Assembly: GCA_040766985.1 (NCBI GenBank)
Contig: JAXGPL010000008.1
Span: forward strand, 49,978-113,977
Length of the DNA: 64,000 bases
Reading direction: 5' to 3'
Source of the DNA: Bacillota bacterium
GTDB lineage: Bacteria > Bacillota > Sulfobacillia > JAUYEG01
In this document: one piece after another, positions 1-64,000 of the stretch
Layout of the letters: each line of letters begins with the position of its first letter
How positions within the stretch are numbered: the stretch's first letter is position 1
Made by a program: the position numbers and the translations under genes
Notes under the pieces: generated by a model
The model's input: the letters and a program-made list of their open reading frames with translations, nothing else
What the model was told of the DNA's origin: nothing
The model's database searches: none

Positions 1-625
1 AGCGCGCCGCGACGTCATCCCCCTGAGCGATGTCCAGAACGGCCGGTTTGCCGCGCCGCCACTTACCTATCCGCTGTTCGTCAAACCGGTCCGCGGCCGG
101 GGAGCCTCCGGCATCTCCGACGACTCGATCGTCGAGTCGCCCGAAGCCCTGCACGCCAGGCGGCGCTATCGAGCGCCTCGATCAGGGTGCGCTGGTCGGC
201 ATATCTTCAAGGGGCGCGAGGTCACGGTGGGCCTCCTTGGCGACCCGCCCGCACCGCTCACGCCGCTCGAGATCGAGTACAACCAGGCCCGGACCAACAC
301 CTACGAGCACAAGATGGACAACGAGATCATGCATTGCCCGGCGCGGCTCAGTCCGGAAGCGCTGCAGCGGGTCAAGGACGTCGCGGTGACGGCCTTCTAC
401 GCTGTAGGAGCCCGGGACTTCGGGCGGGTGGACACGATCGTGGACGAGTCCGGCAACCCCACGGTGCTCGAGCTGAACACTTTCGCCGGATTGCAGATCC
501 TGACCGGCGAGGAACAGCACCTTCATGCCAGCTACATCGGCACGATGGCCAAGAACATGGGCTTCGACCGGGCCCGCGTCATGGGTGCCATCGTCAACGC
601 GGCGCGCAGGCGCTACGGCATCTGA
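1..625 (+). pseudogene. ddl: D-alanine--D-alanine ligase, 3' portion (5' end lies outside the window); the frame switches twice near 150-215
   Basis: ATP-grasp C-terminal motifs are present: YPLFVKP, FKGREVTVGLLGD, FGRVDTIVDESGNPTVLELNTFAGL. The expected segment AIERLDQGALV sits in a different frame. Stop TGA at 623-625. Confidence 0.75.
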
Positions 626-1057
626 AGCGAAGGCAGACGCGCGAGGGTACCGCCCGCGGCTAATGCCGGCGGGCGTGCCGCGGTAAGCGGGTTTACGACC
701 TTTGGGCGACCGGGTTCCGTCGCAGCGCCAAGACTCATCGCTGCTGCTACGGCCTCCCGGTCGTCCGTCCGCGGTGTCGCCGCCGTGGCTGCCCGTCGCC
801 GGGACTGCTACCGGCACTACCCTAGCCCCCGCAGGTGATCGCATGCCGCCCGAAGTCTCCCGCCGATATCGGTGAGCCCTCTGCTGCCTGCCGTGAGGGC
901 GACCAGCTGGCCTTGTTCGAGGCCGCCGAGGGCGGGCAGAGCCTCCATTGCGGAGCGAACGGCATAGGATTGAGGTGCGGGGTTTCGTGGTTACGAAAGA
1001 TTACGCCGCCGCGCGCTTATGTAAACGGCGTGCTAGTATCAGCTGGGAGGTGCGCCT

Positions 1058-2104
1058 GTGATCGCACGTTTGCGCCAGCGCAGTTCAGCAGTACTAGTGG
1101 CCGTTTGTTTGGGCGTGTGCTTCCTCGCCGGCGGAGTATGTATCCTACTCACCGCATGCGATGCACCCGCATGGCTTGCCGATGCCTGGCCCTGGGGACC
1201 TAAGCCGATCGATCCCGGCCCTGGCGGCAGCGGAGGCGCCGGTGGGAACGGAGGCACGGGGGGCACGGGCGGTGGTGGAAGCGCGGACCCAGGCGATTAC
1301 GTGATTCTCGCGGACCAGGTCATCCGCGTGCCCAGAGTCGGTAGTTCCGAGCCAACCACGCGGATACCCAACCCCCCGCAGATCGTCACCCGCATCCCGG
1401 CCGGCGCCGGTAAGGTCGCGCTGACCTTCGACGCCGGATGGATCTTTGACCCGACAATGCCGCTCCTCGAGATCCTGCGCGCAAACGACCTCAAGGTCAC
1501 GTTCTTCCCGCGCGCCAAATGGATCGAGGACCACCCCGACCTCGCCCAGGCCATCCTGGCCGACGGGCACGAGATCGGCAGCCATTCGTATACGCACCCG
1601 GACATGACCACAATCGAGGCCGCGGCCGTCGAGGCCGAGATCAGCAAGGCCAAGCAGGCGTTGATCGGGGTCGCCGGCAGCGGCTCGTTCGTGCCGCTAT
1701 ACCGTCCACCCTACGGCGCGCACGGCGAGACCGTGTCCCAGTTGCTGGCACAGTACGGCTACGGCTGGGTTGTGATGTGGCAGGTCGACAGCCTCGATTG
1801 GCAGCCCGAACAATCGGCGGACGCGATCGTCAACCGCGTTCTTGGCAAGATCGAGGACGGCGGTATCGTCCTGATGCACATTGGCCGCGTCGAAACCCTT
1901 GAGGCCCTGCCACGCATCCTTGCCGGCCTGGCCGAGCGCAACCTCAGCGTCGTCAAGGTGAGCGAACTGCTGGCCATCGATACCGGCGATGCTGAAACCG
2001 AATCCTACACGGTAAAGGCCGGCGATACTCTCTACGGCATCGCGCGCAAGTTCGAGACGACCGTCGAAAGACTACTCCAACTCAACCCCGAGATCAAGAA
2101 ATAA
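1058..2104 (+). CDS. Polysaccharide deacetylase (NodB homology domain) lipoprotein with a C-terminal LysM domain
   Basis: GTG start 5 nt after GGGAGGTG. Signal peptide with lipobox LLTAC. NodB-type motifs FDAGW, GHEIGSHSYTHPDM, LYRPPYG. C-terminal LysM (YTVKAGDTLYGIARKF...LNPEI). Confidence 0.85.
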   Translation: MIARLRQRSSAVLVAVCLGVCFLAGGVCILLTACDAPAWLADAWPWGPKPIDPGPGGSGGAGGNGGTGGTGGGGSADPGDYVILADQVIRVPRVGSSEPTTRIPNPPQIVTRIPAGAGKVALTFDAGWIFDPTMPLLEILRANDLKVTFFPRAKWIEDHPDLAQAILADGHEIGSHSYTHPDMTTIEAAAVEAEISKAKQALIGVAGSGSFVPLYRPPYGAHGETVSQLLAQYGYGWVVMWQVDSLDWQPEQSADAIVNRVLGKIEDGGIVLMHIGRVETLEALPRILAGLAERNLSVVKVSELLAIDTGDAETESYTVKAGDTLYGIARKFETTVERLLQLNPEIKK

Positions 2105-2113
2105 GGACCACTA

Positions 2114-2141
2114 AGGGCCCTGCCGTCAACGGCAGGGCCCT
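2114..2141. terminator. Bidirectional hairpin between convergent genes
   Basis: Perfect 12-bp stem AGGGCCCTGCCG / CGGCAGGGCCCT with loop TCAA, lying between the deacetylase stop and the ferredoxin stop. Confidence 0.6.
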
Positions 2142-2195
2142 CCGGTGTTGTCCTAAGCGATCAACGCGCCGGGCGGCGGCGCAGAGCGCTCCCGG

Positions 2196-2369
2196 CTAAG
2201 GCAGCGCAATGGCCTTATCGGGACACTCGTCGACGCACGTACCGCAATCGGCGCAATCCGCCTCGCTGACGACGCAGATGCTGTCGATGATCTTGAGCGC
2301 CTCAACCGGGCAAATGCTGACGCAGGTACCGCAGCCGCTGCATTTGGTCTTGTCCACTATGACCGCCAT
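2196..2369 (-). CDS. 2x[4Fe-4S] ferredoxin (57 aa)
   Basis: Two CxxCxxCxxxCP clusters (CSGCGTCVSICP, CADCGTCVDECP). Internal ATG at 2369 is preceded by GAAGGGGAAGGGGG. The 108-aa ORF in the track is over-extended. Confidence 0.85.
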   Translation of the reverse strand: MAVIVDKTKCSGCGTCVSICPVEALKIIDSICVVSEADCADCGTCVDECPDKAIALP

Positions 2370-2561
2370 GTGGTAGCCCCCTTCCCCTTCATCCTGTCGT
2401 TGTGCGAAGATTGCTGTTGCGAACCCTACCGTATCGGTTATCGAAACCAAAAGCCCGGACCGCCCAGCCCGAACATGGAGAATATAGCACACCGGCCGGA
2501 CCCATTCCTGCTTGACGGCCAAACGGGCTGGCGTAAGCCGCTGGGCAGTCGATGACCGGCC

Positions 2562-3248
2562 CTATCGCAGGTGGTGGGTGGCGTTAAGCAGCGTGAGTAC
2601 GAACCCGCGGCTGTCCCGGAGCAGAACGGTCACCGACGCGTTGTCGATCTGAACTCGCCAAAACAGCTCCGGCCCGAGGCTCAATGCTGCCGCTACCAAG
2701 AGCTTGGCCGGCACGCGGTGCGTAAACAGAAGGTAGTCCCCGCCGGCAGTGCTGCCGGCGTCGCCAGTGCCGTCGGCGGCGGGGGAACGGCGGGCATCGC
2801 TTGAGATACGCGCGAGAAGTCTTGCGCAGCGATCGTGAACCGAGCGAAGGCTCTCGCCGCCGGGATAGGCGAACGAGGCCGGGTCGTCCACCCAGCTTCC
2901 GTATACCGCCGGCTCGCGGCGCATGACCTCTGCCACGGAGAGGCCTTGCCATTTGCCGACGTCAACGTCGAGCAGCCCGGGCTCCACCTCGATAGCCATG
3001 CCGAGCGCCTCTGCCAGCGGCGCGGCCGTGGCAGAAGCGCGGGTCAGGCGGCTGGTGTAGATGGCCCGGGTGCTATCCGGACGGACGCCGAGCCCCTCGA
3101 CCAGGAAGCGGGCAGTTAGGCGGGCCTGGACAAGACCGGTTTGATCAAGAGGCACGTCGAGCAGACCGCGGTACAGGCCCTCGCGGTTATGGCCGGTGCG
3201 CCCGTGGCGAACAATGATAACCCGGAGGGGCGAGCCAGGGGCTGACAC
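2562..3248 (-). CDS. Histidine phosphatase family protein (phosphoglycerate-mutase-like)
   Basis: RVIIVRHGRTGHN (RHG catalytic motif) near the N-terminus, with family-typical downstream blocks. GTG 3248 follows GAGGAA. The upstream half of the 436-aa ORF is antisense to the M42 gene and was discarded. Confidence 0.7.
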   Translation of the reverse strand: MSAPGSPLRVIIVRHGRTGHNREGLYRGLLDVPLDQTGLVQARLTARFLVEGLGVRPDSTRAIYTSRLTRASATAAPLAEALGMAIEVEPGLLDVDVGKWQGLSVAEVMRREPAVYGSWVDDPASFAYPGGESLRSVHDRCARLLARISSDARRSPAADGTGDAGSTAGGDYLLFTHRVPAKLLVAAALSLGPELFWRVQIDNASVTVLLRDSRGFVLTLLNATHHLR

Positions 3249-3425
3249 GCGAAGGTCACGTTCCTCGGAAGTCGAAATCAGACACACCCCCTTTGGGTAC
3301 CCACTCTGAGAGCATACCCCGGGAGGGCGCATCGACGAAAGGAGCGATCGACCCTGAGCGAGCAAACCGACACAAACAGAGGGCAATGGACTGACGAACA
3401 AGTCAAACTGCGCCTCAAAGAGCTG

Positions 3426-4486
3426 TTGATTCAGCTGACGGCACTGCCCGGCGTCTCGGGCTTTGAGACCCCGGTGGCCCGCTTCATGGCCAAGGGCTTG
3501 CGCGAGACGGCCGACGAAGTCACGGCGGACCCGATGGGCAATGTGTTCGCCTATAGGCGCGGCACGCGCCCCGGACCGACCGTGATGGTTGCCGCCCACT
3601 CCGATGAGATCGGCCTGATTGTCAAGAACATCGAACCGAACGGGTACATCCGGTTCGACAAGATCGGCGGGATGATCGACCCCCTCTTGATCGGACGGCA
3701 TGTCACCGTCCGCGGCCACCTCGGCGTCATCAGCGTCAAGGCCGGCCACCTCCAGACTGCGGCGGAGCGCACCCAGGTCAAGCCGCATACAGAGTTGTTC
3801 ATTGACGTCGGGGAGGACGGCGAGGAGGCCGTTAAACGGCTCGGCATTCGGATTGGCGACCCTATCGAGCAAAAGAGCGACCTGCAGTTCTTTGCGTGCG
3901 GCGACCGTTTTTCGGGCAAGGCCGTCGACGACCGTCTCGGGTGCGCTGTTTTGCTGGCGTTGTTCGAAGCGCTATCCGCTTTGGATATTGCCGGGACCCT
4001 GGTTGGAGTGGTGACGGTGCAGGAAGAGGTCGGCCTGCGCGGCGCCGGGGTATCGGCGTACCGGGTCAATCCGACCTTGCCATCGCCCTTGACACCATGC
4101 CTTCGGGCGATACGCCGGACGTCAACTTCAGCAAGGAACTGCCGGTGGGCATCGGGCGCGGGCCGGCCTTTCAGGTGATGAGCGGGGGCTCGGGAGGGCG
4201 CGGCATTATCGTCAACCCGAGGGTGCGCAGGCTGCTTGAGGATACGGCGGCGGCGGCCGGCGCCCCATACCAGGTGACGACGTTCGTCGGCGGCAACACG
4301 GACGCGACCGCCATGCACCTTGTGCGCTCAGGCATCCCGTCGGGAGTTATCGCGTTGCCGCGCCGCTACTCACATTCCCCGGTGGAGATGGGCGATATCC
4401 GCGACGCCGTGGGGGCGTTCCGAATCCTGCGGCAGCTTGCCGCCGATATGGATAAGGTGCCGGCGTATCTCAATCCGGAGATCTAG
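3426..4486 (+). pseudogene. M42 family glutamyl aminopeptidase / FrvX-like, with a single-base frame break near 4071-4075
   Basis: ALPGVSGFE, MVAAHSDEIGLIV, GKAVDDRLGC and TVQEEVGLRGAG are in frame 0. The continuation DLAIALDT...GGNTDATAMH...PRRYSHSPVE is in frame 2. The true start may be CTG 3354, 9 nt after AAAGGAG. Confidence 0.8.
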
Positions 4487-4958
4487 CTCTCACGCCTCGG
4501 GCCTGCGCTGCGGCTAATGGCAGCGGCAGCCCAGCCCGCCACCTGCGGGCTCAGGCCGAGGGTGGCAAGTGAAGGCTCCTCAAACCAACGCAGGTGCGGC
4601 AGGTCCTGGCTGAGCCGCGGCCGGAAGCCGGCGGCGGGGCGCGCGAAGTATACCAGGCAGATATGCTCGTGTGTAGCTGTGATGCGCTCCAACATCAATC
4701 CTTCCGGCCGCGGCAGGTACGCCGGCGACCAATCGGGCGGAGTCGGTGCTCAGCAGCTCGACCGGAAGGCCGGTCTCGCGCGAGCACCACCCTCAGAGCT
4801 GCCTGGCCAGGCAACTCCTCCGGCCGGATATGTCCCGAGGGCGGCGACAGCACGCCGGATAGTTCGTCATATAGGAAAGCCACCCGGCCCTGATGGACGG
4901 GAAACACTGTGACCACGAAGTCCCTCGTCGGACGATCCTCTTGGGTCATGACCTGCAC
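4483..4958 (-). pseudogene. NUDIX-hydrolase-like gene, degenerate, spread over three frames
   Basis: The pieces are VVTVFPVHQGRVAFL...SGHIRPEELPGQAALR, then RETGLPVEL in another frame, then ERITATHEHICLVYFAR...LRWF in a third. The NUDIX box is imperfect. Confidence 0.35.
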
Positions 4959-4988
4959 GGCGCGACCCTCCCTAGAGTTGTCCAACTT

Positions 4989-6122
4989 CTACCTGCTGGC
5001 GTTATCCTCCTGCGATGTATCTTCTAGGTAGATCGACCGGATTTGCCCCGCCGCTTTGGCCCAGGAAAAGCGCCGGGCCCTGCGCAGCCCGGCGGCCGCC
5101 AGCCTTCGCCGCAGGCCCTCGTCGCCGGCGAGCATCTTGATCGCGCCGGCGAGCCCCGTTACGTCCCCCGGTCCGACGCGGATCGCCGCGCTACCGGTTA
5201 CCTCCGGGATAGACGAGGTTTCGGTGGTGATGACTGCGGTCCCGCAGGCCATCGCCTCGAGCGGGGGGAGACCGAATCCCTCGTAGAGCGAGGGGTAGAC
5301 GGCGAAGTCGGCCGCGCTGTAGAGCGCGGGCAGGTCGGCTTGCTCGATGTGGCCGGCGAGCCGAAGGTACGGCACAATCCCGATAGCCTGCCCCATGGCC
5401 TGGATTGCCGGGAGATGGCGCACGGATTCGCCGGCAATGACCAGTTGCTGGCCGGAGTCAAGACCCCTGCAGACCTTGCTGTAGGCGTAGAGCAGGTCGA
5501 AAAGGCCCTTCCGGGGGTTCAGTCCCCCGACGTAGACAAGGAAAGGCGGCTCGACGCCGTACCTGGCCTGCAGGATCCCGTAGGCCGTCGCCGGGCTCAC
5601 AGGCCGGAAGAAGTCCTGGTGCGCAGGATGGACAACCCGGATCCGCTCGGGCGGGACCGACAGGACCGAGGTTAGATCCCGGGCTGTATGCCTGGATACG
5701 GCGATGACCCGCCACGCCGCTTCGAGGGCGGCCGTTACCTCGCGCTGGAAACGGCGGCGGAAGCTGGCGTTGACGGTTTCCGGCATTACGAAAGGGATCA
5801 GGTCGTGAACGGTGACTACCAGCCGCGTCGCACCGAGGTCATCCGGCACCCGCATCCCGTTCTGCGGGACGTGATAGATGTCGATGGCCTCATCGCGCAG
5901 CCAGCGTTCGATAAGCGGGAGGTCCGCCTGGTGTTGCCGGGGCATGGGGAAAGCCCGCCAACGCTCCGGAAGCGGCGGCGGCTCCTCGTTGTCCGCCCAC
6001 AGGATGCGGTACTGCTCGTCGCCCGGCAGCGCCTGGAGATTGGCGATCAACTGCTGAGTGTAATTGCCGACGCCGGTGCCGCGGTACCAAACCACGGGGC
6101 GGGCGTCGATGCCGATGATCAG
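4989..6122 (-). CDS. GT4 family glycosyltransferase (CotSA-like)
   Basis: Carries the EGFGLPPLEAMACGTAVITTETSSIPEV signature. The conserved N-terminal strand LIIGIDARPVVWYRGTGVGNY lies upstream of the first canonical start (GTG 6095). That implies CTG 6122, which sits 9 nt after GGGGGAGGG. Confidence 0.85.
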   Translation of the reverse strand: MIIGIDARPVVWYRGTGVGNYTQQLIANLQALPGDEQYRILWADNEEPPPLPERWRAFPMPRQHQADLPLIERWLRDEAIDIYHVPQNGMRVPDDLGATRLVVTVHDLIPFVMPETVNASFRRRFQREVTAALEAAWRVIAVSRHTARDLTSVLSVPPERIRVVHPAHQDFFRPVSPATAYGILQARYGVEPPFLVYVGGLNPRKGLFDLLYAYSKVCRGLDSGQQLVIAGESVRHLPAIQAMGQAIGIVPYLRLAGHIEQADLPALYSAADFAVYPSLYEGFGLPPLEAMACGTAVITTETSSIPEVTGSAAIRVGPGDVTGLAGAIKMLAGDEGLRRRLAAAGLRRARRFSWAKAAGQIRSIYLEDTSQEDNASR

Positions 6123-6124
6123 CC

Positions 6125-7438
6125 CTAACCACCCTCCCCCGCTACGGCCGGCCCGACGCAGCCCATGGCCTCAAGCGCCATGTCGACGGCGTCGCGGACT
6201 GTGCCGGCCACAAAGTAACGTCCCTCCACCTCGGGTGGAAGAGAGGCCGCAGGCGTGCCGCCCACACGGCCGTCGCCCCGGCCGTCCGGGAAGGCCTGCC
6301 GTACGCGGGCATGTTCTTCCTCCTGTTGCGCCCCCAGCCCGGTCCGCACCAGAACGCCTGTGCCACCCGACGCCAGCCCTGCCTGGACGTCGCCCCACGT
6401 ATCACCGACCGTCCACGACCCGCCGAGGTCAAGGCGTAGTTCTGCGGCGGCCTGGAACAGCATGCCGGGCAGCGGCTTGCGGCAGCCGCAGTTTCCGGGG
6501 ACGTGGGGACAGAAGTAGACGGCGTCGAGGCGCGCGCCGGCCGCGGCCAGCAACTGCTCCAGGCGGTCGTTGACCAGCATCAGGGCCACTTCGCTCAGTT
6601 GGCCGCGCCCGATGGCCGCCTGGTTGGTGACCAGGACTGCGGGCACGCGGCAAGCGTTTAGGCGGCCGACGGCTTCCGCGGCTCCGGGCAGCAATTCCAC
6701 CTGAGCCGGGTCTTTGACCAGGTCGCGCTTCGCGATCAACGTCCCGTCCCGGTCAAGAAAGACCGCCGGCCGGCGTGGAGTGAGCCTTTCTCTGGCGGGC
6801 GTTGGCGAATGGCGGGTCCGGCACTCCACCGGCCGCATCCGCAACGCAGCCCGTTCGATCCCCGCCGCTATGGCGTGCAGCAGAGCGATGTGGACCTCTT
6901 GCACGTGCGGGGTCGTCAAGCCGTCGCCCGGGCCGGGCGGCCGGGGCACGCAAACCTCCACGTCCACACATGCCGCCGCCCCGGACTCAACACCGTCCGC
7001 GCCGGTGAAGGCGACCGTGAGCAGCCCGTTCCGCTTGGCGGTCCGAAACGCGGCAAGCACGTTTGGCGAGCTACCGCTGGTGGAGATGCCGATCAGGCAG
7101 TCCCCGGGCCGCCCGAACGCATCCACCTGCCTTGCAAACACCGACTCGAAACCGTAGTCGTTGGCCAGGGCGGTCACGGCCGAAGGCTGGCAGGCGAGGG
7201 CCATGGCCGGCATCGCGTCCCGTTCGTAAGCGAACCGCCCGACCAGTTCCGCGGCGAAGTGCTGCCCGTCGGCGGCGCTTCCGCCGTTGCCGCATACGAG
7301 GAGGCGCCCGCCCGCTTCAATCACCAGGTACAGCAGTCCTGCCAGTGACTCGGCCCGGCCGGCCAGGGTCGTGGCCGAGTGCGCTGCCCAGGCCTGCCAG
7401 CTAGCCAGGTAACCCTGGCAATTGAGGTTGGCGTTCAT
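6125..7438 (-). CDS. Fusion protein: phosphoheptose isomerase (SIS domain, GmhA) plus D,D-heptose 1,7-bisphosphate phosphatase (HAD, GmhB)
   Basis: N-terminal half: LVCGNGGSAADGQHFAAELVGRF, GISTSGSSPNV. C-terminal half: AVFLDRDGTLI, YFCPHVPGNCGCRKPLPGM, GDTWGDVQAG. ATGA overlap with hddA. Confidence 0.85.
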   Translation of the reverse strand: MNANLNCQGYLASWQAWAAHSATTLAGRAESLAGLLYLVIEAGGRLLVCGNGGSAADGQHFAAELVGRFAYERDAMPAMALACQPSAVTALANDYGFESVFARQVDAFGRPGDCLIGISTSGSSPNVLAAFRTAKRNGLLTVAFTGADGVESGAAACVDVEVCVPRPPGPGDGLTTPHVQEVHIALLHAIAAGIERAALRMRPVECRTRHSPTPARERLTPRRPAVFLDRDGTLIAKRDLVKDPAQVELLPGAAEAVGRLNACRVPAVLVTNQAAIGRGQLSEVALMLVNDRLEQLLAAAGARLDAVYFCPHVPGNCGCRKPLPGMLFQAAAELRLDLGGSWTVGDTWGDVQAGLASGGTGVLVRTGLGAQQEEEHARVRQAFPDGRGDGRVGGTPAASLPPEVEGRYFVAGTVRDAVDMALEAMGCVGPAVAGEGG

Positions 7439-8457
7439 CTGCCTTCCACCCGCCAGGTCTCAAGGCCCCGCTCACTGAAGCAAAACCGCGTCGCCCGCCC
7501 GCCCAGCACGGACAGCGCTGCAGTCACCGCCGGGGCGCTGTGTTGCGGGCAATAGAGCAACAGATACCCGCCGCCGCCCGCCCCCAGGAGTTTGCCGCCG
7601 ACCGCGCCGGACCTGATCGCGGCGGCATACAGCAGGTCGATGTGCGGGTCGGTGATCCCGGGGGCAAGCCGTTTCTTCTGTTCCCAGCCTTCGCTCATCA
7701 GGCGCGCGAAGTCGTCAAGGCGCGCTCCGGCCAGGGCGCCCCTCATTTCCACAGCCAGATCGCGCAGCCTGTCGAGGGCTGCAGTCACGCGCGGCGCGCC
7801 GCTCCGGTACGCCTCCTGCTGCGTCCCGATGATGTTGCGGTTGACCCGCGTCTTTCCAGTGAAACCGAGAAGCAGGTTGTGGTGCAACTCCAGCAGGAGC
7901 GCTCGCGGAAGCATCAACGGCTCGACGGCAACCTCGGGGCCGAAGCGGATGAAGTTGAGCCCACCGAATACGGCCGCGTATTGGTCCTGCCGTCCGCCCT
8001 TGATCCCGCAATCAACCCGCTCCACGCGGTATGCCAGTTCAGCGAGATCGTGGCCGCCAAGGGGCCTGTCGGCCAGGGCGCAAAGGGCGCCCAGCGCGGC
8101 GACGACCACCGAACTGCTCGAACCGAGGCCGGAACCCGGAGATGCGTCGCTATGGACGGTAAGGGTAACGCCGCCCGCGGGAACGCCAGTCGCCCGCACA
8201 GCGCCGGCGAGCAGGGCTAACGAAGAGGGAGCCTCCCTGGGCGGCGGCACGGCATCCTCCGCGAATTCAGCCGCGGCGTGGAGGTCGAGCGATTTCAGGC
8301 GGACGACCCCGTCTGTCCGTGGCTCGGCAGAGGCGTACGCGTACATGTCGATCGTGGTTGAGAGCACGGCTCCGCCACGGGTTTCCGGATACGGCGATAC
8401 GTCGGTACCCCCGCCGGCGAAACTGATGCGCAACGGAGCCTGGCTGCGGTAGATCAC
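7435..8457 (-). CDS. hddA: D-glycero-D-manno-heptose 7-phosphate kinase (GHMP kinase)
   Basis: VIYRSQAPLRISFAGGGTDVSPY at the N-terminus and the GHMP motif PGSGLGSSSSVVVA. GTG 8457 lies 5 nt after GGGAG and overlaps the hddC stop (GTGA). The ORF-track start at 8688 is over-extended. Confidence 0.8.
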   Translation of the reverse strand: MIYRSQAPLRISFAGGGTDVSPYPETRGGAVLSTTIDMYAYASAEPRTDGVVRLKSLDLHAAAEFAEDAVPPPREAPSSLALLAGAVRATGVPAGGVTLTVHSDASPGSGLGSSSSVVVAALGALCALADRPLGGHDLAELAYRVERVDCGIKGGRQDQYAAVFGGLNFIRFGPEVAVEPLMLPRALLLELHHNLLLGFTGKTRVNRNIIGTQQEAYRSGAPRVTAALDRLRDLAVEMRGALAGARLDDFARLMSEGWEQKKRLAPGITDPHIDLLYAAAIRSGAVGGKLLGAGGGGYLLLYCPQHSAPAVTAALSVLGGRATRFCFSERGLETWRVEGR

Positions 8458-9227
8458 TTTCGCTCCCACTCCCCTTTGAGCTGGCGGTACCGGTCCGGGG
8501 TCCCGATGTCCGTAAACCGCCCCGTAGATGGATAGACGTACACCGAGCCCAGCAGCGGAACCAGGAGCCCGGCCTCGAGCGAGTATGGACCGGTGCGCGT
8601 ACCGCCGCCGGGCGCCTCCCCCGGCGCGACGAGGGCTGCGGCTTCGAACATGCGCCGTTCGCACATGAACCACCCGCAGCAGACCCAAGCCTCAGCTATG
8701 CCGGCGGCCCCGGCCGGGTGCGGGAGAGCCCCGCGGGCAAAGGCCGTGACCTTGCCGCCCCGTCCCGTGAGGACATAGCCGGCGTCATGGCGGGGCCTGC
8801 CCCGGGACTTGCGCCCGACAACGGTGACCAACCCGCCCCTGGCCCGGTGATAGCGAGTCAGCTCGGCAAAATTGAGGTCGACCAGCGTATCGCCATTGAG
8901 CAGCAGGAAGGTGTGGTCGAGAAAGCGTTGGGCGAGGCGGACGGCTCCCCCGGTCCCGAGCGGCGCGTCTTCGAGTGAGTACCGGATATCGAGCCCGAAA
9001 TCACTTCCGTCCCGGAAGTAGGCTGCGATCTCCTCGGCCCGGTACCCCACGCACAGCACCACCCGGCGGATGCCATGAAGGCGCAGCCGATCCAGCACGT
9101 GCGCAAGGAACGGCCGTCCCGCGACCGGCGCGAGGACCTTGGGCAAATCGGGCACCGCGGGCCGCAGCCTAAGGCCGAGGCCGCCGGCGAGGACCGCCGC
9201 CTGCGTGACGTCACTCGATGTCGTCAT
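8454..9227 (-). CDS. hddC: D-glycero-D-manno-heptose 1-phosphate guanylyltransferase (sugar nucleotidyltransferase)
   Basis: AAVLAGGLGLRLRP...PKVLAPVAGRPFLAHVLDRL...VVLCVGY nucleotidyltransferase N-terminus. Pathway context with GmhA/GmhB/HddA. Confidence 0.75.
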   Translation of the reverse strand: MTTSSDVTQAAVLAGGLGLRLRPAVPDLPKVLAPVAGRPFLAHVLDRLRLHGIRRVVLCVGYRAEEIAAYFRDGSDFGLDIRYSLEDAPLGTGGAVRLAQRFLDHTFLLLNGDTLVDLNFAELTRYHRARGGLVTVVGRKSRGRPRHDAGYVLTGRGGKVTAFARGALPHPAGAAGIAEAWVCCGWFMCERRMFEAAALVAPGEAPGGGTRTGPYSLEAGLLVPLLGSVYVYPSTGRFTDIGTPDRYRQLKGEWERK

Positions 9228-10287
9228 CGTGAACCCCCGCCGTGCTATCCGTCAGGCACTCGGCGAAGTAGCGGTCCAAGAAGCGGTGTTTACGGTCGTC
9301 CTGGCGGTGATGCTTGGTCAGCTTGTGGATGTGACGGCGGTACGACCACCCCGGCCGCTGATTGTAGTACCGCTCCACGTCGCGGTAGAACTTGGTGGGA
9401 AACGCGAGGAACGCCCAGATGACGGGCATCATGGCCGGCTCTACCGGCAGGACGGAGCGGTATGCGGCGAGGATCTGGCGCGCGGCATCAAGCCGCCACT
9501 TGTTGTTCTTGAGGGCGCGCCTGGTCAGCTTGGCGATATCGGCGGCGGGAAGGTCCATGCGGGTGGTTTCCAGGTCGATGATCCGCGTGCGCCCGTATTC
9601 GGTGACCACGAAGTTGCGCCCGGCGGGATCGCCGTGGACCACTTGCCGGAGCCGTTGATACCGCTTGCAGAGCGAGGCGTACTCGGAGCGCGCGAGGACG
9701 TCAAGGGCCCGCTCGGCGTAACCGAGCTGGCGCCGTCCGCGGGCAAGGACCATGTGGTCGAACCCGGTCCCGTTGCCGGTCATCACCCTGCGGCGCGCCT
9801 CCGCGAGGCAGGCCTCGATCTCCGCCTTGCGGTCGGCGAACGTCGCCGGCCAGGTATGCCAGTACTCGCGCGGCCCCTCGCCGGGGCCGAGTTCCTTTCC
9901 CCGGGCCAGGCTATGAAAGCGCGCAAGAGCCCGCGTCGAATGAAGCACATCGCCGAGGTGGTCCCATTCGCAGGTCCGCCCGTTGATCCACTCGCAGAGG
10001 ATCCAATGACGCCTGCTCGTCTCCGAAGCCATCACGTTGCCCGATTTAGTCCGCAAGAGGCGCGGCGTGAGGGGGTCGTCGCCGCGGCCCGCCGAGAGGA
10101 ACTCGGTGAGCGTGCCGATGTAACGGGCCCGGCGGCGGCTCTTGTTGAGCGGCTTGAGGACGTATACCTCATCCGCCGTTTTAACCCGGAATACGTCCTG
10201 GAAGCGCTTGATTTCCGCCGGCTGCACATCCCAGTTGCCGAGCAGTTCGGAAACCTGCAGCACATCCATCGGGCGGGTGTGGACCAA
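9211..10287 (-). CDS. CotS-family bacterial spore kinase-like phosphotransferase (copy 1)
   Basis: VYVLKPL, VVHGDPAGRNFVV (catalytic loop) and RIIDLET. TTG 10287 lies 9 nt after AAGGAG; ATG 10269 is an alternative start. The upstream 90 aa of the ORF track was rejected. Confidence 0.75.
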   Translation of the reverse strand: MVHTRPMDVLQVSELLGNWDVQPAEIKRFQDVFRVKTADEVYVLKPLNKSRRRARYIGTLTEFLSAGRGDDPLTPRLLRTKSGNVMASETSRRHWILCEWINGRTCEWDHLGDVLHSTRALARFHSLARGKELGPGEGPREYWHTWPATFADRKAEIEACLAEARRRVMTGNGTGFDHMVLARGRRQLGYAERALDVLARSEYASLCKRYQRLRQVVHGDPAGRNFVVTEYGRTRIIDLETTRMDLPAADIAKLTRRALKNNKWRLDAARQILAAYRSVLPVEPAMMPVIWAFLAFPTKFYRDVERYYNQRPGWSYRRHIHKLTKHHRQDDRKHRFLDRYFAECLTDSTAGVHDDDIE

Positions 10288-10300
10288 CGTCACCTTCTCC

Positions 10301-11380
10301 TTAAATCCCCAGGTCCGGCGCGAATTTGCGCCGGAATGCCGCCAGGAACTTTTCGCGTTCGCGCCGACCGCCGGTCTTGCGGTCGAGCGATTCGAGGAAC
10401 CGGTCGAGCGGCCAGGGCTGGCGCTCGATGTAGTACTGCAGGCCGACCTGCCAGAAGTCCTGAGGCCAGTGCAGAAGGGCCGCGAGGATTGCCATGTCGT
10501 CCGCACCGACCGGCTCGGGAGCACGTGCGTTGTAGGCGGCGATGACTTCATGCGCCCACCGCACGTCCCAGCCGAAGCGCTTGCAGTGGCGCAGGATCAG
10601 GCTGCCGATGTCGTGCAGCCGCGTGTCCGCGATGCAGTAATCAAGGTCGATCAGATGAAGCTGCCCGCTCTCGCCGAGCAGGATGTTGCGGTGCGTGAGG
10701 TCGTGGTGGCACAGAGAGGCGTTGAGCGCCTCGACTTCCATGACCCGCCGGTACGGCGTGCGGAGCAGCATGGCGATCGCGGTAGCGCCCTGATCCCAGT
10801 AGTACGAGAGCAGGCCGATATACCGGCGGTCAAAGGAGGTCTTGGCGTCCGACTCGTGGGCCAGGCGCTTATACACGGAGAGCTGATCGAGCCGGTTGCG
10901 GAATATCTCCGGCCACTTGCCCCAGACTACCCGCGACGCGGGCTCGGAGGGGGCCGCGAACCCGTGGCTGTAGAGGTGGAGCTCCGCCACCCTCGCCACC
11001 GCGGCGTGCAGTTCACGGCGCCTGCGCAGGCTTACCGGCCGGGCCTCGATCCATGGGCTCAGGACGAAGACTTCCCCAGCGTGCTTGCAGTACGGCAGGC
11101 CGTCGAGGGTGAGGTCGAACCGCGTCGCCCACTTGAACCCCCTTCGCGCCAGGTGCTCCTGCGCGAGGTGCACGAAGCCGATCTCGGTTTCCTTGATTCG
11201 CGACCGCTTGAGGACCTTTGGCCCATCGCTGGTCTCCAGCTTGAGCACTCGTGGACCGGCGCCGGGCAGTTGCTCCTTGGTCTTCAAGACGAGACCATAA
11301 CAAGCCAACACCGCCTCGGGCTGCAATAAGGACCCCTCCCAGCCGGGCAATACGAACCCGGTCCTCAGTAGGTGGTCCAT
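10301..11380 (-). CDS. CotS-family bacterial spore kinase-like phosphotransferase (copy 2)
   Basis: ACYGLVL...KVLKR, LCHHDLTHRNILL and LHLIDLDY. Only the 3' 1080 nt of the 877-aa ORF are credible, because the rest is antisense to the GT4 gene at 11459. Confidence 0.75.
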   Translation of the reverse strand: MDHLLRTGFVLPGWEGSLLQPEAVLACYGLVLKTKEQLPGAGPRVLKLETSDGPKVLKRSRIKETEIGFVHLAQEHLARRGFKWATRFDLTLDGLPYCKHAGEVFVLSPWIEARPVSLRRRRELHAAVARVAELHLYSHGFAAPSEPASRVVWGKWPEIFRNRLDQLSVYKRLAHESDAKTSFDRRYIGLLSYYWDQGATAIAMLLRTPYRRVMEVEALNASLCHHDLTHRNILLGESGQLHLIDLDYCIADTRLHDIGSLILRHCKRFGWDVRWAHEVIAAYNARAPEPVGADDMAILAALLHWPQDFWQVGLQYYIERQPWPLDRFLESLDRKTGGRREREKFLAAFRRKFAPDLGI

Positions 11381-11458
11381 TATAGTGCTGCTCACGGGCC
11401 AGTGGTGCCCGGCCCCCCCGGGCTTCATAGTATGTAGCAATACTGAGGGGGCTCGTCC
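11381..11458. promoter_or_regulatory. Divergent promoter region between the two glycan/CotS operons
   Basis: 78-bp gap with the only AT-rich patch in the area. It contains TAGTAT (11428-11433, -10-like) and the inverted repeat AGTAT-N6-ATACT (11429-11444), followed by RBS GAGGGGG and ATG 11459. Confidence 0.45.
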
Positions 11459-12595
11459 ATGCAGCAAGGCCACGGCGGCGCGGCCCGCATCGGCCTCGAC
11501 ATCCGCTCGGCGCATTGGTATCCGGGGCACGGCATCGGGACTTACACATCCGAGCTGTTCCGGGCGCTCCCGGCGTCCGCCGGCGGCCGGGACGTCGTCG
11601 GCCGGGCCCGGGGCGTGGAGATACCCGCCGGAAACCTTCCCTCTGCGATCCCCAACCCTGTGCCCGGCGAGTTGTTCTGGCGGATGGCGGCGGACCCTGC
11701 CCAAATCACGGGGGACGTCGCGCTCTGGCACAACCCCCACAACGGCCTCGGCGCTCCGGAGCACGCCGAGGTACCGCTGATCCTCACGGTGCACGACCTG
11801 ATCCCATTGGTCTACCCCGATGCCGCGCGGGAGGACTACGTCCGCGAGTTCGAGGCGCAGGTCCCGAAGGCGGTCGAGGCGGCGTCGGCGATCATCACCG
11901 TCAGCGAACACTCCAAACGGGATCTCATCGGGCTGCTCGGCACGGATCCCGCGCGGGTCCGGGTCATCCCGGAGGCCGCGCGCTCCTTCCTGCGCCCCGT
12001 GCCGAAACACGTTGCGCGGCGCTGGGTGGCCGGCCGGTACGGGATCACGGGACCGTTCGCGCTGTACCTGGGAGGATTTTCCGAACGCAAGAACGTGCTC
12101 ACCCTTATCAGAGCTTTTGCCCAGGCTAAGCCCCGTTTGCCGCGTGGATGCGCGCTCGCGGTGGCCGGCGCGCAGGACCGGACCTACGGTCAGGTCGCCG
12201 AGGAGGCGCATAGGTTGGGTTGCGCGCATGACATCGTCTTTCTGGGCCACGTCCCGGATGAGGTCCTCACCCTGCTGTACAGTGCGGCAGACGTATTCGT
12301 CTATCCGTCGCTTTACGAGGGGTTTGGACTTCCGCCGCTGGAGGCGATGGCGTGCGGCTGTCCGGTGGTGTGTTCGGACGCGACTTCGCTGCCCGAAGCC
12401 TGCGGGCCCGCCGCGTTGCTCGTCGACGCCGGGCGGCCTGAGGCCATCGCCGCAGCCATTGAACGCGTCTTGACCGACGAGAAGCTCGCCGCAGAGTTGG
12501 CCGCCCGAGGGCCACGATGGGCGGCGCGGCTGGGATGGAACGATGTCGCGCGGATGACGCTGGCCGTGTACGCCGGGGCGCTGGAGACCGGATGA
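11459..12595 (+). CDS. GT4 family glycosyltransferase
   Basis: ARIGLDIRSAHWYPGHGIGTYT N-terminus; YEGFGLPPLEAMACGCPVVCSDATSLPEACG. Confidence 0.85.
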   Translation: MQQGHGGAARIGLDIRSAHWYPGHGIGTYTSELFRALPASAGGRDVVGRARGVEIPAGNLPSAIPNPVPGELFWRMAADPAQITGDVALWHNPHNGLGAPEHAEVPLILTVHDLIPLVYPDAAREDYVREFEAQVPKAVEAASAIITVSEHSKRDLIGLLGTDPARVRVIPEAARSFLRPVPKHVARRWVAGRYGITGPFALYLGGFSERKNVLTLIRAFAQAKPRLPRGCALAVAGAQDRTYGQVAEEAHRLGCAHDIVFLGHVPDEVLTLLYSAADVFVYPSLYEGFGLPPLEAMACGCPVVCSDATSLPEACGPAALLVDAGRPEAIAAAIERVLTDEKLAAELAARGPRWAARLGWNDVARMTLAVYAGALETG

Positions 12596-12613
12596 CCGTG
12601 CGGGGGGATCAAT

Positions 12614-14305
12614 GTGACCTTCATTAAGTCGACTGGAAATGAGTTTGCCGCGCGCCGGCAGCACTACGAATTGCTCCGCCAGGCGGTCCGGGCATACGGC
12701 TTCGCTCCCGGCGCCATGGTCCGCATCGGCTCGGGATACCGGGTCGAGGGGCCTGCGGGGCCGCGTTTCCTTAAACGGCTCAACTACGGCCCGCCCGAGG
12801 CCTCGTTTATCTACCACGCCCTGGAGCATCTGCGGCGCACCGGCTTCGCGGAGGCGCCGCGGATGCACCTCACAACCGACGGCCTGCCGTTCATCGTCCC
12901 CGACGGCGAGATCTATTACCTCCAGGACTGGCACGACCTCAGCGATCCGGACCTTGGCGATCCGTCGGTTCTCGGCGGCTGCGTCGATCTGATGGCGCGG
13001 TTACACAGGGCGGGCGAGGGATTTGAGCCCCCGGGGGACATCGCCGACGTCCGCAACGACTACGGCTCGTGGCTGGACAAGTGCGTCGGGCGCCTGCGGG
13101 AGATGTATAGCTTCGCCGAACTTGCGGAGGAAAGGAAGCGCATCAACGCTTTCGACGGACGGTACGCGCGCGCAAGCCTGTACTTCGCGCGCCAGGCAGA
13201 GGAGGCGGTGCGCAGGCTGGCCGAACTCCCGCTCGCCGAGGTCGCGCAGCGTGAACGGCAGGCCAAGGCCCTCTGCCACAGGGACTTCACTCCGCGCAAC
13301 CTAGGTCTTGACGCCAGATCCAAGCTCCGCGTGTTCGATTTTGACAACGTGGCGCGCGAAGTGCGCCTGGATGACCTGGCCAAGTTTATCCGCCGGGCGG
13401 CCTACCTTGACGTTGACCGCGCGGCGTTCATCGTCGAGCGGTACGGCCGCGAGACGGGCAGGGCTCTGAGTTCCGAGGAAATCGCCCTGCTTTCTGCCTA
13501 CCTGCTATTTCCCACAGAGTTCTGGTCCGTGGGCAATTCGCGGTTCCGCAAGGACCGGCCGCGCGAACACAGACTCCGCCGCCTGATCCGGGACAGCGAG
13601 GCCTGGGCCTCCTTTGCCGAGGCCTTGGCCGACCTGAACGTGCCGAGGAGCGAGCTATCGGCCGCGAGCAGGGGCGGCTGGCTCAGCGACGCGCCAGGCG
13701 GCGCACCAGGCAGCATGCTGGACCCTGCCGGCGAGGGCCCCGAGGGCATCGCCCTGCCGGAGGGGCCGTATCTACCGTCCGTGCCGTTTGCGGAGGGGCA
13801 TACCGCGCCGGCCGCTGTTGCAGACACCGGGTTGGTCCGCTTCGACCGGCCCGCCGCCCCATCCAGTCCAGACCAAGAGGAGGTCGTATCGACCGTGCCA
13901 TCGACCGACAGCTGGAATTGTGACCGCCCGCAGGAAGAGAACACCGGGATACCGGTTGTCGCACATCAGGACCCGGCTGACGCACATCAGGACCAGGGTG
14001 ACGAAGCGCCGGAGGAGCAGATCTGGGTCGGCGCCGAGCTTCCCGAGGGGGCCGAACCCTGGGTTGATCCCATCGCCTCCGGCGGGGATGCCGCCTCGGA
14101 CGCGCCCGGGCAGTCACCGCCGGTTTCCATTGACGCGGGAGTTGAGGAAGCCATAGTCGAGGCGGATGCGGAGCCGCAGGGGCCCGAGGCCGCGGATGAC
14201 TACGTGGAAGCGCGCCGCGGGCTGATTACCAGTGCGACGACCATTGTCTGGGGGAAGTGGCCGAAGCCGATGGAGAAGGCGTCTTCCGGGGGACAGCAAG
14301 GATGA
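12614..14305 (+). CDS. CotS-family kinase-like protein (copy 3) with a roughly 230-aa acidic/Pro-rich C-terminal tail
   Basis: GTG after GGGGGGA. Kinase motifs FLKRL, LCHRDFTPRNLGL, VFDFDN. From about residue 330 the sequence is low-complexity D/E/P/A-rich. Confidence 0.75.
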   Translation: MTFIKSTGNEFAARRQHYELLRQAVRAYGFAPGAMVRIGSGYRVEGPAGPRFLKRLNYGPPEASFIYHALEHLRRTGFAEAPRMHLTTDGLPFIVPDGEIYYLQDWHDLSDPDLGDPSVLGGCVDLMARLHRAGEGFEPPGDIADVRNDYGSWLDKCVGRLREMYSFAELAEERKRINAFDGRYARASLYFARQAEEAVRRLAELPLAEVAQRERQAKALCHRDFTPRNLGLDARSKLRVFDFDNVAREVRLDDLAKFIRRAAYLDVDRAAFIVERYGRETGRALSSEEIALLSAYLLFPTEFWSVGNSRFRKDRPREHRLRRLIRDSEAWASFAEALADLNVPRSELSAASRGGWLSDAPGGAPGSMLDPAGEGPEGIALPEGPYLPSVPFAEGHTAPAAVADTGLVRFDRPAAPSSPDQEEVVSTVPSTDSWNCDRPQEENTGIPVVAHQDPADAHQDQGDEAPEEQIWVGAELPEGAEPWVDPIASGGDAASDAPGQSPPVSIDAGVEEAIVEADAEPQGPEAADDYVEARRGLITSATTIVWGKWPKPMEKASSGGQQG

Positions 14306-15306
14306 GTTTGGAGCTGCCCGGAGTGTTTGCGGCCTACGGGCTGGAGGTTTCGCACTTCGACCAGGTCGGAGAACACCTTTGGCATCTCGCCGTGCCGGGC
14401 GGCGAATTGGCCCTGCGCGCCATCCCGCGCAGCGGCTCGAAGGCGGAGCTATCGCTGCTGGCGTTGGATCGCTTGATTGCCGGCGGCTTCGCCAACCTCC
14501 CCAGATTCCACGAGACCAAGGAAGGCTCCATCGGCCACCGGTCGGAGCATGTCACCTGGCTGGTGTCCGACTGGGTCACCGGGCATGGAGCGACGCTGGG
14601 ACTGACCAGCGACGCCGTCGTGGCCGGGCGTGACCTCGCTCGATTGCACACCCTGGCCGATAGTCTTCGGGCTCCCGAGGACCTGGCCGCGCACTTCGGG
14701 CGGCACCTCAGCCGCTGCCGGAGCAGGCTCAAAGCTCTGCGGACATACGTCTTGGTGGCCGAAAACCGGATCTACCAAACTGCGACCGACCGGGTGTTCC
14801 TCGGGCTGATGGAGGGGATCCTGCCGCTCGCGGAACGGGTCATCCGCGACCTCGAAGCGTCGCCATACCGCGAACTGGCCGAATCCGACCGCGCCCGGGG
14901 GGCTTTCATCTACCACAACATGGGCGAGGGCGGCGTCGTCATCACCCACGAACCCCAGCCGCGGGCCATGTTCGTCGACTGGAGCGGCTGTCGCCTGGAC
15001 AGCCCGGTGTTCGACCTCTGCAAACTCATCGGCCGGGTCGCCAAAGGGTCCGGGGGCGACCCGGAGGTCTGCCGCCGCACCCTTTGCGCATACCAATCTG
15101 TACGCCCGCTAAGCCAGGCCGAGGCCGCTGTGCTGCCCCTGCTGCTGCAGTTCCCGCAGGAGTTCTACGCGGTCGCCAAACGCTATTACGAGAACAAGCG
15201 GGACTGGACGGAGCGTTCGTTCACCAGGCGGCTCCGGCGCGCCGTCGACCGCGGCGCCGCGCTCGCAGCGTGCCTGACCCCGCCGCCTCCGGCCGACGGA
15301 AATTGA
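14302..15306 (+). CDS. CotS-family kinase-like protein (copy 4), catalytic loop degenerate (probable pseudokinase)
   Basis: ATGA overlap with the previous gene. CotS-like N-terminus (FAAYGLEV...). Where the paralogs have H-x-D-x4-N, this copy has FIYHNMGEGGVVI, followed by VDWSGCRLD. Confidence 0.65.
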   Translation: MSLELPGVFAAYGLEVSHFDQVGEHLWHLAVPGGELALRAIPRSGSKAELSLLALDRLIAGGFANLPRFHETKEGSIGHRSEHVTWLVSDWVTGHGATLGLTSDAVVAGRDLARLHTLADSLRAPEDLAAHFGRHLSRCRSRLKALRTYVLVAENRIYQTATDRVFLGLMEGILPLAERVIRDLEASPYRELAESDRARGAFIYHNMGEGGVVITHEPQPRAMFVDWSGCRLDSPVFDLCKLIGRVAKGSGGDPEVCRRTLCAYQSVRPLSQAEAAVLPLLLQFPQEFYAVAKRYYENKRDWTERSFTRRLRRAVDRGAALAACLTPPPPADGN

Positions 15307-15325
15307 CATGAGGTGAGCCTAGACC

Positions 15326-16540
15326 TTGATTGTGGTTTTCGACGGCCGCGGTGCTACCCGCTACCGCGGCACCGGGATCGGCACGTATACACATTGCCTT
15401 GCGGAGGCGCTCGAGGCGACCCGCCTGCCGACCGACGTCCTCCTCGTCTGCCTGGCCCGGGAGGGTGGCCCGGTGCCCCTCGAGGCGGCCGCCGTCCGGC
15501 AGGCCCCGGTTCCTGGCGGCGGGCTGGTGACATGGCGGTTGTCCTCCGCCAGGCGGGACGACGAGGCCTCGGAAATCGCCGCCATCTGCCGCCGCGTGAA
15601 CGCGGACGTCCTGCACATGCCCCAGAACGGACGGGGAATGCCGGATGTCGGCTGCGCGGTCGTGACGACCGTCCACGACCTGATCCCGTACGCCCTCCCC
15701 CAGACGTGCAGTGCATCCTACCTCCATGACTGCTTGGCCCAGATGCCCGCGATCGTCAGGCGGTCCGACCGCCTGATCGCCGTGTCCCGGCACACGGCCA
15801 CCGGCCTCGTGGAAACTCTCGGCGTCCCCCCCGACAAGATCGCCGTCATCCACGAAGCGGCTGAGCCGATCTACACCGCGCGAAGAGGCGACGGCGGCGG
15901 GAACCGTGGGGACCGCGCGGCGGCCCCGGCGCCGGGTGGCGCAATGCCGGCGTCCCAGGGCCTTCCCCCGCAGTACATCCTGCACACGGGCGGGTTCAGC
16001 CCCCGCAAAAACCTCACCGCGCTGGTGACGGCGATCTACGCCCTGGTCAAGTCGGGGCGGGCGCAGGGGAAATTACCGGCGGTCGTACTCACAGGGCGCG
16101 CGGGGCGGGACAACGAGGCGATTTCAGCTCTGGCGAGGCGGCTTGGTGTAGCCGATCGGGTCTTCATGCCGGGCATGCTGCCGGTTGAGGCCATGCCGGC
16201 GCTGTACGGCAACGCCGTCGCGGTGTGCCTGCCTTCGCTGCACGAGGGCTTCAGCCTGCCCATCGTCGAGGCGATGGCCTGCGGCGCCCCGCTATTGCTG
16301 TCGGACATCCCGGTACACCGGGAGATCGCGGGCCCCGCCGCGGCGTTCTTCGATCCTTACGATCCGGAGGATCTGGCAAAGCAGCTGGACTGGCTGGTCA
16401 GCCGGCCGGACCAGCGTTCGGTGATCTCGTCCCTGGGCAGAGCACGTGCCCAACGGTATAGCTGGCGAAGGGCCGGCCGCGAAACTTGGCTCGCCTACCG
16501 CTGGGCGGTGATGGAGCGTGAGCCAGACGCAAGCGCCTGA
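15326..16540 (+). CDS. GT4 family glycosyltransferase
   Basis: TTG start 9 nt after GAGGTGA. MIVVFDGRGATRYRGTGIGTYT N-terminus; HEGFSLPIVEAMACGAPLLLSDIPVHREIAG. Confidence 0.85.
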   Translation: MIVVFDGRGATRYRGTGIGTYTHCLAEALEATRLPTDVLLVCLAREGGPVPLEAAAVRQAPVPGGGLVTWRLSSARRDDEASEIAAICRRVNADVLHMPQNGRGMPDVGCAVVTTVHDLIPYALPQTCSASYLHDCLAQMPAIVRRSDRLIAVSRHTATGLVETLGVPPDKIAVIHEAAEPIYTARRGDGGGNRGDRAAAPAPGGAMPASQGLPPQYILHTGGFSPRKNLTALVTAIYALVKSGRAQGKLPAVVLTGRAGRDNEAISALARRLGVADRVFMPGMLPVEAMPALYGNAVAVCLPSLHEGFSLPIVEAMACGAPLLLSDIPVHREIAGPAAAFFDPYDPEDLAKQLDWLVSRPDQRSVISSLGRARAQRYSWRRAGRETWLAYRWAVMEREPDASA

Positions 16541-18296
16541 CGCGGTCGAACGGCGGCTCCGCTGTCACTCGCTGCGGCCGCGTTCCGCTGCCCTGGGCAC
16601 GCCGGGGCCGGTCGACGCCGAGCTAGGACCGGGCGATATGCTGGCGGTCATCGGCCCGCCGGGGGCCGGTAAGAGCTCCCTGCTGCGGGCCATCGCCGGC
16701 CTGGAGGACCCGCTCTCCGGCGGAGCTTTGGTACACGGTTCGCCGGCCTGGTCGCTCGCGTCCGCCGGTCCCCGGCCGGGGCTGGTTTCGGCGGCCAGCC
16801 GGCTCCATGACGGGTGGACCGCCGAGAAGTCCGCACGCGCCGGATTCGAGGCGGCGGGGTGGCCCGGCGAGCACCTGGCCGGGGCGGTCTCCTCTGTGTT
16901 CGAGCAGCTCTCCCTGGCCCCGCTCGCAACGAGGACGCCGTCCGAGCTGACCACGGCCGAACGCCACCAGGTGTTGATTGCCCGTGAGCTTGTTTCGTTT
17001 CCATCCATGCTGTTATTGGACGATCCTTACTCAGGCGAGGGTGCCGCCACACGGCGGGAGGTCGCAGGAACCATCCGGGTCGCCCGGGAGAAGCTCGGGA
17101 CCACAGTCGTATACGCCTCGGAGTCGCCGGACGAAATCACCGCGACTGCAACGCAGACCACAGTGCTCACCGTCCCGCTCGACATCACCCCCTTGGCCGA
17201 CTTGCTCAAAAAGCGCGGATCCGCCAAGAACGGCGGCGGAAGCGGCGCAGGCGAGCCGCCAGAGGCCACTTCGGCCGGAGGCGAACCCGCCGGGACAGCC
17301 GCCGGGACAGCCGCCGGGGCAGCCGGCGGCGCCGCCGCCGACGCCGTTGCGGCCGATTCAACTGCCGCACCGGGATTGCCCGCAGCACCCATCCCGAAGG
17401 GAGCTTCCGGGCCACTCGGACACGGGGGAGGCGGCGTGGCCGGGGAACCGCGGTGGGTCGCCGCGGCCGTCTTCGGGTATACGGCGCCCGGCGACGCACA
17501 TGCCCTGCACCTTGCCGGTCCCGGAGGCCCGGCGCGCGAAGCGCTGCTGGTCCTCGACCTCACCCGTCTGCCCGGAATGCAGTGGATTTCCAGCGACGGG
17601 GCCCTCGATACCGGTCCGGGACAACCTCCGAGGGGCGTCGCCTGGGTGGCGACCGGAAGCGTAAGAGCAGACACCGGGTTCAGGAGGCCATTCGGCGGCC
17701 CGGTGACTGTGGAGATCACCCCTGGCGACGGCTCGGTCCAGCGCACCCGGGCGATTCTCGTCGACCTGGCCGAGAGCACGCCGGCGCTGCGACTGGAGCT
17801 TCTGTCCGACGGCTCGGGGCACCGGGGCCCGCGGCTCGTCCTCGGCATCTGGCGGCGACGGACGGATGCCCCGGTCCTTCGCAGACTGGCGCGCGAAGCC
17901 GGGCGGGAGCGGGCGTGCCTGCCCGTTGTCGTCGCCGGGTCGCACGTGGCGGCTGCAGAGCAGTTTCCATACTGCTACCTCCGGACTACGCCCTTGCACC
18001 CGTCGCCGTGGCGTTCGCTCATCCGGGGGAGGATCGTCGCGGCCCTGCCCGGGGGGCCGCAGCCGGCATACGGCCCGGCAATGGGCAACGCCCCCGACCT
18101 GCTCGGGCGTCCCGACCTCGTCCTGAGCGTAGAACACTTCCAACGCCGGGCGATGGTGGCGCTGCAGCAGGCTCCGCGCGGGACGGGCGGGGCGGACGGC
18201 GATCCCATCCTCGCCGCAGCCCTGTGGGCGCTGACCACCGGCAGCCCCGGCCTGGCGATGAGCCTGCTGCGGGCCGGCGGCCGCGACAGTGGCTAG
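16518..18296 (+). CDS. Degenerate ABC-ATPase domain fused to an Ala/Gly/Pro linker and an unknown roughly 330-aa C-terminal domain
   Basis: Walker A GPPGAGKSS. Signature-like LTTAERHQV. Walker B reads MLLLDDP (Asp replaces the catalytic Glu). The H-loop position reads YASES. No transmembrane segments, and the C-terminal domain is unrecognised. Confidence 0.6.
   Translation: MSQTQAPDAVERRLRCHSLRPRSAALGTPGPVDAELGPGDMLAVIGPPGAGKSSLLRAIAGLEDPLSGGALVHGSPAWSLASAGPRPGLVSAASRLHDGWTAEKSARAGFEAAGWPGEHLAGAVSSVFEQLSLAPLATRTPSELTTAERHQVLIARELVSFPSMLLLDDPYSGEGAATRREVAGTIRVAREKLGTTVVYASESPDEITATATQTTVLTVPLDITPLADLLKKRGSAKNGGGSGAGEPPEATSAGGEPAGTAAGTAAGAAGGAAADAVAADSTAAPGLPAAPIPKGASGPLGHGGGGVAGEPRWVAAAVFGYTAPGDAHALHLAGPGGPAREALLVLDLTRLPGMQWISSDGALDTGPGQPPRGVAWVATGSVRADTGFRRPFGGPVTVEITPGDGSVQRTRAILVDLAESTPALRLELLSDGSGHRGPRLVLGIWRRRTDAPVLRRLAREAGRERACLPVVVAGSHVAAAEQFPYCYLRTTPLHPSPWRSLIRGRIVAALPGGPQPAYGPAMGNAPDLLGRPDLVLSVEHFQRRAMVALQQAPRGTGGADGDPILAAALWALTTGSPGLAMSLLRAGGRDSG
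17289..17324 (+). repeat. Three tandem 12-nt units (GCCGGGACAGCC x2, GCCGGGGCAGCC) encoding AGTA repeats in the linker
   Basis: Read directly from the sequence at 17289-17300, 17301-17312 and 17313-17324. Confidence 0.9.
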
Positions 18297-19386
18297 CGTC
18301 GGCTCGAGTTGCCCCACTTATGCCGCCATCCTGGCGGGCGGGAGCGGCAGCAGGTTTTGGCCCTGGAGCCGGGAGTCCCGGCCCAAGCAACTGCTGTCGC
18401 TCGACGGCGGCCCGACGCTCCTTGAAACCACCACGCGCCGGATGCTCCGGATCGTTCCTCCGGAACGGCTCTTGGTGATCACTCGCACCGACCTGCGCGC
18501 AACCGTCACCGGCCTGCTCCCGGACATACCGGCGGAGAACGTGATCGGCGAGCCCGAACCAAGAGACACCCTCGCCGCAGTCGTCCTGGCTGCAGCGCTC
18601 GCCCGGGTCCGGTCGGGGCGCACCGACGCCGTTACGGTAATCGCGTCATGCGATCACGTGATTTCCGGGCAGTTGGCCTTCAGGCGGAGCATTGAATCGG
18701 CGGCCGCGCTCGCCGCCGGCACCTCGCGGCTGGTCACGCTGGGCATCCGGCCGGGCTGGGCAGAAACAGGCTACGGCTATGTCCGGCCCGGCAAGAGCAT
18801 CGCCGGGCCGGGCCCGGTAAGCGCCCGCGAGGTCGTGGCCTTCGTCGAAAAACCGGGCCTTCAGCGGGCCGAACGGCTGGTTGCGGAAGGCTGCCTGTGG
18901 AACGCCGGGATATTCGCGTGGCGCTCGGACGTGCTGCTTTCGGCGGCCGGACGTCACGTGGCCGGCGCGGCCGCGGCGGTCGCCCGCATCATCAGGGCCC
19001 TTGGCGAGGAGGGCCGCGCCTTGAGCGAGGTGTACGCGGCGTTGCCGCGGGTTTCCGTGGACCGGGCGATACTCGAGCGAGAGCCCGGCCTGGCCGTCGT
19101 CGAAGCCGAATTCGGTTGGCACGATGTCGGCACCTGGAATGGGTTGGCCCGGACGGCCGGCGGCGATACTGCGGGCAACGTGTCGTTTGGGCCCGTAATG
19201 GCCTTCGACGGCGCAGGGAACATCGTCCAAGCCCGGGCCGGAAGACCTGTCGTCGTGGCCGAAGTGAGCGGCCTTGTGATCGTCGACATGCCGGACGTCC
19301 TGCTGGTGACGAGCCGTGCTCAGGGCCAGCGAATCAAGCAGGTCCGGGAGCAGTTGCGCCGGGAGGGCTGGGACCGCCTGCTGTAG
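18289..19386 (+). CDS. manC: Mannose-1-phosphate guanylyltransferase
   Basis: YAAILAGGSGSRFWPWSRESRPKQLL N-terminus and GYGYV; length about 365 aa. Confidence 0.8.
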   Translation: MASVGSSCPTYAAILAGGSGSRFWPWSRESRPKQLLSLDGGPTLLETTTRRMLRIVPPERLLVITRTDLRATVTGLLPDIPAENVIGEPEPRDTLAAVVLAAALARVRSGRTDAVTVIASCDHVISGQLAFRRSIESAAALAAGTSRLVTLGIRPGWAETGYGYVRPGKSIAGPGPVSAREVVAFVEKPGLQRAERLVAEGCLWNAGIFAWRSDVLLSAAGRHVAGAAAAVARIIRALGEEGRALSEVYAALPRVSVDRAILEREPGLAVVEAEFGWHDVGTWNGLARTAGGDTAGNVSFGPVMAFDGAGNIVQARAGRPVVVAEVSGLVIVDMPDVLLVTSRAQGQRIKQVREQLRREGWDRLL

Positions 19387-20772
19387 CCAGTCCCCTGCCC
19401 GCGTCAAGCAGCGCCTGAAGCAGCAGCGGGCTCTCCGCCTGCGCATAGAGCCGGAGCACAGGCTCGGTGTGGCTCGCGCGCACGTGCAGCCACGAACCGC
19501 CGCTGAGGAGCAGCTTGACTCCGTCAAGACGCTCGCACCCCGTGACATCTTCTCCGGCAAGGCTTGGGGGCGGCGAAAACCCGCGTTCGATCGCTTCCGC
19601 AGCCGCCGCCGGCACCCGGATGTCCACCCTGCCGAGCCACACCCTGCCCGCTCGCTCCCTCAGCCGCTCGACTGCCTCGACCAGGGTTATCTCCCGCATC
19701 GCGAGATGTTCGAGGATCATCAGGGCGGCAAAACCCCGTCGCGCTCGGGCAGATGAAAGGCAAACCCGATGCCGCCGCTCTCCTCGCCGCCGATTACGGA
19801 GACGCCTGCCTTGAGTAGCGGTGCGATATGCTTGAACCCAACCGGTGTGATGTGGACCCCAAGCCCATACCCGCCGGCCAACCGGTCGACCAGCGTGGAT
19901 GTGGTGACGGTCCGGACTGCGGGGCCGCGCATGCCCCGATCCTCTACCAGGTGCATGAACAAAAGCGCGAGGAGGTGGTGCGCGTCAACGTAGGAGCCGT
20001 CCTCGGCGATGGCGGCGATCCTGTCGCCGTCGCCGTCCGTGGCGATACCCAGGGCCGGCGGGTCCGCCTCCCGGATACGTTCCCGGAGCCCGCCAAGGTT
20101 GGCGAGAGTCGGCTCCGGTGAGAGGCCGCCGAACAGGGGGTCGCGAACTCCGCGTATGGTTTCCAGGCCGGGGACCAGCCTGCCCAGCCAACCGGCCGCC
20201 GACCCGTGCATGGCGTCGTGGACCACCGCCCCCGCCCGGGAGCAGACGGCCTCGATGGCGTGCAGATCGACCAGCCTGGCCACATGGGACAGGTATCCCG
20301 GATACGGGTCGAACTGCTCGACCGGGGCTGCCGGAGCCTGCGGCGGCGCGGTCGGCAACGCCCCGCCGGGGGAAAGCATCGTCTCGAGCCGGGCGGTCAG
20401 CTCCGCCCCTGCCGGCGCTCCTGTCTCGTCGCGCAGCTTGATTCCGCTGTACCTGTAGGGGTTGTGGCTGGCGGTGACAATGGCGGCAAGGGCAGTACCA
20501 AGGGTCCGCGCCGCAAGGGCGACTGCCGGGGTCGGGCACGGGCCCGCGCACGAGATGGTCCGCACTCCGCGCGACGAGCAAATCCCGGCGAGGATACCCG
20601 CGTAATCCTCTGCCATGAACCGGCAGTCATGGCCGATCACGATGCCCCTTCCGCCCCAATCGCGTTCGAGTATCAGCCGCGTCAGAGCATCACCGAAGCG
20701 CCTGACGCCGGCAAAGGTGAATTCGTCGCCGATCACCGCCCGCCAACCGTCGGTGCCGAAATGGATTCCCAC
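19334..20772 (-). pseudogene. Phosphomannomutase/phosphoglucomutase, with one frame break at the A/T run 19730-19733
   Basis: GIHFGTDGWRA and the active-site loop VTASHNPYRYSGIKL are in the 377-aa ORF. The C-terminal domain (RLDGVKLLL...VRASHTEPVLRLY) is in the 128-aa ORF. GTG 20772 lies 6 nt after GGGAGG. Confidence 0.8.
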
Positions 20773-20897
20773 GGCGCACCTCCCTGTCGCCCAGTCTATG
20801 TGCCTTGCCCCTGATATGGGCGAAGCACGGGGCGAAGAGGTGTTGGCGGCCACAGGCTGAAAGTAATGGAAGTCTATTCACGAGGAGGCGAACGCAC

Positions 20898-21857
20898 GTG
20901 GCCGGCGCACCCCCCGGGCCAACCCCGTTCGCGGACCGCCTGTACCAGGCCGTCCGCACCAAGAACACCAGAGTATGTGTCGGACTCGACCCCGTGATCG
21001 ACCGCCTGCCCGGCGACATCCGGGAACGTGCGGTCGAGCACTACGGCGACGGGCCGCTCGCCGTCGCAATGGCGTTTGACGAGTTCGGGCGCGGCATCAT
21101 CGACGCCACAGCCGAATTTGCGGCCTGCATCAAGCCGCAGGCCGCGTTCTTTGAGGGCTGCGGGCCGGCGGGGATGTACGTCCTCCAGGCGTTGATCCAA
21201 TACGCCACGGAACGCGGCCTGCTGGTCATCGAAGACGCCAAGCGCAATGATATCGGCAGCACCGCCGAAGCCTACGCGCAGGGCCACCTGGGACAGGTGA
21301 AGCTGATCGGCGGCGGCGCGGGACGCGCGTTCGGCCCCGACGCCCTGACGGTCAACCCGTATCTCGGCCGCGACGGGCTCTTGCCGTTCATCAAGGCGTG
21401 CGTGCAGTTCGGCAAAGGTATCTTTGTGCTGGCCAAAACCTCCAACCCGTCATCCGGCGACATCCAGGACCTGATCGTCGAGGGCCGGCCGCTGTACATG
21501 AGGGTCGCGGCACTGCTCAAGGAGCTTGGCTCAGGGCTGGAGGGCGAATCCGGCTTCACACCCATCGGCGCGGTTGTTGGCGCGACATACCCGGAACAGG
21601 CGGTGGAACTCCGCAGGGTCCTGCCGTCGAGCTGGTTTTTGGTCCCGGGTTACGGCGCACAGGGAGGCACCGCGCGCGACGTCGTCGTCACAATGGACGG
21701 AGCGGGGATGGGCGCCGTGGTCAACTCCAGCCGGGCGATCATCTTCGCCCACGCATCAGATGCCGCCAAGGCCGCGGGCTTCGACTACCGGCAGGCTGCC
21801 GCCGCCGCCGCGCGGAGCATGCGGGACGACATCAACTCGGCGCTGGCCGCCAGGTAA
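20898..21857 (+). CDS. pyrF: Orotidine 5'-phosphate decarboxylase, long (type 2) form
   Basis: GTG 9 nt after GAGGAGG. Motifs VCVGLDP, VIEDAKRNDIGSTA, VPGYGAQGG. Confidence 0.8.
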   Translation: MAGAPPGPTPFADRLYQAVRTKNTRVCVGLDPVIDRLPGDIRERAVEHYGDGPLAVAMAFDEFGRGIIDATAEFAACIKPQAAFFEGCGPAGMYVLQALIQYATERGLLVIEDAKRNDIGSTAEAYAQGHLGQVKLIGGGAGRAFGPDALTVNPYLGRDGLLPFIKACVQFGKGIFVLAKTSNPSSGDIQDLIVEGRPLYMRVAALLKELGSGLEGESGFTPIGAVVGATYPEQAVELRRVLPSSWFLVPGYGAQGGTARDVVVTMDGAGMGAVVNSSRAIIFAHASDAAKAAGFDYRQAAAAAARSMRDDINSALAAR

Positions 21858-22248
21858 ACTCGGCCTTGGTGATCTCCATCACCAGGTAACGCACCACACC
21901 GATCAGCGGCCACCGCACCGTCTTGACGTAACGGAAACCGACTTTCTCATACGCCCGCCTGGCGCGGGCGTTGTATTCGCGTACCCTCAGGTACACGCGC
22001 TCAAGGTTCCAGTTGTCGAAGAGGTCGCGCAACAGCAGGCGGATGGCGTCGGGCCCAAGGCCCCGGCCCCGATACGGCTCGTAGACCTCGATACCCAGTT
22101 CGGCTTGCGCCAGGCGGCGGTCGAGGTTGCGGAACGAGATCTGCCCGGCGCTCAAGCCGTCGGGGAGTCTGATATCCATCACGTGCTCACCGAACTCGAA
22201 CCTGGCCGGCCGAGACAGAGTCACCCGCGCCCCGTCCTTCAGCGTCAT
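21832..22248 (-). CDS. GNAT family N-acetyltransferase (RimJ/RimL-like)
   Basis: YRGRGLGPDAIRLLLRDLF...ERVYLRVREYNARARRAYEKVGFRY. ATG 22248 lies 8 nt after GGAGGTGG. Confidence 0.7.
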   Translation of the reverse strand: MTLKDGARVTLSRPARFEFGEHVMDIRLPDGLSAGQISFRNLDRRLAQAELGIEVYEPYRGRGLGPDAIRLLLRDLFDNWNLERVYLRVREYNARARRAYEKVGFRYVKTVRWPLIGVVRYLVMEITKAEFTWRPAPS

Positions 22249-22391
22249 GCCGGCCGCCACCTCCACTTGGCGTTATCTACCATCGAGCCCAGGAGAGGGA
22301 ACTTCCGGTATCACTGAGAAACATCCCTTTACCTGGCCGGGTGTTGTCAGCACCCTGTCCCCGCATCCTCGAAGGGAGAAATTCGGCGCAA

Positions 22392-23558
22392 ATGAGACAT
22401 TCCTCTCCGTGGCGTTCGCCCGCCGGCGTCGCCATCCTGTTCACATTGCTCATCGTCACCGCCCTGGGAACGGTGCCGCCCGTTCCAGCCGCCCCCGAGG
22501 CGCCTCCGGGCGCGGCTGGAACGGCGGTCGACCCGGGGACCGGACCGTCCGGGGAAACGCCGGCGGCGGCAACGGAACCGCCCACAGCTACAACACCGTC
22601 GGGCGGCGACGGGACGCCTTCCGGCGGCACCGGGACGCCAGCCAGCGGGACCGAAAAGCCGTCCGGCGGCACCGGCACTGCGCAGAAGCCACCCGCGACC
22701 GGGGCCGGGGGATCGGGCTCTTCCAACTCCGTCTGCACGGTCCGGCAGGGCGATACCCTCTGGCTCGTCGCGCAACGGCACGGGACGACCGTCGACGCCC
22801 CAAAGGCAGTCAACAATCTATCCGGAGACACTATCTACGCCGGCGAGACGCTCCGCCTGCCGGGCGGAGCGACGGCGGTATCATCGCGCGGCGGAACGGG
22901 CACGGCCCTCAAGACGGCAGGCTTTGTTTACGGGGGCGGAGTCGTCCTGCACAAGGTCGCCCAAGGGGAAACCCTCTCGCAGATCGCCGCCCGCCACGGG
23001 ACCACGGTTGAGGCGATCAGGAACGGCAACAACCTGCGCTCGGAACTGATCATGATCAACCAGCCGCTGTTCCTGCGGCCGGGAAGCCCGGCTCCGGCGT
23101 CAGTCACCGTAAGCGCGGGTCCACACGGACCCGGCGGGGCCGAAATGCTCGACTGGAGCAAAGCCAGATGGCTGTTCGGCGTAGACTATACCGCAACCCT
23201 CCGCGATCCGGCCACGGGACGCGAGTTCAGGGTCAAGCGCCTCGGCGGCTCCAACCACGCCGATATCGAGCCGCTCACCCCCGCGGACACGGCCGCGATC
23301 AAGGCAATGGCCGGCGGCGGCTGGACCTGGACACCCAAGCCCGTGCACGTGATTGTCGGGGGACGCACGCTCGCAGCGTCGATGAACTTCATGCCCCATC
23401 AACTGGACACCATCCCGGGCAACGGCATGCAGGGACACGTCTGCCTGCACTTCAGACACAGCACAACGCATGTGGACGGCCTCGAGCGGGCCGACCACCA
23501 GGCCGCCGTGCTAAGGGCCGCCGGGCTTGCGGGCGTAAGCCTGCCGCCGGGGATGTAG
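22392..23558 (+). CDS. Secreted protein with two LysM domains and an unrecognised C-terminal domain
   Basis: Signal peptide (VAILFTLLIVTALG), a Pro/Gly/Thr-rich linker, and two LysM repeats (CTVRQGDTLWLVAQRHG..., HKVAQGETLSQIAARHG...). The C-terminal domain contains GGGWTWTPKPVHV...GHVCLHFRHSTTH. Confidence 0.7.
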   Translation: MRHSSPWRSPAGVAILFTLLIVTALGTVPPVPAAPEAPPGAAGTAVDPGTGPSGETPAAATEPPTATTPSGGDGTPSGGTGTPASGTEKPSGGTGTAQKPPATGAGGSGSSNSVCTVRQGDTLWLVAQRHGTTVDAPKAVNNLSGDTIYAGETLRLPGGATAVSSRGGTGTALKTAGFVYGGGVVLHKVAQGETLSQIAARHGTTVEAIRNGNNLRSELIMINQPLFLRPGSPAPASVTVSAGPHGPGGAEMLDWSKARWLFGVDYTATLRDPATGREFRVKRLGGSNHADIEPLTPADTAAIKAMAGGGWTWTPKPVHVIVGGRTLAASMNFMPHQLDTIPGNGMQGHVCLHFRHSTTHVDGLERADHQAAVLRAAGLAGVSLPPGM

Positions 23559-23575
23559 GCCCGGCCCTGCCCGGC

Positions 23576-24934
23576 TTACGGGGCGGGGCCGACCACCCCA
23601 AGGATCTGACCCGCCTGGAGCGCGCCGGCCGCTGCGCCGGGACGCTCTCTCGTACCCGCCAGGGCGAACGAGGCCCGCAGAGCCTCCAGGCCTGCCGCAA
23701 GGCGGGCGGGATCCGACGCGTACAGCTTGGCGAGCGGCTGCCCGGCGGTGACCATGTCGCCGGCGGCCGCAAGCAGGATGATGCCGGCGCCCGGGTCCAC
23801 GGGTTCGCCTTTGCGGCTGCGACCGGCCCCAAGCAGAACTGCGGCGCGGCCGGCAAGGTAGGCGTCGACGGCTGCGATCTCTCCTCCCCCTGGGGCGCGC
23901 AACACCGCTTCGCGGCCCGCCACGGGAAGGCGCGGGCGGCCGTGGGCCCGGACCTGGAGCCATTGCGCGCTGCCGCCCTGGGCCTCCACGAGACGGAGGA
24001 ACCGCTCCAGCGCCTGCCCGCCGTCGAGGAGCCGTCGAGCGGTGCTCTGGGCGAAGGGCAGGTCGTGGGCCAGACCGGCGACGACCAGGCCGTGAGCGGC
24101 AAGGGCGATCGCCAGTCTGCGTATGTCGGCGGGGCCCCCACCGGCCAGCACCTCGATCGCCTCGTCGACCTCCACGGCGTTGCCGATCGCCCTTCCCAGG
24201 GGCTGGTCCATCGTACTCAGTACGGCCACGGCCCGTAGGCCGGAGGCCGATGCGATGCCGACCATCAGCCGGGCAAGTTCCCTCGCCTCGGACTCCGAAC
24301 GCATGAACGCCCCACGGCCGACCTTGACGTCCAGGACGAGCGACTTGGCGCCGCACGCCACCTTCTTGGCCATGATGCTCGCGGCGATCAACGGCAGGCT
24401 GTCGACCGTGGCGGTTGCGTCGCGTAGCGTGTACATCAGCCCATCTGCCGGCACCAGCGACCTGGTGTGGGCGGCCATGCAGCCGCCGGCGAGGCGGGCG
24501 CTTTCGATCATCTGCGACGTGGTCAGGTGGGTACGAAAGCCGGGGATCGCCTCGAGCTTGTCCACAGTGCCGCCGGTGTGACCCAGACCTGCTCCCGAAA
24601 TCTTGACGACGGTTGCCCCGGCGGCGATGAGAAGCGGGACGACGATGAGCGTGAGCTTGTCCCCCACCCCACCGGTGCTGTGCTTGTCGACGTAGGGCGC
24701 GGGCAGTCCTGCTGCGGCAAGGTCGAGCCGCTCACCGCTCGAAGCCATGGCTGCGGTGAGGGCGGCGGTCTCGCCGTCGGTGAGGCCCTGCCAACGCACC
24801 GCCATCAACCATGCGGCCATCTGGTAGTCTGGGACGTCGCCGCTGCAATAGGCCCTGACGAAAGACTCGATCTCCTCGCGGCTGTGGACTCCACCCTGCT
24901 TCTTGGTCTCGATGACGTCCAGTGCGCGGACCAT
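23576..24934 (-). CDS. pdp: Pyrimidine-nucleoside (thymidine) phosphorylase
   Basis: DYQMAAWLMAV, VDKHSTGGVGDK, GAGLGHTGGTVDKLEAIPGF. ATG 24934 follows GGGAGG. Confidence 0.85.
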   Translation of the reverse strand: MVRALDVIETKKQGGVHSREEIESFVRAYCSGDVPDYQMAAWLMAVRWQGLTDGETAALTAAMASSGERLDLAAAGLPAPYVDKHSTGGVGDKLTLIVVPLLIAAGATVVKISGAGLGHTGGTVDKLEAIPGFRTHLTTSQMIESARLAGGCMAAHTRSLVPADGLMYTLRDATATVDSLPLIAASIMAKKVACGAKSLVLDVKVGRGAFMRSESEARELARLMVGIASASGLRAVAVLSTMDQPLGRAIGNAVEVDEAIEVLAGGGPADIRRLAIALAAHGLVVAGLAHDLPFAQSTARRLLDGGQALERFLRLVEAQGGSAQWLQVRAHGRPRLPVAGREAVLRAPGGGEIAAVDAYLAGRAAVLLGAGRSRKGEPVDPGAGIILLAAAGDMVTAGQPLAKLYASDPARLAAGLEALRASFALAGTRERPGAAAGALQAGQILGVVGPAP

Positions 24935-25019
24935 TTGAGCAACACCTCCCGTCAGCTTTTCCTGGCTGACATGGGCATGGGCTTTGGGTATACTTGGACG
25001 AGGGGGTGAGCGGGGCACG

Positions 25020-25369
25020 ATGCTGTCCCTCGATCAGACAAACTTTCAGCAGTTCATCAGTACTAAGGATAAGCCGGCGGTGGTCAAGTTCTACGCCGAC
25101 TGGTGCAAGGACTGCCGCGCAATCAAAAAAGCGGCAGACGAGTTGGCCAAGCGCTACGCCGGCGACCTCCAGTTCGGTGAGTTGGACACGATGGTCGCGC
25201 CGGAGATCCGCGACGCCTATAAGGTCAGGGGCATCCCTACGTTCATCGCCTTTAGCGACGGCGAGGAAATTCTGCGGACGCCACGGCAATCCGCGACGCA
25301 AAAGAGATCAAGACCCCGGGTGAGTTGGAGACGTTCATCGTCGAGGTGCTCAACAAAGTCAGAGCGTAG
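25020..25369 (+). pseudogene. trxA: Thioredoxin, with one frame break near 25272-25282
   Basis: VVKFYADWCKDCRAIK (WCxxC) and VRGIPTFIAF are in one frame. The natural C-terminus DATAIRDAKEIKTPGELETFIVEVLNKVRA* is in the +1 frame, ending in TAG at 25367-25369. Confidence 0.75.
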
Positions 25370-25406
25370 CCAAACCGGGAACGAGAAGGTATCCTCGGCA
25401 ATCCGG

Positions 25407-25436
25407 CCGGGCGGCTAAGCCGCCCGGTCTTGCCTT
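25407..25436 (+). terminator. Rho-independent terminator after thioredoxin
   Basis: Stem CCGGGCGGC / GCCGCCCGG, loop TAA, then TCTTGCCTT. Confidence 0.65.
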
Positions 25437-25547
25437 ATGCGGCAAGACCTACCGCCCAGACCCGGGGGCAGCTAAAGCGGTCATCACCTGCTAGCTGACC
25501 GCGCTGCGGTCCTCTTGCCTCCAATTCCAGGAGGGTGTAGCATTATT

Positions 25548-25582
25548 TCATAGTATATGCTCTTAGTAGCGGGTACTAAGAG
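25548..25582 (+). promoter_or_regulatory. fabD promoter -10 (TAGTAT, 25551-25556) followed by a FapR-like operator
   Basis: AT-rich patch cattatttcatagtatatg in a GC-rich background. It is followed by the perfect inverted repeat CTCTTAGTA-gcggg-TACTAAGAG (25560-25582), about 60 nt upstream of the fabD ATG. Confidence 0.55.
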
Positions 25583-25641
25583 CTACACACAGACCGCAAG
25601 TCAGAGGTCGCGCAGTAACCACAACTCGAAAGAGGTGCGCA

Positions 25642-26607
25642 ATGGACCGGTTAGCCTTCATCTTCCCCGGGCAGGGAGCGCAATACCCCGGCATGGGCAG
25701 GGCAATGCACGACGCCCATCCGTCTTCCCGCGAATCGTTCGATACTGCCACGGACGGCCTCGGACGCGACGTGCGCCACATGTGCTGGAATCTCGACGCC
25801 GGCGAGTTGTCGGACACAGCCAACGCCCAGCCAGGCATCCTGGCCGCGAGTATCGCCTGTCTGCGGCCGCTGCTTGAGGCAGGCGTGCGGCCGGCTGCGA
25901 TGGCCGGGCTGAGCCTGGGCGAGTACACCGCGCTCGTCGGAGCCGGAAGCCTGGACCTGGCCAGTGCGATGCGCCTGGTGAGAATCCGCGCCCACCTGAT
26001 GCAGCAGGCCGTTCCCAAGGGCCAGGGGGCCATGGCCGCGGTCATCGGCCTTGACAGGTCGACGGTGATCAAGGCCTGCGCCGCCAGTTCGTCCCTGGGA
26101 CAGGGCATCGTGGAGCCCGCCAACTTCAACGCCCCGGACCAGATTGTGATTTCCGGGCACGCGTCCGCGGTCACTGCAGCCTCCCAAGCCGTCAAGGCCG
26201 CCGGGGCCAGGCGAGTCATCCCCCTCGCGGTGAGCGCGCCTTTCCACTGCTCTCTGCTCAACACAGTCAAGGACGAATTCGGGCGCGCTCTGGCGGATGC
26301 GGATTTTCGTACACCGGGGATCGCCGTCATCGCAAACACGACGGCCCGGCAGGTGCAGTCGCCGGACGAGATCCGGCAGGCCCTGATCGACCAGATCGCG
26401 TCGCCCGTCCTGTGGGAGGATTCGGTACGCTACATGGCGGACGAACTCGGGATCAACGTCTTCGTCGAAGTCGGCCCGGGCAAGGTTCTCAGCAGGTTCG
26501 TCAGCAAGACGCAGCCCGAAGCGGTAACCCTGAACATCGAAGACCCGGCCAGCCTCGCGGCTGCCCTCGTGGCCCTGCAGGCACGGGGGCTCGCCAACGC
26601 GGGCTAG
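25642..26607 (+). CDS. fabD: Malonyl-CoA:ACP transacylase
   Basis: AFIFPGQGAQYPGMG, AGLSLGEYTALV, SAPFHCSLL. RBS AGAGGTG. Confidence 0.9.
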   Translation: MDRLAFIFPGQGAQYPGMGRAMHDAHPSSRESFDTATDGLGRDVRHMCWNLDAGELSDTANAQPGILAASIACLRPLLEAGVRPAAMAGLSLGEYTALVGAGSLDLASAMRLVRIRAHLMQQAVPKGQGAMAAVIGLDRSTVIKACAASSSLGQGIVEPANFNAPDQIVISGHASAVTAASQAVKAAGARRVIPLAVSAPFHCSLLNTVKDEFGRALADADFRTPGIAVIANTTARQVQSPDEIRQALIDQIASPVLWEDSVRYMADELGINVFVEVGPGKVLSRFVSKTQPEAVTLNIEDPASLAAALVALQARGLANAG

Positions 26608-26646
26608 CCTCACCCCAATAACCCCAACTACTGGAGGTAGGAATCG

Positions 26647-26901
26647 ATGCAGGATCAAGAAATCCTGGACAAGGTCAAAACCGCCATCAGCAGCACGCTT
26701 AAGACCGAAGGCAAGGAGATCACCATGGAGTCCCGCCTGATCGACGACCTCGGCGGCGACTCGCTTGACATGCTTGAACTGATTATGGCCCTTGAGGAGC
26801 GGTTTTCGATCGAGGTCCCGGACGAGGACGCCGAGGCGATCAACACCGTCCGCGACGTCGTCGAGTACGTCAAAGCCCGCCTTGACGGGTCCGGCCAATG
26901 A
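26647..26901 (+). CDS. acpP: Acyl carrier protein
   Basis: [19 protein letters not shown] (phosphopantetheine Ser in DSL). 84 aa. RBS GGAGGTAGGA. Confidence 0.9.
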
Positions 26902-28226
26902 TGGCGCGGCCGAGCCCTTCGGGCCCCCCCGCGCTCGTGACCGGACTAGGGGTCATCTCCAGTTGCGGCCAGGAGGTCGAGGACTTCTGGCAGGCGCTAT
27001 TGGAGGGCAGGTCGGGCATCAGCCACCTGGAGCGGATTGACACCGAGGGGCTGCGCACAACATTCGGCGGCGAGGTCAAGGACTTCGCAGCAGACCGCTT
27101 CATGGCCGGGGGCCAAGCCAAGCGGATGGACCGGTTTTCGCAGTATGCGGTGGCAGCCGCGCGCATGGCCATGCATGACGCCGGGTTCTCGGTTTCGCCG
27201 GAGGAATCGTTCCGGGTCGGCGTAGTGCTCGGCACCGGCATCGGCGGCATGGAAACCCTCGTCGACCAACTCCACACGCTCGAACAACGGGGCCCTCGCA
27301 GGGTCAGCCCGTACTTCATCCCGATGATGATCGCCAATATGGCCGGCGGCCAGGTTTCCATGATCCTGGGCGCGCGCGGCCCGTGCGCGACCGTGACGAC
27401 GGCGTGCGCGTCGGCCGGCAACGCCATCGGCGACGCGCTCCGGCTGATCCAGCACGGCGAGGCCGACGTCGTGATCTGCGGCGGTACCGAAGCCCCGTTC
27501 ACACGCCTGGCGGTCGCCGGCTTCGGAGCGGCACACACCCTCTCAACCCGCAACGACGACCCGGAGCGCGCTTCGCGGCCGTTCGATGCCGGCCGGGACG
27601 GCTTTGTGATGTCCGAGGGCGCGGGCATGCTGGTCATCGAATCCGAAGCCCACGCACGCGCACGCGGCGCACGGGCATACGCGCGGCTCGCGGGATGTAG
27701 TATGACCGCCGACGCGTCGCACGTCACCGCGCCGGCCCCTGACGGCCTCGGGCGGTACAACGGTATGCGCCAGGCAATCGCCGACGCCGGGCTCGCGCTG
27801 GAGGATTTGGGATATATCAACGCCCACGGGACGTCGACGCCGACCAACGACAAAGACGAATCACAGGTCATCAAGAGGCTGTTCGGCCCTGCCGTGCCTC
27901 CGGTCAGCTCGACCAAGTCGGTCACGGGCCACTTGCTGGGCGCCGCCGGAGCGGTCGAGGCCATCGCGTGCGTGCTGGCCATCAACCGGGGAATCCTTCC
28001 ACCCACGACAAACTATGAGCAGCCCGATCCCGATTGCGACCTTGACTATGTGCCGAACCAGCCGCGAAAATCGGAGATCGGCGCCGCCATCTCCAATTCG
28101 TTTGGGTTTGGGGGGCAAAACGCGATCCTTACCTTCACCGCCGCCCCCGACACGATCAAGCGTACCGAGCCTGCCCGCCCGTGGCCGGGCCTGTCAACAG
28201 GGGAGCCGGTACCGGAACCGGCATAG
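26898..28226 (+). CDS. fabF: 3-oxoacyl-ACP synthase II
   Basis: ATGA overlap with acp[16 protein letters not shown] (active-site Cys), [22 protein letters not shown]. Confidence 0.9.
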
Positions 28227-28236
28227 TTCCGGGGGC

Positions 28237-28908
28237 CTAACGGACGTAGTTGAGGGCCCACTGGAACAGAAACAGGTGCAACTGCTCGTCAGCGATGATC
28301 CTGACGAGTAGTTGCCTTATATACGGGTCCTCGATCGCCCGGAAATGGCGCTCGTATTGGGCGATTGCTTCGCGTTCCGCCTCGATGTCGGCTTCGAGCT
28401 GCGCCCGGAAACCCTCCCGGTACTGCACGCGCCGTGCATCCCAGTAGGCACCCTCGCCGTCATAGAAGCGCGGGTCGCCGCCAAGCAGGCGGATGGTTTC
28501 GCCAAGGAGTTCAAGATGGCGCATCTCGACCACGCTGATGTCCTCGAGCATCCCGCCGATCCACGCAAGGCCGGCCGGCGCCACAAGGTGGTGATAGATG
28601 TACTGCGCCGCTGCGCTGAACTCGCTTACCCTGCCGGCGTAGTCCTCAAGCAGAAGGCGGGCGTAATCGGAGTTTCTGCCCTTGACCTGCGGCTCAGGGT
28701 ACGGACCGGGTGCGGCGACGCACAGGCGGCGCTCGGGACCGTGTTGAGATGCGGGCCCCGCCCGATACCTCAACTCCGGCTCGGGGAAATACGATGGCAC
28801 GCGCACGGATTGCCCGGGTCCGGCATCACCGCCGCCGGTGGCGGAGCTGGCTCCGCCGGCATCGAACATCGCGCCGGCGCCAGGCCCTTCTTCGCGCGAT
28901 GAAGTCAT
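28237..28908 (-). CDS. Ferritin-like / manganese-catalase-family protein (CotJC-like)
   Basis: LLLEDYAGRVSEFSAAAQYIYHHL and VVEMRHLELLGETI resemble the two metal-binding helices of CotJC/Mn-catalase. ATG 28908 lies 7 nt after GAGGGAG. Confidence 0.5.
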   Translation of the reverse strand: MTSSREEGPGAGAMFDAGGASSATGGGDAGPGQSVRVPSYFPEPELRYRAGPASQHGPERRLCVAAPGPYPEPQVKGRNSDYARLLLEDYAGRVSEFSAAAQYIYHHLVAPAGLAWIGGMLEDISVVEMRHLELLGETIRLLGGDPRFYDGEGAYWDARRVQYREGFRAQLEADIEAEREAIAQYERHFRAIEDPYIRQLLVRIIADEQLHLFLFQWALNYVR

Positions 28909-29019
28909 GGCGACACTCCCTCTCGAGACGGGCATGTCGGTCGCGCCCGTCGGACGGACCAGGCTATTCTATGCGCGTCCAGCCGGGCTCACCACGCAGG
29001 GACGGGCGTCGATCATGCT

Positions 29020-30303
29020 CTAGGCGTCGGAGCCCCCTCCCTCCAGCACCGCAGCCAGGGCGGCGAAGCGCTTGCCTTCGGGCAGGCTCGCCACAAACCC
29101 AAACCGCCTGCGCTCCTCGACGGCAGGCCGGGCCGCACGCGCTAGCCTATCCTCGCCGATCAGCATTGCACCGACCAGGACATCCTCGCGGAGGCGGAAC
29201 TTGGCGTAACGCCCCTTCGAGTCGTCACGGCGCGAGACTTCCACCGTCCCCGGGGCCGGGGCTTCCCCGAGGTCGCCCGCCTCGCCCACCGCGAAAACCG
29301 ACATACCGGCTACCTGAAGCAGGTTCTCTGGAACAACGGGCGCGTACGCTACCTGTCCGCCAGCAGCGTTGATCCCGGCAATCTTGCCCTGGGCCATGGC
29401 CTGAGGCCAGATCGCGTAATTGCCTGAGTGGTGGGACGCAACATCGCCGCAGGCAAACACCGCGGGGTCGCTCGTCGCCATACGGTCGTCGACCACCACA
29501 CCGCCACGATCGGTCTTGAGGCCTGCAGCTTGGGCTAGTTCGAGCCGCGGCCGGACTCCGGCGGCAACGACAAGCAGATCACACGGCAGCTGGCGGCCGT
29601 CCTTGAGCTGGATCGCCCGGAGAGGCATTTCAGGCGGTTCGGCGGCGGGGGCGGAGCCGGCCTTCGATAGGGCCGCGGCAACCTCCGTTCCCGTCAGAAC
29701 CTCGATGCCCGAACGTGCCAAGGCCGAGGCAAGCATCTCGCCCCCCTCGCGGTCCAGTTGGCGGCGGAGCAGCGAACCGCCTCGCTCAAGGACGATCACC
29801 TTAGGAACAACCGAGGCCAGCCCGTACGCAACCTCGAGGCCGAGCAGACCCCCTCCCGCGACCGCGGCGGCGCCGGCCTCGACGGCCCGCGCCCGGATGG
29901 CCATGGCGTCTGCAGCGCTCCGCAAGGCGGACACCCCGGGGCGCCCGCTACCCTCGATCGGCGGTATGAAGCTGCGGCTACCCGTGGCGAGAATGCATAC
30001 GTCGAAACCCACTGCGGAACCGTCCGCGAGCCGGGCCGTGCGGCCCGCGACATCGAGTTCCGTCACGGCCACCCCGCGCCGGACCGCGATTCCATTTGCA
30101 TCGTACCAGCCCTGGGGCCGCAGCCGGATCTTGTCGACCTCGATTCCCGTCGCCAGATCGTGGGAGAGCCTGACCCGGTAGTAAGCGTCGTATGGTTCAT
30201 CGCCAAAAAGCAAAACCCGGCTCTCGCCGTCCTGTCCCCGTGCAGCCCCGGCCGCGGTCAGCCCCGCGATGCCATGGCCGATTACGAGGACACGCCTGGT
30301 CAT
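29020..30303 (-). CDS. FAD-dependent pyridine-nucleotide-disulfide oxidoreductase, NAD(P)H:rubredoxin reductase-like
   Basis: Two Rossmann motifs ([31 protein letters not shown]). Translationally coupled (ATGA) to the upstream rubredoxin. Confidence 0.75.
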
Positions 30304-30461
30304 TTCTCTACCTCGAACGCCGACTTATCTGCGCCACAGACGGGGCAAACCCAGTCGTCAGGGAGTTTTTCGAACGGCGTACCCGCCGGAATCCCGGCCG
30401 GTTCGTCGCCCTCGGCAGGGTCGTAAACATAGCCGCAAACGGTGCAAACCCACTTCTCCAT
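30300..30461 (-). CDS. Rubredoxin (53 aa; below the ORF-track length cutoff)
   Basis: Manual translation gives [53 protein letters not shown], with the two CxxCG knuckles. GGAGGAG lies 7 nt upstream of the ATG. Confidence 0.9.
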
Positions 30462-30477
30462 TGGCCATCTCCTCCGT

Positions 30478-30506
30478 GCAGTTTATTAATAGTTGTTGAA
30501 GTTTCG
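30478..30506 (-). promoter_or_regulatory. AT-rich island with palindrome TATTAATA upstream of rubredoxin (candidate promoter and/or Fur-family-type operator)
   Basis: cagtttattaatagttgttgaagtttcgg is the only AT-rich stretch in the intergenic region. It sits about 20-45 nt upstream of the rubredoxin ATG. Confidence 0.35.
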
Positions 30507-30548
30507 GCGCCCCGCAGCAACATCCTGCAGTCACGCACAGGCTCCGAG

Positions 30549-30583
30549 ATCGGGTGTATCGCCGGCAAATCGGGTGTGTCGCC
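30549..30583. repeat. Two 15-nt direct repeats ATCGGGTGT(A/G)TCGCC spaced 20 nt start to start
   Basis: Located at 30549-30563 and 30569-30583 in the divergent rubredoxin/pyrG intergenic region, immediately upstream of the pyrG -35. Confidence 0.85.
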
Positions 30584-30585
30584 AG

Positions 30586-30615
30586 TTCTCAGCGCGGCTC
30601 CGGACATGCTATAAT
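30586..30615 (+). promoter_or_regulatory. pyrG sigma-A-type promoter
   Basis: TTCTCA, then an 18-nt spacer, then TGcTATAAT (extended -10, TATAAT at 30610-30615). Confidence 0.5.
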
Positions 30616-30639
30616 GTGCCTCGATAAGGGCAAGGTTGG

Positions 30640-30667
30640 GGCGCCGCCAGGCGCCGCTCTTGCTTAT
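30640..30667 (+). promoter_or_regulatory. pyrG leader hairpin (possible attenuator)
   Basis: GGCGCC-gcca-GGCGCC stem-loop followed by gCTCTTGCTTAT, lying between the promoter and the RBS. Confidence 0.3.
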
Positions 30668-30717
30668 GAGTACCGGCGGTGTCCGGACCTGCCCCCATAG
30701 GGGAGGTCTCTCACCAT

Positions 30718-32464
30718 ATGGCAGGTCCCGAGTTACTGGCACAACTGGCTGGCGCGACCAACGAGCACGAGTTCTACACCCCCATCCCCGAAGGATACCA
30801 ACCAGGCAAGACCAAGTACTTCATCGTCACCGGCAGTGTCATCTCCGGTCTCGGCAAAGGCATCTTCGCCTCTTCGCTCGGGTCGCTGCTCCAGGGCAGG
30901 GGCCTGAAGGTCGCCCCGGTCAAGTTCGACGGCTATCTCAATCAGGACGCCGGTACGCTCAACCCCTACCGCCACGGCGAGGTCTTCGTCCTCGACGACG
31001 GGACCGAGTGCGACATGGATCTCGGCAGCTACGAGCGGTTTCTCAATCAGGACCTGTCGGCCCGGAATTACCTAACCGGCGGCAGGGTGTTCGCGCGAGT
31101 CCTCAAGCGGGAGCGGCATGGGGACTACCTGGGCAGGGACGTCCAGTTCATCCCGCACGTCACCGGCGAGATCAAGAGCTTTCTGCGGCAACTCGCCCTG
31201 ACGTCGGGAGCCGATTTGGTAGTCGTCGAGGTCGGCGGCACGGTCGGCGACATCGAGAACGGCTACTTCCTCGAGGCGATGCGCGAGTTGCAGTACGAGG
31301 AAGGCTCCGTCAACGTGATGTTCGCGAGCGTGACCTATATCCTCCGGCCGCGTGTCCTTGGCGAGCAGAAGTCCAAGGCGGCGCAGCTCGGTATCCGCAC
31401 CCTGATGGCGCAAGGCATCCAGCCGGCGATGATCGCGTGCCGGGCCGACGAGCCGGTAACCGAGAAGGTCCGGGAGAAGATCTCGATTTACTCCAACGTA
31501 CCGCTGGGGCGGGTCGTCGGACTGCCCGACACGGAGTCGATATACATGGTCCCGGTCCTGCTCCACGAGGCGGGGCTGGATGATGCGGCAATTGATATGC
31601 TTGGCCTGCGCGAGCGGGTGGCCGCGGACGGCGAGGCGAGGCAGAACGAACTCGTGCGGTTCTGGCGCGACTTCGCGGGGCGGATCACCGGCCCGCGCAA
31701 GCGGCTGGAAGTGGCGATCACCGGCAAGTACACAGGCGTGCGGGATTCGTACGCCAGCATCATCAACGCCCTCGAACACGCGGGCGCCAAATTGGGCGGG
31801 CACGTCAACCTCCGGTGGATTGAAACCACCGAGATCACTGACGCAGAGCAGGCCGGCGAAGCCCTGGCTGGCGTGCACGGCATCCTCGTACCGGGCGGCT
31901 TCGGTTCGCGCGGGACCGAGGGCAAAATCGAGTGCATCCATTACGCGCGGATCCACGGTATTCCGTTCCTCGGGCTGTGCCTAGGTTTCCAACTGGCGGT
32001 AGTCGAGTTCGCTCGGGATGTGTGCGGCCTGGCGGGTGCTGCGTCGACGGAGTTCGCGCAGGAAGTCGCCCACCCGATCATCGACCTGCTCCCCGAGCAA
32101 AAGAAGCTCGAGGGCCTCGGCGGCAACATGCGGCTCGGCGGGCGATGGGTTGAGATCAAGCAGGTACAATTGCGCACCGGCTGTACGGCTCCGAACGGGT
32201 ACGTGAGCGCTTCCGTCACCGCTACGAGTGCAACCCGGGTACATCCAAACCATTGAGAAAAACGGCATGGTCTTCTCCGGCAAGGCCCCCGACTACCCCA
32301 TCATGCAGATTCTTGAGTTGCCCGAGCACCCTTACTTCGTGGGCACGCAGTTCCACCCTGAGTTGTTGTCAAGGCCGCAGCGGCCGCATCCATTGTTCAT
32401 GGGTTTCGTCGAAGCCTGCCTGCAGGCCGCTCCGGTCGGCTCGGAACGTCCAGACGTGGTCTAG
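30718..32464 (+). pseudogene. pyrG: CTP synthase, with two single-base frame breaks (about 32160 and about 32235)
   Basis: KYFIVTGSVISGLGKGI, LNPYRHGEVFVLDDG and GLCLGFQ are in the main frame. [26 protein letters not shown] is in a second frame. [14 protein letters not shown]...GTQFHPE is in a third. Both breaks sit at short C runs. Confidence 0.9.
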
Positions 32465-32491
32465 CGCAGATCGGCAGGGAAAGGTGGCGGC

Positions 32492-33316
32492 GTGAAGATG
32501 CAGCTTGAGGACATCGCCTGGCGCGAGGGGCGCGAGCTCGGAGAACGGCTCGACGGCAAGGTCGCGATCGTCACCGGCGGGGGCCGCGGTTTCGGCCGGG
32601 CGATTACGGTGCTGCTGGCAATGCGCGGCGCGGATGTGGCATGCTGTGACGTGCTTGACGAAGTCGATCACACTGCCGCCGAAGCCCGTGCGGCAGCTCC
32701 GGGTCGGCGGGTGCTTGCCGCGAAGGTAGACGTGGCCGACGAGGCGGCCGTCAAGGCATTTGTTGAGCGGGCCGGAGGGGAACTCGGTCCCGTCGACATC
32801 CTTGTCAACAACGCAGGCGGGACGATGGGTATCAAGCGCATGCCGATCGAGTCCGTCGAAACCGGCGACTGGCGTCGGATCTACGAGGTCAACCTGTTCG
32901 GGACGTTCTACTTTACCAGAGCCGTAGCCGCGGGGATGAAGGAGCGGCGGTCGGGCAAGATCGTCAACATCTCGTCGGGTGCAGGGCGCAGCCACAGCCG
33001 CACGGGGGTGCAGGCCTACGCGTCGGCCAAAGCGGGGTTGATCGGTTTCACGCGCCAAACGGCGGTCGAACTGGGCCCCTACAACATCAACGTCAACTCG
33101 GTGGCGCCAGGACTGGTTCTATCTACGGAGGAATACCGCGGCAACTGGGTGGGGCGCACAGAGAAGCAGCGCGAGGAGACCCTCGATTCAATAGCGTTGC
33201 GCCGGCTCGGCACGGTCGAGGATATCGCTGAGGCCGTCGCATTCCTGGTCAGTGAGCGTGCCCGGTACATCAGCGGACAGACCCTCGGCGTGGACGGCGG
33301 GCACTGGATGTTTTAG
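32492..33316 (+). CDS. SDR family oxidoreductase (FabG-like)
   Basis: VAIVTGGGRGFGRA, NNAG, SSGAGR...YASAKAG. Confidence 0.8.
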   Translation: MKMQLEDIAWREGRELGERLDGKVAIVTGGGRGFGRAITVLLAMRGADVACCDVLDEVDHTAAEARAAAPGRRVLAAKVDVADEAAVKAFVERAGGELGPVDILVNNAGGTMGIKRMPIESVETGDWRRIYEVNLFGTFYFTRAVAAGMKERRSGKIVNISSGAGRSHSRTGVQAYASAKAGLIGFTRQTAVELGPYNINVNSVAPGLVLSTEEYRGNWVGRTEKQREETLDSIALRRLGTVEDIAEAVAFLVSERARYISGQTLGVDGGHWMF

Positions 33317-33470
33317 GGATGGGGCGCCAAGGGACGCGGCGCCTCGCATGCCCTTAGCAAATCCTTCGACATCCCGATGCCGATGGAAGGAAATCCCAAT
33401 CCAGGACGCGAACCTCCCCCAAAGAACCAAATCCCCGCCTAGACGGATTCCTTGGGGGAGGAAGGGTGAC

Positions 33471-33818
33471 GTGCCAGTGAAGGCGCTCTCAGTCAAGCAA
33501 CCATGGGCCAACATGATCGCTTCGGGCGAGAAGACCATCGAGACCAGGACGTGGCCGACCGCCCACCGCGGCGAGATCCTGATCGTTTCGTCGCGCAGGC
33601 CATATATCGAGCCGGCAGGCATGGCCCTGGCCGTGACGACCATCGTCGACTGCCGGCCGATGACGCCGGAAGACGAGGCGGCGGCCCGTACCGCGCCTTA
33701 CGCAGGCGCGTATGCCTGGGTGTTGGCCAACACGCGCAGGATCAAGCCGTTCCCGGTCACCGGCCGCCTCGGCCTCTACGACGTCGAAGTTGACCCGGAC
33801 AGCATGGTCCCCGCCTAG
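33471..33818 (+). CDS. ASCH domain protein
   Basis: GTG 9 nt after [30 protein letters not shown]...RGEILIVSS is a typical ASCH/PUA-like N-terminus. Confidence 0.6.
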
Positions 33819-35061
33819 TCCCGCGCAACCACCATCGCAATGCCCATGCCGCCGCCGATGCACAGGCCGGCTAGGCCGAGGTGTACGTCACGGCGTTCCA
33901 TCTCGTGGAGCAGGGTTACGAGGATACGGGCACCGGACGCACCGATGGGATGACCAAGGGCGATGGCGCCGCCGTTGACGTTGACGATCGCGGGGTCAAA
34001 ACCGATTTCTCTGACAACAGCGAGCGACTGGACCGCAAATGCCTCGTTAAGCTCGGCAAGCTCGATCTGCTCAGGGCCGATCCCGGCGCGGCTGAGGGCC
34101 GTGGCCACGGCCCTAACCGGGCCGATCCCCATCACCGAGGGATCGACACCTGCGCTGGCGTAGGAGACGATTCTGGCCATCGCCTGGACACCCAGCTGCG
34201 TTGCAGCCTGACTGCTCATGACCACCACCGCCGCCGCGCCGTCGTTGATCCCGCTGGCGTTGCCGGCGGTTACGGTGCCGTCCTTTGTAAACGCGGGGCG
34301 GAGTCCTGCCAGGGCCGCGGCGGTTGTCCCGAACCGGGGGTGCTCGTCGCGGTCAAAGGACACGGGCGGCCCCTTGCGCTGGGGGACCATGACCGGGACG
34401 ATTTCGCGCGCAAATCGCCCGGCCTCGATTGCCTCCTGGGCGCGGTGCTGGCTGGTCACAGCGTAAGCGTCCTGCTCCTCGCGCGATATCGAGTACTTGG
34501 CGGCAAGGTTCTCTGCCGTGAGACCCATGTGCACGTCGGTGAGGCCGCACCATAGGCCGTCCTTGACCATGGAGTCGACGAGTTCGCCGTTGCCCAGCCG
34601 ATAGCCGGTACGGGCCTTTTGGAGCAGGTACGGGGCCTGACTCATGGCCTCCATGCCGCCTGCCACGACCACCGACGCGTCGCCAAGAAGCACGGCCTGC
34701 GCGGCCATAACGACGGACTTGAGGCCCGAGCCGCAGACCTTGTTGACGGTGGTCGCGGGCACGCCCACGGGCAGGCCTGCGGCGCGGGCGGCCAGGCGGG
34801 CGCCCTGGCCCTGGCCGGCGGTCAGGATGTTGCCCATGATCACTTCATCAACAGCGTCCGGGCTGAGGCCGGAGCGCCGGAGGTTTCCTTGATCACCACC
34901 TCGCCGAGACGCCAGGCGGGGAAGGATGCGAGGCCGCCACCGAATGTGCCGATCGCCGTGCGGCAGGCACCCGCGATCACCGGTTGCCTGAGCTCCGCGA
35001 GGTCCGGCCGGAGGCCGGCGCGTGCTCCGATGGTTGAAGCTGTCGGACCGTGGTTGGACAT
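33815..35061 (-). pseudogene. Acetyl-CoA C-acetyltransferase (thiolase), with one frame break near 34882
   Basis: The N-terminus ([16 protein letters not shown]) is in the 73-aa ORF, with ATG 35061 lying 8 nt after GGAGG. The rest is in the 451-aa ORF ([12 protein letters not shown] active-site Cys, [24 protein letters not shown]). Confidence 0.85.
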
Positions 35062-35108
35062 CTACTACACCTCCATGGCGCCAGCGGCAGTCCCGCCAGT
35101 GCAATACC

Positions 35109-35888
35109 CTAGGCGCGGCCGATGATGTACCGCATGGGGTCGACCTCGTTGCGGAGCACCTGCAACTCATCGGCCGTCGGCGCGGCGGTCAGCCCAAGTT
35201 CACCGGCCCAGAGCAGTTCAAACCCGGTATTGGCGGCAACGTCTTCCCGCGTGATGCCGGGGTGCAGGCTCTCAACCTGCATACGGCACGAACCGGCGTC
35301 AAAGCCGATCACGCCCAGGTTGGTGATCACCTTGTAGGGGCCCGTGCCTGGCGGGAGCCCGGCAGACTCGCGCGCGCCCTTGCCCGTGAGATAGCCGGGG
35401 GTAGTGATGAAGTCCACGGTCTGCACGAACCGCCTCCGGTCCTGCGGCGTCATCATCATCGTGCGCCAGCACAGCGACGCCAGATCGTTGGCCCCGCCGG
35501 AGCCAGGCAGGCGGACCTTCGGCCGGTCGTGGCCGCCGATGACCGTGCTGTTGAGGTTGCCATACATGTCGACCTGGGCCCCGCCGAGGAAACAATAGTC
35601 GACCATTCCCCGCTGGCACATGCCCATGATCTCCGGCATGGTCGAGGCCGCGACACCACGGTAGAAGGTGCGCGAGTCGCCGACGGATATGGGCATCGAC
35701 GGCAGCAGGGGCCCCACCCCGCCGGCCTCAAACATGATCATCAGGTTGGGGGCGCTGACCTTCTGGGCCAGCATCGCTGCAGCGCACGGGGCACCGGTGC
35801 CGACAACGACAGTCGCGCCGTCCTCAAGATACCGCGAGGCAACGCAGATCATCAGCTCCATTGGGTTATAGGCCGGCCCCGGCATCAC
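35109..35888 (-). CDS. CoA-transferase subunit B (3-oxoacid/glutaconate type)
   Basis: [27 protein letters not shown]. Overlaps subunit A by 4 nt. Confidence 0.75.
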
Positions 35889-36904
35889 GCATCGCTCCCT
35901 TCCGGTGCGGCAGCCCCTGGCGGCGCACCGCCGGCGGCCAGTTCCTGATCGATCATCAGCTCTTGCCGCCTGAGTTGCCGGAGGCGGTCAAGACCGCCGC
36001 ATAGCTCCAGATACTCCGCGAAATCCGCCGTCCCGTAGATGAACTTGGCCAAGAATTCGCGCAGGGCGACAGGGTCTTCTTCCGCGGTGAGCCACGCACG
36101 CAGGTGATCCTCATCGGAGAAGTATTCATACGGCATGTTGCCGGGGTAGCTCCCGTAGGGCACCTCCGAGACTGCGTCGACCAGGAAGTACGGGATAATG
36201 GTGCGCGCCGGGTCGCGGCGGATCTCGTCCGTGGGCACCAGCCGCTCGCACGTTATGATGACGTGCCTGGACGCCCGGGCGAGATCGCCGTCGGAAACCG
36301 ATATGCCGTCGATGTGGCAGTTGCCGTAGACGTCAGCCCTGTGGACGTGGATGATCGCCACATCCGGCGACAGAGCCGGCAGTGCGACAAGGGGCATGCC
36401 GGTGTAGGGACAGGTCACCTGCTTGGCTGCGGAGTACCGCATCGTGTCAGTCCCGAACATGATCCGCGCCGGCAGGTAAGGTACTCCCATGGCGGCCGCC
36501 TGGTAGCGCCATGCAAGCGCAGCGTTGGTCCACTCGGTCACGCTGAGCCTTCCGCTTTCAAACAACCGCCGCGCCGAGCGCGACAGGCCACGGGCTTCCA
36601 GGCCGACCACATACGCGACATCGACTCGGTCGATCGCCTCGCCGGCGGCAAGGATCTGAAAATCGTGGGTAGCGGTGTGTCCCGAGATGCCGAGCCCCTT
36701 GATGCCCTGGCGGAGGATCTCGTGCAGCGCCGCCGTCGGGATGCGGTTGGTGCCGAACCCGCCGACGCCGATGTAGCTGCCGCTTTGGACGAGCCTGCGG
36801 ACGGCCTCGCCGACCGAGGTCACCTTCGCCTCCATGCGCCGCGGCTTATTGCGCAGGAACTCCCGCATTGCGTCGATGTCCGGTTGTTGGTACAACTCCG
36901 GCAT
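35885..36904 (-). CDS. CoA-transferase subunit A
   Basis: ATG 36904 lies 6 nt after GGAGGGAGGGG. Motif SGSYIGVGGFGTNRIPTA. The upstream 56 aa of the ORF track was rejected. Confidence 0.75.
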   Translation of the reverse strand: MPELYQQPDIDAMREFLRNKPRRMEAKVTSVGEAVRRLVQSGSYIGVGGFGTNRIPTAALHEILRQGIKGLGISGHTATHDFQILAAGEAIDRVDVAYVVGLEARGLSRSARRLFESGRLSVTEWTNAALAWRYQAAAMGVPYLPARIMFGTDTMRYSAAKQVTCPYTGMPLVALPALSPDVAIIHVHRADVYGNCHIDGISVSDGDLARASRHVIITCERLVPTDEIRRDPARTIIPYFLVDAVSEVPYGSYPGNMPYEYFSDEDHLRAWLTAEEDPVALREFLAKFIYGTADFAEYLELCGGLDRLRQLRRQELMIDQELAAGGAPPGAAAPEGSDA

Positions 36905-37105
36905 GGGCGCCCCTCCCTCCATGTTTCTCCAGCGGGTTGTTCTCCTCCGGGAGCGGTCTTCCCTGTAATTCTCGATGTAGGCGGTCCGCCGCCGAAACCT
37001 GCAGGATGGCGGGGAGGAGAAACAGAACCCTCCACGCGGCAGCACCCGCCGAAAGGTGCTATTCCCGCGCAACAGTTTGAGGTGGGAAATTGAGGAGGTG
37101 CCCGT

Positions 37106-37885
37106 TTGAAGATCTTACCGTTCGCGGTTCATTCCGAACCGAGTATTTCGTACCCCGAGGCGCTGGAGGCCGCGGTCACCCTTTTGACCTTCGAGAGCAA
37201 GCGGGGCAAGGGCACTGGATTCATCCTGCGGAAGACAGAGGAGATCGCCTGGGTATCCCGGTTTTTGTGGCCGATGGCTGCATTCCCCGTCGACCTGCCG
37301 GACACCGGCGCGGCGGGCACCGGGGACGAGTACGCCGTGCCGGGGCGCAAACTGCTGTTCTTTGACCTGACCGGACTCACTTCGTCCAATATCCCCGTAT
37401 TTCACCCACGGGAGGGCCTGGAGCTGGCCGAGCAGGCGGCCGGGAGCGAGATGTCCGTCGCTGAGTACACCGCGCTCGTCGAGCGCTGCCGGGACTCCCT
37501 GCGCCAGGCGAAGCCGCCCCTCGCGGGAGCCCTGTCGGCCGTCAAAGGCCTGGTCAGGCGGGGATCCGGCGGCGAGGAGGTCACCGGTTTCCTATCCGGA
37601 CACCAACACATGAGCAAGGACCTGCTGACACACCTCGCTGAGCAGGAGCCGCCGGAGTGGTACGCCCCGGAACTGGCGAGATTGCTCACCACCGAGGACG
37701 CGGCTCGCGTGGCCGAGGAACTGGCTGACCGGATCCGGGCGTATCTCGCCCAGGCGTCGCGGACTGGAAGGGGTCCTGCTGCAACTCCAACAAGGAGCCG
37801 AGGTGTACCCGGCACAACTGCCGACCAGCGGGATCAGATCAGCATGAGCTATGCCGGCCAGATCGACGTGCCGGCCCGAAGTTGA
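37106..37885 (+). CDS. Hypothetical protein (no recognisable domain)
   Basis: TTG start 7 nt after GAGGAGG. 259-aa ORF. The last roughly 45 codons look frame-shifted or low in information. Confidence 0.5.
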   Translation: MKILPFAVHSEPSISYPEALEAAVTLLTFESKRGKGTGFILRKTEEIAWVSRFLWPMAAFPVDLPDTGAAGTGDEYAVPGRKLLFFDLTGLTSSNIPVFHPREGLELAEQAAGSEMSVAEYTALVERCRDSLRQAKPPLAGALSAVKGLVRRGSGGEEVTGFLSGHQHMSKDLLTHLAEQEPPEWYAPELARLLTTEDAARVAEELADRIRAYLAQASRTGRGPAATPTRSRGVPGTTADQRDQISMSYAGQIDVPARS

Positions 37886-37936
37886 CCGTAATATCAACGG
37901 CTTCAGAGGGCGCTCGAAGAGCGGCTCAACGGGATT

Positions 37937-38251
37937 ATGTCGCAGTACTCGACCACCTCGGCCGCCCAGGAGGCCGAGCTGAGCCGCGCTACGGCAGAGG
38001 AGGACCGGTTCCGGAGCATGGGTAAGGGCGCTGAGGCCCTCGCGGAGGCCTGCTGGGGCCGAACCGCCGATGCGCAGCGCAAGCTGGATGCCACCAACCG
38101 CGAACGCGACAATGCGATGCGCCAGGCCCGCGAGCACTTCCGGCAGATGATCGACCAGGAGAACGACAAGATCAACAGCCTGGTCAAGGCCCGCGACCGC
38201 GAGTTCGCCGTTCTCGACACGGCAGAGAAGAAGCGGATAACGCCTGCGTGA
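37937..38251 (+). CDS. Hypothetical coiled-coil protein (possibly a continuation of the previous ORF)
   Basis: Charged heptad-like sequence (AEEDRFRS...RKLDATNRERDNAMRQAREHFRQMIDQENDKINSLVKARDRE). Same frame as 37106-37885, interrupted by two stops. Confidence 0.4.
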   Translation: MSQYSTTSAAQEAELSRATAEEDRFRSMGKGAEALAEACWGRTADAQRKLDATNRERDNAMRQAREHFRQMIDQENDKINSLVKARDREFAVLDTAEKKRITPA

Positions 38252-38762
38252 TCTCGCCAGCCGCCGCCGCCGCGGCGATCCAGCACGACCGCAAGGCTGC
38301 CGCAGACCTTGCCGCCCTGCTGGGACCCAGCGACCTGGTCGAGCGGATGCCGACGGAATTCGGGCTTCCGGTGTACATCGCCCGCCTCGACGGGCCGAAG
38401 GTGCGATATGTGGCGCTTCTCCCCCAGACCATCAAGCGCACCCGCAGTATTCAGGAGCGCGTCGGCAGCCTGGTCAGCGGGCTGATGGGCGGCCTGAGCC
38501 TGCCCGCGGACGTGCGCGTTCGCCGCGCTATGAGTCGGTGCTCGGACGTGCGCTGACGCGCGGTCAGGGCGCCGGCGCGGGCGACGGGCCGCCGCCGCCG
38601 TGGCGGTTTCGATCAACGGGCGCGGCGTCAAGCAATGTCCTCGCCAACCCCAGCTTTCTGAGCATGGCCCTGGAGGGCCTGGACGCGCTCAAGGAGGGCA
38701 GCTGGCTCAAGGATAAGCAGTACGAGGAGCAAAAACAGGCCCTGGCAAAGATGTTCGGGTAA
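38248..38762 (+). CDS. Hypothetical protein(s); the frame changes at least once between 38530 and 38640
   Basis: GTGA junction with the previous ORF. Segments LPVYIARLDGPKVRYVALLPQTIKR and NVLANPSFLSMALEGLDALKEGSWLKDKQYEEQKQALAKMFG* lie in different frames. Confidence 0.3.
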
Positions 38763-38837
38763 CCGTCAAAGGCCGGCGGTACGCCGGGGGCAGCCCCGGC
38801 AGCAGACGGCGTCGCATGCATATGTGGGTCAGATGGA

Positions 38838-38878
38838 GGGCGCCCGGCAGGAGAAACTGCCGGGCGCCACCTTTGCCT
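38838..38878. terminator. Strong hairpin between convergent transcription units
   Basis: 12-bp stem GGCGCCCGGCAG / CTGCCGGGCGCC, loop GAGAAA, then ACCTTTGCCTT. Confidence 0.6.
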
Positions 38879-38923
38879 TGGCCGCCCCTGCCCTTCAGCG
38901 ACCGCTGCGGCAGGCCACGGGAA

Positions 38924-40722
38924 TCACCGGCGCAGCCTGCGAAGTGCCCTTGCTTTGGCCAGGAACTCCTCGACCACCGGAGCGTACTCGGGAGCGGTGG
39001 GGTCAAGTTCCGCCAATTGCGCGGAGAGAACAGCCACGCGGTTTTCGAGCAATAGACGTTCTTCGTCCGAGGTGGGCACCCCTTCGCCCTGCGCGTGTCC
39101 CCCGGTATCGCGGTCCACGGAGGCTACCCGCTCGGGGGCGTGGCCGAAAGAAGCTATGGGGGCCTTTGCCTCGTACTCGTCGTACCCGCCGTGGTACACC
39201 CGGATCCCGCCGTCCTCGAGGGAGACGATCCGTGAGCAGATCCGTCGAAGCAGGTAGCGGTCGTGGCTGACCAGTATGACCGCGCCCTCGTACCCCGCCA
39301 ACGCGGCTTCGACCTGTTCACGCGAGGGCAGGTCGAGATAATTGGTGGGCTCGTCGAGCAGAAGGAGGTTGCTCGGCGACAGCAACAGCAGCAGTAACGC
39401 AAGCCTGGACCGTTCGCCGAGGCTGAGCGTGCCAACCGTTGCGAAGACCCGCTCTTCGCTGAACAAAAAGCTTCCCAGCAGGCTGCGGGCCTTAGGCTGG
39501 TCGGGAACCAGTTGGAGGACCTCGTCCAGAGCGCTCCTGTCGTCGTGCAGAGCCGAGGCGTGTTGGTCGAGATAGGCCGGCTTGGCCGCTGCCAGCCGGA
39601 CGACATGTCCTGCGTCGGGCTCGGCCAGCCCCGCCAGAATCCTTAGCAAAGTGGTCTTGCCCGAGCCGTTGGGTCCGACGATACCGACCTTCTCACCGCG
39701 CCGCACGGCAAGATTGACCCCGGAGAACAGCGGCGAGGCGAAGGCCTTGGCCAGGTCTTCGGATACGAGCACGAACCTGCCGAGCTTGCCGCCCGCCCGG
39801 ATTTCGAGCCTGATCGTGCGCGGATCGCGCGGTCGCGCAACGCGTTCCGCTTCCAGCCGGTCGAGGCGCCGCTGCAGAGCCTGGCCGCGGCGCGAGATCG
39901 CTTTGGCCTTGCTGCGGTAGTACACCCATGATGAACGGATTTCGGTGTTCTTGCCGGCGCTGTCGTGGGCCTGTTCGAACCAGTTGGCCTGGCGGGCGAC
40001 GGCGGCGCGCAGTTTGCGCGCAAGCCGCTCCTCGTCGCGGTACCGGGCGAGCAGGCTCTCGATCTCGGCCTCGCGCGCTGCGCGGTAAGCCGTATAGTTG
40101 CCCGGATAGGTGCGCGCGACCCCCTCGTCCAGCGCGACGACCTTGCCCGCCACCTGGTCGAGGAAGTAGCGGTCGTGTGACACGACAAGCACAGTGCCCG
40201 GAAACCCCCGCACCCAACCCGCCAACCACTTGAGGCCCGCGATGTCGAGATGGTTGGTCGGCTCGTCGAGGAGCAGGAAATCGGAGTCCTCGAGCCAAAG
40301 CCGGGCGAGCGCGCATCTGGTGCGTTCGCCCCCGCTCAACATCCCGAGGCGCTGTGTCAGACCCGTGCGGTCAAAGCCGAAGCGCCCGGCCGCCTCCTTG
40401 ACGCGCCCCGGAGTTGGCGGCCTGCCGGCCTTGGTCACCGCTCGCATCAACTCGGACTGGACGTCCAGGTCGCGCTCGCGTGCGGTTGCCGGTCCAACGA
40501 CTGCCTGAGGTAGCCGGTCCGGACCCCGGCCGCAGCCAGGCAACCGATCCCCCGTCGGGGTCCAGTTCACCTTCGGATTATGCGAAGCAGGGTCGTCTTG
40601 CCCCCACCGTTCGGTGCCACGAGGGCGACTTTCTCGCCCTCGTTGACCTCAAAGGAGACATCTGCGAGAACCTGCCGGGCGCCGAACGACTTGCTGACTT
40701 TGGAGGCACGAAGCAATTGCAT
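38924..40722 (-). pseudogene. ABC-F family ATPase (two NBDs, no TMD), with about three frame changes within 40500-40600
   Basis: ATG 40722 lies 6 nt after GGGAGGG. NBD1 has Walker A APNGGGKTTLLRII, then GELDPDGGSVAW and VRTGYLRQS in alternating frames. LSGGERTRCALARL, LLLDEPTNHLD, and a complete NBD2 (GPNGSGKTTLLRIL, LSLGERSRLALL, LLLDEPTNYLD). Confidence 0.85.
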
Positions 40723-40959
40723 CCTCAGCCCTCCCTGGGGCGGAGAACATCAGAAAGCCCATCGCATGTGGCCGGGCCGGGTGCCGTTGACGGTCAGACC
40801 AGGTTGCCGAACAGACATAACACGAGTAGCTCGCTGACATTCACCGGAGATTCACGATTGGTGGGTCAAGTCGTCTACCTGCGCATCATCGTCTGTAAGG
40901 CTACCCTCCTCGGGGAGTGTTGCGGGCAACTGGTGCAGTTGCCGCGGAGCAGTTCAATG

Positions 40960-41919
40960 TTACTCCGCATCCGGCACGAAGGTCAACTCGCGGTCGGGCG
41001 CCGCGTCGGGCGCCGGGACCTGGGGGAGAGCCTCCGATGGAACCTGAGCCGAACCATTCGGCGCCGCCGCGGGAATACGGGCAAGGCGGTGCATAGCAGT
41101 CTCATAGGCTCCGGAATCGAACCACTTGATCAGTTCGGACGCGCGCATTACGGTCCAGGGCTGCTCGCTGCGGAGCGCGCTCACCACCCTGGCGAGCTTG
41201 TCGATGGCGTCGAAGTCGTATCCGCCGAATTCCCTGGCCTGGGCGCGGAAACCCTCGATGTCAAAAGACCTGTGCGGTGTCTCGACAGCCCCGCCGAGCT
41301 TAATCAGTGCGCGGCACGCGGCGTCGATATCCTGGCAGGCCAACAGCCCTGCCCTGTCGGCGCTGAAGTCGGACATCCGGAGCCAGTTGTTGAGCGACAA
41401 CTGGAGCCCGCCTGAGAGCAGGCCGCCAATGCCGAAGGTCGCCGTCTTGAGGATATCGCCGAGGACCGGCAGCACAGTGGCAATCTGGCTGTACACGACA
41501 TGGCGGCTTCGGACGTGGCCGAGTTCATGGCCGAGAACGAAGAGCATCTCATCGTATTCAAGCCCATCCAGCAGGACCGAAGACATGATCACGAGGGGGC
41601 GGTCCGCGCCGACGGTCAGGATCGAACTCAGTTCGATCTCCCAATCGACATACACGTCCGGCACTCCGGGGGCGTCGAGGACCCGGCAGACCTCCGCCGC
41701 CGCGTCGCATATCTGCTCAAAGCCCTTCCTGGTTGCCCGCACGTTGCTGCCCGCGTACTGCATACGCAGGAGCCGTTCGATCCCGTACTGATTGAGCTTG
41801 GAAACCGCCATGCTCAAGGCAGCGTTGCTTTCCAGGGCCGCAAGGGCCCTGCGGTCGTAGGGGTGCTCGTAGTCGCGGGACCTGAGGCCTTTGAGGGCCA
41901 GTCTCTCCATGGTCATCAC
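40960..41919 (-). CDS. M48 family zinc metallopeptidase
   Basis: FVLGHELGHVRSRH (HExxH) with the downstream family context. Confidence 0.7.
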   Translation of the reverse strand: MMTMERLALKGLRSRDYEHPYDRRALAALESNAALSMAVSKLNQYGIERLLRMQYAGSNVRATRKGFEQICDAAAEVCRVLDAPGVPDVYVDWEIELSSILTVGADRPLVIMSSVLLDGLEYDEMLFVLGHELGHVRSRHVVYSQIATVLPVLGDILKTATFGIGGLLSGGLQLSLNNWLRMSDFSADRAGLLACQDIDAACRALIKLGGAVETPHRSFDIEGFRAQAREFGGYDFDAIDKLARVVSALRSEQPWTVMRASELIKWFDSGAYETAMHRLARIPAAAPNGSAQVPSEALPQVPAPDAAPDRELTFVPDAE

Positions 41920-41971
41920 TCTCCGTAGTGGGCGAAGGTAGCGGCGTTGGAGCTGGGTTTCAACAGGCGAC

Positions 41972-41998
41972 GGAGCCCATCCTGCGCGGATGGGCTCC
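41972..41998 (-). terminator. Hairpin downstream of the adaptor gene
   Basis: 11-bp stem GGAGCCCATCC / GGATGGGCTCC. No clear U-tract. Confidence 0.35.
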
Positions 41999-42030
41999 GA
42001 ACGGGCCGAAAGTACTGTGATGCCCCAGGC

Positions 42031-44340
42031 TCAGTGCGGACAGCAGGGGCAGTTACACGGCCTTTCCTTCTCGCGCAGGACTATCTCGGTGCCGGCTGAG
42101 ACGCCCTTCAGGATTTCGACTCGCGAGCCGTCCGATACCCCGGTTATCACATATACCCACTCGACCTCGCCCTTCCAGGTGCGGCTCTGGCGGACTACGC
42201 TGCCCTGCTGGTCTTTCTTCGGGTCGACCACAACCCGGACGGCCTGGGCTCCATACCGCTCCTGTACGGCCTCCACCGGAACCGTCGGGACGCCGGGGCG
42301 CACGTCGGTCACGATATCCACCACGCATGACATCCCGCAGAGCAGTCCCGGAGTGGTCGGCAGGCGCAACCGGATGGGGTACACGGGTCCGCTCGCGGAC
42401 TGCTGTGACGTCTGCTCGACCTCCACCAACTCGCCCAAGACCGGCGCGTTGGATACCGCAGGAAACAATACCTCGACCTGAGCGCCGAGTTGAAGGTGAT
42501 TGACGTCTGCCTGGCCGACATCGGCCAGGACCTCAAGCGCCGAGACGTCTGCCATTGTCAAGAGAGGCGTGCCGCTGTTGACCACGCTTCCCGGCTCGAC
42601 AAGCACTGCGGTCACGGTCCCGGAGGCATTGGCCCGCACGTTAAGCGCTTCCCGTTCGAGAATCCTCTGCGCCGCCGACAGTTCGCCCGATTGGATCGAT
42701 AGGATGGCCTGCCGCAGCGACGGCCCCGCAATCGGCAACAGCAGCGATGGATCGGCCGGCATATCCTGGCCCTCCGGGTATGCGCCGGCCTTCAGCAGAG
42801 TGTCGTTTTCCAGCGTGACCAGCGGGGTTCCCTCGGTCACATTCGCGCCTTCAAGCACGTGCACGGCCGCCACAGTCCCGGCCGCACCAAAGAACACCTG
42901 CCGTTCCTCCGCTGCAGTGGCGACCGCCACTGCCGAGACGTCTTCAACCTTGACGGGCAGGTACGCGCGACCGGGAGTCCCCGGCCAAGGCTGCAGCGGT
43001 TCGTGGACCTCCACGAGCAGGGTCGCCGTTGTGGCGCCCTGCCCCGCCACCGGCATTGTCTTGCCGACGATCACGCCGTCGAGATCCGTCTCCTTGAGCG
43101 AGGGCAATTCAACCCGGACCTGGTCTCCAGCTTCAACCCAGGCGAGGTCGACCAGCGGCGCGGCCACGCTCAGCAGCAGGCGATCGTCCGGAATAATCTG
43201 GACGAGCAGGTCCCCCGGCGCGATCTCCTTGCCGGAGGCGCCCGCGATGCCGACGGCCCGCCCTGCGTAAGGCGCAACCACCGTCAGCCCGCGGACGCGC
43301 TTGTCGAGATCCCGCCAGTTTAGCTCGGCCTGGACGCACTGGAGCCGGATGGTCTCCAGGATGGGCTCGCCCTCAAGATACCGGTAGCGTATCGACTCAT
43401 ATCGCACCCATGCCTGATCGTACGCAACTTTTGCCTGGTCGCGCTGGGCTACTAGCGACGGGTTGCTGAGTTCCAGGATCACCTCGCCGGCAGCGACCTT
43501 CTGTCCTTCCACGGCGCTCGACTTAGCGATGACCGCCTTGTCGGTTGCCCGGATCACTCCCTCGTCCGGGAGCACGACGATGCCCTCGCAGGGGCGGCGC
43601 GAGCCTAAGGCCGAGAGGGTGACATTCACGGTGCTGCCCGGCGTGATCTTGCCGTTGCTCTCGAACTCGACCTCAACCTCGACCGTTCCTTTGCCGGCCA
43701 CTCCCTTGATCACGCCGCCAACCTCGCTGACCTGCCCTTGGAAACCAAGGCCGGTAAGGGAGGGCACCGTAACGGTCGCCGGTTGACCCGGCCGAAGGCC
43801 GGGGCGCAGGTGCTCGGGCGCGTCGATGGTGACAGTCATGCGTCCGGGATCGTCGATCACCGCCGCGACGCCGCCTCGCTGGACGATGTCACCGGCCTCT
43901 ACCGCGAGCGATGAAACCCGCCCCGCGACCGGCGCCGTCAACCTGGTCGCCAGGGCCTGTTTGAAGACATCCTCGAACTGCAGCCGGGCGAGGTCCACCG
44001 AGACCTGAGCCTGCCGCCCGGATAGCTCCAGCTGCGGATTGTCAAGGCGCATGAGCGTCTGCCCGGCTACGACCGCATCACCCGCCTTGACCAGGACGGA
44101 CGCGACGGTCCCGCTCGATCCGGAACGCACCGTGTTCTCGCGGGCGGCCACCACCGTGCCCGGCCTGACAACCGTACGCGCGATGTTGGTGTACTCGACG
44201 AAAGTCGTCTCGTATTTGGCGGCCAGAGTATCCAGTGAATACCAATAGCCGCCGTAGAACGCCAGGCCCAACAGCGCCGCGGCAACCACAGCGAAGCCCG
44301 CCCGCCGGACCAGCGTGTTTTGGCTGGCTAGCCTGAGCAT
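42031..44340 (-). CDS. HlyD-type membrane-fusion (periplasmic adaptor) protein made of three tandem adaptor units, with a Cys-rich C-terminal tail
   Basis: ATG 44340 lies 8 nt after GAGGGGGG. N-terminal TM helix. Six lipoyl-type half motifs, e.g. SGTVASVLVKAGDAVVAGQTLMRLD, VAGRVSSLAVEAGDIVQRG, AAGTVAAVHVLEGANVTEGTPLVTLE, ASGTVTAVLVEPGSVVNSGTPLLTMAD. The protein ends in RPCNCPCCPH. Confidence 0.7.
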   Translation of the reverse strand: MLRLASQNTLVRRAGFAVVAAALLGLAFYGGYWYSLDTLAAKYETTFVEYTNIARTVVRPGTVVAARENTVRSGSSGTVASVLVKAGDAVVAGQTLMRLDNPQLELSGRQAQVSVDLARLQFEDVFKQALATRLTAPVAGRVSSLAVEAGDIVQRGGVAAVIDDPGRMTVTIDAPEHLRPGLRPGQPATVTVPSLTGLGFQGQVSEVGGVIKGVAGKGTVEVEVEFESNGKITPGSTVNVTLSALGSRRPCEGIVVLPDEGVIRATDKAVIAKSSAVEGQKVAAGEVILELSNPSLVAQRDQAKVAYDQAWVRYESIRYRYLEGEPILETIRLQCVQAELNWRDLDKRVRGLTVVAPYAGRAVGIAGASGKEIAPGDLLVQIIPDDRLLLSVAAPLVDLAWVEAGDQVRVELPSLKETDLDGVIVGKTMPVAGQGATTATLLVEVHEPLQPWPGTPGRAYLPVKVEDVSAVAVATAAEERQVFFGAAGTVAAVHVLEGANVTEGTPLVTLENDTLLKAGAYPEGQDMPADPSLLLPIAGPSLRQAILSIQSGELSAAQRILEREALNVRANASGTVTAVLVEPGSVVNSGTPLLTMADVSALEVLADVGQADVNHLQLGAQVEVLFPAVSNAPVLGELVEVEQTSQQSASGPVYPIRLRLPTTPGLLCGMSCVVDIVTDVRPGVPTVPVEAVQERYGAQAVRVVVDPKKDQQGSVVRQSRTWKGEVEWVYVITGVSDGSRVEILKGVSAGTEIVLREKERPCNCPCCPH

Positions 44341-44431
44341 CGGATCAACCCCCCCTCGAAGACTGCAGAACGAAACCCTGGCCGCGGCGCATGCAGGGGC
44401 CGGCCGCATGCACGAAGCTTCCCCTCCCCTG

Positions 44432-45802
44432 CTACCGGTGAGCGGCTATCCGCCGCCCCGGACCCGCGGCCGATCCGCCGCCCCCGCCGACCCTTTGGCG
44501 GAAGACCGCAATCACCTTGCGGCCAAGGAGCAGTTCGGTCACGGTTGCCACGCTGGCCATGGCGATCGGCAACAGCGAAGATAGCCCCAAAACGGCGGCC
44601 GTGACGGCCGTCGCCCGAAGCACCAACAGGAGAGGCAGGCGGCGACCAAGCCAGACCGTCAGAAGAACGAACGAGGCGGCCAGGCCCACGGCGAGGCCGG
44701 CCAGCCCGGTATACGTAACTTCAAGGCCGAACACAGCGGCAATATCCACCCCCGAAAACCCCACGGCCTTGAGCACGGCGATCTCCCGCCGCCGGTCAAG
44801 GAAACCAAGCAGAAACATCGTCAGGGCCCCTACGCCCACGAACGACAGCGATAGAAGGACGATCCCGCTCAGCGGCGTCGTCTGGCCGCCGACGCTCGAC
44901 TCGAGGGCATACTCGGCCACCTTGTCGTTCCAGGCCCGCGCAATCGGATAGCGCGGGTGGAAGTGGAGCAGATTGTCGCTGTCACGGAAGCCGGTTTCGG
45001 TCGCCCAGTGCATGAACGCGAGGGGGTCGGTCCCCGGCGCGAGACGGACGACGTATGTGTTGGGCTCGAAGTTGGACAGGACACGGGGGTAATGTGCCGC
45101 GATGCTGCCGGTGTACTCCTCGCCGAAGCGGTCCGGCAACCACCCGATGGCCCCGTCAAAGAAGGGGTGGTCCAGGCTGAATACTCCCGAGACCGTGAGT
45201 TCGCCATCCGTGCACTCGGCTCGCTCGGTATCCACCGCGATGTACGGCACCGCCGCGCCCGGGGCAAGCCCCAGCCTACCCGCGATCGCCGCGGGCACCG
45301 CAACTTCCATCGGCCCCGTCGGCGGGCCGCCGGCGATGAACGAGGCGCCCAGGTCATCCCAGAGGGCAGACGGAACCGAGAACAGCTCGTCGGTCCCCCA
45401 CGGCAGCTCCAACGTGACGAACCTGCTCACATGGCACTCGGCCACGTAAGGGCAGGACCGCATCAGATCAAGTTCGCTTCCCGGCTCGTCGGTGACGAGG
45501 GTGCGGAGGCGGGTTTCGGTCTCGGGTACTTCGACGGTGGCGGGATCCTGGAGAAAACGGACCTGCAAATACATCCAGCCTGTCAACTCGATGACGACCG
45601 TGTCGCTGAGGCCGAGATCAGCCTGGGGGACCAGCCCGGCCATGGTCTGGGCCGTGAAGATCGAGGTGGCCAAGTAGCTGGCGATAGCGAGGGCCGTGAG
45701 CAAGATCAGCACGACTGTGCGCATCCGCCAATGCCAGAGGTTGCGCAATGCCAGCGGAGTGGCCTCGCGGAGCGAGGTGCGGTGTTCTTCCCTGGATCTC
45801 AT
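44432..45802 (-). CDS. FtsX/MacB-type ABC transporter permease
   Basis: ATGA overlap with the upstream permease. N-terminal LRNLWHWRMRTVVLILLTALAIASY, a large extracytoplasmic loop, and C-terminal IAVLKAVGFSGVDIAAVFGLE plus 3 TM segments. Confidence 0.7.
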   Translation of the reverse strand: MRSREEHRTSLREATPLALRNLWHWRMRTVVLILLTALAIASYLATSIFTAQTMAGLVPQADLGLSDTVVIELTGWMYLQVRFLQDPATVEVPETETRLRTLVTDEPGSELDLMRSCPYVAECHVSRFVTLELPWGTDELFSVPSALWDDLGASFIAGGPPTGPMEVAVPAAIAGRLGLAPGAAVPYIAVDTERAECTDGELTVSGVFSLDHPFFDGAIGWLPDRFGEEYTGSIAAHYPRVLSNFEPNTYVVRLAPGTDPLAFMHWATETGFRDSDNLLHFHPRYPIARAWNDKVAEYALESSVGGQTTPLSGIVLLSLSFVGVGALTMFLLGFLDRRREIAVLKAVGFSGVDIAAVFGLEVTYTGLAGLAVGLAASFVLLTVWLGRRLPLLLVLRATAVTAAVLGLSSLLPIAMASVATVTELLLGRKVIAVFRQRVGGGGGSAAGPGRRIAAHR

Positions 45803-47312
45803 TCCTCGCGAAGCACCTCCATGGTCGAGATGGACGTGCTGCGAATCGCGGGCGCGAGCCCGAAGGCCGCGGCGCACAGGACGCACGCCCCAATCACCTT
45901 TGCCCCGTCGGCAAGGGCGGAGGCGCCGATCGCCCCGAGTTCCACCTTGCTCGAGAGCTGGCTCCACACCACGGCGAACCGGACGATACCGAAACCGCAC
46001 GCCGCCCCCAACCCGCTGACGAGCGTGATCTCCGCCAGGACCATGGCCATAATGTCGCGGCGTTTGGCGCCGATGGCTCGCAGCACGCCGATCTCGCGCC
46101 TCCGGTGCGTCAGCATGACCAGGCTGTTCGCCGCCACAACAAGGGCGGCCAAGAGCGAGGTCAGGACCAGGAGGATGTACTTGACCTGGGCCGGCAGCGT
46201 GACCTGGCCGGCGACGACTCCGGTACCGCTGGGCGAGCGCCGCCACTGGGACCACTGCTCCGGCAGCCCGCCGCGTTCCGCCCCGGCCGCCGCGGCTGAG
46301 GGGATGCTCACGACAGTGCAGTCGGGAAGGGCCTCGCGGAGGCGGGCGGCCACGTTCTCGACAGTCGTCAAGTTGCGCACGGAAACCGACACCTGTGGAA
46401 CGGCTATCGGCGCGCCACCGGAGACCTCCGCCCAGATCCGTTCGAACACGTCGTCGGGGATCAGGACCTGCGGCGTGGAATAGACCAACTCGCGGCCTCC
46501 GATCGAGACCGTCCCCGGAAACCGGTATCCCCCGATGACCCTGAACCGGAACCCTGCCGCGTCGGCGTAGTTGAAAAGCGCGTCGCCCGGCGCCCCCTCC
46601 GCGTCGGGGCTCCCCGGCATCGTTAATCTCGGGACCATCAGCTCCATCGTGCCGCCGAAGGACGACGAGAACGCGCCCGGCTGGCCGTAGCCGGCGGTCG
46701 CCCCCCGCCCGATGTCGACCACCGCGCGCATCAGCCCCTCATCTACCACCGAGAGGGGCCTTCCCGCCGCGAGGTAGTCCTGCATGAAGAATGAGTTGAG
46801 GTCCTTGTCGATGTTTCGCCCCTGAGCTGTCAGGCCGCCCTTGGTGGCCTCTGCGTCAGGTCGTGCGCGCCAGCCAAGGCGGGCAGGACAAGGTAGGATA
46901 GATGTCGACGACGCAGTCTTGGGCTCGAAGGCGCGCCGTGATCTCGTCCAGGTCGGGAACCACTGTGGGCCCTCCGACACAGCCACACCCCGTAGTCGCA
47001 GCTCTCCGGGCAGCAGCGCATTCGTCACCTGAAGTCTCGGTCAAGGCTTCAAACCCGAGGTTCTTTCCCCGCCGATACCCCCCGCTCCCCGCGCCCTGAT
47101 CCTCGGCCTGCCCAACGGCGGTTTCCGAGGTGAGGGAAAGGGCCTTTGGGAAAACCATGATATCTCCGCCCGCGAACACTCCGGTGCGGCACGTAGGCCT
47201 GCGCCGGATACCCCGCGGCGAGGGTCAGGCTGCCGCTGAGGACCATGGCTGCGACCGCCATGCTGATCACCGATAGCAGGCTGCGGGAGAGGTTGCGCCG
47301 GGCGTTGGTCAT
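45799..47312 (-). pseudogene. FtsX/MacB-type permease, N-terminal third spread over three frames
   Basis: MTNARRNLSRSLLSVISMAVAAMVL (ATG 47312), then FAGGDIMVFPKALSLTSETA in a second frame, then the 409-aa ORF with IGVLRAIGAKRRDIMAMVLAE plus TM helices. Confidence 0.65.
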
Positions 47313-47593
47313 TCCCAGCCTTAGGAACAAAACCGATGGAATTTCCTGCCGGCGACCGTCGCGCCGGTGAAGAAGAGACAGCTTGGGGATGGGCCGCCGG
47401 GCTGCCTGTGTTCGCCGTTGGTTGCAGGAACCTCTCCAACCTTTGGATTTTGTTGCTGCGGCAGGGATAGTGTTGCGAAGGGCTTGGTTGGCGCGATCGC
47501 AACCGAGCAGGGATAGCCGAATAGCAGCGGGAAGCCTTGGCGGGGCGGCGGCAGCCGGACCGCTACTCCAAGACAAGACGGGTGGTGCTGACC

Positions 47594-48768
47594 ATGACTT
47601 ACGGAACGATCCCGCGGATCGTCCTCCGCGGCGACGCGCGTGAACGCGGGACGCAGTACGGGCGGGCGGCGGCCGCGCTGATCGAACAGGTGGTGGCCGT
47701 CTACCGCGACTGGTTCGGGTGGTTCGGCGGAGGACATGGGGAAGAGGCGTTGGCTGGGGCCGCCACCTCGTGGACGAACATCAGCCAATTGCCGGGCGAT
47801 AGCGGCCGAGATCGAAGGCATCGCCGAGGGCTGCGGCCGGGACCTGATGGAGATCGTCGCGCTCAACGCCAGGACGGAGATCGCCTATGGATTGGGCCTT
47901 GCGAGCCGGCTCACGGCACCTCGGGAAGACGGCGGCGGTTGTACGTCGTTCGCCGTTCTCCCCCGGCACACCGGAGGGCTCGGCCTCGTCGCCGGACAGA
48001 ACTGGGATTGGCTCAAGGCGTGCATGCCGACCCGGGTGGCCCTGGACATCGAGCTGGAGGATGGCTTGCGGCTACTGACGTTCTGCGAGGCGGGGCAGGT
48101 CGGAAAGATCGGTTTCAACAGCGCGGGCCTGATCGTCTGCCTCAATCTGCTCGCAACCACCGCTGACAGCGATCAGGGCCTGCCCGTCCACGTCGTCTGC
48201 CGGCTTGCCCTGGAACAAACGAGGCTCTCGGAAACCCTGCGCGTGGTCGCTTCCTACCCGCGCGCGGCGTCGGGCAACCTGCTCGTGGCAAGGGGCACGC
48301 CGGACGGCGACGGGGAGGCTCTGGACGTCGAATACTCACCGCGCCGGTGGCCGCGATTGAGCCGGAGATGGGCGTCCTCGTCCACGCAAACCACTTCCTG
48401 ACCGATCCCGGTGCCGAGGACCAGGCGGAGGTCCGGGCCGCAGGCAAGTCGACGTTCCTGCGCGGGATGCGGACCCGGCATCTCCTTCTCGCCGCGTGTG
48501 GCATAGGACGCGCCGCCGGGCGAGGGCTACGGCATGACGCAGCCCGGCAGAAATCATGGAGGTGCTCGCCGACCACTTCGACCACCCCTACAGCGTGTGC
48601 AACCACGTGTCGGGGCGGCCGGGCGAGGTTGGCCAGACCAACCTTGCATTCCTGGCTTTGCCGGCGGTGGGGGCATTCTGGCTGAGCGACGGGCCGCCCT
48701 GTGGGGAGGGTAGACCGCCGGGCGCGGCTTTTGCCAAGTACCCAATGCCCTGGTGCGAGGGCCGCTAG
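47594..48768 (+). pseudogene. Peptidase C45 / acyl-CoA:6-APA acyltransferase-like protein, with at least 3 frame breaks
   Basis: IVLRGDARERGTQYG, GGCTSFAV (nucleophile Cys), GQNWDW, GFNSAGLIVCLN, VLVHANHF and DHFDHPYSVCNH are distributed over four ORFs in different frames. Confidence 0.55.
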
Positions 48769-49998
48769 GGCTGGAGGAAGGTCCCCTGATCGTAGCGGAC
48801 CTGGCCGAAGCGGCGATAGTCGCCGAGTTGGCCATGCGCCGCCTCCCCGCGAGCTCCGGGATGCGGCAGGGTTGCGGCGGCCCTGTCGGGCGTACACAAC
48901 AGGCACGCCCCGTCGCACCCCGCCACCGGCCCGAACTGCTCTGCGGTCGACGCCCGCGCATATAGGGGGACGTCGATCCCTGCAACTGCGGGTAGTCGCA
49001 AACTCCCGGTTGAGGCCCGTCGGGCAGGCTGCTCTTGGCGCCCGGCCTTCCATATTCCATACACAGCGCGAAGGTCATCCCCGCATTCGGCAAGGCCCGC
49101 CACGTATGCGAACAGGTCGCGGCGGTACCTTCGGCCGCATGCATGCTCGCGCCGATGCGTTCCCGGTAGAGGCCGGCAAACCGCCTCTTCCACCGCTCCT
49201 TGCGGCCTTGAGGCATGCTCAGGAGAGTTGGTCGAGTACAGCGTTGCGGGAAACCAGCGGCACATCCACACAGCTGGCCACCAGATGGTCTGCTCCTGCC
49301 TTGCGGACGGCGGCAACCAGTGAACGGAGCTGGTCCTGGTCGTCGGTCAGGTAGATGATGGGATCAACGCGGGCCACCGCGTAGAGGCCGGCTTGCTTGA
49401 TCCGCACAAGGTTGTCGAGCAGCGTCTGCGGTCCCGGGCTGCCCGGCATTAGCCTCTCCTGTGGAGTCCCTCGTCGAGGGTGATCAGAGAGACCTGACCA
49501 AAGCAATGGGGCTGCCCCATCATGATTGACAACGCCTCGTCCGGCACTATGCCCTTGGTGACGAACTCAACGGGCAGGCCCCGCCGTACGAACTCCCGGA
49601 TGATCGCGACGGAGAGCCCGTACACTGATCAAGCGGCTGGAACGGATCGGTTACAGGCGACAGATAGCCGCAGGACGCCACGCGCAAAGAATCGAGCTGC
49701 TTTGCCACCTCGCGGTCGAAATCCTCGCTGCAGACGGTCACGATCGCCATGCTGGGCAAACATCGCAAACCGCCCCGGCAGGGCATGGGCATAAGCAGTA
49801 GCAGCAATTGTGCGTGCACCCGTTGTAGGGGTTGACCAGCAGCCGCTCGGAAGTACAGTCCCGCTTGCCGGGCCACCAGCCGTGAAGTCTCTTGCTGGTC
49901 GCCGTGAGCACGTGCGGCACCGGATCGCGCTTGACGCCGTCGGGAAGCGGCGAACCGCGCTTACTGCCTGCCCTCGGGGTCCTTCTCGGTTTGGCCAT
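48765..49998 (-). pseudogene. Radical SAM protein of the SplB / DNA-photolyase-like (COG1533-type) group, with at least 4 frame breaks
   Basis: LVNPYNGCTHNCCYC (CxxxCxxC) is in the first ORF. Later pieces (YLSPVTDPFQPL, ARVDPIIYLTDDQD, GADHLVASCVD...) lie in other frames. Confidence 0.45.
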
Positions 49999-50109
49999 AG
50001 GTTATGCTTTGCCTCCCATCGGCCGACACCTCCCGGCGCTCAGAGGAATCCGCCGGGTTGTGCCAAATTGTGCTTCTCAAGTCAAATATGGAAGGGGTGG
50101 ACGCAGAAT

Positions 50110-50952
50110 TTGGTGAACGAGTCGACCGCAGGTTAATCTGGCCGCTCGTACCGCACTGCTGATCGGGTGTCTCGCCGTAGGATGTGGGCCAAGCACGGCC
50201 ACGGTCAAGGTCACCCTCAAGGACCAAGACGGTGGCTTGCGGGGATTCACCGTCACGATCGGCGACAAGAGCTTACGACTGACGCCGGTGGCGTCGCGAC
50301 AGTCAAGGAGGTGCCGCCCGGCCAGGTCACCATCCAACTGAGCGGCGAAGGAGTGACGGGTGAACACACGGAGACGGTCAAAAAGGGCGATAACGCGTTT
50401 TCCTATACCGTCGATATGCATGCGTTCAGCTTTGTTCCTTTCGGCGACATCGCCAAGATGCGGCTGAAGATCAGCTCCAACGGACAGGAGATGGCTGAAG
50501 CGGTACTGGTTTCGGACCAGGGATCACATTGGGTCATGAGCGGCGGTCAGGTTATTGTGATTGGCGACCAGTTTTACGTCAAGGTCGGCGATGAGCCATG
50601 GACACTGGTGCCGACGGAGGAATTGACCGGGTCCGGGATGAGCATGGCCGCATATACAGCCTTCTTTGCTCAGAACTGGGCGGCCAGCCTTGAGACCTTC
50701 GATGATCAACTGGCCAGCGAAGGGATTACGGCCGAGTTCAAAGGGACCGGCACGGCAAACGAATACAGCTGCGACATATATGAGGCGACGATTGCGGAGA
50801 GCGAGTCTGGACCGATCCGGTTCTACATAATCAACGAGGGCGAGTACAAGGGGCGCATCACCCGGTACGAGGATGTGACTCCCTCAGAGCACTCTGGGGT
50901 CATGGATATCTATGATTTTGGCGCGGAGCTTAACGTGGAGGCCCCCTTCTAG
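50110..50952 (+). pseudogene. Putative lipoprotein with a carboxypeptidase-regulatory-like beta-sandwich, frame breaks near the N-terminus
   Basis: The signal/lipobox segment NLAARTALLIGCLAVGCG and VKVTLKDQDGGLRGFTVTIGDKSL are in one frame. TDAGGVATVKEVPPGQVTIQL and the rest are in the 261-aa ORF. Confidence 0.4.
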
Positions 50953-51109
50953 AGAAGACCTCCGATCCGCTGCCCGGTCGCTGCGGGCGGCTGTGGGGAC
51001 CGGAGCCGAGCGGTGCCGGCCGCCGCGCCGGTCCACAGCCAGCGGTACGCGGCGCAGGCCGGCCGGCTACGGCTCTGCGGCATGAGCATCAGCAACTGCC
51101 CAGCGCGGC

Positions 51110-52304
51110 CTAGGCCCTGCGCGTATGGGGTCCCGTCGCCAGGGCGGTCGCCAGCATGGCTGCACACGGAACGAGTGAGCTAAGATTGATGTACTCCTCC
51201 GGGGTATGCGCTCCGCCGCCCATCGGTCCCAGCCCGTCCAGGGTTGGCGCACCTGCCGCAGCCGTGAGGCAGCCGTCCGAACCGCCGCCAGTCAGGCTCT
51301 CGGTCAAGTCACGGCCGAGCAGGGCGGCAATACGCTTGACGCTCTCGAACATCGCGGCGTTGCGCGGGGTCCGCACCATCGGAGGCCGGGTGATCCCACC
51401 CTCAAGACTGGTCGTCGTTCCCGGGACGTCCTCGCGGGCGGCGATGGCGGTGACATCCGCGACGGCCTGCCGCGCGATCTCGGGCGTCAACACACGGACA
51501 TCAACATCGCACCAGGCCTCTCCCGGCACCGTGTTGAAACTTAGGCCGCCCCTGATCACGCCGACGTTGACAGTCGTACCCGCTTCGTAGTCGGTCAAGG
51601 CCTCCAATGCGAGCACCTTGTGCGCAAGGGCTTTAATCGCGCTCCGGCCGGCCGGGTGAGTTCGCCCCTGAGTGGGAAGGCCTGCCGGCAACGGTCAACC
51701 TAAACCTCGCGCTCCCCTTGCGCGCCGTCACCACCGACCCGTCGTCGCGGGCGCCTTCAAGCACGTAGCACTCGTCGGCGCGGCCGCCCTCGCGGGCGAA
51801 AACGTGCGCCGAGGAAGGGGATCGGATCTCCTCGTCGGAGTTGAAGAAGAACACGACCTCGTGACCCGGCCAGAGGTCGAGCTCCGTCAGAGCCTTGGCG
51901 GCGTACACGGCGCAGACCAGGCCGCTCTTCATGTCCTCAACCCCGGGTCCGTAGGCCCGGCCGCCTTCGACGCGGAACGGCCGTTCGGCTACCGTCCCCG
52001 GCGGAAAGACCGTATCCATATGCCCGACCACCAGGCTCACGGCCCCTCCCGGCTGTCGGGACGCGACCCTGCCCAACACATGGTTGCCGCCGGGAGCCGC
52101 GACAAACTCTGCAGGCACCCCGGCGTCCACCAACGCCTGGCGGAACATCGACGCGACCTGGTTGAGCCCCTCGACGTACCCCGTCCCGCTGTCGATACCG
52201 ACCACCCGGCCGATGAGGCCGATCATCTCACTCTCGCGCTCCTTCAGGAACGCCAGTACCCGTTCTTTGACCGAAACCAGTCCGTTACCGCTGCCGTCGC
52301 GCAT
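51110..52304 (-). pseudogene. M20 family metallopeptidase (carboxypeptidase G2 / ArgE-DapE-like), with one frame break near 51650-51690
   Basis: ATG 52304 lies 8 nt after AGGAGG. LVVGHMDTVFPPG, GPGVEDMKSG and NSDEEIRSP are followed, in another frame, by GRSAIKALAHK...GGSDG...HTPEEY. Confidence 0.75.
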
Positions 52305-52375
52305 GAAGCTTCCCTCCTTAGCTGAACTGCTCTTGCTACCATCCCTACGGATGTTCAGAACATCCATTGGGATGG

Positions 52376-53284
52376 TCACGGCACTTCACCTGTCGCAATC
52401 CTGTGCAGAGTGGGTTGCCGACGGCTGAAGGTGGCGATATCGCCGAACCCCGCCCGGGGCGCCTCCGCCCTCCCAACCTCAAGACCTGCCGCTAGCGTTG
52501 CAGGCGTGTGGGCATCGCTACCGATGGTCACCCATCTGATTCCCGCGGCAGCAGCCATGCGAAGGAGCCCCGGCCCCGGGCTCAGGTACTCCCGACCTTT
52601 GCGGGCCCCGCGCGTATTGATCTCGATGCCGACACCGCGGGCGGCGGCGGTTTCCAGGGACCGGACCGCGAGTTCAAAGACCCTGCCTCCGGCCACGTCG
52701 TCCTCCGTGGCGACACCCATTGTGCGGCGGTACAGGTCGAGGTGGCCGAGGCAGTCGAAGATGCCGCATGCGGCTGCGCGCGCGACCCTGTCAAAGTACT
52801 GCATCAAGGCTTGCTCCGCCCCTCGCTGGCGGAACATCTGCGCTACGTGGGCGGCGCGTGCGAGCGTGTAGACGTCGACCCTGTGTACGGAGCCCAGGAT
52901 GAAGTCGAAGGGGTAGGAATTGATCAGGTCGCCCAGCTTGTCTGCAACTCCATCGTGATAGCCGATTTCCAGACCGGCCTTAACCGCAAGTCCGGACGGC
53001 GCATATCGGGCGGCGACGGCAAGGATGTCGGTCAGATAGCGCTCGATCCATGGACCGTCGACCGGAACCCACCGGCCGTCGACGCTGACCCAGGAGTCCT
53101 CCCCCGCGGCCTCGGGCTCGGTGTCGACGTGGGTCGTGAAACATATCTCATCGAGCCCGCGTTCCAGTGCCGCACGGCAGTAGTCGTCCATACTGCCTTC
53201 GGCATCGATCGAGTACGCGGGGTGGATGTGGTAGTCGTAGCGGCCGGCGGGTGAGCTAGACATGGAGTTCAATGACGTCTTCAT
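52376..53284 (-). CDS. PHP-domain histidinol-phosphatase family (HisJ-like) protein
   Basis: DYHIHPAYSIDAEGS...ICFTTHVD...GSVH...GSDAH metal-ligand pattern. The start codon is uncertain. Confidence 0.65.
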   Translation of the reverse strand: MKTSLNSMSSSPAGRYDYHIHPAYSIDAEGSMDDYCRAALERGLDEICFTTHVDTEPEAAGEDSWVSVDGRWVPVDGPWIERYLTDILAVAARYAPSGLAVKAGLEIGYHDGVADKLGDLINSYPFDFILGSVHRVDVYTLARAAHVAQMFRQRGAEQALMQYFDRVARAAACGIFDCLGHLDLYRRTMGVATEDDVAGGRVFELAVRSLETAAARGVGIEINTRGARKGREYLSPGPGLLRMAAAAGIRWVTIGSDAHTPATLAAGLEVGRAEAPRAGFGDIATFSRRQPTLHRIATGEVP

Positions 53285-54350
53285 CCTCCAGGACGTGGTC
53301 GCGGTGCACCGTCTGGCCGTCGAAGACCCGTCTGCCCCAGACCCGCGCGTACTTTAGATTGGTCGCGAAATCCTTGTGCACCGCGGATGCCGCGTTGTAG
53401 ACGGTCGCCCCGCGGGGCAGAACAAATGGGGTGTTGTAGTCGGGCTTTTTGCCCGGGGCCTTGGTGTAGACCCTGATCACGCCAATTGATTCAAATGCTG
53501 CTTTGCGCAGTTGATCAAGCCCGGCCCCGGTGAGGACGGAGGCGGTGAGCACCGGGAGCTCGACCCACGGCGTACCGGCGATCAGTTCCCTGAACAGGCC
53601 CAGGCGCGTTGCAGCGTCGGGGTCATCCGCCTTGGCGCCGACGATAAAGCACGGCTTGCGATTCTGACGGGGGGCGATCTCGCCGGTTTCGGGATCGACC
53701 TCATCCTCGCCGAGGTCAACCCAGTACTCCCCGTCTTCGCTCTCAGTTGCCCCTCCGGGCCTCGTTCCTGCGTCATCGCAGGCGCCCGGCGGGAAAAAGA
53801 CCAACTCGTATTGCTCCAACTCGGCCATCGTGCCCTCAACTTCCTCAAGCAGATCGTCGCTGGAGAGATCGAAGACCAGGGCTACCGCGTCGGCGGCCTT
53901 GATCAGGCCGCGCACCCACGGGGGTGTCCGGCCCAGCGCGACCGGCGGCAGGTCGAGGACCTGGATCTGAACGTTCTGGAACAGGACCATGCCGGGCATG
54001 GGGGCGCGTGTCGTAAACGGGTAGTCGGCGATGTCCGGGGTCGCGTTGCTCGTGGCGCGCAGCAGCGACGACTTGCCCGAATTGGGCGACCCCACCAGGA
54101 CGACTTGCCCGGCGCCCTCGCGGTCGACGTGCCAAAACGGTTTCTGCCGAACGGCACCGGACTTGCGCGTGGACTCCTGCCGCAGGCGGGCCATACGCTT
54201 CTTGATATCGCCGACCATCTTGTCCGTCCCCTTGTGCTTGGGGATGGTCGCCATCATCTCCTGCAGGGCGGCCATCTTGTCGGGGATGGTCCTGGCCTCG
54301 CGGTAGCGCCGCTCCGCGGCAAGGTAGTCTGGCGTAAGGTTGGCGGGCAC
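53256..54350 (-). CDS. DRG/Rbg-type OBG-HflX-like GTPase with a C-terminal TGS domain
   Basis: N-terminal helical region, G1 GSPNSGKSSLL, YPFTTRAP (G2), and the TGS block IRVYTKAPGKKPDYNTPFVLPRGATVYNAASAVHKDFATNLKYARVWG. Confidence 0.7.
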   Translation of the reverse strand: MPANLTPDYLAAERRYREARTIPDKMAALQEMMATIPKHKGTDKMVGDIKKRMARLRQESTRKSGAVRQKPFWHVDREGAGQVVLVGSPNSGKSSLLRATSNATPDIADYPFTTRAPMPGMVLFQNVQIQVLDLPPVALGRTPPWVRGLIKAADAVALVFDLSSDDLLEEVEGTMAELEQYELVFFPPGACDDAGTRPGGATESEDGEYWVDLGEDEVDPETGEIAPRQNRKPCFIVGAKADDPDAATRLGLFRELIAGTPWVELPVLTASVLTGAGLDQLRKAAFESIGVIRVYTKAPGKKPDYNTPFVLPRGATVYNAASAVHKDFATNLKYARVWGRRVFDGQTVHRDHVLEDEDVIELHV

Positions 54351-54595
54351 GGCTCTCCGGTGTCACCTCCGGCTGCGAGGACTGCGTCACTGGCTTAGCA
54401 CGTCCCATTGTACCAGAGACCAGGAACCAAGCGGCAGCGGGGGCGTGGGACGCCGGGAATGTGCTCTGGGGCGGCGCAGCGTCGGCATTGGCCGCGGGGG
54501 CGGCCTGACGGGACGGGAAACCGGGCGGGTGGCGGCCGCCGTTATCCGCCCCGCGCCCGCCACCCTTTCCCGGGCCAGCCAAGAGCAAGCTGCGG

Positions 54596-55771
54596 CTAAC
54601 CTTGATGGACCAGCCTGCCCTCCACGTACACTTTCTCCACACGGCTCCGCACTTTGAACGGGTGGCCGCTCCAGATAACGAAGTCTGCGTCTTTTCCGGG
54701 CTCCAGACTGCCCACCCGGTCGGCCACACCGAGCGTCTCCGCCGGCGTGAGCGTTACGGCGCGGAGCGCATCGGCCTCAGGCATGCCCTCGGCGCAAGAC
54801 ATCGCCGCACACAGCATCAAGAAGTCAATGCTCACAAAGGGGTGGTCCGAGATGATGCTGACCTTGCACCCCGCAGCCGCAAGAATGCCCGCGTTGCGGA
54901 AATGCAGCGCCCGCGTCTCGATCTTGGATCGGTGGCCGAACGTCGGACCGAGGTTGACGCGCGCCTGCCTCTTGCCCAGGAACCCGGCGACAACCGCCCC
55001 GTCGGTGCAATGTTCGATGGAATAATCGATCCCGAACTCCTCTGCCAGGCGCACCGCGGTAACGATGTCGTCCGCGCGGTGGGCGTGCACGCGCAACGGC
55101 ATCTCCTTGTTAAGTACCCGCAGCAACTGCTCCATGCCAAGATCGGTGTCCGGCTGTTTGGACGGGTCGTCCTTGGCCGCCGCCTGCTTGCGGGCGTAGT
55201 CCTTAGCCTTGTACAAGGCGCCACGGATCAGAGCAGCAGCGCCCATGCGGGTGGACGGGGACCGCTTAAGAACCTGACCGTAGTACCGCTTGACGTTCTC
55301 GCCCAGCGCCGCCTTCATACCGCTCGGCCAGCGCAGGACGATGTCCTCGACGGTCTTGCCGGCGGTATCGGTCTTGATCACGATCATCTCGCCGCCGATG
55401 GCGTTGCCGCTGCCCGGCGTGGTCTGCAGGGTCGTGACCCCGCCGGCGCGGGCGTCCGCGAAACTGGAGTGCTCCAGCCACAAAGCATCGATGGCCCTGA
55501 CCTCGGGGGTTACCGGATTGGACCCCTCGTTGCCGTCCGCTTCCGCCTGGCCGTACCATTCGCCCCAGAGCCCGACGTGGGCATGGGCGTCAACGAGGCC
55601 CGGCAGGACGCACTTACCCGCGGCGTCGATGACCTCGGCCCCCTGCGGAACTGCGACTTCGCCTCGCCGCCCGACTGCCGTGATTCTGCCGTCCTGCACG
55701 ACCATGACGCCGTCCGCAATGGGCTCGCCGCTGATCGGATAGATGGTTGCTCCCTTGACCGCGATTAACAT
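54596..55771 (-). CDS. Amidohydrolase family protein (metal-dependent hydrolase, COG1228-like)
   Basis: ATG 55771 overlaps the upstream stop (TGATG). PGLVDAHAHVG...HAHR..D...EHC pattern. Paralog of the next gene. Confidence 0.7.
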   Translation of the reverse strand: MLIAVKGATIYPISGEPIADGVMVVQDGRITAVGRRGEVAVPQGAEVIDAAGKCVLPGLVDAHAHVGLWGEWYGQAEADGNEGSNPVTPEVRAIDALWLEHSSFADARAGGVTTLQTTPGSGNAIGGEMIVIKTDTAGKTVEDIVLRWPSGMKAALGENVKRYYGQVLKRSPSTRMGAAALIRGALYKAKDYARKQAAAKDDPSKQPDTDLGMEQLLRVLNKEMPLRVHAHRADDIVTAVRLAEEFGIDYSIEHCTDGAVVAGFLGKRQARVNLGPTFGHRSKIETRALHFRNAGILAAAGCKVSIISDHPFVSIDFLMLCAAMSCAEGMPEADALRAVTLTPAETLGVADRVGSLEPGKDADFVIWSGHPFKVRSRVEKVYVEGRLVHQG

Positions 55772-56985
55772 CAGCAGCACCCCCCGTTGGCACCGGCGTG
55801 GCAGCATGGGTGCCCGCACTCGCAGTGCTCGACACTTCCGTCGATCAGCACACACCGGGCCTTGGTCAGCGGCTCGAACGGGTCGCCGTCCCAGACCACA
55901 ATGTCTGCATCCTTGCCTGGTTCGAGGGTGCCGACCCTCTGGGCCACCCCGCACACCTCAGCCGGGTTGCGCGTACAGGCGAGGAGCGCGTCTTGCTCGG
56001 TCATGCCCTCCCGGATGCAAACCCCCGCCGCAATCCGCAGCCACTGCTGCGGGATGATCGGATGGTCGCAGATCAGGCTGACCTTGACGCCTGCATTCGC
56101 CAGTGTCCCGGCGGTGTGAGCGCCGCGGTCCTTGGTCTCGAGCTTGCTGCGCTGGTAAATCGACGGCCCCACCATGCAGGGAATCCCCTTGGCGGCGATG
56201 ACGTCGGCGACCTTATCCCCTTCGGTGGCATGCTCGAGCGAGATGTCGATACCGAACTCCTCAGCAACCCGCATGGCGGTGAGGATATCGTCCGCGCGGT
56301 GGGCATGAACCCGCAGCGGGATCTCCCGCCGAAGGACGCGGCAGATCATGTCGAGCTTGAGATCAACGTCGGGGGCCTTGTCTGGTTTGCCGGCGGCTGC
56401 CTCTTGCTTGCGCAGGTAATCCTTGGCCTTGGCCAGAGCCATGCGCATGACCGCTGCGCTGCCCATCCGGGTGGCCGGCCGCTTGTGCTGCGGGCCGTAG
56501 ACGCGCTTGGGGTTCTCACCCAAGGCCGCCTTGAGGCCGGACGGCCGCTTGATCACCATCTCGTCAGCAACGGTGCCTCGACACTTCATGACCAGGATCT
56601 CGCCGCCGATGACGTTGGCGCTGCCTGGTGCTACCTGGACCGTTGTGACGCCTCCCGCGACGGCCTCCGCGTATGCCGAGTCCGCCGGGTTGATCCCGTC
56701 GAGGGCCCGTACCTCGGCGGTGTTGGGGTCGGTCGCTTCGTTCACATCCACTCCTTCCCACCCGAGGCCGTCTTCGTAGATCCCGATGTGGCTGTGGGCG
56801 TCGATGAAGCCCGGAGTGACCACGCATCCTGATGCGTCGATAACCTCGGCTCCCTGCGGGACGGCTGTGTCGGGCCCGCCGACGGCCAGGATCTTGCCAT
56901 CGGAAACCACAATCACGCCTGCCTCGATCCTCCCGGGAGCGCCGGAGGCGGCCGTGAGGAGTGTGCCGCCTTTGATTACGAGCAT
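55771..56985 (-). CDS. Amidohydrolase family protein with a Cys/His-rich C-terminal tail
   Basis: ATG 56985 lies 6 nt after AGGAGG. PGFIDAHSHIG...HAHRADD...LEHA. Ends in EHCECGHPCCHAGANGGCC. Confidence 0.7.
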   Translation of the reverse strand: MLVIKGGTLLTAASGAPGRIEAGVIVVSDGKILAVGGPDTAVPQGAEVIDASGCVVTPGFIDAHSHIGIYEDGLGWEGVDVNEATDPNTAEVRALDGINPADSAYAEAVAGGVTTVQVAPGSANVIGGEILVMKCRGTVADEMVIKRPSGLKAALGENPKRVYGPQHKRPATRMGSAAVMRMALAKAKDYLRKQEAAAGKPDKAPDVDLKLDMICRVLRREIPLRVHAHRADDILTAMRVAEEFGIDISLEHATEGDKVADVIAAKGIPCMVGPSIYQRSKLETKDRGAHTAGTLANAGVKVSLICDHPIIPQQWLRIAAGVCIREGMTEQDALLACTRNPAEVCGVAQRVGTLEPGKDADIVVWDGDPFEPLTKARCVLIDGSVEHCECGHPCCHAGANGGCC

Positions 56986-57120
56986 AGATAGCCTCCTTCC
57001 GCCCGCGGCAAGCGCCGGGGGCCGAAGGTACTTCTAGCGCCAAAGCTTGTTTCTCCTGCCGCCGGAGCGGGACCCCGGCGGGCCGCATCCCAGCATCCTA
57101 GATAGAACGCCATCAGATGG

Positions 57121-57175
57121 TTACTTGGACCTTGGGGCGGGACTATCACTGTCTATGGAAGGTGACCCGGCCGGT
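57121..57175 (+). promoter_or_regulatory. Conserved 5' module of mini-gene 1 (GTTAC-N17-ACTA ... GGAAGGT-N2-CCCGGCCGG)
   Basis: All four mini-genes share the same architecture and spacing. The box ends 36 nt before the GTG. Confidence 0.5.
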
Positions 57176-57211
57176 GCCTCCAACAGAATATCGGTCAAAG
57201 GAGTGTTCCTT

Positions 57212-57553
57212 GTGGGTAAGAAACACAACTGCGGGTGCGTCCTGCCAGTCGAGATCGCGGTTGCTCCCTACGTTGCCGGCCCCTGCAACGGTGCTGTAGC
57301 AGGTTACGGCGCAGGTTGCCAAGGCGCAGTCGCCGGTTACGGCGGCTACCCGGGCGCTGCAGGGGGGGTTGCCGGCGGGTTCGCCGGCGGCTGCTTTGCA
57401 CCGCTGGCGGCCTGCTCTCAGGGCGTCTGCATCGAGAACGGCGAGCTTCTGATCGCCGCGGTGCTGCTGTTCCTGGGCCTCGGCCTGTTCAATGGCAACT
57501 GCCACCCCGGCGGGATCGGCCAGCTTCTCGGCGCGGTCAAGTCCCTTCAGTAA
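57212..57553 (+). CDS. Small Gly/Cys-rich tail-anchored peptide, paralog 1 (113 aa)
   Basis: GTG 8 nt after AAAGGAG. VGKKHNCGC...GYG repeats...CFAPLAACSQGVCIENGELLIAAVLLFLGLGLF. The 168-aa ORF in the track is over-extended. Confidence 0.7.
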   Translation: MGKKHNCGCVLPVEIAVAPYVAGPCNGAVAGYGAGCQGAVAGYGGYPGAAGGVAGGFAGGCFAPLAACSQGVCIENGELLIAAVLLFLGLGLFNGNCHPGGIGQLLGAVKSLQ

Positions 57554-57592
57554 CCGCCGTCCCAAGCGCAATCACACCGGACCCTGGATCGA

Positions 57593-57614
57593 GGGGGCGG
57601 CGCAGGCCGCCCCC
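57593..57614 (+). terminator. GC hairpin after mini-gene 1 (no U-tract)
   Basis: GGGGGCGG-cgcagg-CCGCCCCC. Confidence 0.35.
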
Positions 57615-57664
57615 CCATCGCCGGTCCACCCCGCCCCGCATCCTATGCAGACCGACGCAAGTAA

Positions 57665-57719
57665 GTTACCTGCACTTATGCCGTCAACTACTCTGATTCT
57701 AGAAGGTCCCCGGCCGGGG
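57665..57719 (+). promoter_or_regulatory. Conserved 5' module of mini-gene 2
   Basis: GTTAC (57665), N17, ACTA (57687), GAAGGT, CCCCGGCCGGGG (57708-57719). Ends 36 nt before the GTG. Confidence 0.5.
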
Positions 57720-57755
57720 TCGCCACGGACAACGGACATAAGGAGTGCATTTACT

Positions 57756-58058
57756 GTGGGCAAAAAGAAGCGCCACGACAAATGCCGCTGCTACTGCTGC
57801 TGCGAGTGCTGCCCCGCTCCACGCATGGGCGGCTACGGCATGGGGTACGGCCAGGGCCAGGTTGCGGGATACGGCCGCGGAGGGTACGGCATGGGCATGG
57901 GCTATGGCATGGGCTACGGCGCGGGAGACATGTACAGCCAATGTTTCGCGCCTCTGACGGCCTGTTCGCAGGGCGTCTGCATCGAGAACGGCGAGCTTTT
58001 GATCGCCTTTGTCCTGCTGCTGATCTTCCTTTTCAGCCGCGACAAGTTCCCCATCTAG
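57756..58058 (+). CDS. Small Gly/Tyr/Cys-rich tail-anchored peptide, paralog 2 (100 aa)
   Basis: GTG after AAGGAG. VGKKKRHDKCRCYCCCECC...(GYG/GMG)n...CFAPLTACSQGVCIENGELLIAFVLLLIFLF. Confidence 0.7.
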   Translation: MGKKKRHDKCRCYCCCECCPAPRMGGYGMGYGQGQVAGYGRGGYGMGMGYGMGYGAGDMYSQCFAPLTACSQGVCIENGELLIAFVLLLIFLFSRDKFPI

Positions 58059-58078
58059 GCAAAGCAGCCGCGATCGGC

Positions 58079-58111
58079 GGGAGGGCGGTTGCGGCCGCCC
58101 TCTCTTCTTTG
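58079..58111 (+). terminator. Rho-independent terminator after mini-gene 2
   Basis: GAGGGCGG / CCGCCCTC stem followed by TCTTCTTTG. Confidence 0.65.
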
Positions 58112-58151
58112 CGCCGGCCAACCTCCATCCTACGCTCTTCCTGCTCTGAAG

Positions 58152-58207
58152 GTTACCTCCCGCGTCTGTTCAGAGTACATCTGACTAGTGGAAGGCGCCC
58201 CGGCCGG
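58152..58207 (+). promoter_or_regulatory. Conserved 5' module of mini-gene 3
   Basis: GTTAC (58152), N17, AGTA (58174), GGAAGGC, CCCCGGCCGG (58198-58207). Ends 32 nt before the GTG. Confidence 0.5.
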
Positions 58208-58239
58208 CTCCCCCCACGAAACCAAAAGGAGTGAGTCTT

Positions 58240-58386
58240 GTGCCCGTATACGGCAACAACTGCTTCTCCCCGTTGGCTGGTTGCACGCAGGGCGTGTGCA
58301 TCGAAAACGGCGAGCTTCTGATCGCGGCGGTCCTGCTTCTGATCTTCCTGTTCAGCGAAAAGGATCACAGGTTCCCACCCTGCTAA
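58240..58386 (+). CDS. Small tail-anchored peptide, paralog 3 (48 aa; absent from the ORF track)
   Basis: GTG after AAAGGAG. VPVYGNNCFSPLAGCTQGVCIENGELLIAAVLLLIFLFSEKDHRFPPC*. Essentially the conserved module alone. Confidence 0.7.
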   Translation: MPVYGNNCFSPLAGCTQGVCIENGELLIAAVLLLIFLFSEKDHRFPPC

Positions 58387-58420
58387 TATCGTCGGCCGAT
58401 AGCCGCCGCAGGGCGGCAAA

Positions 58421-58453
58421 GAGGGGCGGGTCGTCCCGCCCCTTGTTCTTTTT
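58421..58453 (+). terminator. Rho-independent terminator after mini-gene 3
   Basis: GAGGGGCGGG-tcgt-CCCGCCCCTT followed by GTTCTTTTT. Confidence 0.75.
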
Positions 58454-58513
58454 GCGGGGAGGACACATGCCGCCGCCGGGCCTGCGCCTCCCTCCCCTCC
58501 CCGGTATGACCCG

Positions 58514-58569
58514 GTTACCAGGAGGCCGCCCGGCGACTATGACTAGCAAGTGGAAGGTACCCCGGCCGG
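58514..58569 (+). promoter_or_regulatory. Conserved 5' module of mini-gene 4
   Basis: GTTAC (58514), N17, ACTA (58536), GGAAGGT, CCCCGGCCGG (58560-58569). Ends 34 nt before the ATG. Confidence 0.5.
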
Positions 58570-58603
58570 CGCCTCAACCGAACGTCGCAAAGGAGTGTCT
58601 AGA

Positions 58604-58858
58604 ATGGCCCGTCACAACCAGGGATGCGGCATGCCTTGGGCTTGGGGTGGCTATGCTGCCCCGTACTTCGGCTCCCAGGCGGCTCCCCCGTACGCCGGCC
58701 AAAACGGCTGCTATGCGCCCCTTGCTGCCTGCTCACAGGGTGTCTGCATCGAAAACGGTGAGTTGCTCATCGCTTTCGTCCTGCTCCTGATCTTCTTTCT
58801 GGGCAAGGACAACAGCTTCCCGCCGGGACCCCCGCCGTGGGTGAGTAAGGAAGAGTAG
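58604..58858 (+). CDS. Small tail-anchored peptide, paralog 4 (84 aa)
   Basis: ATG after AAAGGAG. MARHNQGCGMPWAWGGY...CYAPLAACSQGVCIENGELLIAFVLLLIFFLGKDNSFPPGPPPWVSKEE. Confidence 0.7.
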   Translation: MARHNQGCGMPWAWGGYAAPYFGSQAAPPYAGQNGCYAPLAACSQGVCIENGELLIAFVLLLIFFLGKDNSFPPGPPPWVSKEE

Positions 58859-58887
58859 CCGCAATAAGCTGGCGGCACGATTGCGAT

Positions 58888-58913
58888 GGGGGCGGCTGCC
58901 CCCCCCCCCCCCC
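58888..58913 (+). repeat. GC hairpin merging into a 15-nt poly-C homopolymer (58899-58913)
   Basis: GGGGGC-ggct-GCCCCC, then an uninterrupted C run counted directly from the sequence. It lies between mini-gene 4 and adenine deaminase. Confidence 0.9.
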
Positions 58914-59074
58914 GATTCTCGGTGCCAAAGCGGACTCCAAACCTGGCGAAGCCCCCGTCCGTCCCCCGTGCCGCCGCCCCGCACCGCTCCCAGGGAGGTC
59001 AGCGGCCCTCGCCGCGGAAACCTTCAGCCAAGGCTGAGCTGCGGCCACGGCCGGGTGGGGACGGAGGCGGACGA

Positions 59075-60814
59075 ATGTCCTGGAACAGCAGCGCCGGAGA
59101 CGGCGCCCTTCATATCGTGGGCGGCACCCTTGTCAACGTATTCACCGGCGAGACCTATTGCGCCGACGTTCTCTGCCGCCGCGGCCTGATCGCCGAGGTG
59201 ATGCCTGCAGGCTCCGCCACGGCGCCCGGGCAGGCGTCGCTGGACGCACGCGGGCTCTACGTCCTCCCGGGGCTGATCAACGGCCACATGCACGTTGAGA
59301 GCAGTATGGTCACTCCCGCCGAATACGCCTGCACGGTGCTCCCGCACGGCACGACCTGCGCCGTCGCGGACCCGCACGAGATCGCCAACGTGCTCGGTGC
59401 AGCCGGCGTACGGTCGCTGATGAGTTCCGCGAGGTCGGCTGTATGCGACTTCCGGTTCACCGCACCCTCCTGCGTCCCGGCCACGGCCATGGAAACCGCC
59501 GGGGCATCGCTCGGCGCCGCGGAACTCGAGGCCCTGCTGGAAGATCCCGCTGTGGTGGCGCTCGGGGAGATGATGAACTTCCCCGGTGTGGTCCGCCGCG
59601 ACCCGGGAATTCTGGCCAAGATCGCCGCGGCCGGCAGGGTGGGCAAGCCGGTCGACGGTCACGCCCCGGGGCTCACCGGCACCGACCTCAACGCCTATGT
59701 CGCAGCAGGGGTCTCGTCGGAGCACGAGGCGACAACCCTTTGCGAGGCGCGCGAGAAGATGCGCCTCGGGATGTGGCTCATGGTCCGCGAGGGTTCGGCC
59801 GCGCGCAACCTCGCGGCGCTGCTCCCGCTGGCCAGGGATACGGGCGGCGAGAGGATGATGTTCGTCACCGACGACCGCCATCCGGACGACCTACTCGCGG
59901 CAGGGGAGTTGGACGAAGTGCTGCGGCTGGCAGTGGCCGGAGGTCTGGACCCGGTTGCCGCGGTGCGTATGGCCACCCTGAATCCGGCGGCCTACTTCGG
60001 CCTTGACGACCGGGGAGTCGTCGCGCCGGGGCGGATCGCCGATCTGTGGCTGGTCCGGGATCTCGCCGGATTCGAGACGGAGGCGGTCGTCAAGTCGGGG
60101 CGCCTCGTCTATTCCGGCGGACGGTGGGTCGGTGAGCCGGAAGGCATCCGGGCCGGCGTAACGGCGGGAGCTGGCGGTACAGGTCAAGCCAACTCCGTTC
60201 ACCTACCGCAGGATCTTTCGGGACTGCTGAGGGTTCCGCCACGTTCGGGCCGGGCACGGGTAATTGGGATCGTGCCGGGGCAGATCGTCACCCGCAACCT
60301 GGCTCTCGAAGTCTGCCTGGACGGTGCGGGGTCACTCGGGCCCGCCGGCAGAGAGGTCTCGAAGATCGCGGTGATCGAGCGCCACGGCCGGCGAGGGTCG
60401 GTGGGGGTCGGCCTGGTATCCGGGCTGGGGCTCGCCGGCCCCGGGGCCATCGCCTCGACGGTCGCACACGACTCACACAACCTGATTGTCGCCGGGAGCT
60501 CGGACCGCGAGATGATCGTCGCGGCGGAGGCCCTGGGCGAATGTGGAGGCGGGTTCGCGGTCGTCCGCGACGGCGTGGTTTCCGCGCTGCTTCCCCTGCC
60601 CTACGCAGGGTTGATGTCGCGGCGCCCGGTGGCCGACGTGGCACGCGGCATCGCAGCGGTCAACGCAGCCGCAAGGGAACTGGGCTGCGAGCTAGAAAGC
60701 CCGATGATGGCATTGAGTTTCCTGGCCCTGCCGGTGATCCCCGAGCTCAAGCTGACCGATCTCGGCCTGTTCGATGTAGCGGCCTTCCGCCACGTGCCGC
60801 TCTGGATCGGGTAG
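59075..60814 (+). CDS. ade: Adenine deaminase
   Basis: ATG 59075 lies 7 nt after GGAGG. GLINGHMHVESSMV, DGHAPGLTG, VAHDSHNLIV. The upstream 63 codons of the ORF track were rejected. Confidence 0.8.
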   Translation: MSWNSSAGDGALHIVGGTLVNVFTGETYCADVLCRRGLIAEVMPAGSATAPGQASLDARGLYVLPGLINGHMHVESSMVTPAEYACTVLPHGTTCAVADPHEIANVLGAAGVRSLMSSARSAVCDFRFTAPSCVPATAMETAGASLGAAELEALLEDPAVVALGEMMNFPGVVRRDPGILAKIAAAGRVGKPVDGHAPGLTGTDLNAYVAAGVSSEHEATTLCEAREKMRLGMWLMVREGSAARNLAALLPLARDTGGERMMFVTDDRHPDDLLAAGELDEVLRLAVAGGLDPVAAVRMATLNPAAYFGLDDRGVVAPGRIADLWLVRDLAGFETEAVVKSGRLVYSGGRWVGEPEGIRAGVTAGAGGTGQANSVHLPQDLSGLLRVPPRSGRARVIGIVPGQIVTRNLALEVCLDGAGSLGPAGREVSKIAVIERHGRRGSVGVGLVSGLGLAGPGAIASTVAHDSHNLIVAGSSDREMIVAAEALGECGGGFAVVRDGVVSALLPLPYAGLMSRRPVADVARGIAAVNAAARELGCELESPMMALSFLALPVIPELKLTDLGLFDVAAFRHVPLWIG

Positions 60815-60857
60815 CGAAGCCCGGCTCTGCTCCGAGGGCCCGCGAGGAGTGTTTGCG

Positions 60858-61871
60858 TTGACGGTTGATCTGACCAATGACGGCGGGGCCGGCGCGGTTT
60901 CCGGGCTCGGGTTTGACGATGTGCTCGCTGCCCGCACACGGATCGCGCCCTACCTGCGACGCACCCCTGTAGCGCACAACCCCGCGCTCGACGAGGCGTT
61001 GGGTTGCGAGGCGTACGTAAAGTGCGAGAACCTCCAGCCGATTGGCGCGTTCAAGGTCCGCGGCGGCATCAACCTGATGCTCTCGCTTCCCGATGAGCAG
61101 CGTCGACGGGGAGTGATCACCGCCTCCACCGGCAACCACGGCCAGTCGGTCGCCTACGCGTCGCGCCTTGTTGGGGCGCGCGCAATCGTCTACGTGCCCC
61201 GCGGCGCCAACCCGCTCAAGGTGGAATCGATGCGTCGCCTCGGCGGTGAAGTGGTCGAGGACGGGCAAGATTTCGATGAGGCCAAGGTAATCGCCGAACA
61301 GAGGGCCGGGCGTGAGGGGCTGTACTTCATTTCCTCGGGCGACGAGCCATTGCTTATCGCGGGCGTGGCTACGGCCTGCCTGGAGCTGTTCGAGGACGTC
61401 CCGGGCCTGGATACGGTACTCGTACCGGTCGGCGGCGGCAGCGGCGCTTCCGGGGCGTGTCTGGCGCGTGACGGGGCCAGTCCGGAGACCCGGTCATCGG
61501 CGTGCAGGCCGAACTGGCTTCAGCAGTCCACGACTCGTGGCGCGAGGAGCAGACCGGTGAAGTACGCGAAGGCGCCGACCTTCGCCGACGGGCTCGCGAC
61601 GCGCGAGCCGTTCGCCATCCCCCTGGCGCTGATGCACAAGGGGCTGGCGGACTTCTGGCTCGTTTCCGAGCAGAGCATGAAGCGGGCGATCAGGCTGCTT
61701 GCAGAGACCCTTCACATGCTGGCGGAGGGCGCGGGCGCGGCATCGACCGCTGCGGCGATGGACCACGCAGCCGACGTGCGCGGCCGCAAGGTCGGCCTGA
61801 TGCTGAGCGGCGGCAACCTGCCGCTGGACCTTCTGGAGCGGGTACTTGAGGAGACGCGGCACACGGGATGA
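60858..61871 (+). pseudogene. PLP-dependent threonine/serine dehydratase family enzyme, with a compensating pair of frame breaks (about 61485-61560)
   Basis: TTG 8 nt after GAGGAG. GAFKVRGG (PLP Lys), ASTGNHGQSVAY, VPVGGGSGASG. The expected VIGVQAELASAVHDSWREEQ lies in another frame for about 75 nt before the original frame resumes. Confidence 0.7.
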
Positions 61872-61900
61872 CCCGTAGGCACCTGGTGAACCCCTGTGCG

Positions 61901-61934
61901 GCCGGCTGCCCTTAGCAGCCGGCTCTTGCTTTCC
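61901..61934. terminator. Hairpin with T-rich tail between convergent PLP-enzyme genes
   Basis: GCCGGCTG / CAGCCGGC stem followed by TCTTGCTTTCC. Confidence 0.55.
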
Positions 61935-61988
61935 GCCCCTCGGCGTGGGACCGAATACCTCGTCCCCCTCCCCGCCCCCGGCCAAGGC

Positions 61989-62984
61989 TTAGCCATGCCG
62001 CTCGATCAGCCGCCGCAGGATCTCGAACCCGATGTTCTGCCCGGAAACCACCAGCACCGCGGTACGGCCCGCGAACTCCCCCGGGTGCTCGGCGACGTAC
62101 GCCCAGCCGACTGCGGCGGAAGGCTCCGCCAGGACTTGTTCGTGGCGCAGCATCTCGACAACGGCGCGTTCGATGGCGGTTTCCGATGCCAGTACGACTC
62201 TGTCGATGCACCGTCCCGACTCACGGAAACCCAGCTCCCCGACCCCGCCGACCAACGCCTCGCAGACGGACGGCGCAGTTGGATAGGTCTCGTAGAAGGT
62301 CTGGTCGCGCACGGCGGCCAGCATGGCGGGACAGGCTTCGGTCTGCACCGCGGAGACCACCAGCCCCGGGAGGGCCGCGCGCATCGCCACACTGATTCCC
62401 GTTATCAGGCCGCCGCCGCCCACCGGGACCAAGACCTCGTCGACCTGCGGCAGATCCTCGTGGATCTCGAGCCCGATCGTGCCGTGGCCGGCGATTGCGA
62501 CAGGGTCGGAACAGGAGTCGACCCAAACCCCGCCGGAGCCGCGCGCGACGGCGGCTTTGGCGGCCAGATAAGCCTCGTCGTAGTTCTCGCCGACGAGGCG
62601 GAGCTCGGCTCCGTAGCGGCGGATCTTGGCGGTCTTGGGCTCGGGCGTCGTACGCGGCGCAAACACCTCCACCTTGACGCCCCACCTGCGGCCGGCCCAA
62701 CTCGCCGCAACCCCGTGGTTTCCGCTGGAAGCGACCACGATTCCGCGCGCCCGCTCGCGCTCGGGCATAGTCAACAGCCTGTTGATCATGCCCCGCACCT
62801 TGAACGCACCAAGCCGCTGGCGGTTCTCCAGCTTGAGATAGATCTTGCCGCCTGTCAACTCGCTCAGAAAACCGGACTGCAGAAGCGGCGTCCGCCATAC
62901 GTACGGGGCAATCCGATCCCGGGCGGCCGCTACGTCCGCGTCCGAGAGGGTCGCCGGGCGGATCGCGGAAAGGCTCTCGGCCAT
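61989..62984 (-). CDS. PLP-dependent threonine/serine dehydratase family enzyme
   Basis: ATG 62984 overlaps the upstream stop (TGATG). GAFKVRGM, ASSGNHGVAASW, VPVGGGGLITG. Confidence 0.7.
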   Translation of the reverse strand: MAESLSAIRPATLSDADVAAARDRIAPYVWRTPLLQSGFLSELTGGKIYLKLENRQRLGAFKVRGMINRLLTMPERERARGIVVASSGNHGVAASWAGRRWGVKVEVFAPRTTPEPKTAKIRRYGAELRLVGENYDEAYLAAKAAVARGSGGVWVDSCSDPVAIAGHGTIGLEIHEDLPQVDEVLVPVGGGGLITGISVAMRAALPGLVVSAVQTEACPAMLAAVRDQTFYETYPTAPSVCEALVGGVGELGFRESGRCIDRVVLASETAIERAVVEMLRHEQVLAEPSAAVGWAYVAEHPGEFAGRTAVLVVSGQNIGFEILRRLIERHG

Positions 62985-63998
62985 CAATTGTCCACCTCGA
63001 CGTGCAACTCCAGCTGGGCCGCGCGATGGCACGCGACGGTCCGCGACCGCGGGCCGTCGTGGACCGGGACCGGCTCCGGCGCGGCCTCGCGGCAGATATC
63101 CTCCGCAAACGGGCAGCGAGGGTGAAGGCGGCAGCCTGCCGGCGGGTTAATCAGGCTAGGCGGGTCGCCGGCAAGGCCATATCGCTTGCGCTCGCGGCGT
63201 CTCGGGTCAAGCGGCGGCGATGCGGACAGAAGGGCCGCGGTATAGGGGTGCATCGGCCGCCGGTACAACTCGGCCGTCGGGCCGACTTCAACGATCTTGC
63301 CGAGATACATGACCCCGATCCGGTCGCTCAGGTAGCGGACCACGGAGAGGTTGTGGGTGATGAACAGATACGTCAGGCCGAACTGCTGCTGCAGGTCCAG
63401 CAGAAGGTTGAGGATCTGGGCCTGCACCGATACGTCGAGGGCCGAGGTCGGCTCGTCGAGGATCAGCATCTCCGGCCGCAGCACGAGCGCCCTGGCGATG
63501 CTGGCGCGCTGCTGCTGGCCGCCGCTCAACTGGTGCGGATAGCGGTCGAGGAGGTCATCGCTCAGGTTCACAAGGCTGATCGTCTCCGCAAGCCGGGCCG
63601 CGGCCTCTTTGCCGGTAACGCCATGCAGGGCCAGCGGACGGAGGATGGAAGTGCGCACCGTCCAGCGGGGCATCAGCGAAGAGGCCGGGTCTGGAATACG
63701 ATCCCCATCCGCCTGCGCAGCCGCGTGGTCAGGGCCGCCGGCCTGGCGTCCGGCCGTCGAAGGCACCCGGCCGCCAGTGGGCGCGGCGAGGTGCGGTATC
63801 AGGCGGGCAAGGGTCCTTGCCGCTGCCGCTCTCGCCGACCAGGCGAAGGTCTCGCCGCGCGCGATGTCGAGCGTAGCCCATCGACCGCACGGACGCCCAG
63901 CGGACCTGTTTTCGGAGCAGACCCTTGGTCATCGAATAGTACTTGCTCGTGTTCTCCAGTTGGACCAACGCAGCCGTCGTCACGGTCGTACCTCCCAC
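62984..63998 (-). pseudogene. Oligopeptide/dipeptide ABC transporter ATP-binding protein (OppF/DppF-type), N-terminal third spread over several frames
   Basis: LSGGQQQRASIARAL, LILDEPTSALD, ITHNLSVV and the C-terminal oligopeptide-type extension (PMHPYTAALL...CRLHPRCPFAEDIC) are intact. Walker A LVGESGSGK and flanking segments (LDIARGETF, TLARLIPHL, RMGIVFQ) alternate frames. Confidence 0.75.
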
Positions 63999-64000
63999 AC

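Follow-up and report, generated by a model that had tools for sequence, protein, structure and literature searches.

The window, the whole 64-kb stretch of DNA that was analysed, belongs to an uncultured high-GC Bacillota bacterium; a search with pyrG returned no named relative above 65% identity. Between 4.5 and 20.9 kb, ORF calls together with Pfam and NCBIfam revealed two divergent, close-packed operons encoding four CotS-family kinases, three GT4 glycosyltransferases, a GmhA-GmhB fusion, HddA, HddC, ManC, a phosphomannomutase, a Nudix hydrolase and a degenerate ABC-ATPase fusion. All genes named in the preliminary description of this DNA were found in the order and on the strands given there, and its two tightly coupled operons were borne out, since neighbouring genes either overlap or lie at most 34 nt apart. 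Coding regions overlap at CotS_E/HddC, at HddC/HddA, where the stop codon of the first gene overlaps the start of the second, and at HddA/GmhA-GmhB. The six genes listed for the minus strand are all present; the list was incomplete, as a Nudix hydrolase (4516..4958, minus strand), located by tblastn with the Nudix protein of the related uncultured genome L081, is the seventh and last gene of this operon and a member of the locus. Intact Nudix orthologues of 151-157 aa follow the GT4 gene in L081, L083, L084 and L086. No NCBIfam subfamily was assigned to the enzyme.

The minus-strand operon starts with CotS_F (10301..11326, TIGR02906 257.4 bits), followed by CotS_E (9211..10287, minus strand, 189.5 bits). 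Both pass the TIGR02906 cut-off of 172.7, whereas CotS_H (12614..14305, plus strand, 167.5 bits) and CotS_I (14302..15306, plus strand, 152.6 bits) fall below it, with TIGR02906 nevertheless being their best match. The closest solved structure to CotS_F in the PDB is that of Bacillus subtilis YtaA/CotI (2q83, E = 3e-27). On these scores and this structure generic APH or choline kinases were rejected, and the earlier assignment to the CotS-family spore kinases stands. The open reading frame of CotS_F extends to an ATG at 11380; the true start, however, is probably TTG 11326, because the orthologues are 343 aa long and carry a conserved ribosome-binding site, GGGAGGG, ahead of TTG or GTG. The promoter gap of 78 bp proposed between the operons holds for the ATG, but would widen to about 132 bp with the TTG. 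Catalytic motifs are intact in CotS_F (HHD...N...DLD) and in CotS_E (HGD...N...DLE), where they are kept in the L081 and L084 orthologues. CotS_H combines a kinase domain (residues ~1-330), with the motifs HRD...N...DFD in the window and HRN in L081 and L084, with an acidic, Pro-rich tail of ~230 aa that has no Pfam match; L002, L081 and L084 have long tails as well. CotS_I has no Pfam APH match, and in the window, L081 and L084 alike it has Asn or Arg in place of the catalytic Asp, Gly in place of the Asn and Arg in place of the beta3 Lys, in line with the dead kinase described before. Judged by these residues, the four paralogues comprise two with a full catalytic set, one marginal member and one conserved pseudokinase. 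For none of the CotS/YtaA kinases is a substrate on record (Scheeff et al. 2010, PMC2860764).

Interleaved with the kinases are the genes of a heptose pathway. The GmhA-GmhB fusion (6125..7438, minus strand) contains a sedoheptulose-7-P isomerase part at residues ~20-200 (NF010546 170 bits, TIGR00441 166 bits) and a HAD-IIIA heptose-1,7-bisphosphate phosphatase part at residues ~223-380 (NF006506 140 bits; TIGR01662, HAD-IIIA, 95 bits and above its cut-off). L081, L083 and L084 have the two parts joined as well, and L053 has them as two genes. HddA (7435..8457, minus strand), a GHMP-type D-glycero-alpha-D-manno-heptose-7-phosphate kinase, aligns with positions 2-338 of the 338 of NF049969 (E = 6.6e-59) and over its full length with the solved heptokinases 4usm/4usk, 3k85 and 4n3o (E from 1e-65 to 1e-49), while the next-best class in the PDB, fucokinase, reaches only 80 bits; homologues at ~50% identity bear the name hddA (JGI). 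The HddC-like sugar-1-phosphate guanylyltransferase (8454..9227, minus strand, NTP_transferase 82.7 bits) scores best in NCBIfam against mannose-1-P guanylyltransferase (121 bits), followed by HddC (111 bits), and reaches neither cut-off. HddA, HddC, GmhA and GmhB all remain below the NCBIfam equivalog cut-offs, and the heptose enzymes are assigned by their full-length best matches. With these assignments all four steps to GDP-D-glycero-alpha-D-manno-heptose claimed at the outset are encoded, and the predicted route runs from sedoheptulose-7-P via heptose-7-P, heptose-1,7-bisphosphate and heptose-1-P to GDP-heptose.

For GDP-mannose, ManC (18289..19386, plus strand), a mannose-1-phosphate guanylyltransferase with NTP_transferase and ManC_GMP_beta-helix domains, matches TIGR01479 with 230.6 bits. 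Since this match spans only positions 3-348 of the 467-position bifunctional model, ManC lacks the isomerase domain. Convergent with it lies a gene of the phosphomannomutase/phosphoglucomutase family (19367..20769, minus strand, PGM_PMM domains I-III). Together the two enzymes are predicted to convert mannose-6-P to GDP-mannose, so that the GDP-mannose synthesis put forward earlier is present from mannose-6-P onwards, without the isomerase step in ManC.

The three glycosyltransferases are GT4_a (4989..6095, minus strand; Glycos_transf_1 97.8 bits, Glyco_transf_4 56 bits), with an orthologue in the matching position in L002, L003, L053, L081, L083 and L084, GT4_G (11459..12595, Glycos_transf_1 119.8 bits), the first gene of the plus-strand operon, and GT4_J (15326..16540, plus strand; Glycos_transf_1 90 bits, Glyco_transf_4 55 bits), with orthologues in L002, L081 and L084. 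The PDB matches of GT4_G, which include the GDP-mannose-dependent PimA, are non-specific, the donor not being readable from a GT4 sequence. The ABC-like fusion (16518..18296, plus strand, ABC_tran 59.5 bits) consists of a degenerate nucleotide-binding domain (residues ~30-217), an Ala/Gly-rich linker and a C-terminal domain of ~290 aa, which is lineage-restricted, with ~3 homologues among 1.84 billion representatives. An alignment with MalK shows other residues in place of the Q-loop Gln, the LSGGQ signature, the Walker-B Glu and the H-loop His, and in the L081 and L084 orthologues Walker A is missing too. By its motifs the protein is catalytically dead, and it is probably not a transporter subunit.

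The locus had further been described as the only long stretch of the window without a frame break. This did not hold, as the distribution of breaks reflects assembly indels and the phosphomannomutase frame is itself broken near 19730, where the window reads TTGCCGCCCTGA and TTGGCCGCCCTG would restore the frame. The L081 orthologue matches this gene in two frames by tblastn, and L002, L081 and L084 carry an unbroken copy. The Nudix gene is likewise split by two 1-nt insertions, at 4777 and 4739 when compared with L086, and the tblastn match of the L081 protein spans two frames. The frame breaks have no biological meaning; compared with a MAG of the same species, in which the genes are intact, three of them (4777, 4739 and 4070) are indels of one base.

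The arrangement is not due to chance, because its 13 genes recur in the same order in the related uncultured genomes L002, L081 and L084, and L083 shows the seven-gene arm from CotS_F to the Nudix gene up to the end of its contig. The more distant loci L003 and L053 share the heptose core; CotS_F identity to the relatives ranges from 37 to 65%. A survey of 79 loci found through CotS_F, many of which belong to cultured spore-formers (Clostridium, Lutispora thermophila and Anaerosolibacter among them), placed a GT4 gene within 10 kb in 60 and ManC in 32, and the divergent GT4/CotS pair is kept in most. Heptose genes occurred in three of these loci, all of high-GC relatives, and the heptose module is therefore a lineage-specific addition to a known cluster.

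Upstream of CotS_F, a conserved block CACTATAATGGACCACC (11371..11387, minus strand) contains a -10-like box. It is identical in the window, L081 and L002, with TATGAT in L084, and agrees at 7 of 9 positions with CATATAATG, the box before clostridial CotS_F orthologues; ACTATAATG before CotS_F is conserved in the window lineage. The box is an exact TATAAT, like that of the housekeeping pyrG promoter; the CA with which a sigmaK -10 begins is missing, and TATAAT is present only twice in the 64 kb. A palindromic box CATAGTATG (11426..11434), which on the plus strand resembles a sigmaE/sigmaK -10 (CATAnnAT), lies 24 nt upstream of the GT4_G ATG and is kept on the GT4_G strand as CATAGGATG in L081 and L084 and as CATACAATG in L002, CATAnnATG before this operon being conserved in the window lineage. 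The pattern CATANNATG matches three times in the window, and this one site, read on both strands, accounts for two of these matches. Across the survey, a sigmaK-type promoter AC-N16/17-CATAnnnTA precedes CotS_F orthologues in 24 of 78 loci (1.2 expected from shuffles), and the relaxed form aACAc-N14-CATATAAT[GA] in 51 of 78, 33-59 nt upstream of the start. The local boxes of the window itself are ambiguous, and the TATAAT before CotS_F may also serve vegetative transcription.

Taken together, we favour, as the reading with a reasonable balance of probability behind it, a lineage-specific elaboration of the kinase/GT4/nucleotide-sugar cluster of endospore-formers, which would make a heptose- and mannose-containing glycan on spores; the spore-surface location is what we infer, given the lack of encoded export machinery and the sigmaK-type promoters of orthologous clostridial operons. 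Expression of the locus would take place late in sporulation and in the mother cell, and the GT4 enzymes would take both GDP-sugars in the mother-cell cytoplasm and build the glycan directly on outer-coat or crust proteins, without lipid carrier or export. The CotS-like proteins would be bound to the coat and would partner or recruit the transferases, by analogy with CotS and CotSA in B. subtilis, and may also phosphorylate the glycan or a protein acceptor; a structural or scaffolding role would fall to the pseudokinase and the dead ABC protein. If this is correct, such spores are predicted to carry a heptose/mannose sugar layer.

A rather unlikely alternative is a vegetative cell-envelope glycan (S-layer glycoprotein glycan, capsule or secondary cell-wall polymer), comparable to the heptose/rhamnose S-layer glycan of Aneurinibacillus thermoaerophilus or to ABC-transporter-dependent polymannans, with the CotS-like kinases modifying or terminating chains. 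The role of GDP-D-glycero-alpha-D-manno-heptose in Gram-positives reportedly lies, following Kneidinger and co-workers in 2001, in S-layer glycans, which is its known use there. The ABC-type ATPase gene inside the operon and the pyrG-like TATAAT ahead of CotS_F also fit a vegetative product, and no hallmark sporulation gene was found in the 64-kb window or in ~8 kb past its left edge. However, the locus has no export machinery, because the 13 core proteins (all but the Nudix hydrolase) contain no transmembrane segment and the ABC domain, which resembles importer-type MalK rather than Wzt/TagH, has lost its catalytic motifs. Within the locus no initiating phosphoglycosyltransferase, flippase, polymerase, permease or ligase (Wzm/Wzx/Wzy, O-oligosaccharyltransferase) is encoded. 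The kinases moreover belong to the spore-specific CotS subfamily, and the backbone is syntenic with clusters of cultured spore-formers bearing sigmaK-type promoters.

We regard as very improbable a cytoplasmic small-molecule or glycoconjugate pathway, leading to a phosphorylated heptoside, a compatible solute or an aminoglycoside-like natural product, in which the APH-fold proteins are genuine sugar or small-molecule kinases and the name spore coat is an annotation legacy. Hygromycin-type clusters combine heptose, APH and glycosyltransferase genes, and all proteins of the present locus are soluble. The CotS-family fold is that of aminoglycoside and choline kinases, and sugar reactants have been proposed as possible binding partners or phosphorylation targets of these proteins, which have no substrate on record (Scheeff et al. 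2010, PMC2860764). Against such a pathway, no cyclitol synthase, aminotransferase, methyltransferase or exporter of the kind usual in such clusters lies in or beside the locus, PADLOC gave no defence-system match except weak P-loop matches in the ABC-like protein, and the backbone is common to spore-formers; one kinase in four being a conserved pseudokinase and another marginal would fit structural coat proteins better. That the heptose genes are passengers in a CotS/GT4 spore operon, their GDP-heptose serving an unrelated process elsewhere in the cell, is equally hard to credit: the backbone does not need them, since 76 of the 79 loci lack them, and the nearest HddA relatives outside the lineage are spread over many phyla, which suggests horizontal acquisition, but the heptose genes lie, with coding regions that overlap, between the kinases and a GT4 gene and hold this position in seven genomes (window, L002, L003, L053, L081, L083 and L084) down to 37% CotS_F identity, which argues for co-expression and shared function.

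Among known systems, that of the E. coli O9a polymannan has the GT4 mannosyltransferases WbdA-C, ManB/ManC as supply genes, a kinase-methyltransferase (WbdD) that modifies the glycan, and a Wzt whose C-terminal domain binds glycan. Its likeness to the present locus is one of analogy and not of membership: GDP-mannose-using GT4 enzymes, a protein-kinase-like enzyme, ManB/ManC and an ABC ATPase with a C-terminal extension recur, whereas the present locus has no Wzm permease and no methyltransferase, a dead and MalK-like ABC domain, and kinases of the CotS subfamily instead of the WbdD type. The S-layer glycan pathway of A. thermoaerophilus (GmhA, HddA, GmhB, HddC) and the capsule heptokinase WcbL of Burkholderia pseudomallei belong to the same enzyme families as the window proteins, the four shared with the former being SIS isomerase, GHMP kinase, HAD-IIIA phosphatase and NTP_transferase-type nucleotidyltransferase. 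Those pathways feed exported polymers amid membrane-bound transferases and transporters, whereas in the window the pathway, with GmhA and GmhB fused, stands among spore-coat-type kinases without export genes.

The spore-glycan reading finds its closest parallels in endospore-formers. Clostridial BSKC2/6/1 operons with BSKC4 nearby and two flanking glycosyltransferases (e.g. C. carboxidivorans L035, Lutispora thermophila L013, Anaerosolibacter L077) resemble the present locus in mixing two to four CotS-like genes with one or two GT4 genes, in having a GT4 gene that diverges from the gene of the lead kinase, in including a pseudokinase member and, in the share of loci counted above, in a nearby ManC. 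Their proteins are 28-40% identical to those of the window; they lack GmhA, GmhB, HddA and HddC, all present in the window, and show a clear aACAc-N14-CATATAAT sigmaK-type promoter, of which the window lineage has only the 7/9 match. In B. subtilis, cotSA-cotS and ytaA(cotI)-ytcC-ytcAB-ytdA likewise place CotS/YtaA kinases, including the best structural match to CotS_F, beside paired GT4 and activated-sugar enzymes, with catalytically dead paralogues and soluble products in both cases. There, spore localisation and sigmaK dependence are established, whereas the window locus is known from its genes; it differs in its four kinases and three GT4 enzymes, two divergent operons, Nudix hydrolase and dead ABC-domain protein, and in using GDP-heptose and GDP-mannose instead of UDP-sugars (UDP-glucose pyrophosphorylase, dehydrogenase, epimerase). 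Conserved clusters of CotS/YtaA kinases with CotSA-type GT4 and nucleotide-sugar genes in Bacilli and Clostridia, clostridial operons of several kinases flanked by two glycosyltransferases, recurrent pseudokinases and the requirement of CotS for CotSA assembly into the B. subtilis spore are already on record (Scheeff et al. 2010, PMC2860764, the last as cited therein). The combination is thus not undescribed as a whole, as had been supposed; our literature search found no paper tying heptose to spore coats, and the only new element is the choice of sugar, GDP-heptose.

Third-position GC set off the reading frames of two divergent operons between 4.5 and 20.9 kb of the window, in which G+C was 64 to 71% per 2-kb segment and ~67% across the whole length. 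Pfam and NCBIfam backed each gene assignment made in the preliminary description, and its gene order and strands were found to be right. On the minus strand, the first gene transcribed is the CotS-family gene CotS_F (10301–11326 or 11380, depending on the start codon), followed by a second family member, CotS_E (9211–10287), by HddC (8454–9227), HddA (7435–8457), a GmhA-GmhB fusion (6125–7438) and a GT4 glycosyltransferase (4989–6095). The plus strand begins with another GT4 gene, GT4_G (11459–12595), and continues with CotS_H (12614–14305), CotS_I (14302–15306, assigned by NCBIfam TIGR02906), a third GT4 gene (15326–16540), an ABC-domain fusion (16518–18296) and ManC (18289–19386); a phosphomannomutase-family gene (19367–20769) lies convergent with ManC. 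Within the operons, neighbouring genes overlap or lie no more than 34 nt apart. A Nudix hydrolase gene closes the minus-strand operon in relatives and is present in the window as well (4516–4958, minus strand) in a broken form; a subfamily search with this hydrolase gave no match. An Rfam scan of the window returned no RNA family. The divergent gap had been put at 78 bp, which presupposes an ATG at 11380. Orthologue lengths and the ribosome-binding site point to a later start: CotS_F orthologues are 343 aa long, and in the intergenic alignment a GGGAGGG ribosome-binding site is kept and followed by TTG or GTG. The start of CotS_F is thus probably the TTG at 11326, which would widen the gap to about 132 bp.

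That the locus is the only long stretch of the window without a frame break carries no biological weight, since the breaks are single-base indels with respect to a MAG of the same species or to the expected reading frame. This MAG is 99.9% identical across 10 kb without gaps (L001) and 99.3% identical across the left flank (contig L086). In that MAG, the Nudix gene and the M42-peptidase gene are both whole, and the window has single-base indels at 4777, 4739 and 4070. The phosphomannomutase frame is broken near 19730, apparently by one missing G, and indels are densely packed in the window's first ~200 bases. All of these look like errors of assembly or consensus rather than pseudogenisation.

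Complete pathways to GDP-heptose and GDP-mannose had been proposed. For GDP-heptose, all four enzyme types are encoded, namely a SIS isomerase, a GHMP-type C1 kinase, a HAD-IIIA phosphatase and an NTP_transferase-type guanylyltransferase (Pfam SIS_2 and HAD, GHMP_kinases_N/C, NTP_transferase). The claim has to be qualified in that all four missed the NCBIfam equivalog cut-offs, with scores of 200 against 600 for HddA, 111 against 300 for HddC, 140 against 178 for GmhB, and 170 against 276 for GmhA (166 against 209 with TIGR00441). The four proteins are divergent members, and the heptose assignment therefore rests on best matches, full-length alignment and gene context. HddA aligned with positions 2–338 of the 338 of the HddA model (E = 6.6e-59) and over its full length with the solved heptose-7-phosphate kinases 4usk/4usm, 3k85 and 4n3o (E = 1e-65 to 1e-49); the next-ranked structure class, fucokinase, reached only ~80 bits. 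Its homologues at ~50% identity number in the thousands and carry the JGI name D-glycero-alpha-D-manno-heptose-7-phosphate kinase. In the fusion protein, a SIS isomerase of GmhA type is joined to a HAD-IIIA phosphatase, the best match of which is GmhB. HddC is an NTP_transferase with mannose-1-P guanylyltransferase as best and HddC as second-best NCBIfam match. A GHMP kinase together with an NTP_transferase-type enzyme is the mark of the GDP (alpha-anomer) route, whereas the ADP route would rely on the pair of HldE, a PfkB-type kinase, and HldC, of the cytidylyltransferase type. As for GDP-mannose, synthesis is accounted for from mannose-6-P onwards; the earlier step is not, because ManC is devoid of an isomerase domain. 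The gene set is thus predicted to be able to make GDP-heptose and GDP-mannose, and it encodes three soluble GT4 enzymes beside four CotS-family proteins. PDB neighbours of the GT4 enzymes were unspecific as to the donor (sucrose-phosphate synthase-like, GlgM, MshA, PimA).

HMM scoring placed the CotS-like proteins in the CotS subfamily, as proposed. CotS_F (257.4 bits) and CotS_E (189.5 bits) scored above the curated TIGR02906 cut-off of 172.7 bits; CotS_H (167.5 bits) and CotS_I (152.6 bits) fell slightly under it, with TIGR02906 as best match by a wide margin and no rival family. The closest solved structure to the kinases is that of Bacillus subtilis YtaA/CotI (2q83). Kinase motifs were compared in an alignment that comprised the window proteins, YtaA and the orthologues of two related genomes. 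The catalytic Asp (D239 in YtaA), Asn244 and the DxD/E motif are kept in CotS_F, CotS_E and the window copy of CotS_H; the CotS_H orthologues carry Asn at the position where the window protein has the catalytic Asp. In each of the three genomes aligned, CotS_I, which had been called dead, is without the beta3 Lys as well as the Asp and the Asn, by which it has been dead for a long time. The acidic, Pro-rich tail of CotS_H (~230 residues) gave no domain match. Clustering with CotSA-type GT4 and nucleotide-sugar genes, a mark of the CotS family, was found here too, with three GT4 genes interleaved with the kinases.

No transmembrane segment was detected in the 13 core proteins, that is, those of the locus without the Nudix hydrolase (maximal 19-residue hydropathy ≤1.9), and neither an initiating phosphoglycosyltransferase nor a translocation system (Wzx/Wzy or Wzm/Wzt), a ligase or an oligosaccharyltransferase was recognised at the locus. 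The sole ABC domain at the locus, in the fusion protein at 16518–18296, is of the importer, MalK-like type. It has lost the Q-loop Gln and the H-loop His, its LSGGQ motif now reads LTTAE and its Walker-B Glu is Asp; in the orthologues Walker A has decayed too. By these motifs the protein is classed as a pseudo-ATPase, and its identification as a Wzt-like exporter was rejected because of the loss of the catalytic motifs. It also evolves fast, with 33% identity between genomes in which CotS_F is 57–65% identical. For its C-terminal domain of ~290 residues, which is nearly an orphan, 1.84 billion representative proteins included about 3 homologues, and structure prediction from an alignment of 4 sequences gave a mean pLDDT of 54, too low for fold comparison. 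PADLOC found no defence system; the only matches, P-loop similarities to mad3 and mad8, fell in the ABC-like protein and reached ~34 bits over 30 residues, and an anti-phage defence system was rejected since this similarity is weak and generic. Given the missing membrane segments and the decayed ABC domain, the locus has no genes for an initiating phosphoglycosyltransferase, a flippase, a polymerase, a permease or a ligase, unlike S-layer-glycan, capsule and O-antigen loci, which do have such export and initiation genes. It is therefore unlikely that the locus makes a vegetative envelope glycan, a role against which both the want of any export function and the decay of the ABC domain argue. 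We hold a cytoplasmic small-molecule pathway to be quite improbable in view of the pseudokinases and the missing core enzymes; an aminoglycoside-type biosynthetic cluster was rejected, the core enzymes being absent.

A survey of one genome per species with the CotS_F alignment yielded 79 loci, which were compared with all 13 window proteins. The entire 13-gene order was found in an uncultured Bacillota MAG (L002), at 38–60% protein identity, and in the metagenome contigs L081 and L084; contig L083 carries the seven-gene arm from CotS_F to the Nudix gene. These three contigs also have flanks in common with the window, comprising the Nudix, M42 peptidase, histidine phosphatase and ferredoxin genes, the PdaB-like deacetylase with LysM, and pyrF. 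In two further loci, L003 and L053, the heptose core is present, with a CotS_F identity of 37–42%. The arrangement thus recurs in related genomes, in full, in part or as its core. GmhA, GmhB, HddA and HddC were absent from all other loci, including those of Clostridium drakei, C. carboxidivorans, Lutispora thermophila, Anaerosolibacter carboniphilus, Caloramator, Fervidicella and Fonticella, which still have two to four CotS-like genes. Within 10 kb, GT4 was present in 60 of the 79 loci and ManC in 32. Since so many loci have the CotS and GT4 genes without the heptose genes, this backbone is widespread among Clostridia. From these comparisons, the heptose module is a lineage-specific insertion that has kept its position between the kinases and a GT4 gene. 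That the heptose genes are mere passengers is very doubtful, as their position is conserved and their reading frames overlap. In L002 (9641–9835, minus strand) and L053 (9173–9400, minus strand), the divergent promoter region is separated from the GT4_G orthologue by a small ORF of 64–75 aa with two hydrophobic segments, which the window, L081 and L084 do not have. Typical CotS/GT4 spore clusters also occurred on contigs (L023, L037, L045 and L056) of MAGs labelled Caulobacteraceae, Calditrichales, Bacteroidota and Patescibacteria, probably owing to binning contamination.

The combination of genes had been thought undescribed. This stands for heptose, for which the full-text literature searched held nothing relevant in connection with the spore coat, the exosporium or CotS; the rest is a kind of system described in 2010. 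The bacterial spore kinases were defined by Scheeff et al. 2010 (PMC2860764), who found neither partner alone in any genome and reported for most Clostridium species an operon of three kinases between two glycosyltransferase genes, a fourth kinase lying close by. They also counted several members as pseudokinases and raised the possibility that sugar reactants are bound or phosphorylated by the kinases. What is new is accordingly the GDP-heptose supply, which is restricted to an uncultured lineage of high GC; the general architecture was on record by 2010.

Upstream of the CotS_F orthologues, the strict sigmaK pattern AC-N16/17-CATAnnnTA was present in 24 of 78 loci; shuffles gave 1.2 on average and at most 5. 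A relaxed sigmaK-type form, aACAc-N14-CATATAAT[G/A], was found 33–59 nt 5′ of the start in 51 of the 78, among them Clostridium, Lutispora, Anaerosolibacter, Caloramator and others (L004–L080, at locus positions ~9940–9970 in most). On the divergent GT4 side the signal was weaker (9 of 56 against 2.7 expected). With this enrichment, the family of loci looks like late mother-cell genes. In B. subtilis, cotS is a late mother-cell gene.

In the lineage of the window, the GC-rich divergent gap could not be aligned except for two conserved islands. The island CATAGTATG at 11426–11434, which appears as CATAGGATG or CATACAATG in relatives, is a sigmaE/K-like −10 element directed toward the GT4_G operon, 24 nt 5′ of the ATG. 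The other, CACTATAATGGACCACC at 11371–11387 (minus strand), faces CotS_F and matches 7 of the 9 positions of the clostridial CATATAATG box, the leading CA being missing. It contains a perfect TATAAT, a hexamer that occurs only twice in the 64 kb; the other copy lies in the pyrG promoter (30580–30615, plus strand), which is of typical sigmaA type (TTCTCA-18-TGcTATAAT). The local boxes ACTATAATG and CATAGTATG are partial matches only to a sigmaK-type promoter, and a sigma-70 consensus scan gave no match inside the divergent gap. The local promoter evidence is thus suggestive, not decisive. Three genomes with proteins only 55–65% identical share the 17-nt block CACTATAATGGACCACC without a difference, a degree of conservation beyond what a −10 box requires; the block may mark an operator overlapping the transcription start.

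No hallmark sporulation gene was found by Pfam and NCBIfam among the window ORFs, the remainder of the window being of housekeeping type (fatty-acid synthesis, CTP synthase, CoA transferases, an efflux system and amidohydrolases), and to its left, on contig L086, only housekeeping genes and no sporulation gene were present. Weak hints of sporulation came from three proteins. The first is a polysaccharide deacetylase with a C-terminal LysM (1058–2104, plus strand), whose best NCBIfam match, the sporulation protein PdaB, reached 165 of the 237 bits required and which is kept near the locus in L081, L083, L084 and L086. The second is a short Mn_catalase/ferritin-like protein (28237–28968, minus strand; PF05067, 51 bits) with an N-terminus that is CotJC-like by eye, and the third is a protein with two LysM domains. 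Two adjacent ORFs of 263 and 119 aa with high third-position GC lie at 37094–38251 (plus strand); apart from a sub-threshold KapB match of the former (16 bits) no family was found in either, and the latter is rich in charged, coiled-coil-like sequence. Relatives by pyrG were MAGs at 80–89% identity, followed by mixed phyla at 65%; the lineage of the window is a deep, uncultured branch.

In summary, the preliminary description holds as an observation with minor corrections to the start codon and gap, the Nudix gene, the mannose step and the frame breaks; its interpretation is supported in part, for the kinase family and the pathway, and its novelty does not extend beyond heptose. Judging from gene content and conservation, we consider it rather likely that GDP-heptose and GDP-mannose are used by the GT4 enzymes on coat or crust proteins in the mother cell, with the kinases as anchors. 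The locus would be expressed in the mother cell, where the GT4 enzymes would glycosylate outer-coat or crust proteins directly from cytoplasmic nucleotide sugars, which would explain the lack of lipid-carrier and export genes. By analogy with CotS and CotSA, the kinases would anchor or recruit the transferases; the glycan or its acceptor may also be phosphorylated by these kinases. A structural part would fall to the pseudokinase and to the dead ABC protein, and the Nudix hydrolase may trim the GDP-sugar pool.

Spore-surface glycans govern adhesion, hydrophobicity and dispersal. To our knowledge, the CotS/YtaA kinases, which always occur with CotSA-type glycosyltransferases, have no known substrate. 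As the cluster has recruited a complete and easily traceable GDP-heptose pathway, it is specifically predicted that the coat or crust of this uncultured lineage contains heptose, which would be a chemically distinctive handle on what the kinases and transferases act on. The sigmaK-type promoter and the frequent ManC linkage in dozens of clostridial CotS/GT4 loci offer cultured organisms for study, a side result that may be the more useful in practice.

Finally, there is a small chance that the CotS-family proteins are glycan kinases and not protein kinases, and that together with the GT4 enzymes they assemble a phosphorylated heptose/mannose polymer on the spore surface, from the mother-cell cytoplasm and without a lipid carrier. 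A widespread spore kinase family would thereby gain its first substrate, and the spore envelope would be the first to contain heptose; the kinases would then be likened to WaaP, in the heptose phosphorylation of LPS cores, or to WbdD, in mannan capping.

Follow-up and report, generated by a model that had tools for sequence, protein, structure and literature searches.

Four small genes, here called c1 to c4, lie in tandem on the plus strand at positions 57212-58858 of the window (the whole 64 kb stretch of DNA that was analyzed) and encode peptides of 113, 100, 48, and 84 amino acids, at the place and with the sizes given in a preliminary description of this DNA (Table 1). All four peptides share a 29-residue module with 21 invariant columns in the protein alignment, C..PL..C.QGVCIENGELLIA.VLL, which bears out the invariant C-terminal module proposed earlier. 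At the DNA level the same region appears as a 103-nt repeat, present four times at 73-78% identity. GC content at third codon positions (GC3) is 0.75-0.84 in the plus-strand frames versus 0.59-0.70 in the overlapping antisense ORFs.

Table 1. Features of the four-gene array and two distant genes of the window (positions count from the first letter of the window)
Feature	Position	Strand	Description
PdaB-like gene	1058-2104		below NCBIfam cut-off
CotS-like gene	14257-15306		below NCBIfam cut-off
Upstream box, unit 1	57094-57100	+	CATCCTA
Promoter-like motif, c1	57120-57150	+	GTTAC, 17 nt, ACTATCACT
Leader, c1	57157-57205	+	GGAAGG; GC palindrome CCCGGCCGG (57166-57174); Shine-Dalgarno AAGGAGTG (57198-57205)
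c1	57212-57553	+	GTG start, 113 aa; module 57392-57478; tail GGIGQLLGAVKSLQ
GC hairpin 3' of c1	57593-57614	+	GGGGGCGGC-GCAG-GCCGCCCCC, no T-run (ViennaRNA fold)
Upstream box, unit 2	57639-57645	+	equivalent of CATCCTA
Promoter-like motif, c2	57665-57695	+	GTTAC, 17 nt, ACTACTCTG
Leader, c2	57701-57747	+	AGAAGG; palindrome CCCCGGCCGGGG (57708-57719); AAGGAGTG (57740-57747)
c2	57756-58058	+	GTG start, 100 aa; head MGKKKRHDKCRCYCCCECC, then GYG/GMG repeats; module 57942-58028
Intrinsic terminator 3' of c2	58079-58110	+	11-bp stem, then T-run
Upstream box, unit 3	58126-58132	+	equivalent of CATCCTA
Promoter-like motif, c3	58152-58182	+	GTTAC, 17 nt, AGTACATCT
Leader, c3	58190-58233	+	GGAAGG; CCCGGCCGG (58199-58207); AAGGAGTG (58226-58233)
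c3 (protein P0018)	58240-58386	+	GTG start, 48 aa; near-bare module 58261-58347; tail SEKDHRFPPC
Intrinsic terminator 3' of c3	58421-58453	+	10-bp stem, then T-run
Promoter-like motif, c4	58514-58544	+	GTTAC, 17 nt, ACTATGACT
Leader, c4	58552-58597	+	GGAAGG; CCCGGCCGG (58561-58569); AAGGAGTG (58590-58597)
c4 (protein P0001)	58604-58858	+	ATG start, 84 aa; head GMPWAWGGYAAPYFGSQAAPPYAG; module 58709-58795; tail FPPGPPPW
Hairpin remnant 3' of c4	58888-58913	+	enters a C15 tract in the window (58899-58913)

Upstream of each gene lies a promoter-like motif of two blocks with the general form GTTAC, 17 nt, nnTAynACT. A search of the window for this motif returns three matches, all in the array, where 0.14 would be expected, and at the loci of related organisms every match but one sits upstream of a family gene. 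In an alignment of 17 leaders from five organisms GTTAC never varies, and TA..ACT, GGAAG, CCGGCCGG, and AAGGAGTG are also conserved. Among the 17 genes measured, 15 have GTTAC 86-93 nt from the start codon; one exception has 99 nt and the other reflects a spurious, nearer GTTAC. An additional [CT]ATnnTA box, found 19-20 nt 5' of GTTAC, precedes c1-c3 of three organisms and one further gene of relative C. The gene E_1 carries the variant CATACTC at this place, and unit 4 of the window has no equivalent of the box CATCCTA. This box could be an activator site or the -10 element of a second, upstream promoter. The array motif was compared by eye with sigma-54, sigma-70, and sporulation sigma consensus sequences and fits none of them, and a sigma-70 scan of both strands found no sigma-70-like promoter at the array. 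Sigma-K-dependent promoters carry CATA---TA, which the array motif does not resemble, and to our knowledge it fits no sporulation sigma consensus of B. subtilis.

The leaders that follow are about 55 nt long, of fixed length, and contain the CCGGCCGG palindrome and, 6-8 nt from the start codon in every copy, the Shine-Dalgarno sequence AAGGAGTG. Because its reading frame differs between the window and relative A, the c1 leader is taken to be noncoding. Pairings of GGAAG with CUUCC and of CCCC with GGGG were considered and rejected after RNAalifold gave no pairs for the leader as a whole and two for its hairpin segment. The idea of a 5' stabilizing hairpin was likewise dropped; single leader folds compared with shuffled sequences have z values of -1.15 to +1.25. 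With no consensus RNA structure, the conserved islands are read as DNA signals, and the palindrome may be a protein-binding site. No leader matches an Rfam 15 model at its gathering score; the sole match is a subthreshold Guanidine-II hit (25.5 bits vs 32) that covers the c3 terminator on the other strand. Downstream of each gene stands a GC-rich hairpin; a T-run occurs only in those of c2 and c3, and the c4 hairpin is perfect in the public MAG contig (GGGGGGCGG-CTG-CCGCCCCCC). The window sequence and the public record show indel differences. Every unit thus has the ribosome-binding site, conserved upstream block, and post-stop hairpin with which it was first described, and from motif, leader, Shine-Dalgarno sequence, and hairpin each copy is predicted to be its own transcription unit.

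Substitution patterns within the module point to the peptide as the object of selection. Over its 29 codons, pairwise comparisons of c1-c4 by the Nei-Gojobori method give pS of 0.44-0.68, pN of 0.06-0.14, and dN/dS of 0.04-0.20, and between orthologs of two related organisms dN/dS is 0.04-0.33. With ratios this low, the earlier claim of peptide-level selection therefore holds. Across all module comparisons, paralogs and orthologs together, pS is 0.39-0.73, with synonymous sites near saturation. The core conserved throughout the family is narrower than the module of the window and reads C-x2-P-x6-G-x-C-x-[ED]-N-G-x-L-L-I-A, followed by an apolar helix of 13-15 residues. A "Cys triad" had been proposed as a hallmark. 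Its first and third cysteines are indeed conserved family-wide, but the triad as such does not characterize the family, distant members having Y, H, V, or G in place of the middle Cys.

No match to c1-c4 was found in Pfam, NCBIfam, PADLOC, PHROGs, or the PDB, where a sequence search returned kalata B1 alone (E=0.44). Searches of 5.8 and 1.84 billion proteins brought up only about 20 relatives; none has a functional name or a Pfam domain, and two are labeled just "hypothetical protein". The suggestion that the module belongs to no described family therefore stands. Scans of genome and metagenome contigs for the module gave spurious helix matches only, and matches to very large Gly/Asp-rich proteins were set aside as based on a repeated "LGA.VENGRIL" stretch instead of the Cys loop. 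All seven relatives whose contigs were examined share one chromosomal position with the array; they come from four other metagenomic organisms, in which the family profile finds orthologous arrays, and complete arrays there hold two to four copies each. The family range is one uncultured group of high-GC bacteria with spore genes. Across the five organisms the neighborhood consists of a GTPase, a PHP phosphatase, amidohydrolases, adenine deaminase, and PALP enzymes, the last three kinds being the immediate neighbors of the array. Taken together, the array is predicted to comprise four genes, separate and well expressed, that belong to a small-protein family restricted to one lineage and as yet without a name.

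The heads that precede the module are variable and rich in Gly, Tyr, Cys, Ala, and Pro, with up to 18 Gly among about 60 residues in the window copies and up to 23 Gly in one relative; we infer from this composition that they are disordered. The preliminary description called the N-terminal parts unrelated, a view that did not survive comparison. In most family heads an initial MG is followed by a basic cluster and next by a cysteine motif, which in several heads is CxC, and c1 and c2 both begin with MGKK and a CxC motif as most relatives do. Additionally, the c4 ortholog P0002 is 80% identical with the head included, the two heads being nearly identical. The short tails, by comparison, are specific to each paralog. 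As proposed, a single hydrophobic helix is present, but the apolar stretch runs to just 13-15 residues. Of 19 members examined, 16 have this length, and the other three, all from relative E, have an apolar count that continues into a Gly-rich stretch. AlphaFold2, run with a 14-sequence alignment, yields a single helix at residues 24-41 of c3 with low confidence (pLDDT 59.7) and places the Cys loop below pLDDT 50. The term "tail-anchored", applied to these peptides from the outset, is accordingly to be read as presumptive.

Paralogs within a genome share residues that differ from genome to genome. All four copies in relative B carry P[VT]..CA.GLC, whereas the corresponding sequence is PL..C[ST]QGVC in every one of the eight copies from relative A and the window organism. 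ENGH occurs in both copies of relative C and in one of the two copies of relative D, and the three copies of relative E have CIVPFAGYSGGTCFENGE in common with synonymous differences between them. Recent gene conversion is unsupported because pS among within-genome paralogs (0.61) equals that among between-genome nonorthologs (0.63); the corresponding pN values are 0.119 and 0.156. Genome-specific residues without shared synonymous states suggest either co-assembly of the paralogs or ancient gene conversion, and the latter could account for the shared residues given that synonymous sites are near saturation.

The closest architectural parallel is YjcZ (TIGR01732 "tiny_TM_bacill", PF09680), a family of Bacillaceae to which the array had been likened. 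Both kinds of protein are tiny: a low-complexity head rich in Gly, Tyr, and Cys leads into a single short helix made up entirely of apolar residues (13-15 in the new family, 16 in YjcZ), and the few residues left at the C-terminus often include Cys. Both also occur in bacteria with sporulation genes. The likeness holds for architecture and fails for sequence kinship. c1-c4 give nothing against TIGR01732 or PF09680 at E<=10, while a YjcZ-like protein used as positive control matches TIGR01732 at 2.5e-15. Comparison by hhalign of the 14-sequence family profile with 27 YjcZ proteins gives a probability of 1.7% over one aligned column, and a search of 1.84 billion representatives with the new-family profile returned no YjcZ protein. 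The YjcZ hallmark GFALIVVLFILLIIVGA is missing from the new family. Its own marks are the C-x2-P-x6-G-x-C-x-E-N-G loop, heads that are longer than in YjcZ and reach 62 residues, and a different tail for each paralog, and it numbers about 20 proteins versus 430 YjcZ matches in one search. By these comparisons the new family is an analogue of YjcZ and not a member. A second parallel is with Gly/Tyr/Cys-rich proteins of the Bacillus spore coat and crust, such as the Tyr-rich CotC and CotU and the Cys-rich CotY and CotZ. These resemble the array products in a head composition suggestive of disulfide or dityrosine cross-linking and in being encoded by monocistronic genes with strong ribosome-binding sites; they differ in that they are not known to have a hydrophobic anchor or a motif in common with the new family. 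Homology of the window proteins to coat or crust proteins was not detected in Pfam or NCBIfam.

The explanation that we tentatively prefer, while granting that it could well be wrong, is a membrane-anchored assembly of paralogs whose heads form a cross-linkable layer, most likely made during sporulation. The helix would anchor the protein in or on the membrane and leave the basic N-terminus and the head facing the cytoplasm (cis side). The two conserved cysteines would hold a small loop at the membrane surface through a disulfide or a shared metal, and loop and helix together would serve as the unit for assembly among the two to four paralogs or for docking onto a common partner. The heads could then build a layer cross-linked through Cys and Tyr. 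Production during sporulation, with the GTTAC motif read by an alternative sigma factor or activator, is the least certain step; it draws on analogy with the YjcZ peptides, controlled by sigma-K, and with the Gly/Tyr/Cys-rich coat proteins. The gene yjcZ lies within the sigma-K regulon of B. subtilis (PMC517825). A sporulation role of the array is thus plausible by analogy. Several findings count against this explanation. As a bilayer span the apolar stretch would be short, and the acidic ENGE before the helix runs contrary to the positive-inside rule for an N-in topology. The immediate neighbors are metabolic. Sporulation-type genes had been noted in the window and are present (Table 1), but over 40 kb separates them from the array, and nothing links the array itself to sporulation. 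In favor of a sporulation context are the presence of these genes in the window and, in relative D, of Spore_YtfJ and DUF2953 10 kb from the array.

A more specific version, which we consider possible but rather doubtful, holds that the loop-plus-helix module is a hetero-oligomerization unit that brings two to four paralogs with different cross-linkable heads into a membrane-anchored layer of the spore or cell envelope, which would be turned on by a regulator or sigma factor of its own that reads GTTAC-N17-TAynACT. If so, the array would represent a structural system independent of the YjcZ peptides and unrelated to them by descent.

The rival that fares best makes the array products small membrane proteins of vegetative cells or of envelope stress, with the task of protecting the membrane or modulating it; an ECF-type sigma factor would act on GTTAC, and the proteins would have nothing to do with sporulation. 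We regard this as unlikely, though a serious contender. The motif does have the two-block layout of ECF-type promoters, in which 17 nt separate a -35-like block that ends in AC(C) from a short -10-like nTAT block, and the metabolic, nonsporulation neighbors fit such a role. In relatives C and D, an ECF sigma gene and a zf-HC2 anti-sigma gene lie 9 kb downstream, and GCAACC-N17-GTAT[CT]A precedes that ECF gene, near to GTTACC-N17-CTATCA of the array. However, the likeness of two such short motifs may be chance, and the ECF gene is some distance off and known near the array from relatives C and D alone. An AAC core is typical of ECF -35 boxes, and every array copy has TAC in its place. The [CT]ATnnTA box upstream and the CCGGCCGG palindrome downstream further set the array apart from ECF-type promoters.

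Membrane-active toxic peptides in multiple copies, of type I toxin, holin-like, or bacteriocin-like character, are an improbable alternative. Small products with a single hydrophobic helix, encoded by several tandem monocistronic copies, would suit them, and in some copies a CCUCC-like leader stretch could, in the predicted fold, pair with the Shine-Dalgarno sequence. Yet the leaders fold no better than shuffled sequences (over the z range given above) and have no consensus structure, neither an antisense promoter nor a conserved antisense element was found, and PADLOC and PHROGs give no matches. Moreover, Gly-rich heads of up to about 60 residues are not known from type I toxins, and the locus is syntenic and chromosomal, not mobile, in all five organisms.

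Still less probable, to a degree that leaves it little room, is that the genes encode RiPP precursors in which the variable Cys/Gly-rich N-terminus is the core and the invariant module a recognition "follower". Tandem small genes with hypervariable and invariant parts and Cys-rich stretches such as KCRCYCCCECC invite this reading, as does a radical SAM gene 8 kb upstream in two organisms. That protein matches, below cut-off, the Rv2578c/PA0069 families, which are not peptide maturases, and a peptidase, a PHP phosphatase, a GTPase, and two amidohydrolases separate its gene from the array. Judged by the Pfam labels of called genes, none of the arrays has a YcaO, LanM-type, or dedicated exporter gene beside it; c3 is almost without a "core", and a follower in the form of a hydrophobic helix would have no known precedent. 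Lipoproteins or C-terminally sorted surface proteins of the MYXO-CTERM/Synerg-CTERM kind can practically be dismissed: PLAAC, PLAGC, and PLTAC fit the lipobox pattern [LVI][ASTVI][GAS]C and the order of motif, helix, and short charged tail recalls sorting domains, but no hydrophobic signal-peptide region lies ahead of the motif, the lipobox-like Cys is Y, H, V, or G in relatives, and no CTERM model of NCBIfam matches at E<=10.

Strong purifying selection, a private promoter-like motif, a locus fixed in five organisms, and paralogs that change residues in step make this family a good candidate for study. If its members are building blocks of the envelope or spore, a Gly-rich head on a tiny hydrophobic anchor would have arisen more than once in spore formers, and if the preferred explanation of a cross-linkable membrane layer is right, the array would offer a route to the regulator that recognizes GTTAC. 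The immediate reach is modest because the family is confined to uncultured organisms.

The array is also a clean case of overlooked small genes, small proteins being routinely missed or miscalled. In the public annotation c1 (P0005, 132 aa) starts 19 codons too early, and two relatives are likewise begun too early. One relative is begun too late, which hides its polybasic, poly-Cys head. A polybasic, poly-Cys head similar to that of c2 is found in a distant relative (L014, 889-1194).

The four plus-strand genes c1 to c4 lie head to tail and encode a common C-terminal module, as the preliminary description held, and alignment of their proteins gives 21 invariant columns in this module, C..PL..C.QGVCIENGELLIA.VLL. 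The DNA of c1-c4 carries a 103-nt repeat in four copies with an identity of only 73-78%. Between the four genes, the 29 module codons differ at only 6-14% of their non-synonymous sites, against 44-68% of the synonymous ones, and dN/dS is 0.04-0.20. The module is under strong purifying selection, and these ratios bear out the earlier view that selection acts on the peptide. The c1-c4 frames have a GC3 of 0.75-0.84, as do the window's other genes, and the antisense ORFs overlapping the array have 0.59-0.70. Module conservation, dN/dS and GC3 thus mark the array as real, far beyond chance, and protein-coding. In public annotations, the starts of c1 (132 aa) and of two relatives (P0003 and P0006) fall inside the conserved non-coding leader, the stretch 5' of the start codon (57155-57211 in the window). 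The c1 leader is read in one frame by the over-long ORF of the window and in another by that of relative A, so these 132-aa and 134-aa versions start too early.

Array genes and sporulation-type genes in the window
Feature	Position	Strand	Remarks
c1	57212-57553	+	GTG start, 113 aa
c2	57756-58058	+	GTG start, 100 aa
c3	58240-58386	+	GTG start, 48 aa
c4	58604-58858	+	ATG start, 84 aa
CotS-like gene	14257-15306	+	E=1e-44, below NCBIfam cut-off; adjoins glycosyltransferase genes
PdaB-like deacetylase with LysM domain	1058-2104		
LysM protein	22341-23558		

The array proteins belong to a new, lineage-restricted family of small proteins, which has very few members and a fixed chromosomal address. 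Six proteins came from a word-index search of 5.8 billion proteins, 14 matches from HMMER run exhaustively against 1.84 billion representatives and 16 proteins from a profile search with a wider alignment; genome and metagenome contig collections yielded no further genuine relatives. Ten of the 14 HMMER matches are short true relatives. The other four (P0010, P0011, P0013 and P0017) are huge Gly/Asp-rich repeat proteins of 1417-4612 aa, each matched four or five times by the module profile; they were set aside, as the match is to a repeated LGA.VENGRIL stretch that misses the cysteines of the loop and is probably chance similarity. The relatives have no functional name (two are only "hypothetical protein") and no Pfam domain. 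Their organisms, stated as five including that of the window, are listed as W (window; public MAG GCA_964430585.1), A (contigs L001-L003), B (L010, GCA_964502745.1), C (L011), D (L012) and E (L014-L016). In every fetched contig the array genes have the same address, flanked on one side by genes for an M20 peptidase, a PHP phosphatase and a TGS-domain GTPase, to which some contigs add two amidohydrolases, and on the other by adenine deaminase and PALP genes. W, A and B hold four copies each, in 1:1 orthology by their heads (the variable N-terminal parts) and tails (the ends after the apolar helix); C and D hold two each and E at least three. In C, the array is preceded by a 0.7-kb spacer, of which about 0.5 kb consists of short tandem repeats (L011 3400-3900), G-rich first (ggggcgatgggctgcggggg...) and C-rich later (ccccgcctcgcc...), where other relatives have the two amidohydrolase genes. 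Identity between the window and the public MAG contig of W (L004) is 99.27%. The two differ by dozens of indels of 1-6 nt, which cluster in the radical SAM gene and an ABC ATPase gene (48800-50300, 63690-64000) and break the window's reading frames there; these look like assembly or strain differences.

In structure, the family is a two-cysteine loop adjoining a short apolar helix. The core reads C-x2-P-x6-G-x-C-x-[ED]-N-G-x-[LI]-L-I-A and leads into 13-15 apolar residues. A cysteine triad had been described, but only two cysteines hold family-wide: C, D, E and P0014 have Y, H, V or G at the middle position. Nor are the heads unrelated, as had been thought: in most, an opening MG is followed by basic residues and a cysteine motif (MGKKHNCGC, MGKKKRHDKCRC, MGRNRDNACQC, MGHKRDDFYCKC, MGRRCNY), and the c4 head is near-identical between W and A. 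The c2 head of A is completely different from that of W, so heads evolve by replacement and repeat expansion. In E, the P0015 ORF extends upstream to a polybasic, poly-Cys N-terminus, VGRRKRSRKKRKCCECACSCKGCC, parallel to KCRCYCCCECC of c2 and hidden by a too-late public start (L014 from 889). Paralog types are set by the tails, GGIGQ.LGAVK.LQ for c1, FPPC for c3 and FPPGPPPW for c4. AlphaFold2 on the family alignment gave a poor model (pLDDT 59.7) whose only element is a helix at c3 residues 24-41. The helix would anchor the protein to the membrane, and the heads may be cross-linkable.

Pfam, NCBIfam, PADLOC, PHROGs and PDB sequences gave no match for the array proteins, in agreement with the earlier remark that the module was not recognised from any described family. 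Membership of YjcZ, the tiny sporulation peptides of Bacillus (TIGR01732 / PF09680), was rejected: a YjcZ-like control sequence matches TIGR01732 at 2.5e-15, c1-c4 give nothing at E<=10, and hhalign of the array-family profile against a profile of 27 aligned YjcZ proteins (430 matches collected, all PF09680) returns a probability of 1.7%. The comparison made in the preliminary description holds for design alone, in that both families put a Gly-rich head on a tiny apolar helix and occur in bacteria with spore genes, and not for sequence kinship. In B. subtilis, yjcZ is under sigma-K control (PMC517825). A RiPP precursor was dismissed given metabolic-enzyme neighbours and a radical SAM protein, 8 kb away, of the Rv2578c/PA0069 type. 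All four module copies contain a lipobox-like L-[AT]-[AG]-C (57404-57415, 57954-57965, 58273-58284, 58721-58732), which appears coincidental, as it lacks a preceding signal peptide and distant relatives have lost the cysteine; the lipoprotein reading was rejected on both counts, and a sorting signal for want of a signal peptide and a model match.

Alignment of the c1-c4 leaders with 13 from relatives revealed a series of conserved pieces: an invariant GTTAC, an nnTAynACT block 17 nt past it (ACTATCACT in c1), GGAAGG or AGAAGC, a GC palindrome CCCGGCCGG, which takes the form CCCC-loop-GGGG in the organism most distant from the window's, and AAGGAGTG, with the start codon 6-9 nt beyond. GTTAC lies 86-93 nt from the start in 15 of the 17 genes with a measured motif, the exceptions being A_c2 (99 nt) and E_4, where the script took a nearer, spurious GTTAC. 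Within the 64-kb window, GTTAC-N18-21-TANNNCT matches at the array only (3 matches, 0.14 expected), and all matches in the relatives' loci except one (L015 203-233) are upstream of a family gene. Three organisms have a [CT]ATnnTA box 19-20 nt 5' of GTTAC at c1-c3, and organism C has it at one more gene; E_1 shows the variant CATACTC, and c4 lacks the box. A promoter scan found no sigma-70-like promoter on either strand. RNA structure in the leader gained no support: RNAalifold predicted two base pairs for the hairpin segment but none for the leader as a whole, single-sequence leader folds were no better than shuffled sequences, and no Rfam match reached threshold. The conserved islands with fixed-length unconserved spacers are taken for DNA signals, namely a promoter and perhaps an operator. 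Textbook terminators follow c2 and c3, and GC hairpins without a T-run follow c1 and c4. The earlier claim of separate signals for each copy is thereby upheld, and the array genes appear to be expressed separately, each from a private promoter-like motif. In the public contig, c4 is followed by a perfect hairpin of 9-12 bp, GATGGGGGGCGG-CTG-CCGCCCCCCATC. At this place (58888-58913) the window shows a C15 homopolymer, and its version of the terminator hairpin is probably a mis-assembly or a mutation. On the minus strand, a Guanidine-II (mini-ykkC) match below threshold (58426-58498; 25.5 bits, cut-off 32, E=0.032) overlaps the c3 terminator, whose loop is ACGA on that strand, and is most likely chance since no gene follows it there.

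Paralogs within a genome change in step. All four copies in B read P[VT]..CA.GLC, against PL..C[ST]QGVC in all eight of W and A; ENGH replaces ENGE in both C copies and one of the two in D (D_b reads FDLGD); and all three E copies have CIVPFAGYSGGTCFENGE despite synonymous differences. Within-genome paralogs have a pS of 0.61 and a pN of 0.119, against 0.63 and 0.156 for non-orthologous between-genome pairs. The pattern fits co-evolution, through mutual contact or a common partner. It also fits gene conversion so old that saturation has erased its mark at synonymous sites, and these data do not separate the two. The paralogs may assemble through the module.

The sporulation-type genes claimed earlier for the window were found (see table), and in relative D genes for Spore_YtfJ and DUF2953 stand at a distance of 10 kb from the array, so the lineage is probably spore-forming. 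None of these genes adjoins the array, and production of the array proteins during sporulation is speculative. Chief among the alternatives is an ECF-type role in envelope stress. An ECF sigma / anti-sigma gene pair lies 9 kb downstream of the array in C and D, and GCAACC-N17-GTAT[CT]A precedes the sigma gene (L011 13760-13800; L012 8330-8362), with the same layout as, and a sequence close to, the array's GTTACC-N17-CTATCA. The pair is a candidate regulator, as a lead and not as evidence. The CotS-like kinase-fold gene sits in a spore-coat-like plus-strand cluster (10301-19386) with glycosyltransferase, ABC ATPase and nucleotidyl transferase genes; CATAGTATGTA (about 11427), which resembles mother-cell -10 boxes, precedes its operon, and the region also holds a long minus-strand ORF (~10301-11380), whose longer form (10301-12934) has no Pfam match. 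Elsewhere, a ferritin-like / Mn-catalase-like protein (28237-28935, minus strand) has weak, below-cut-off matches to encapsulin ferritin-like cargo (EncB).
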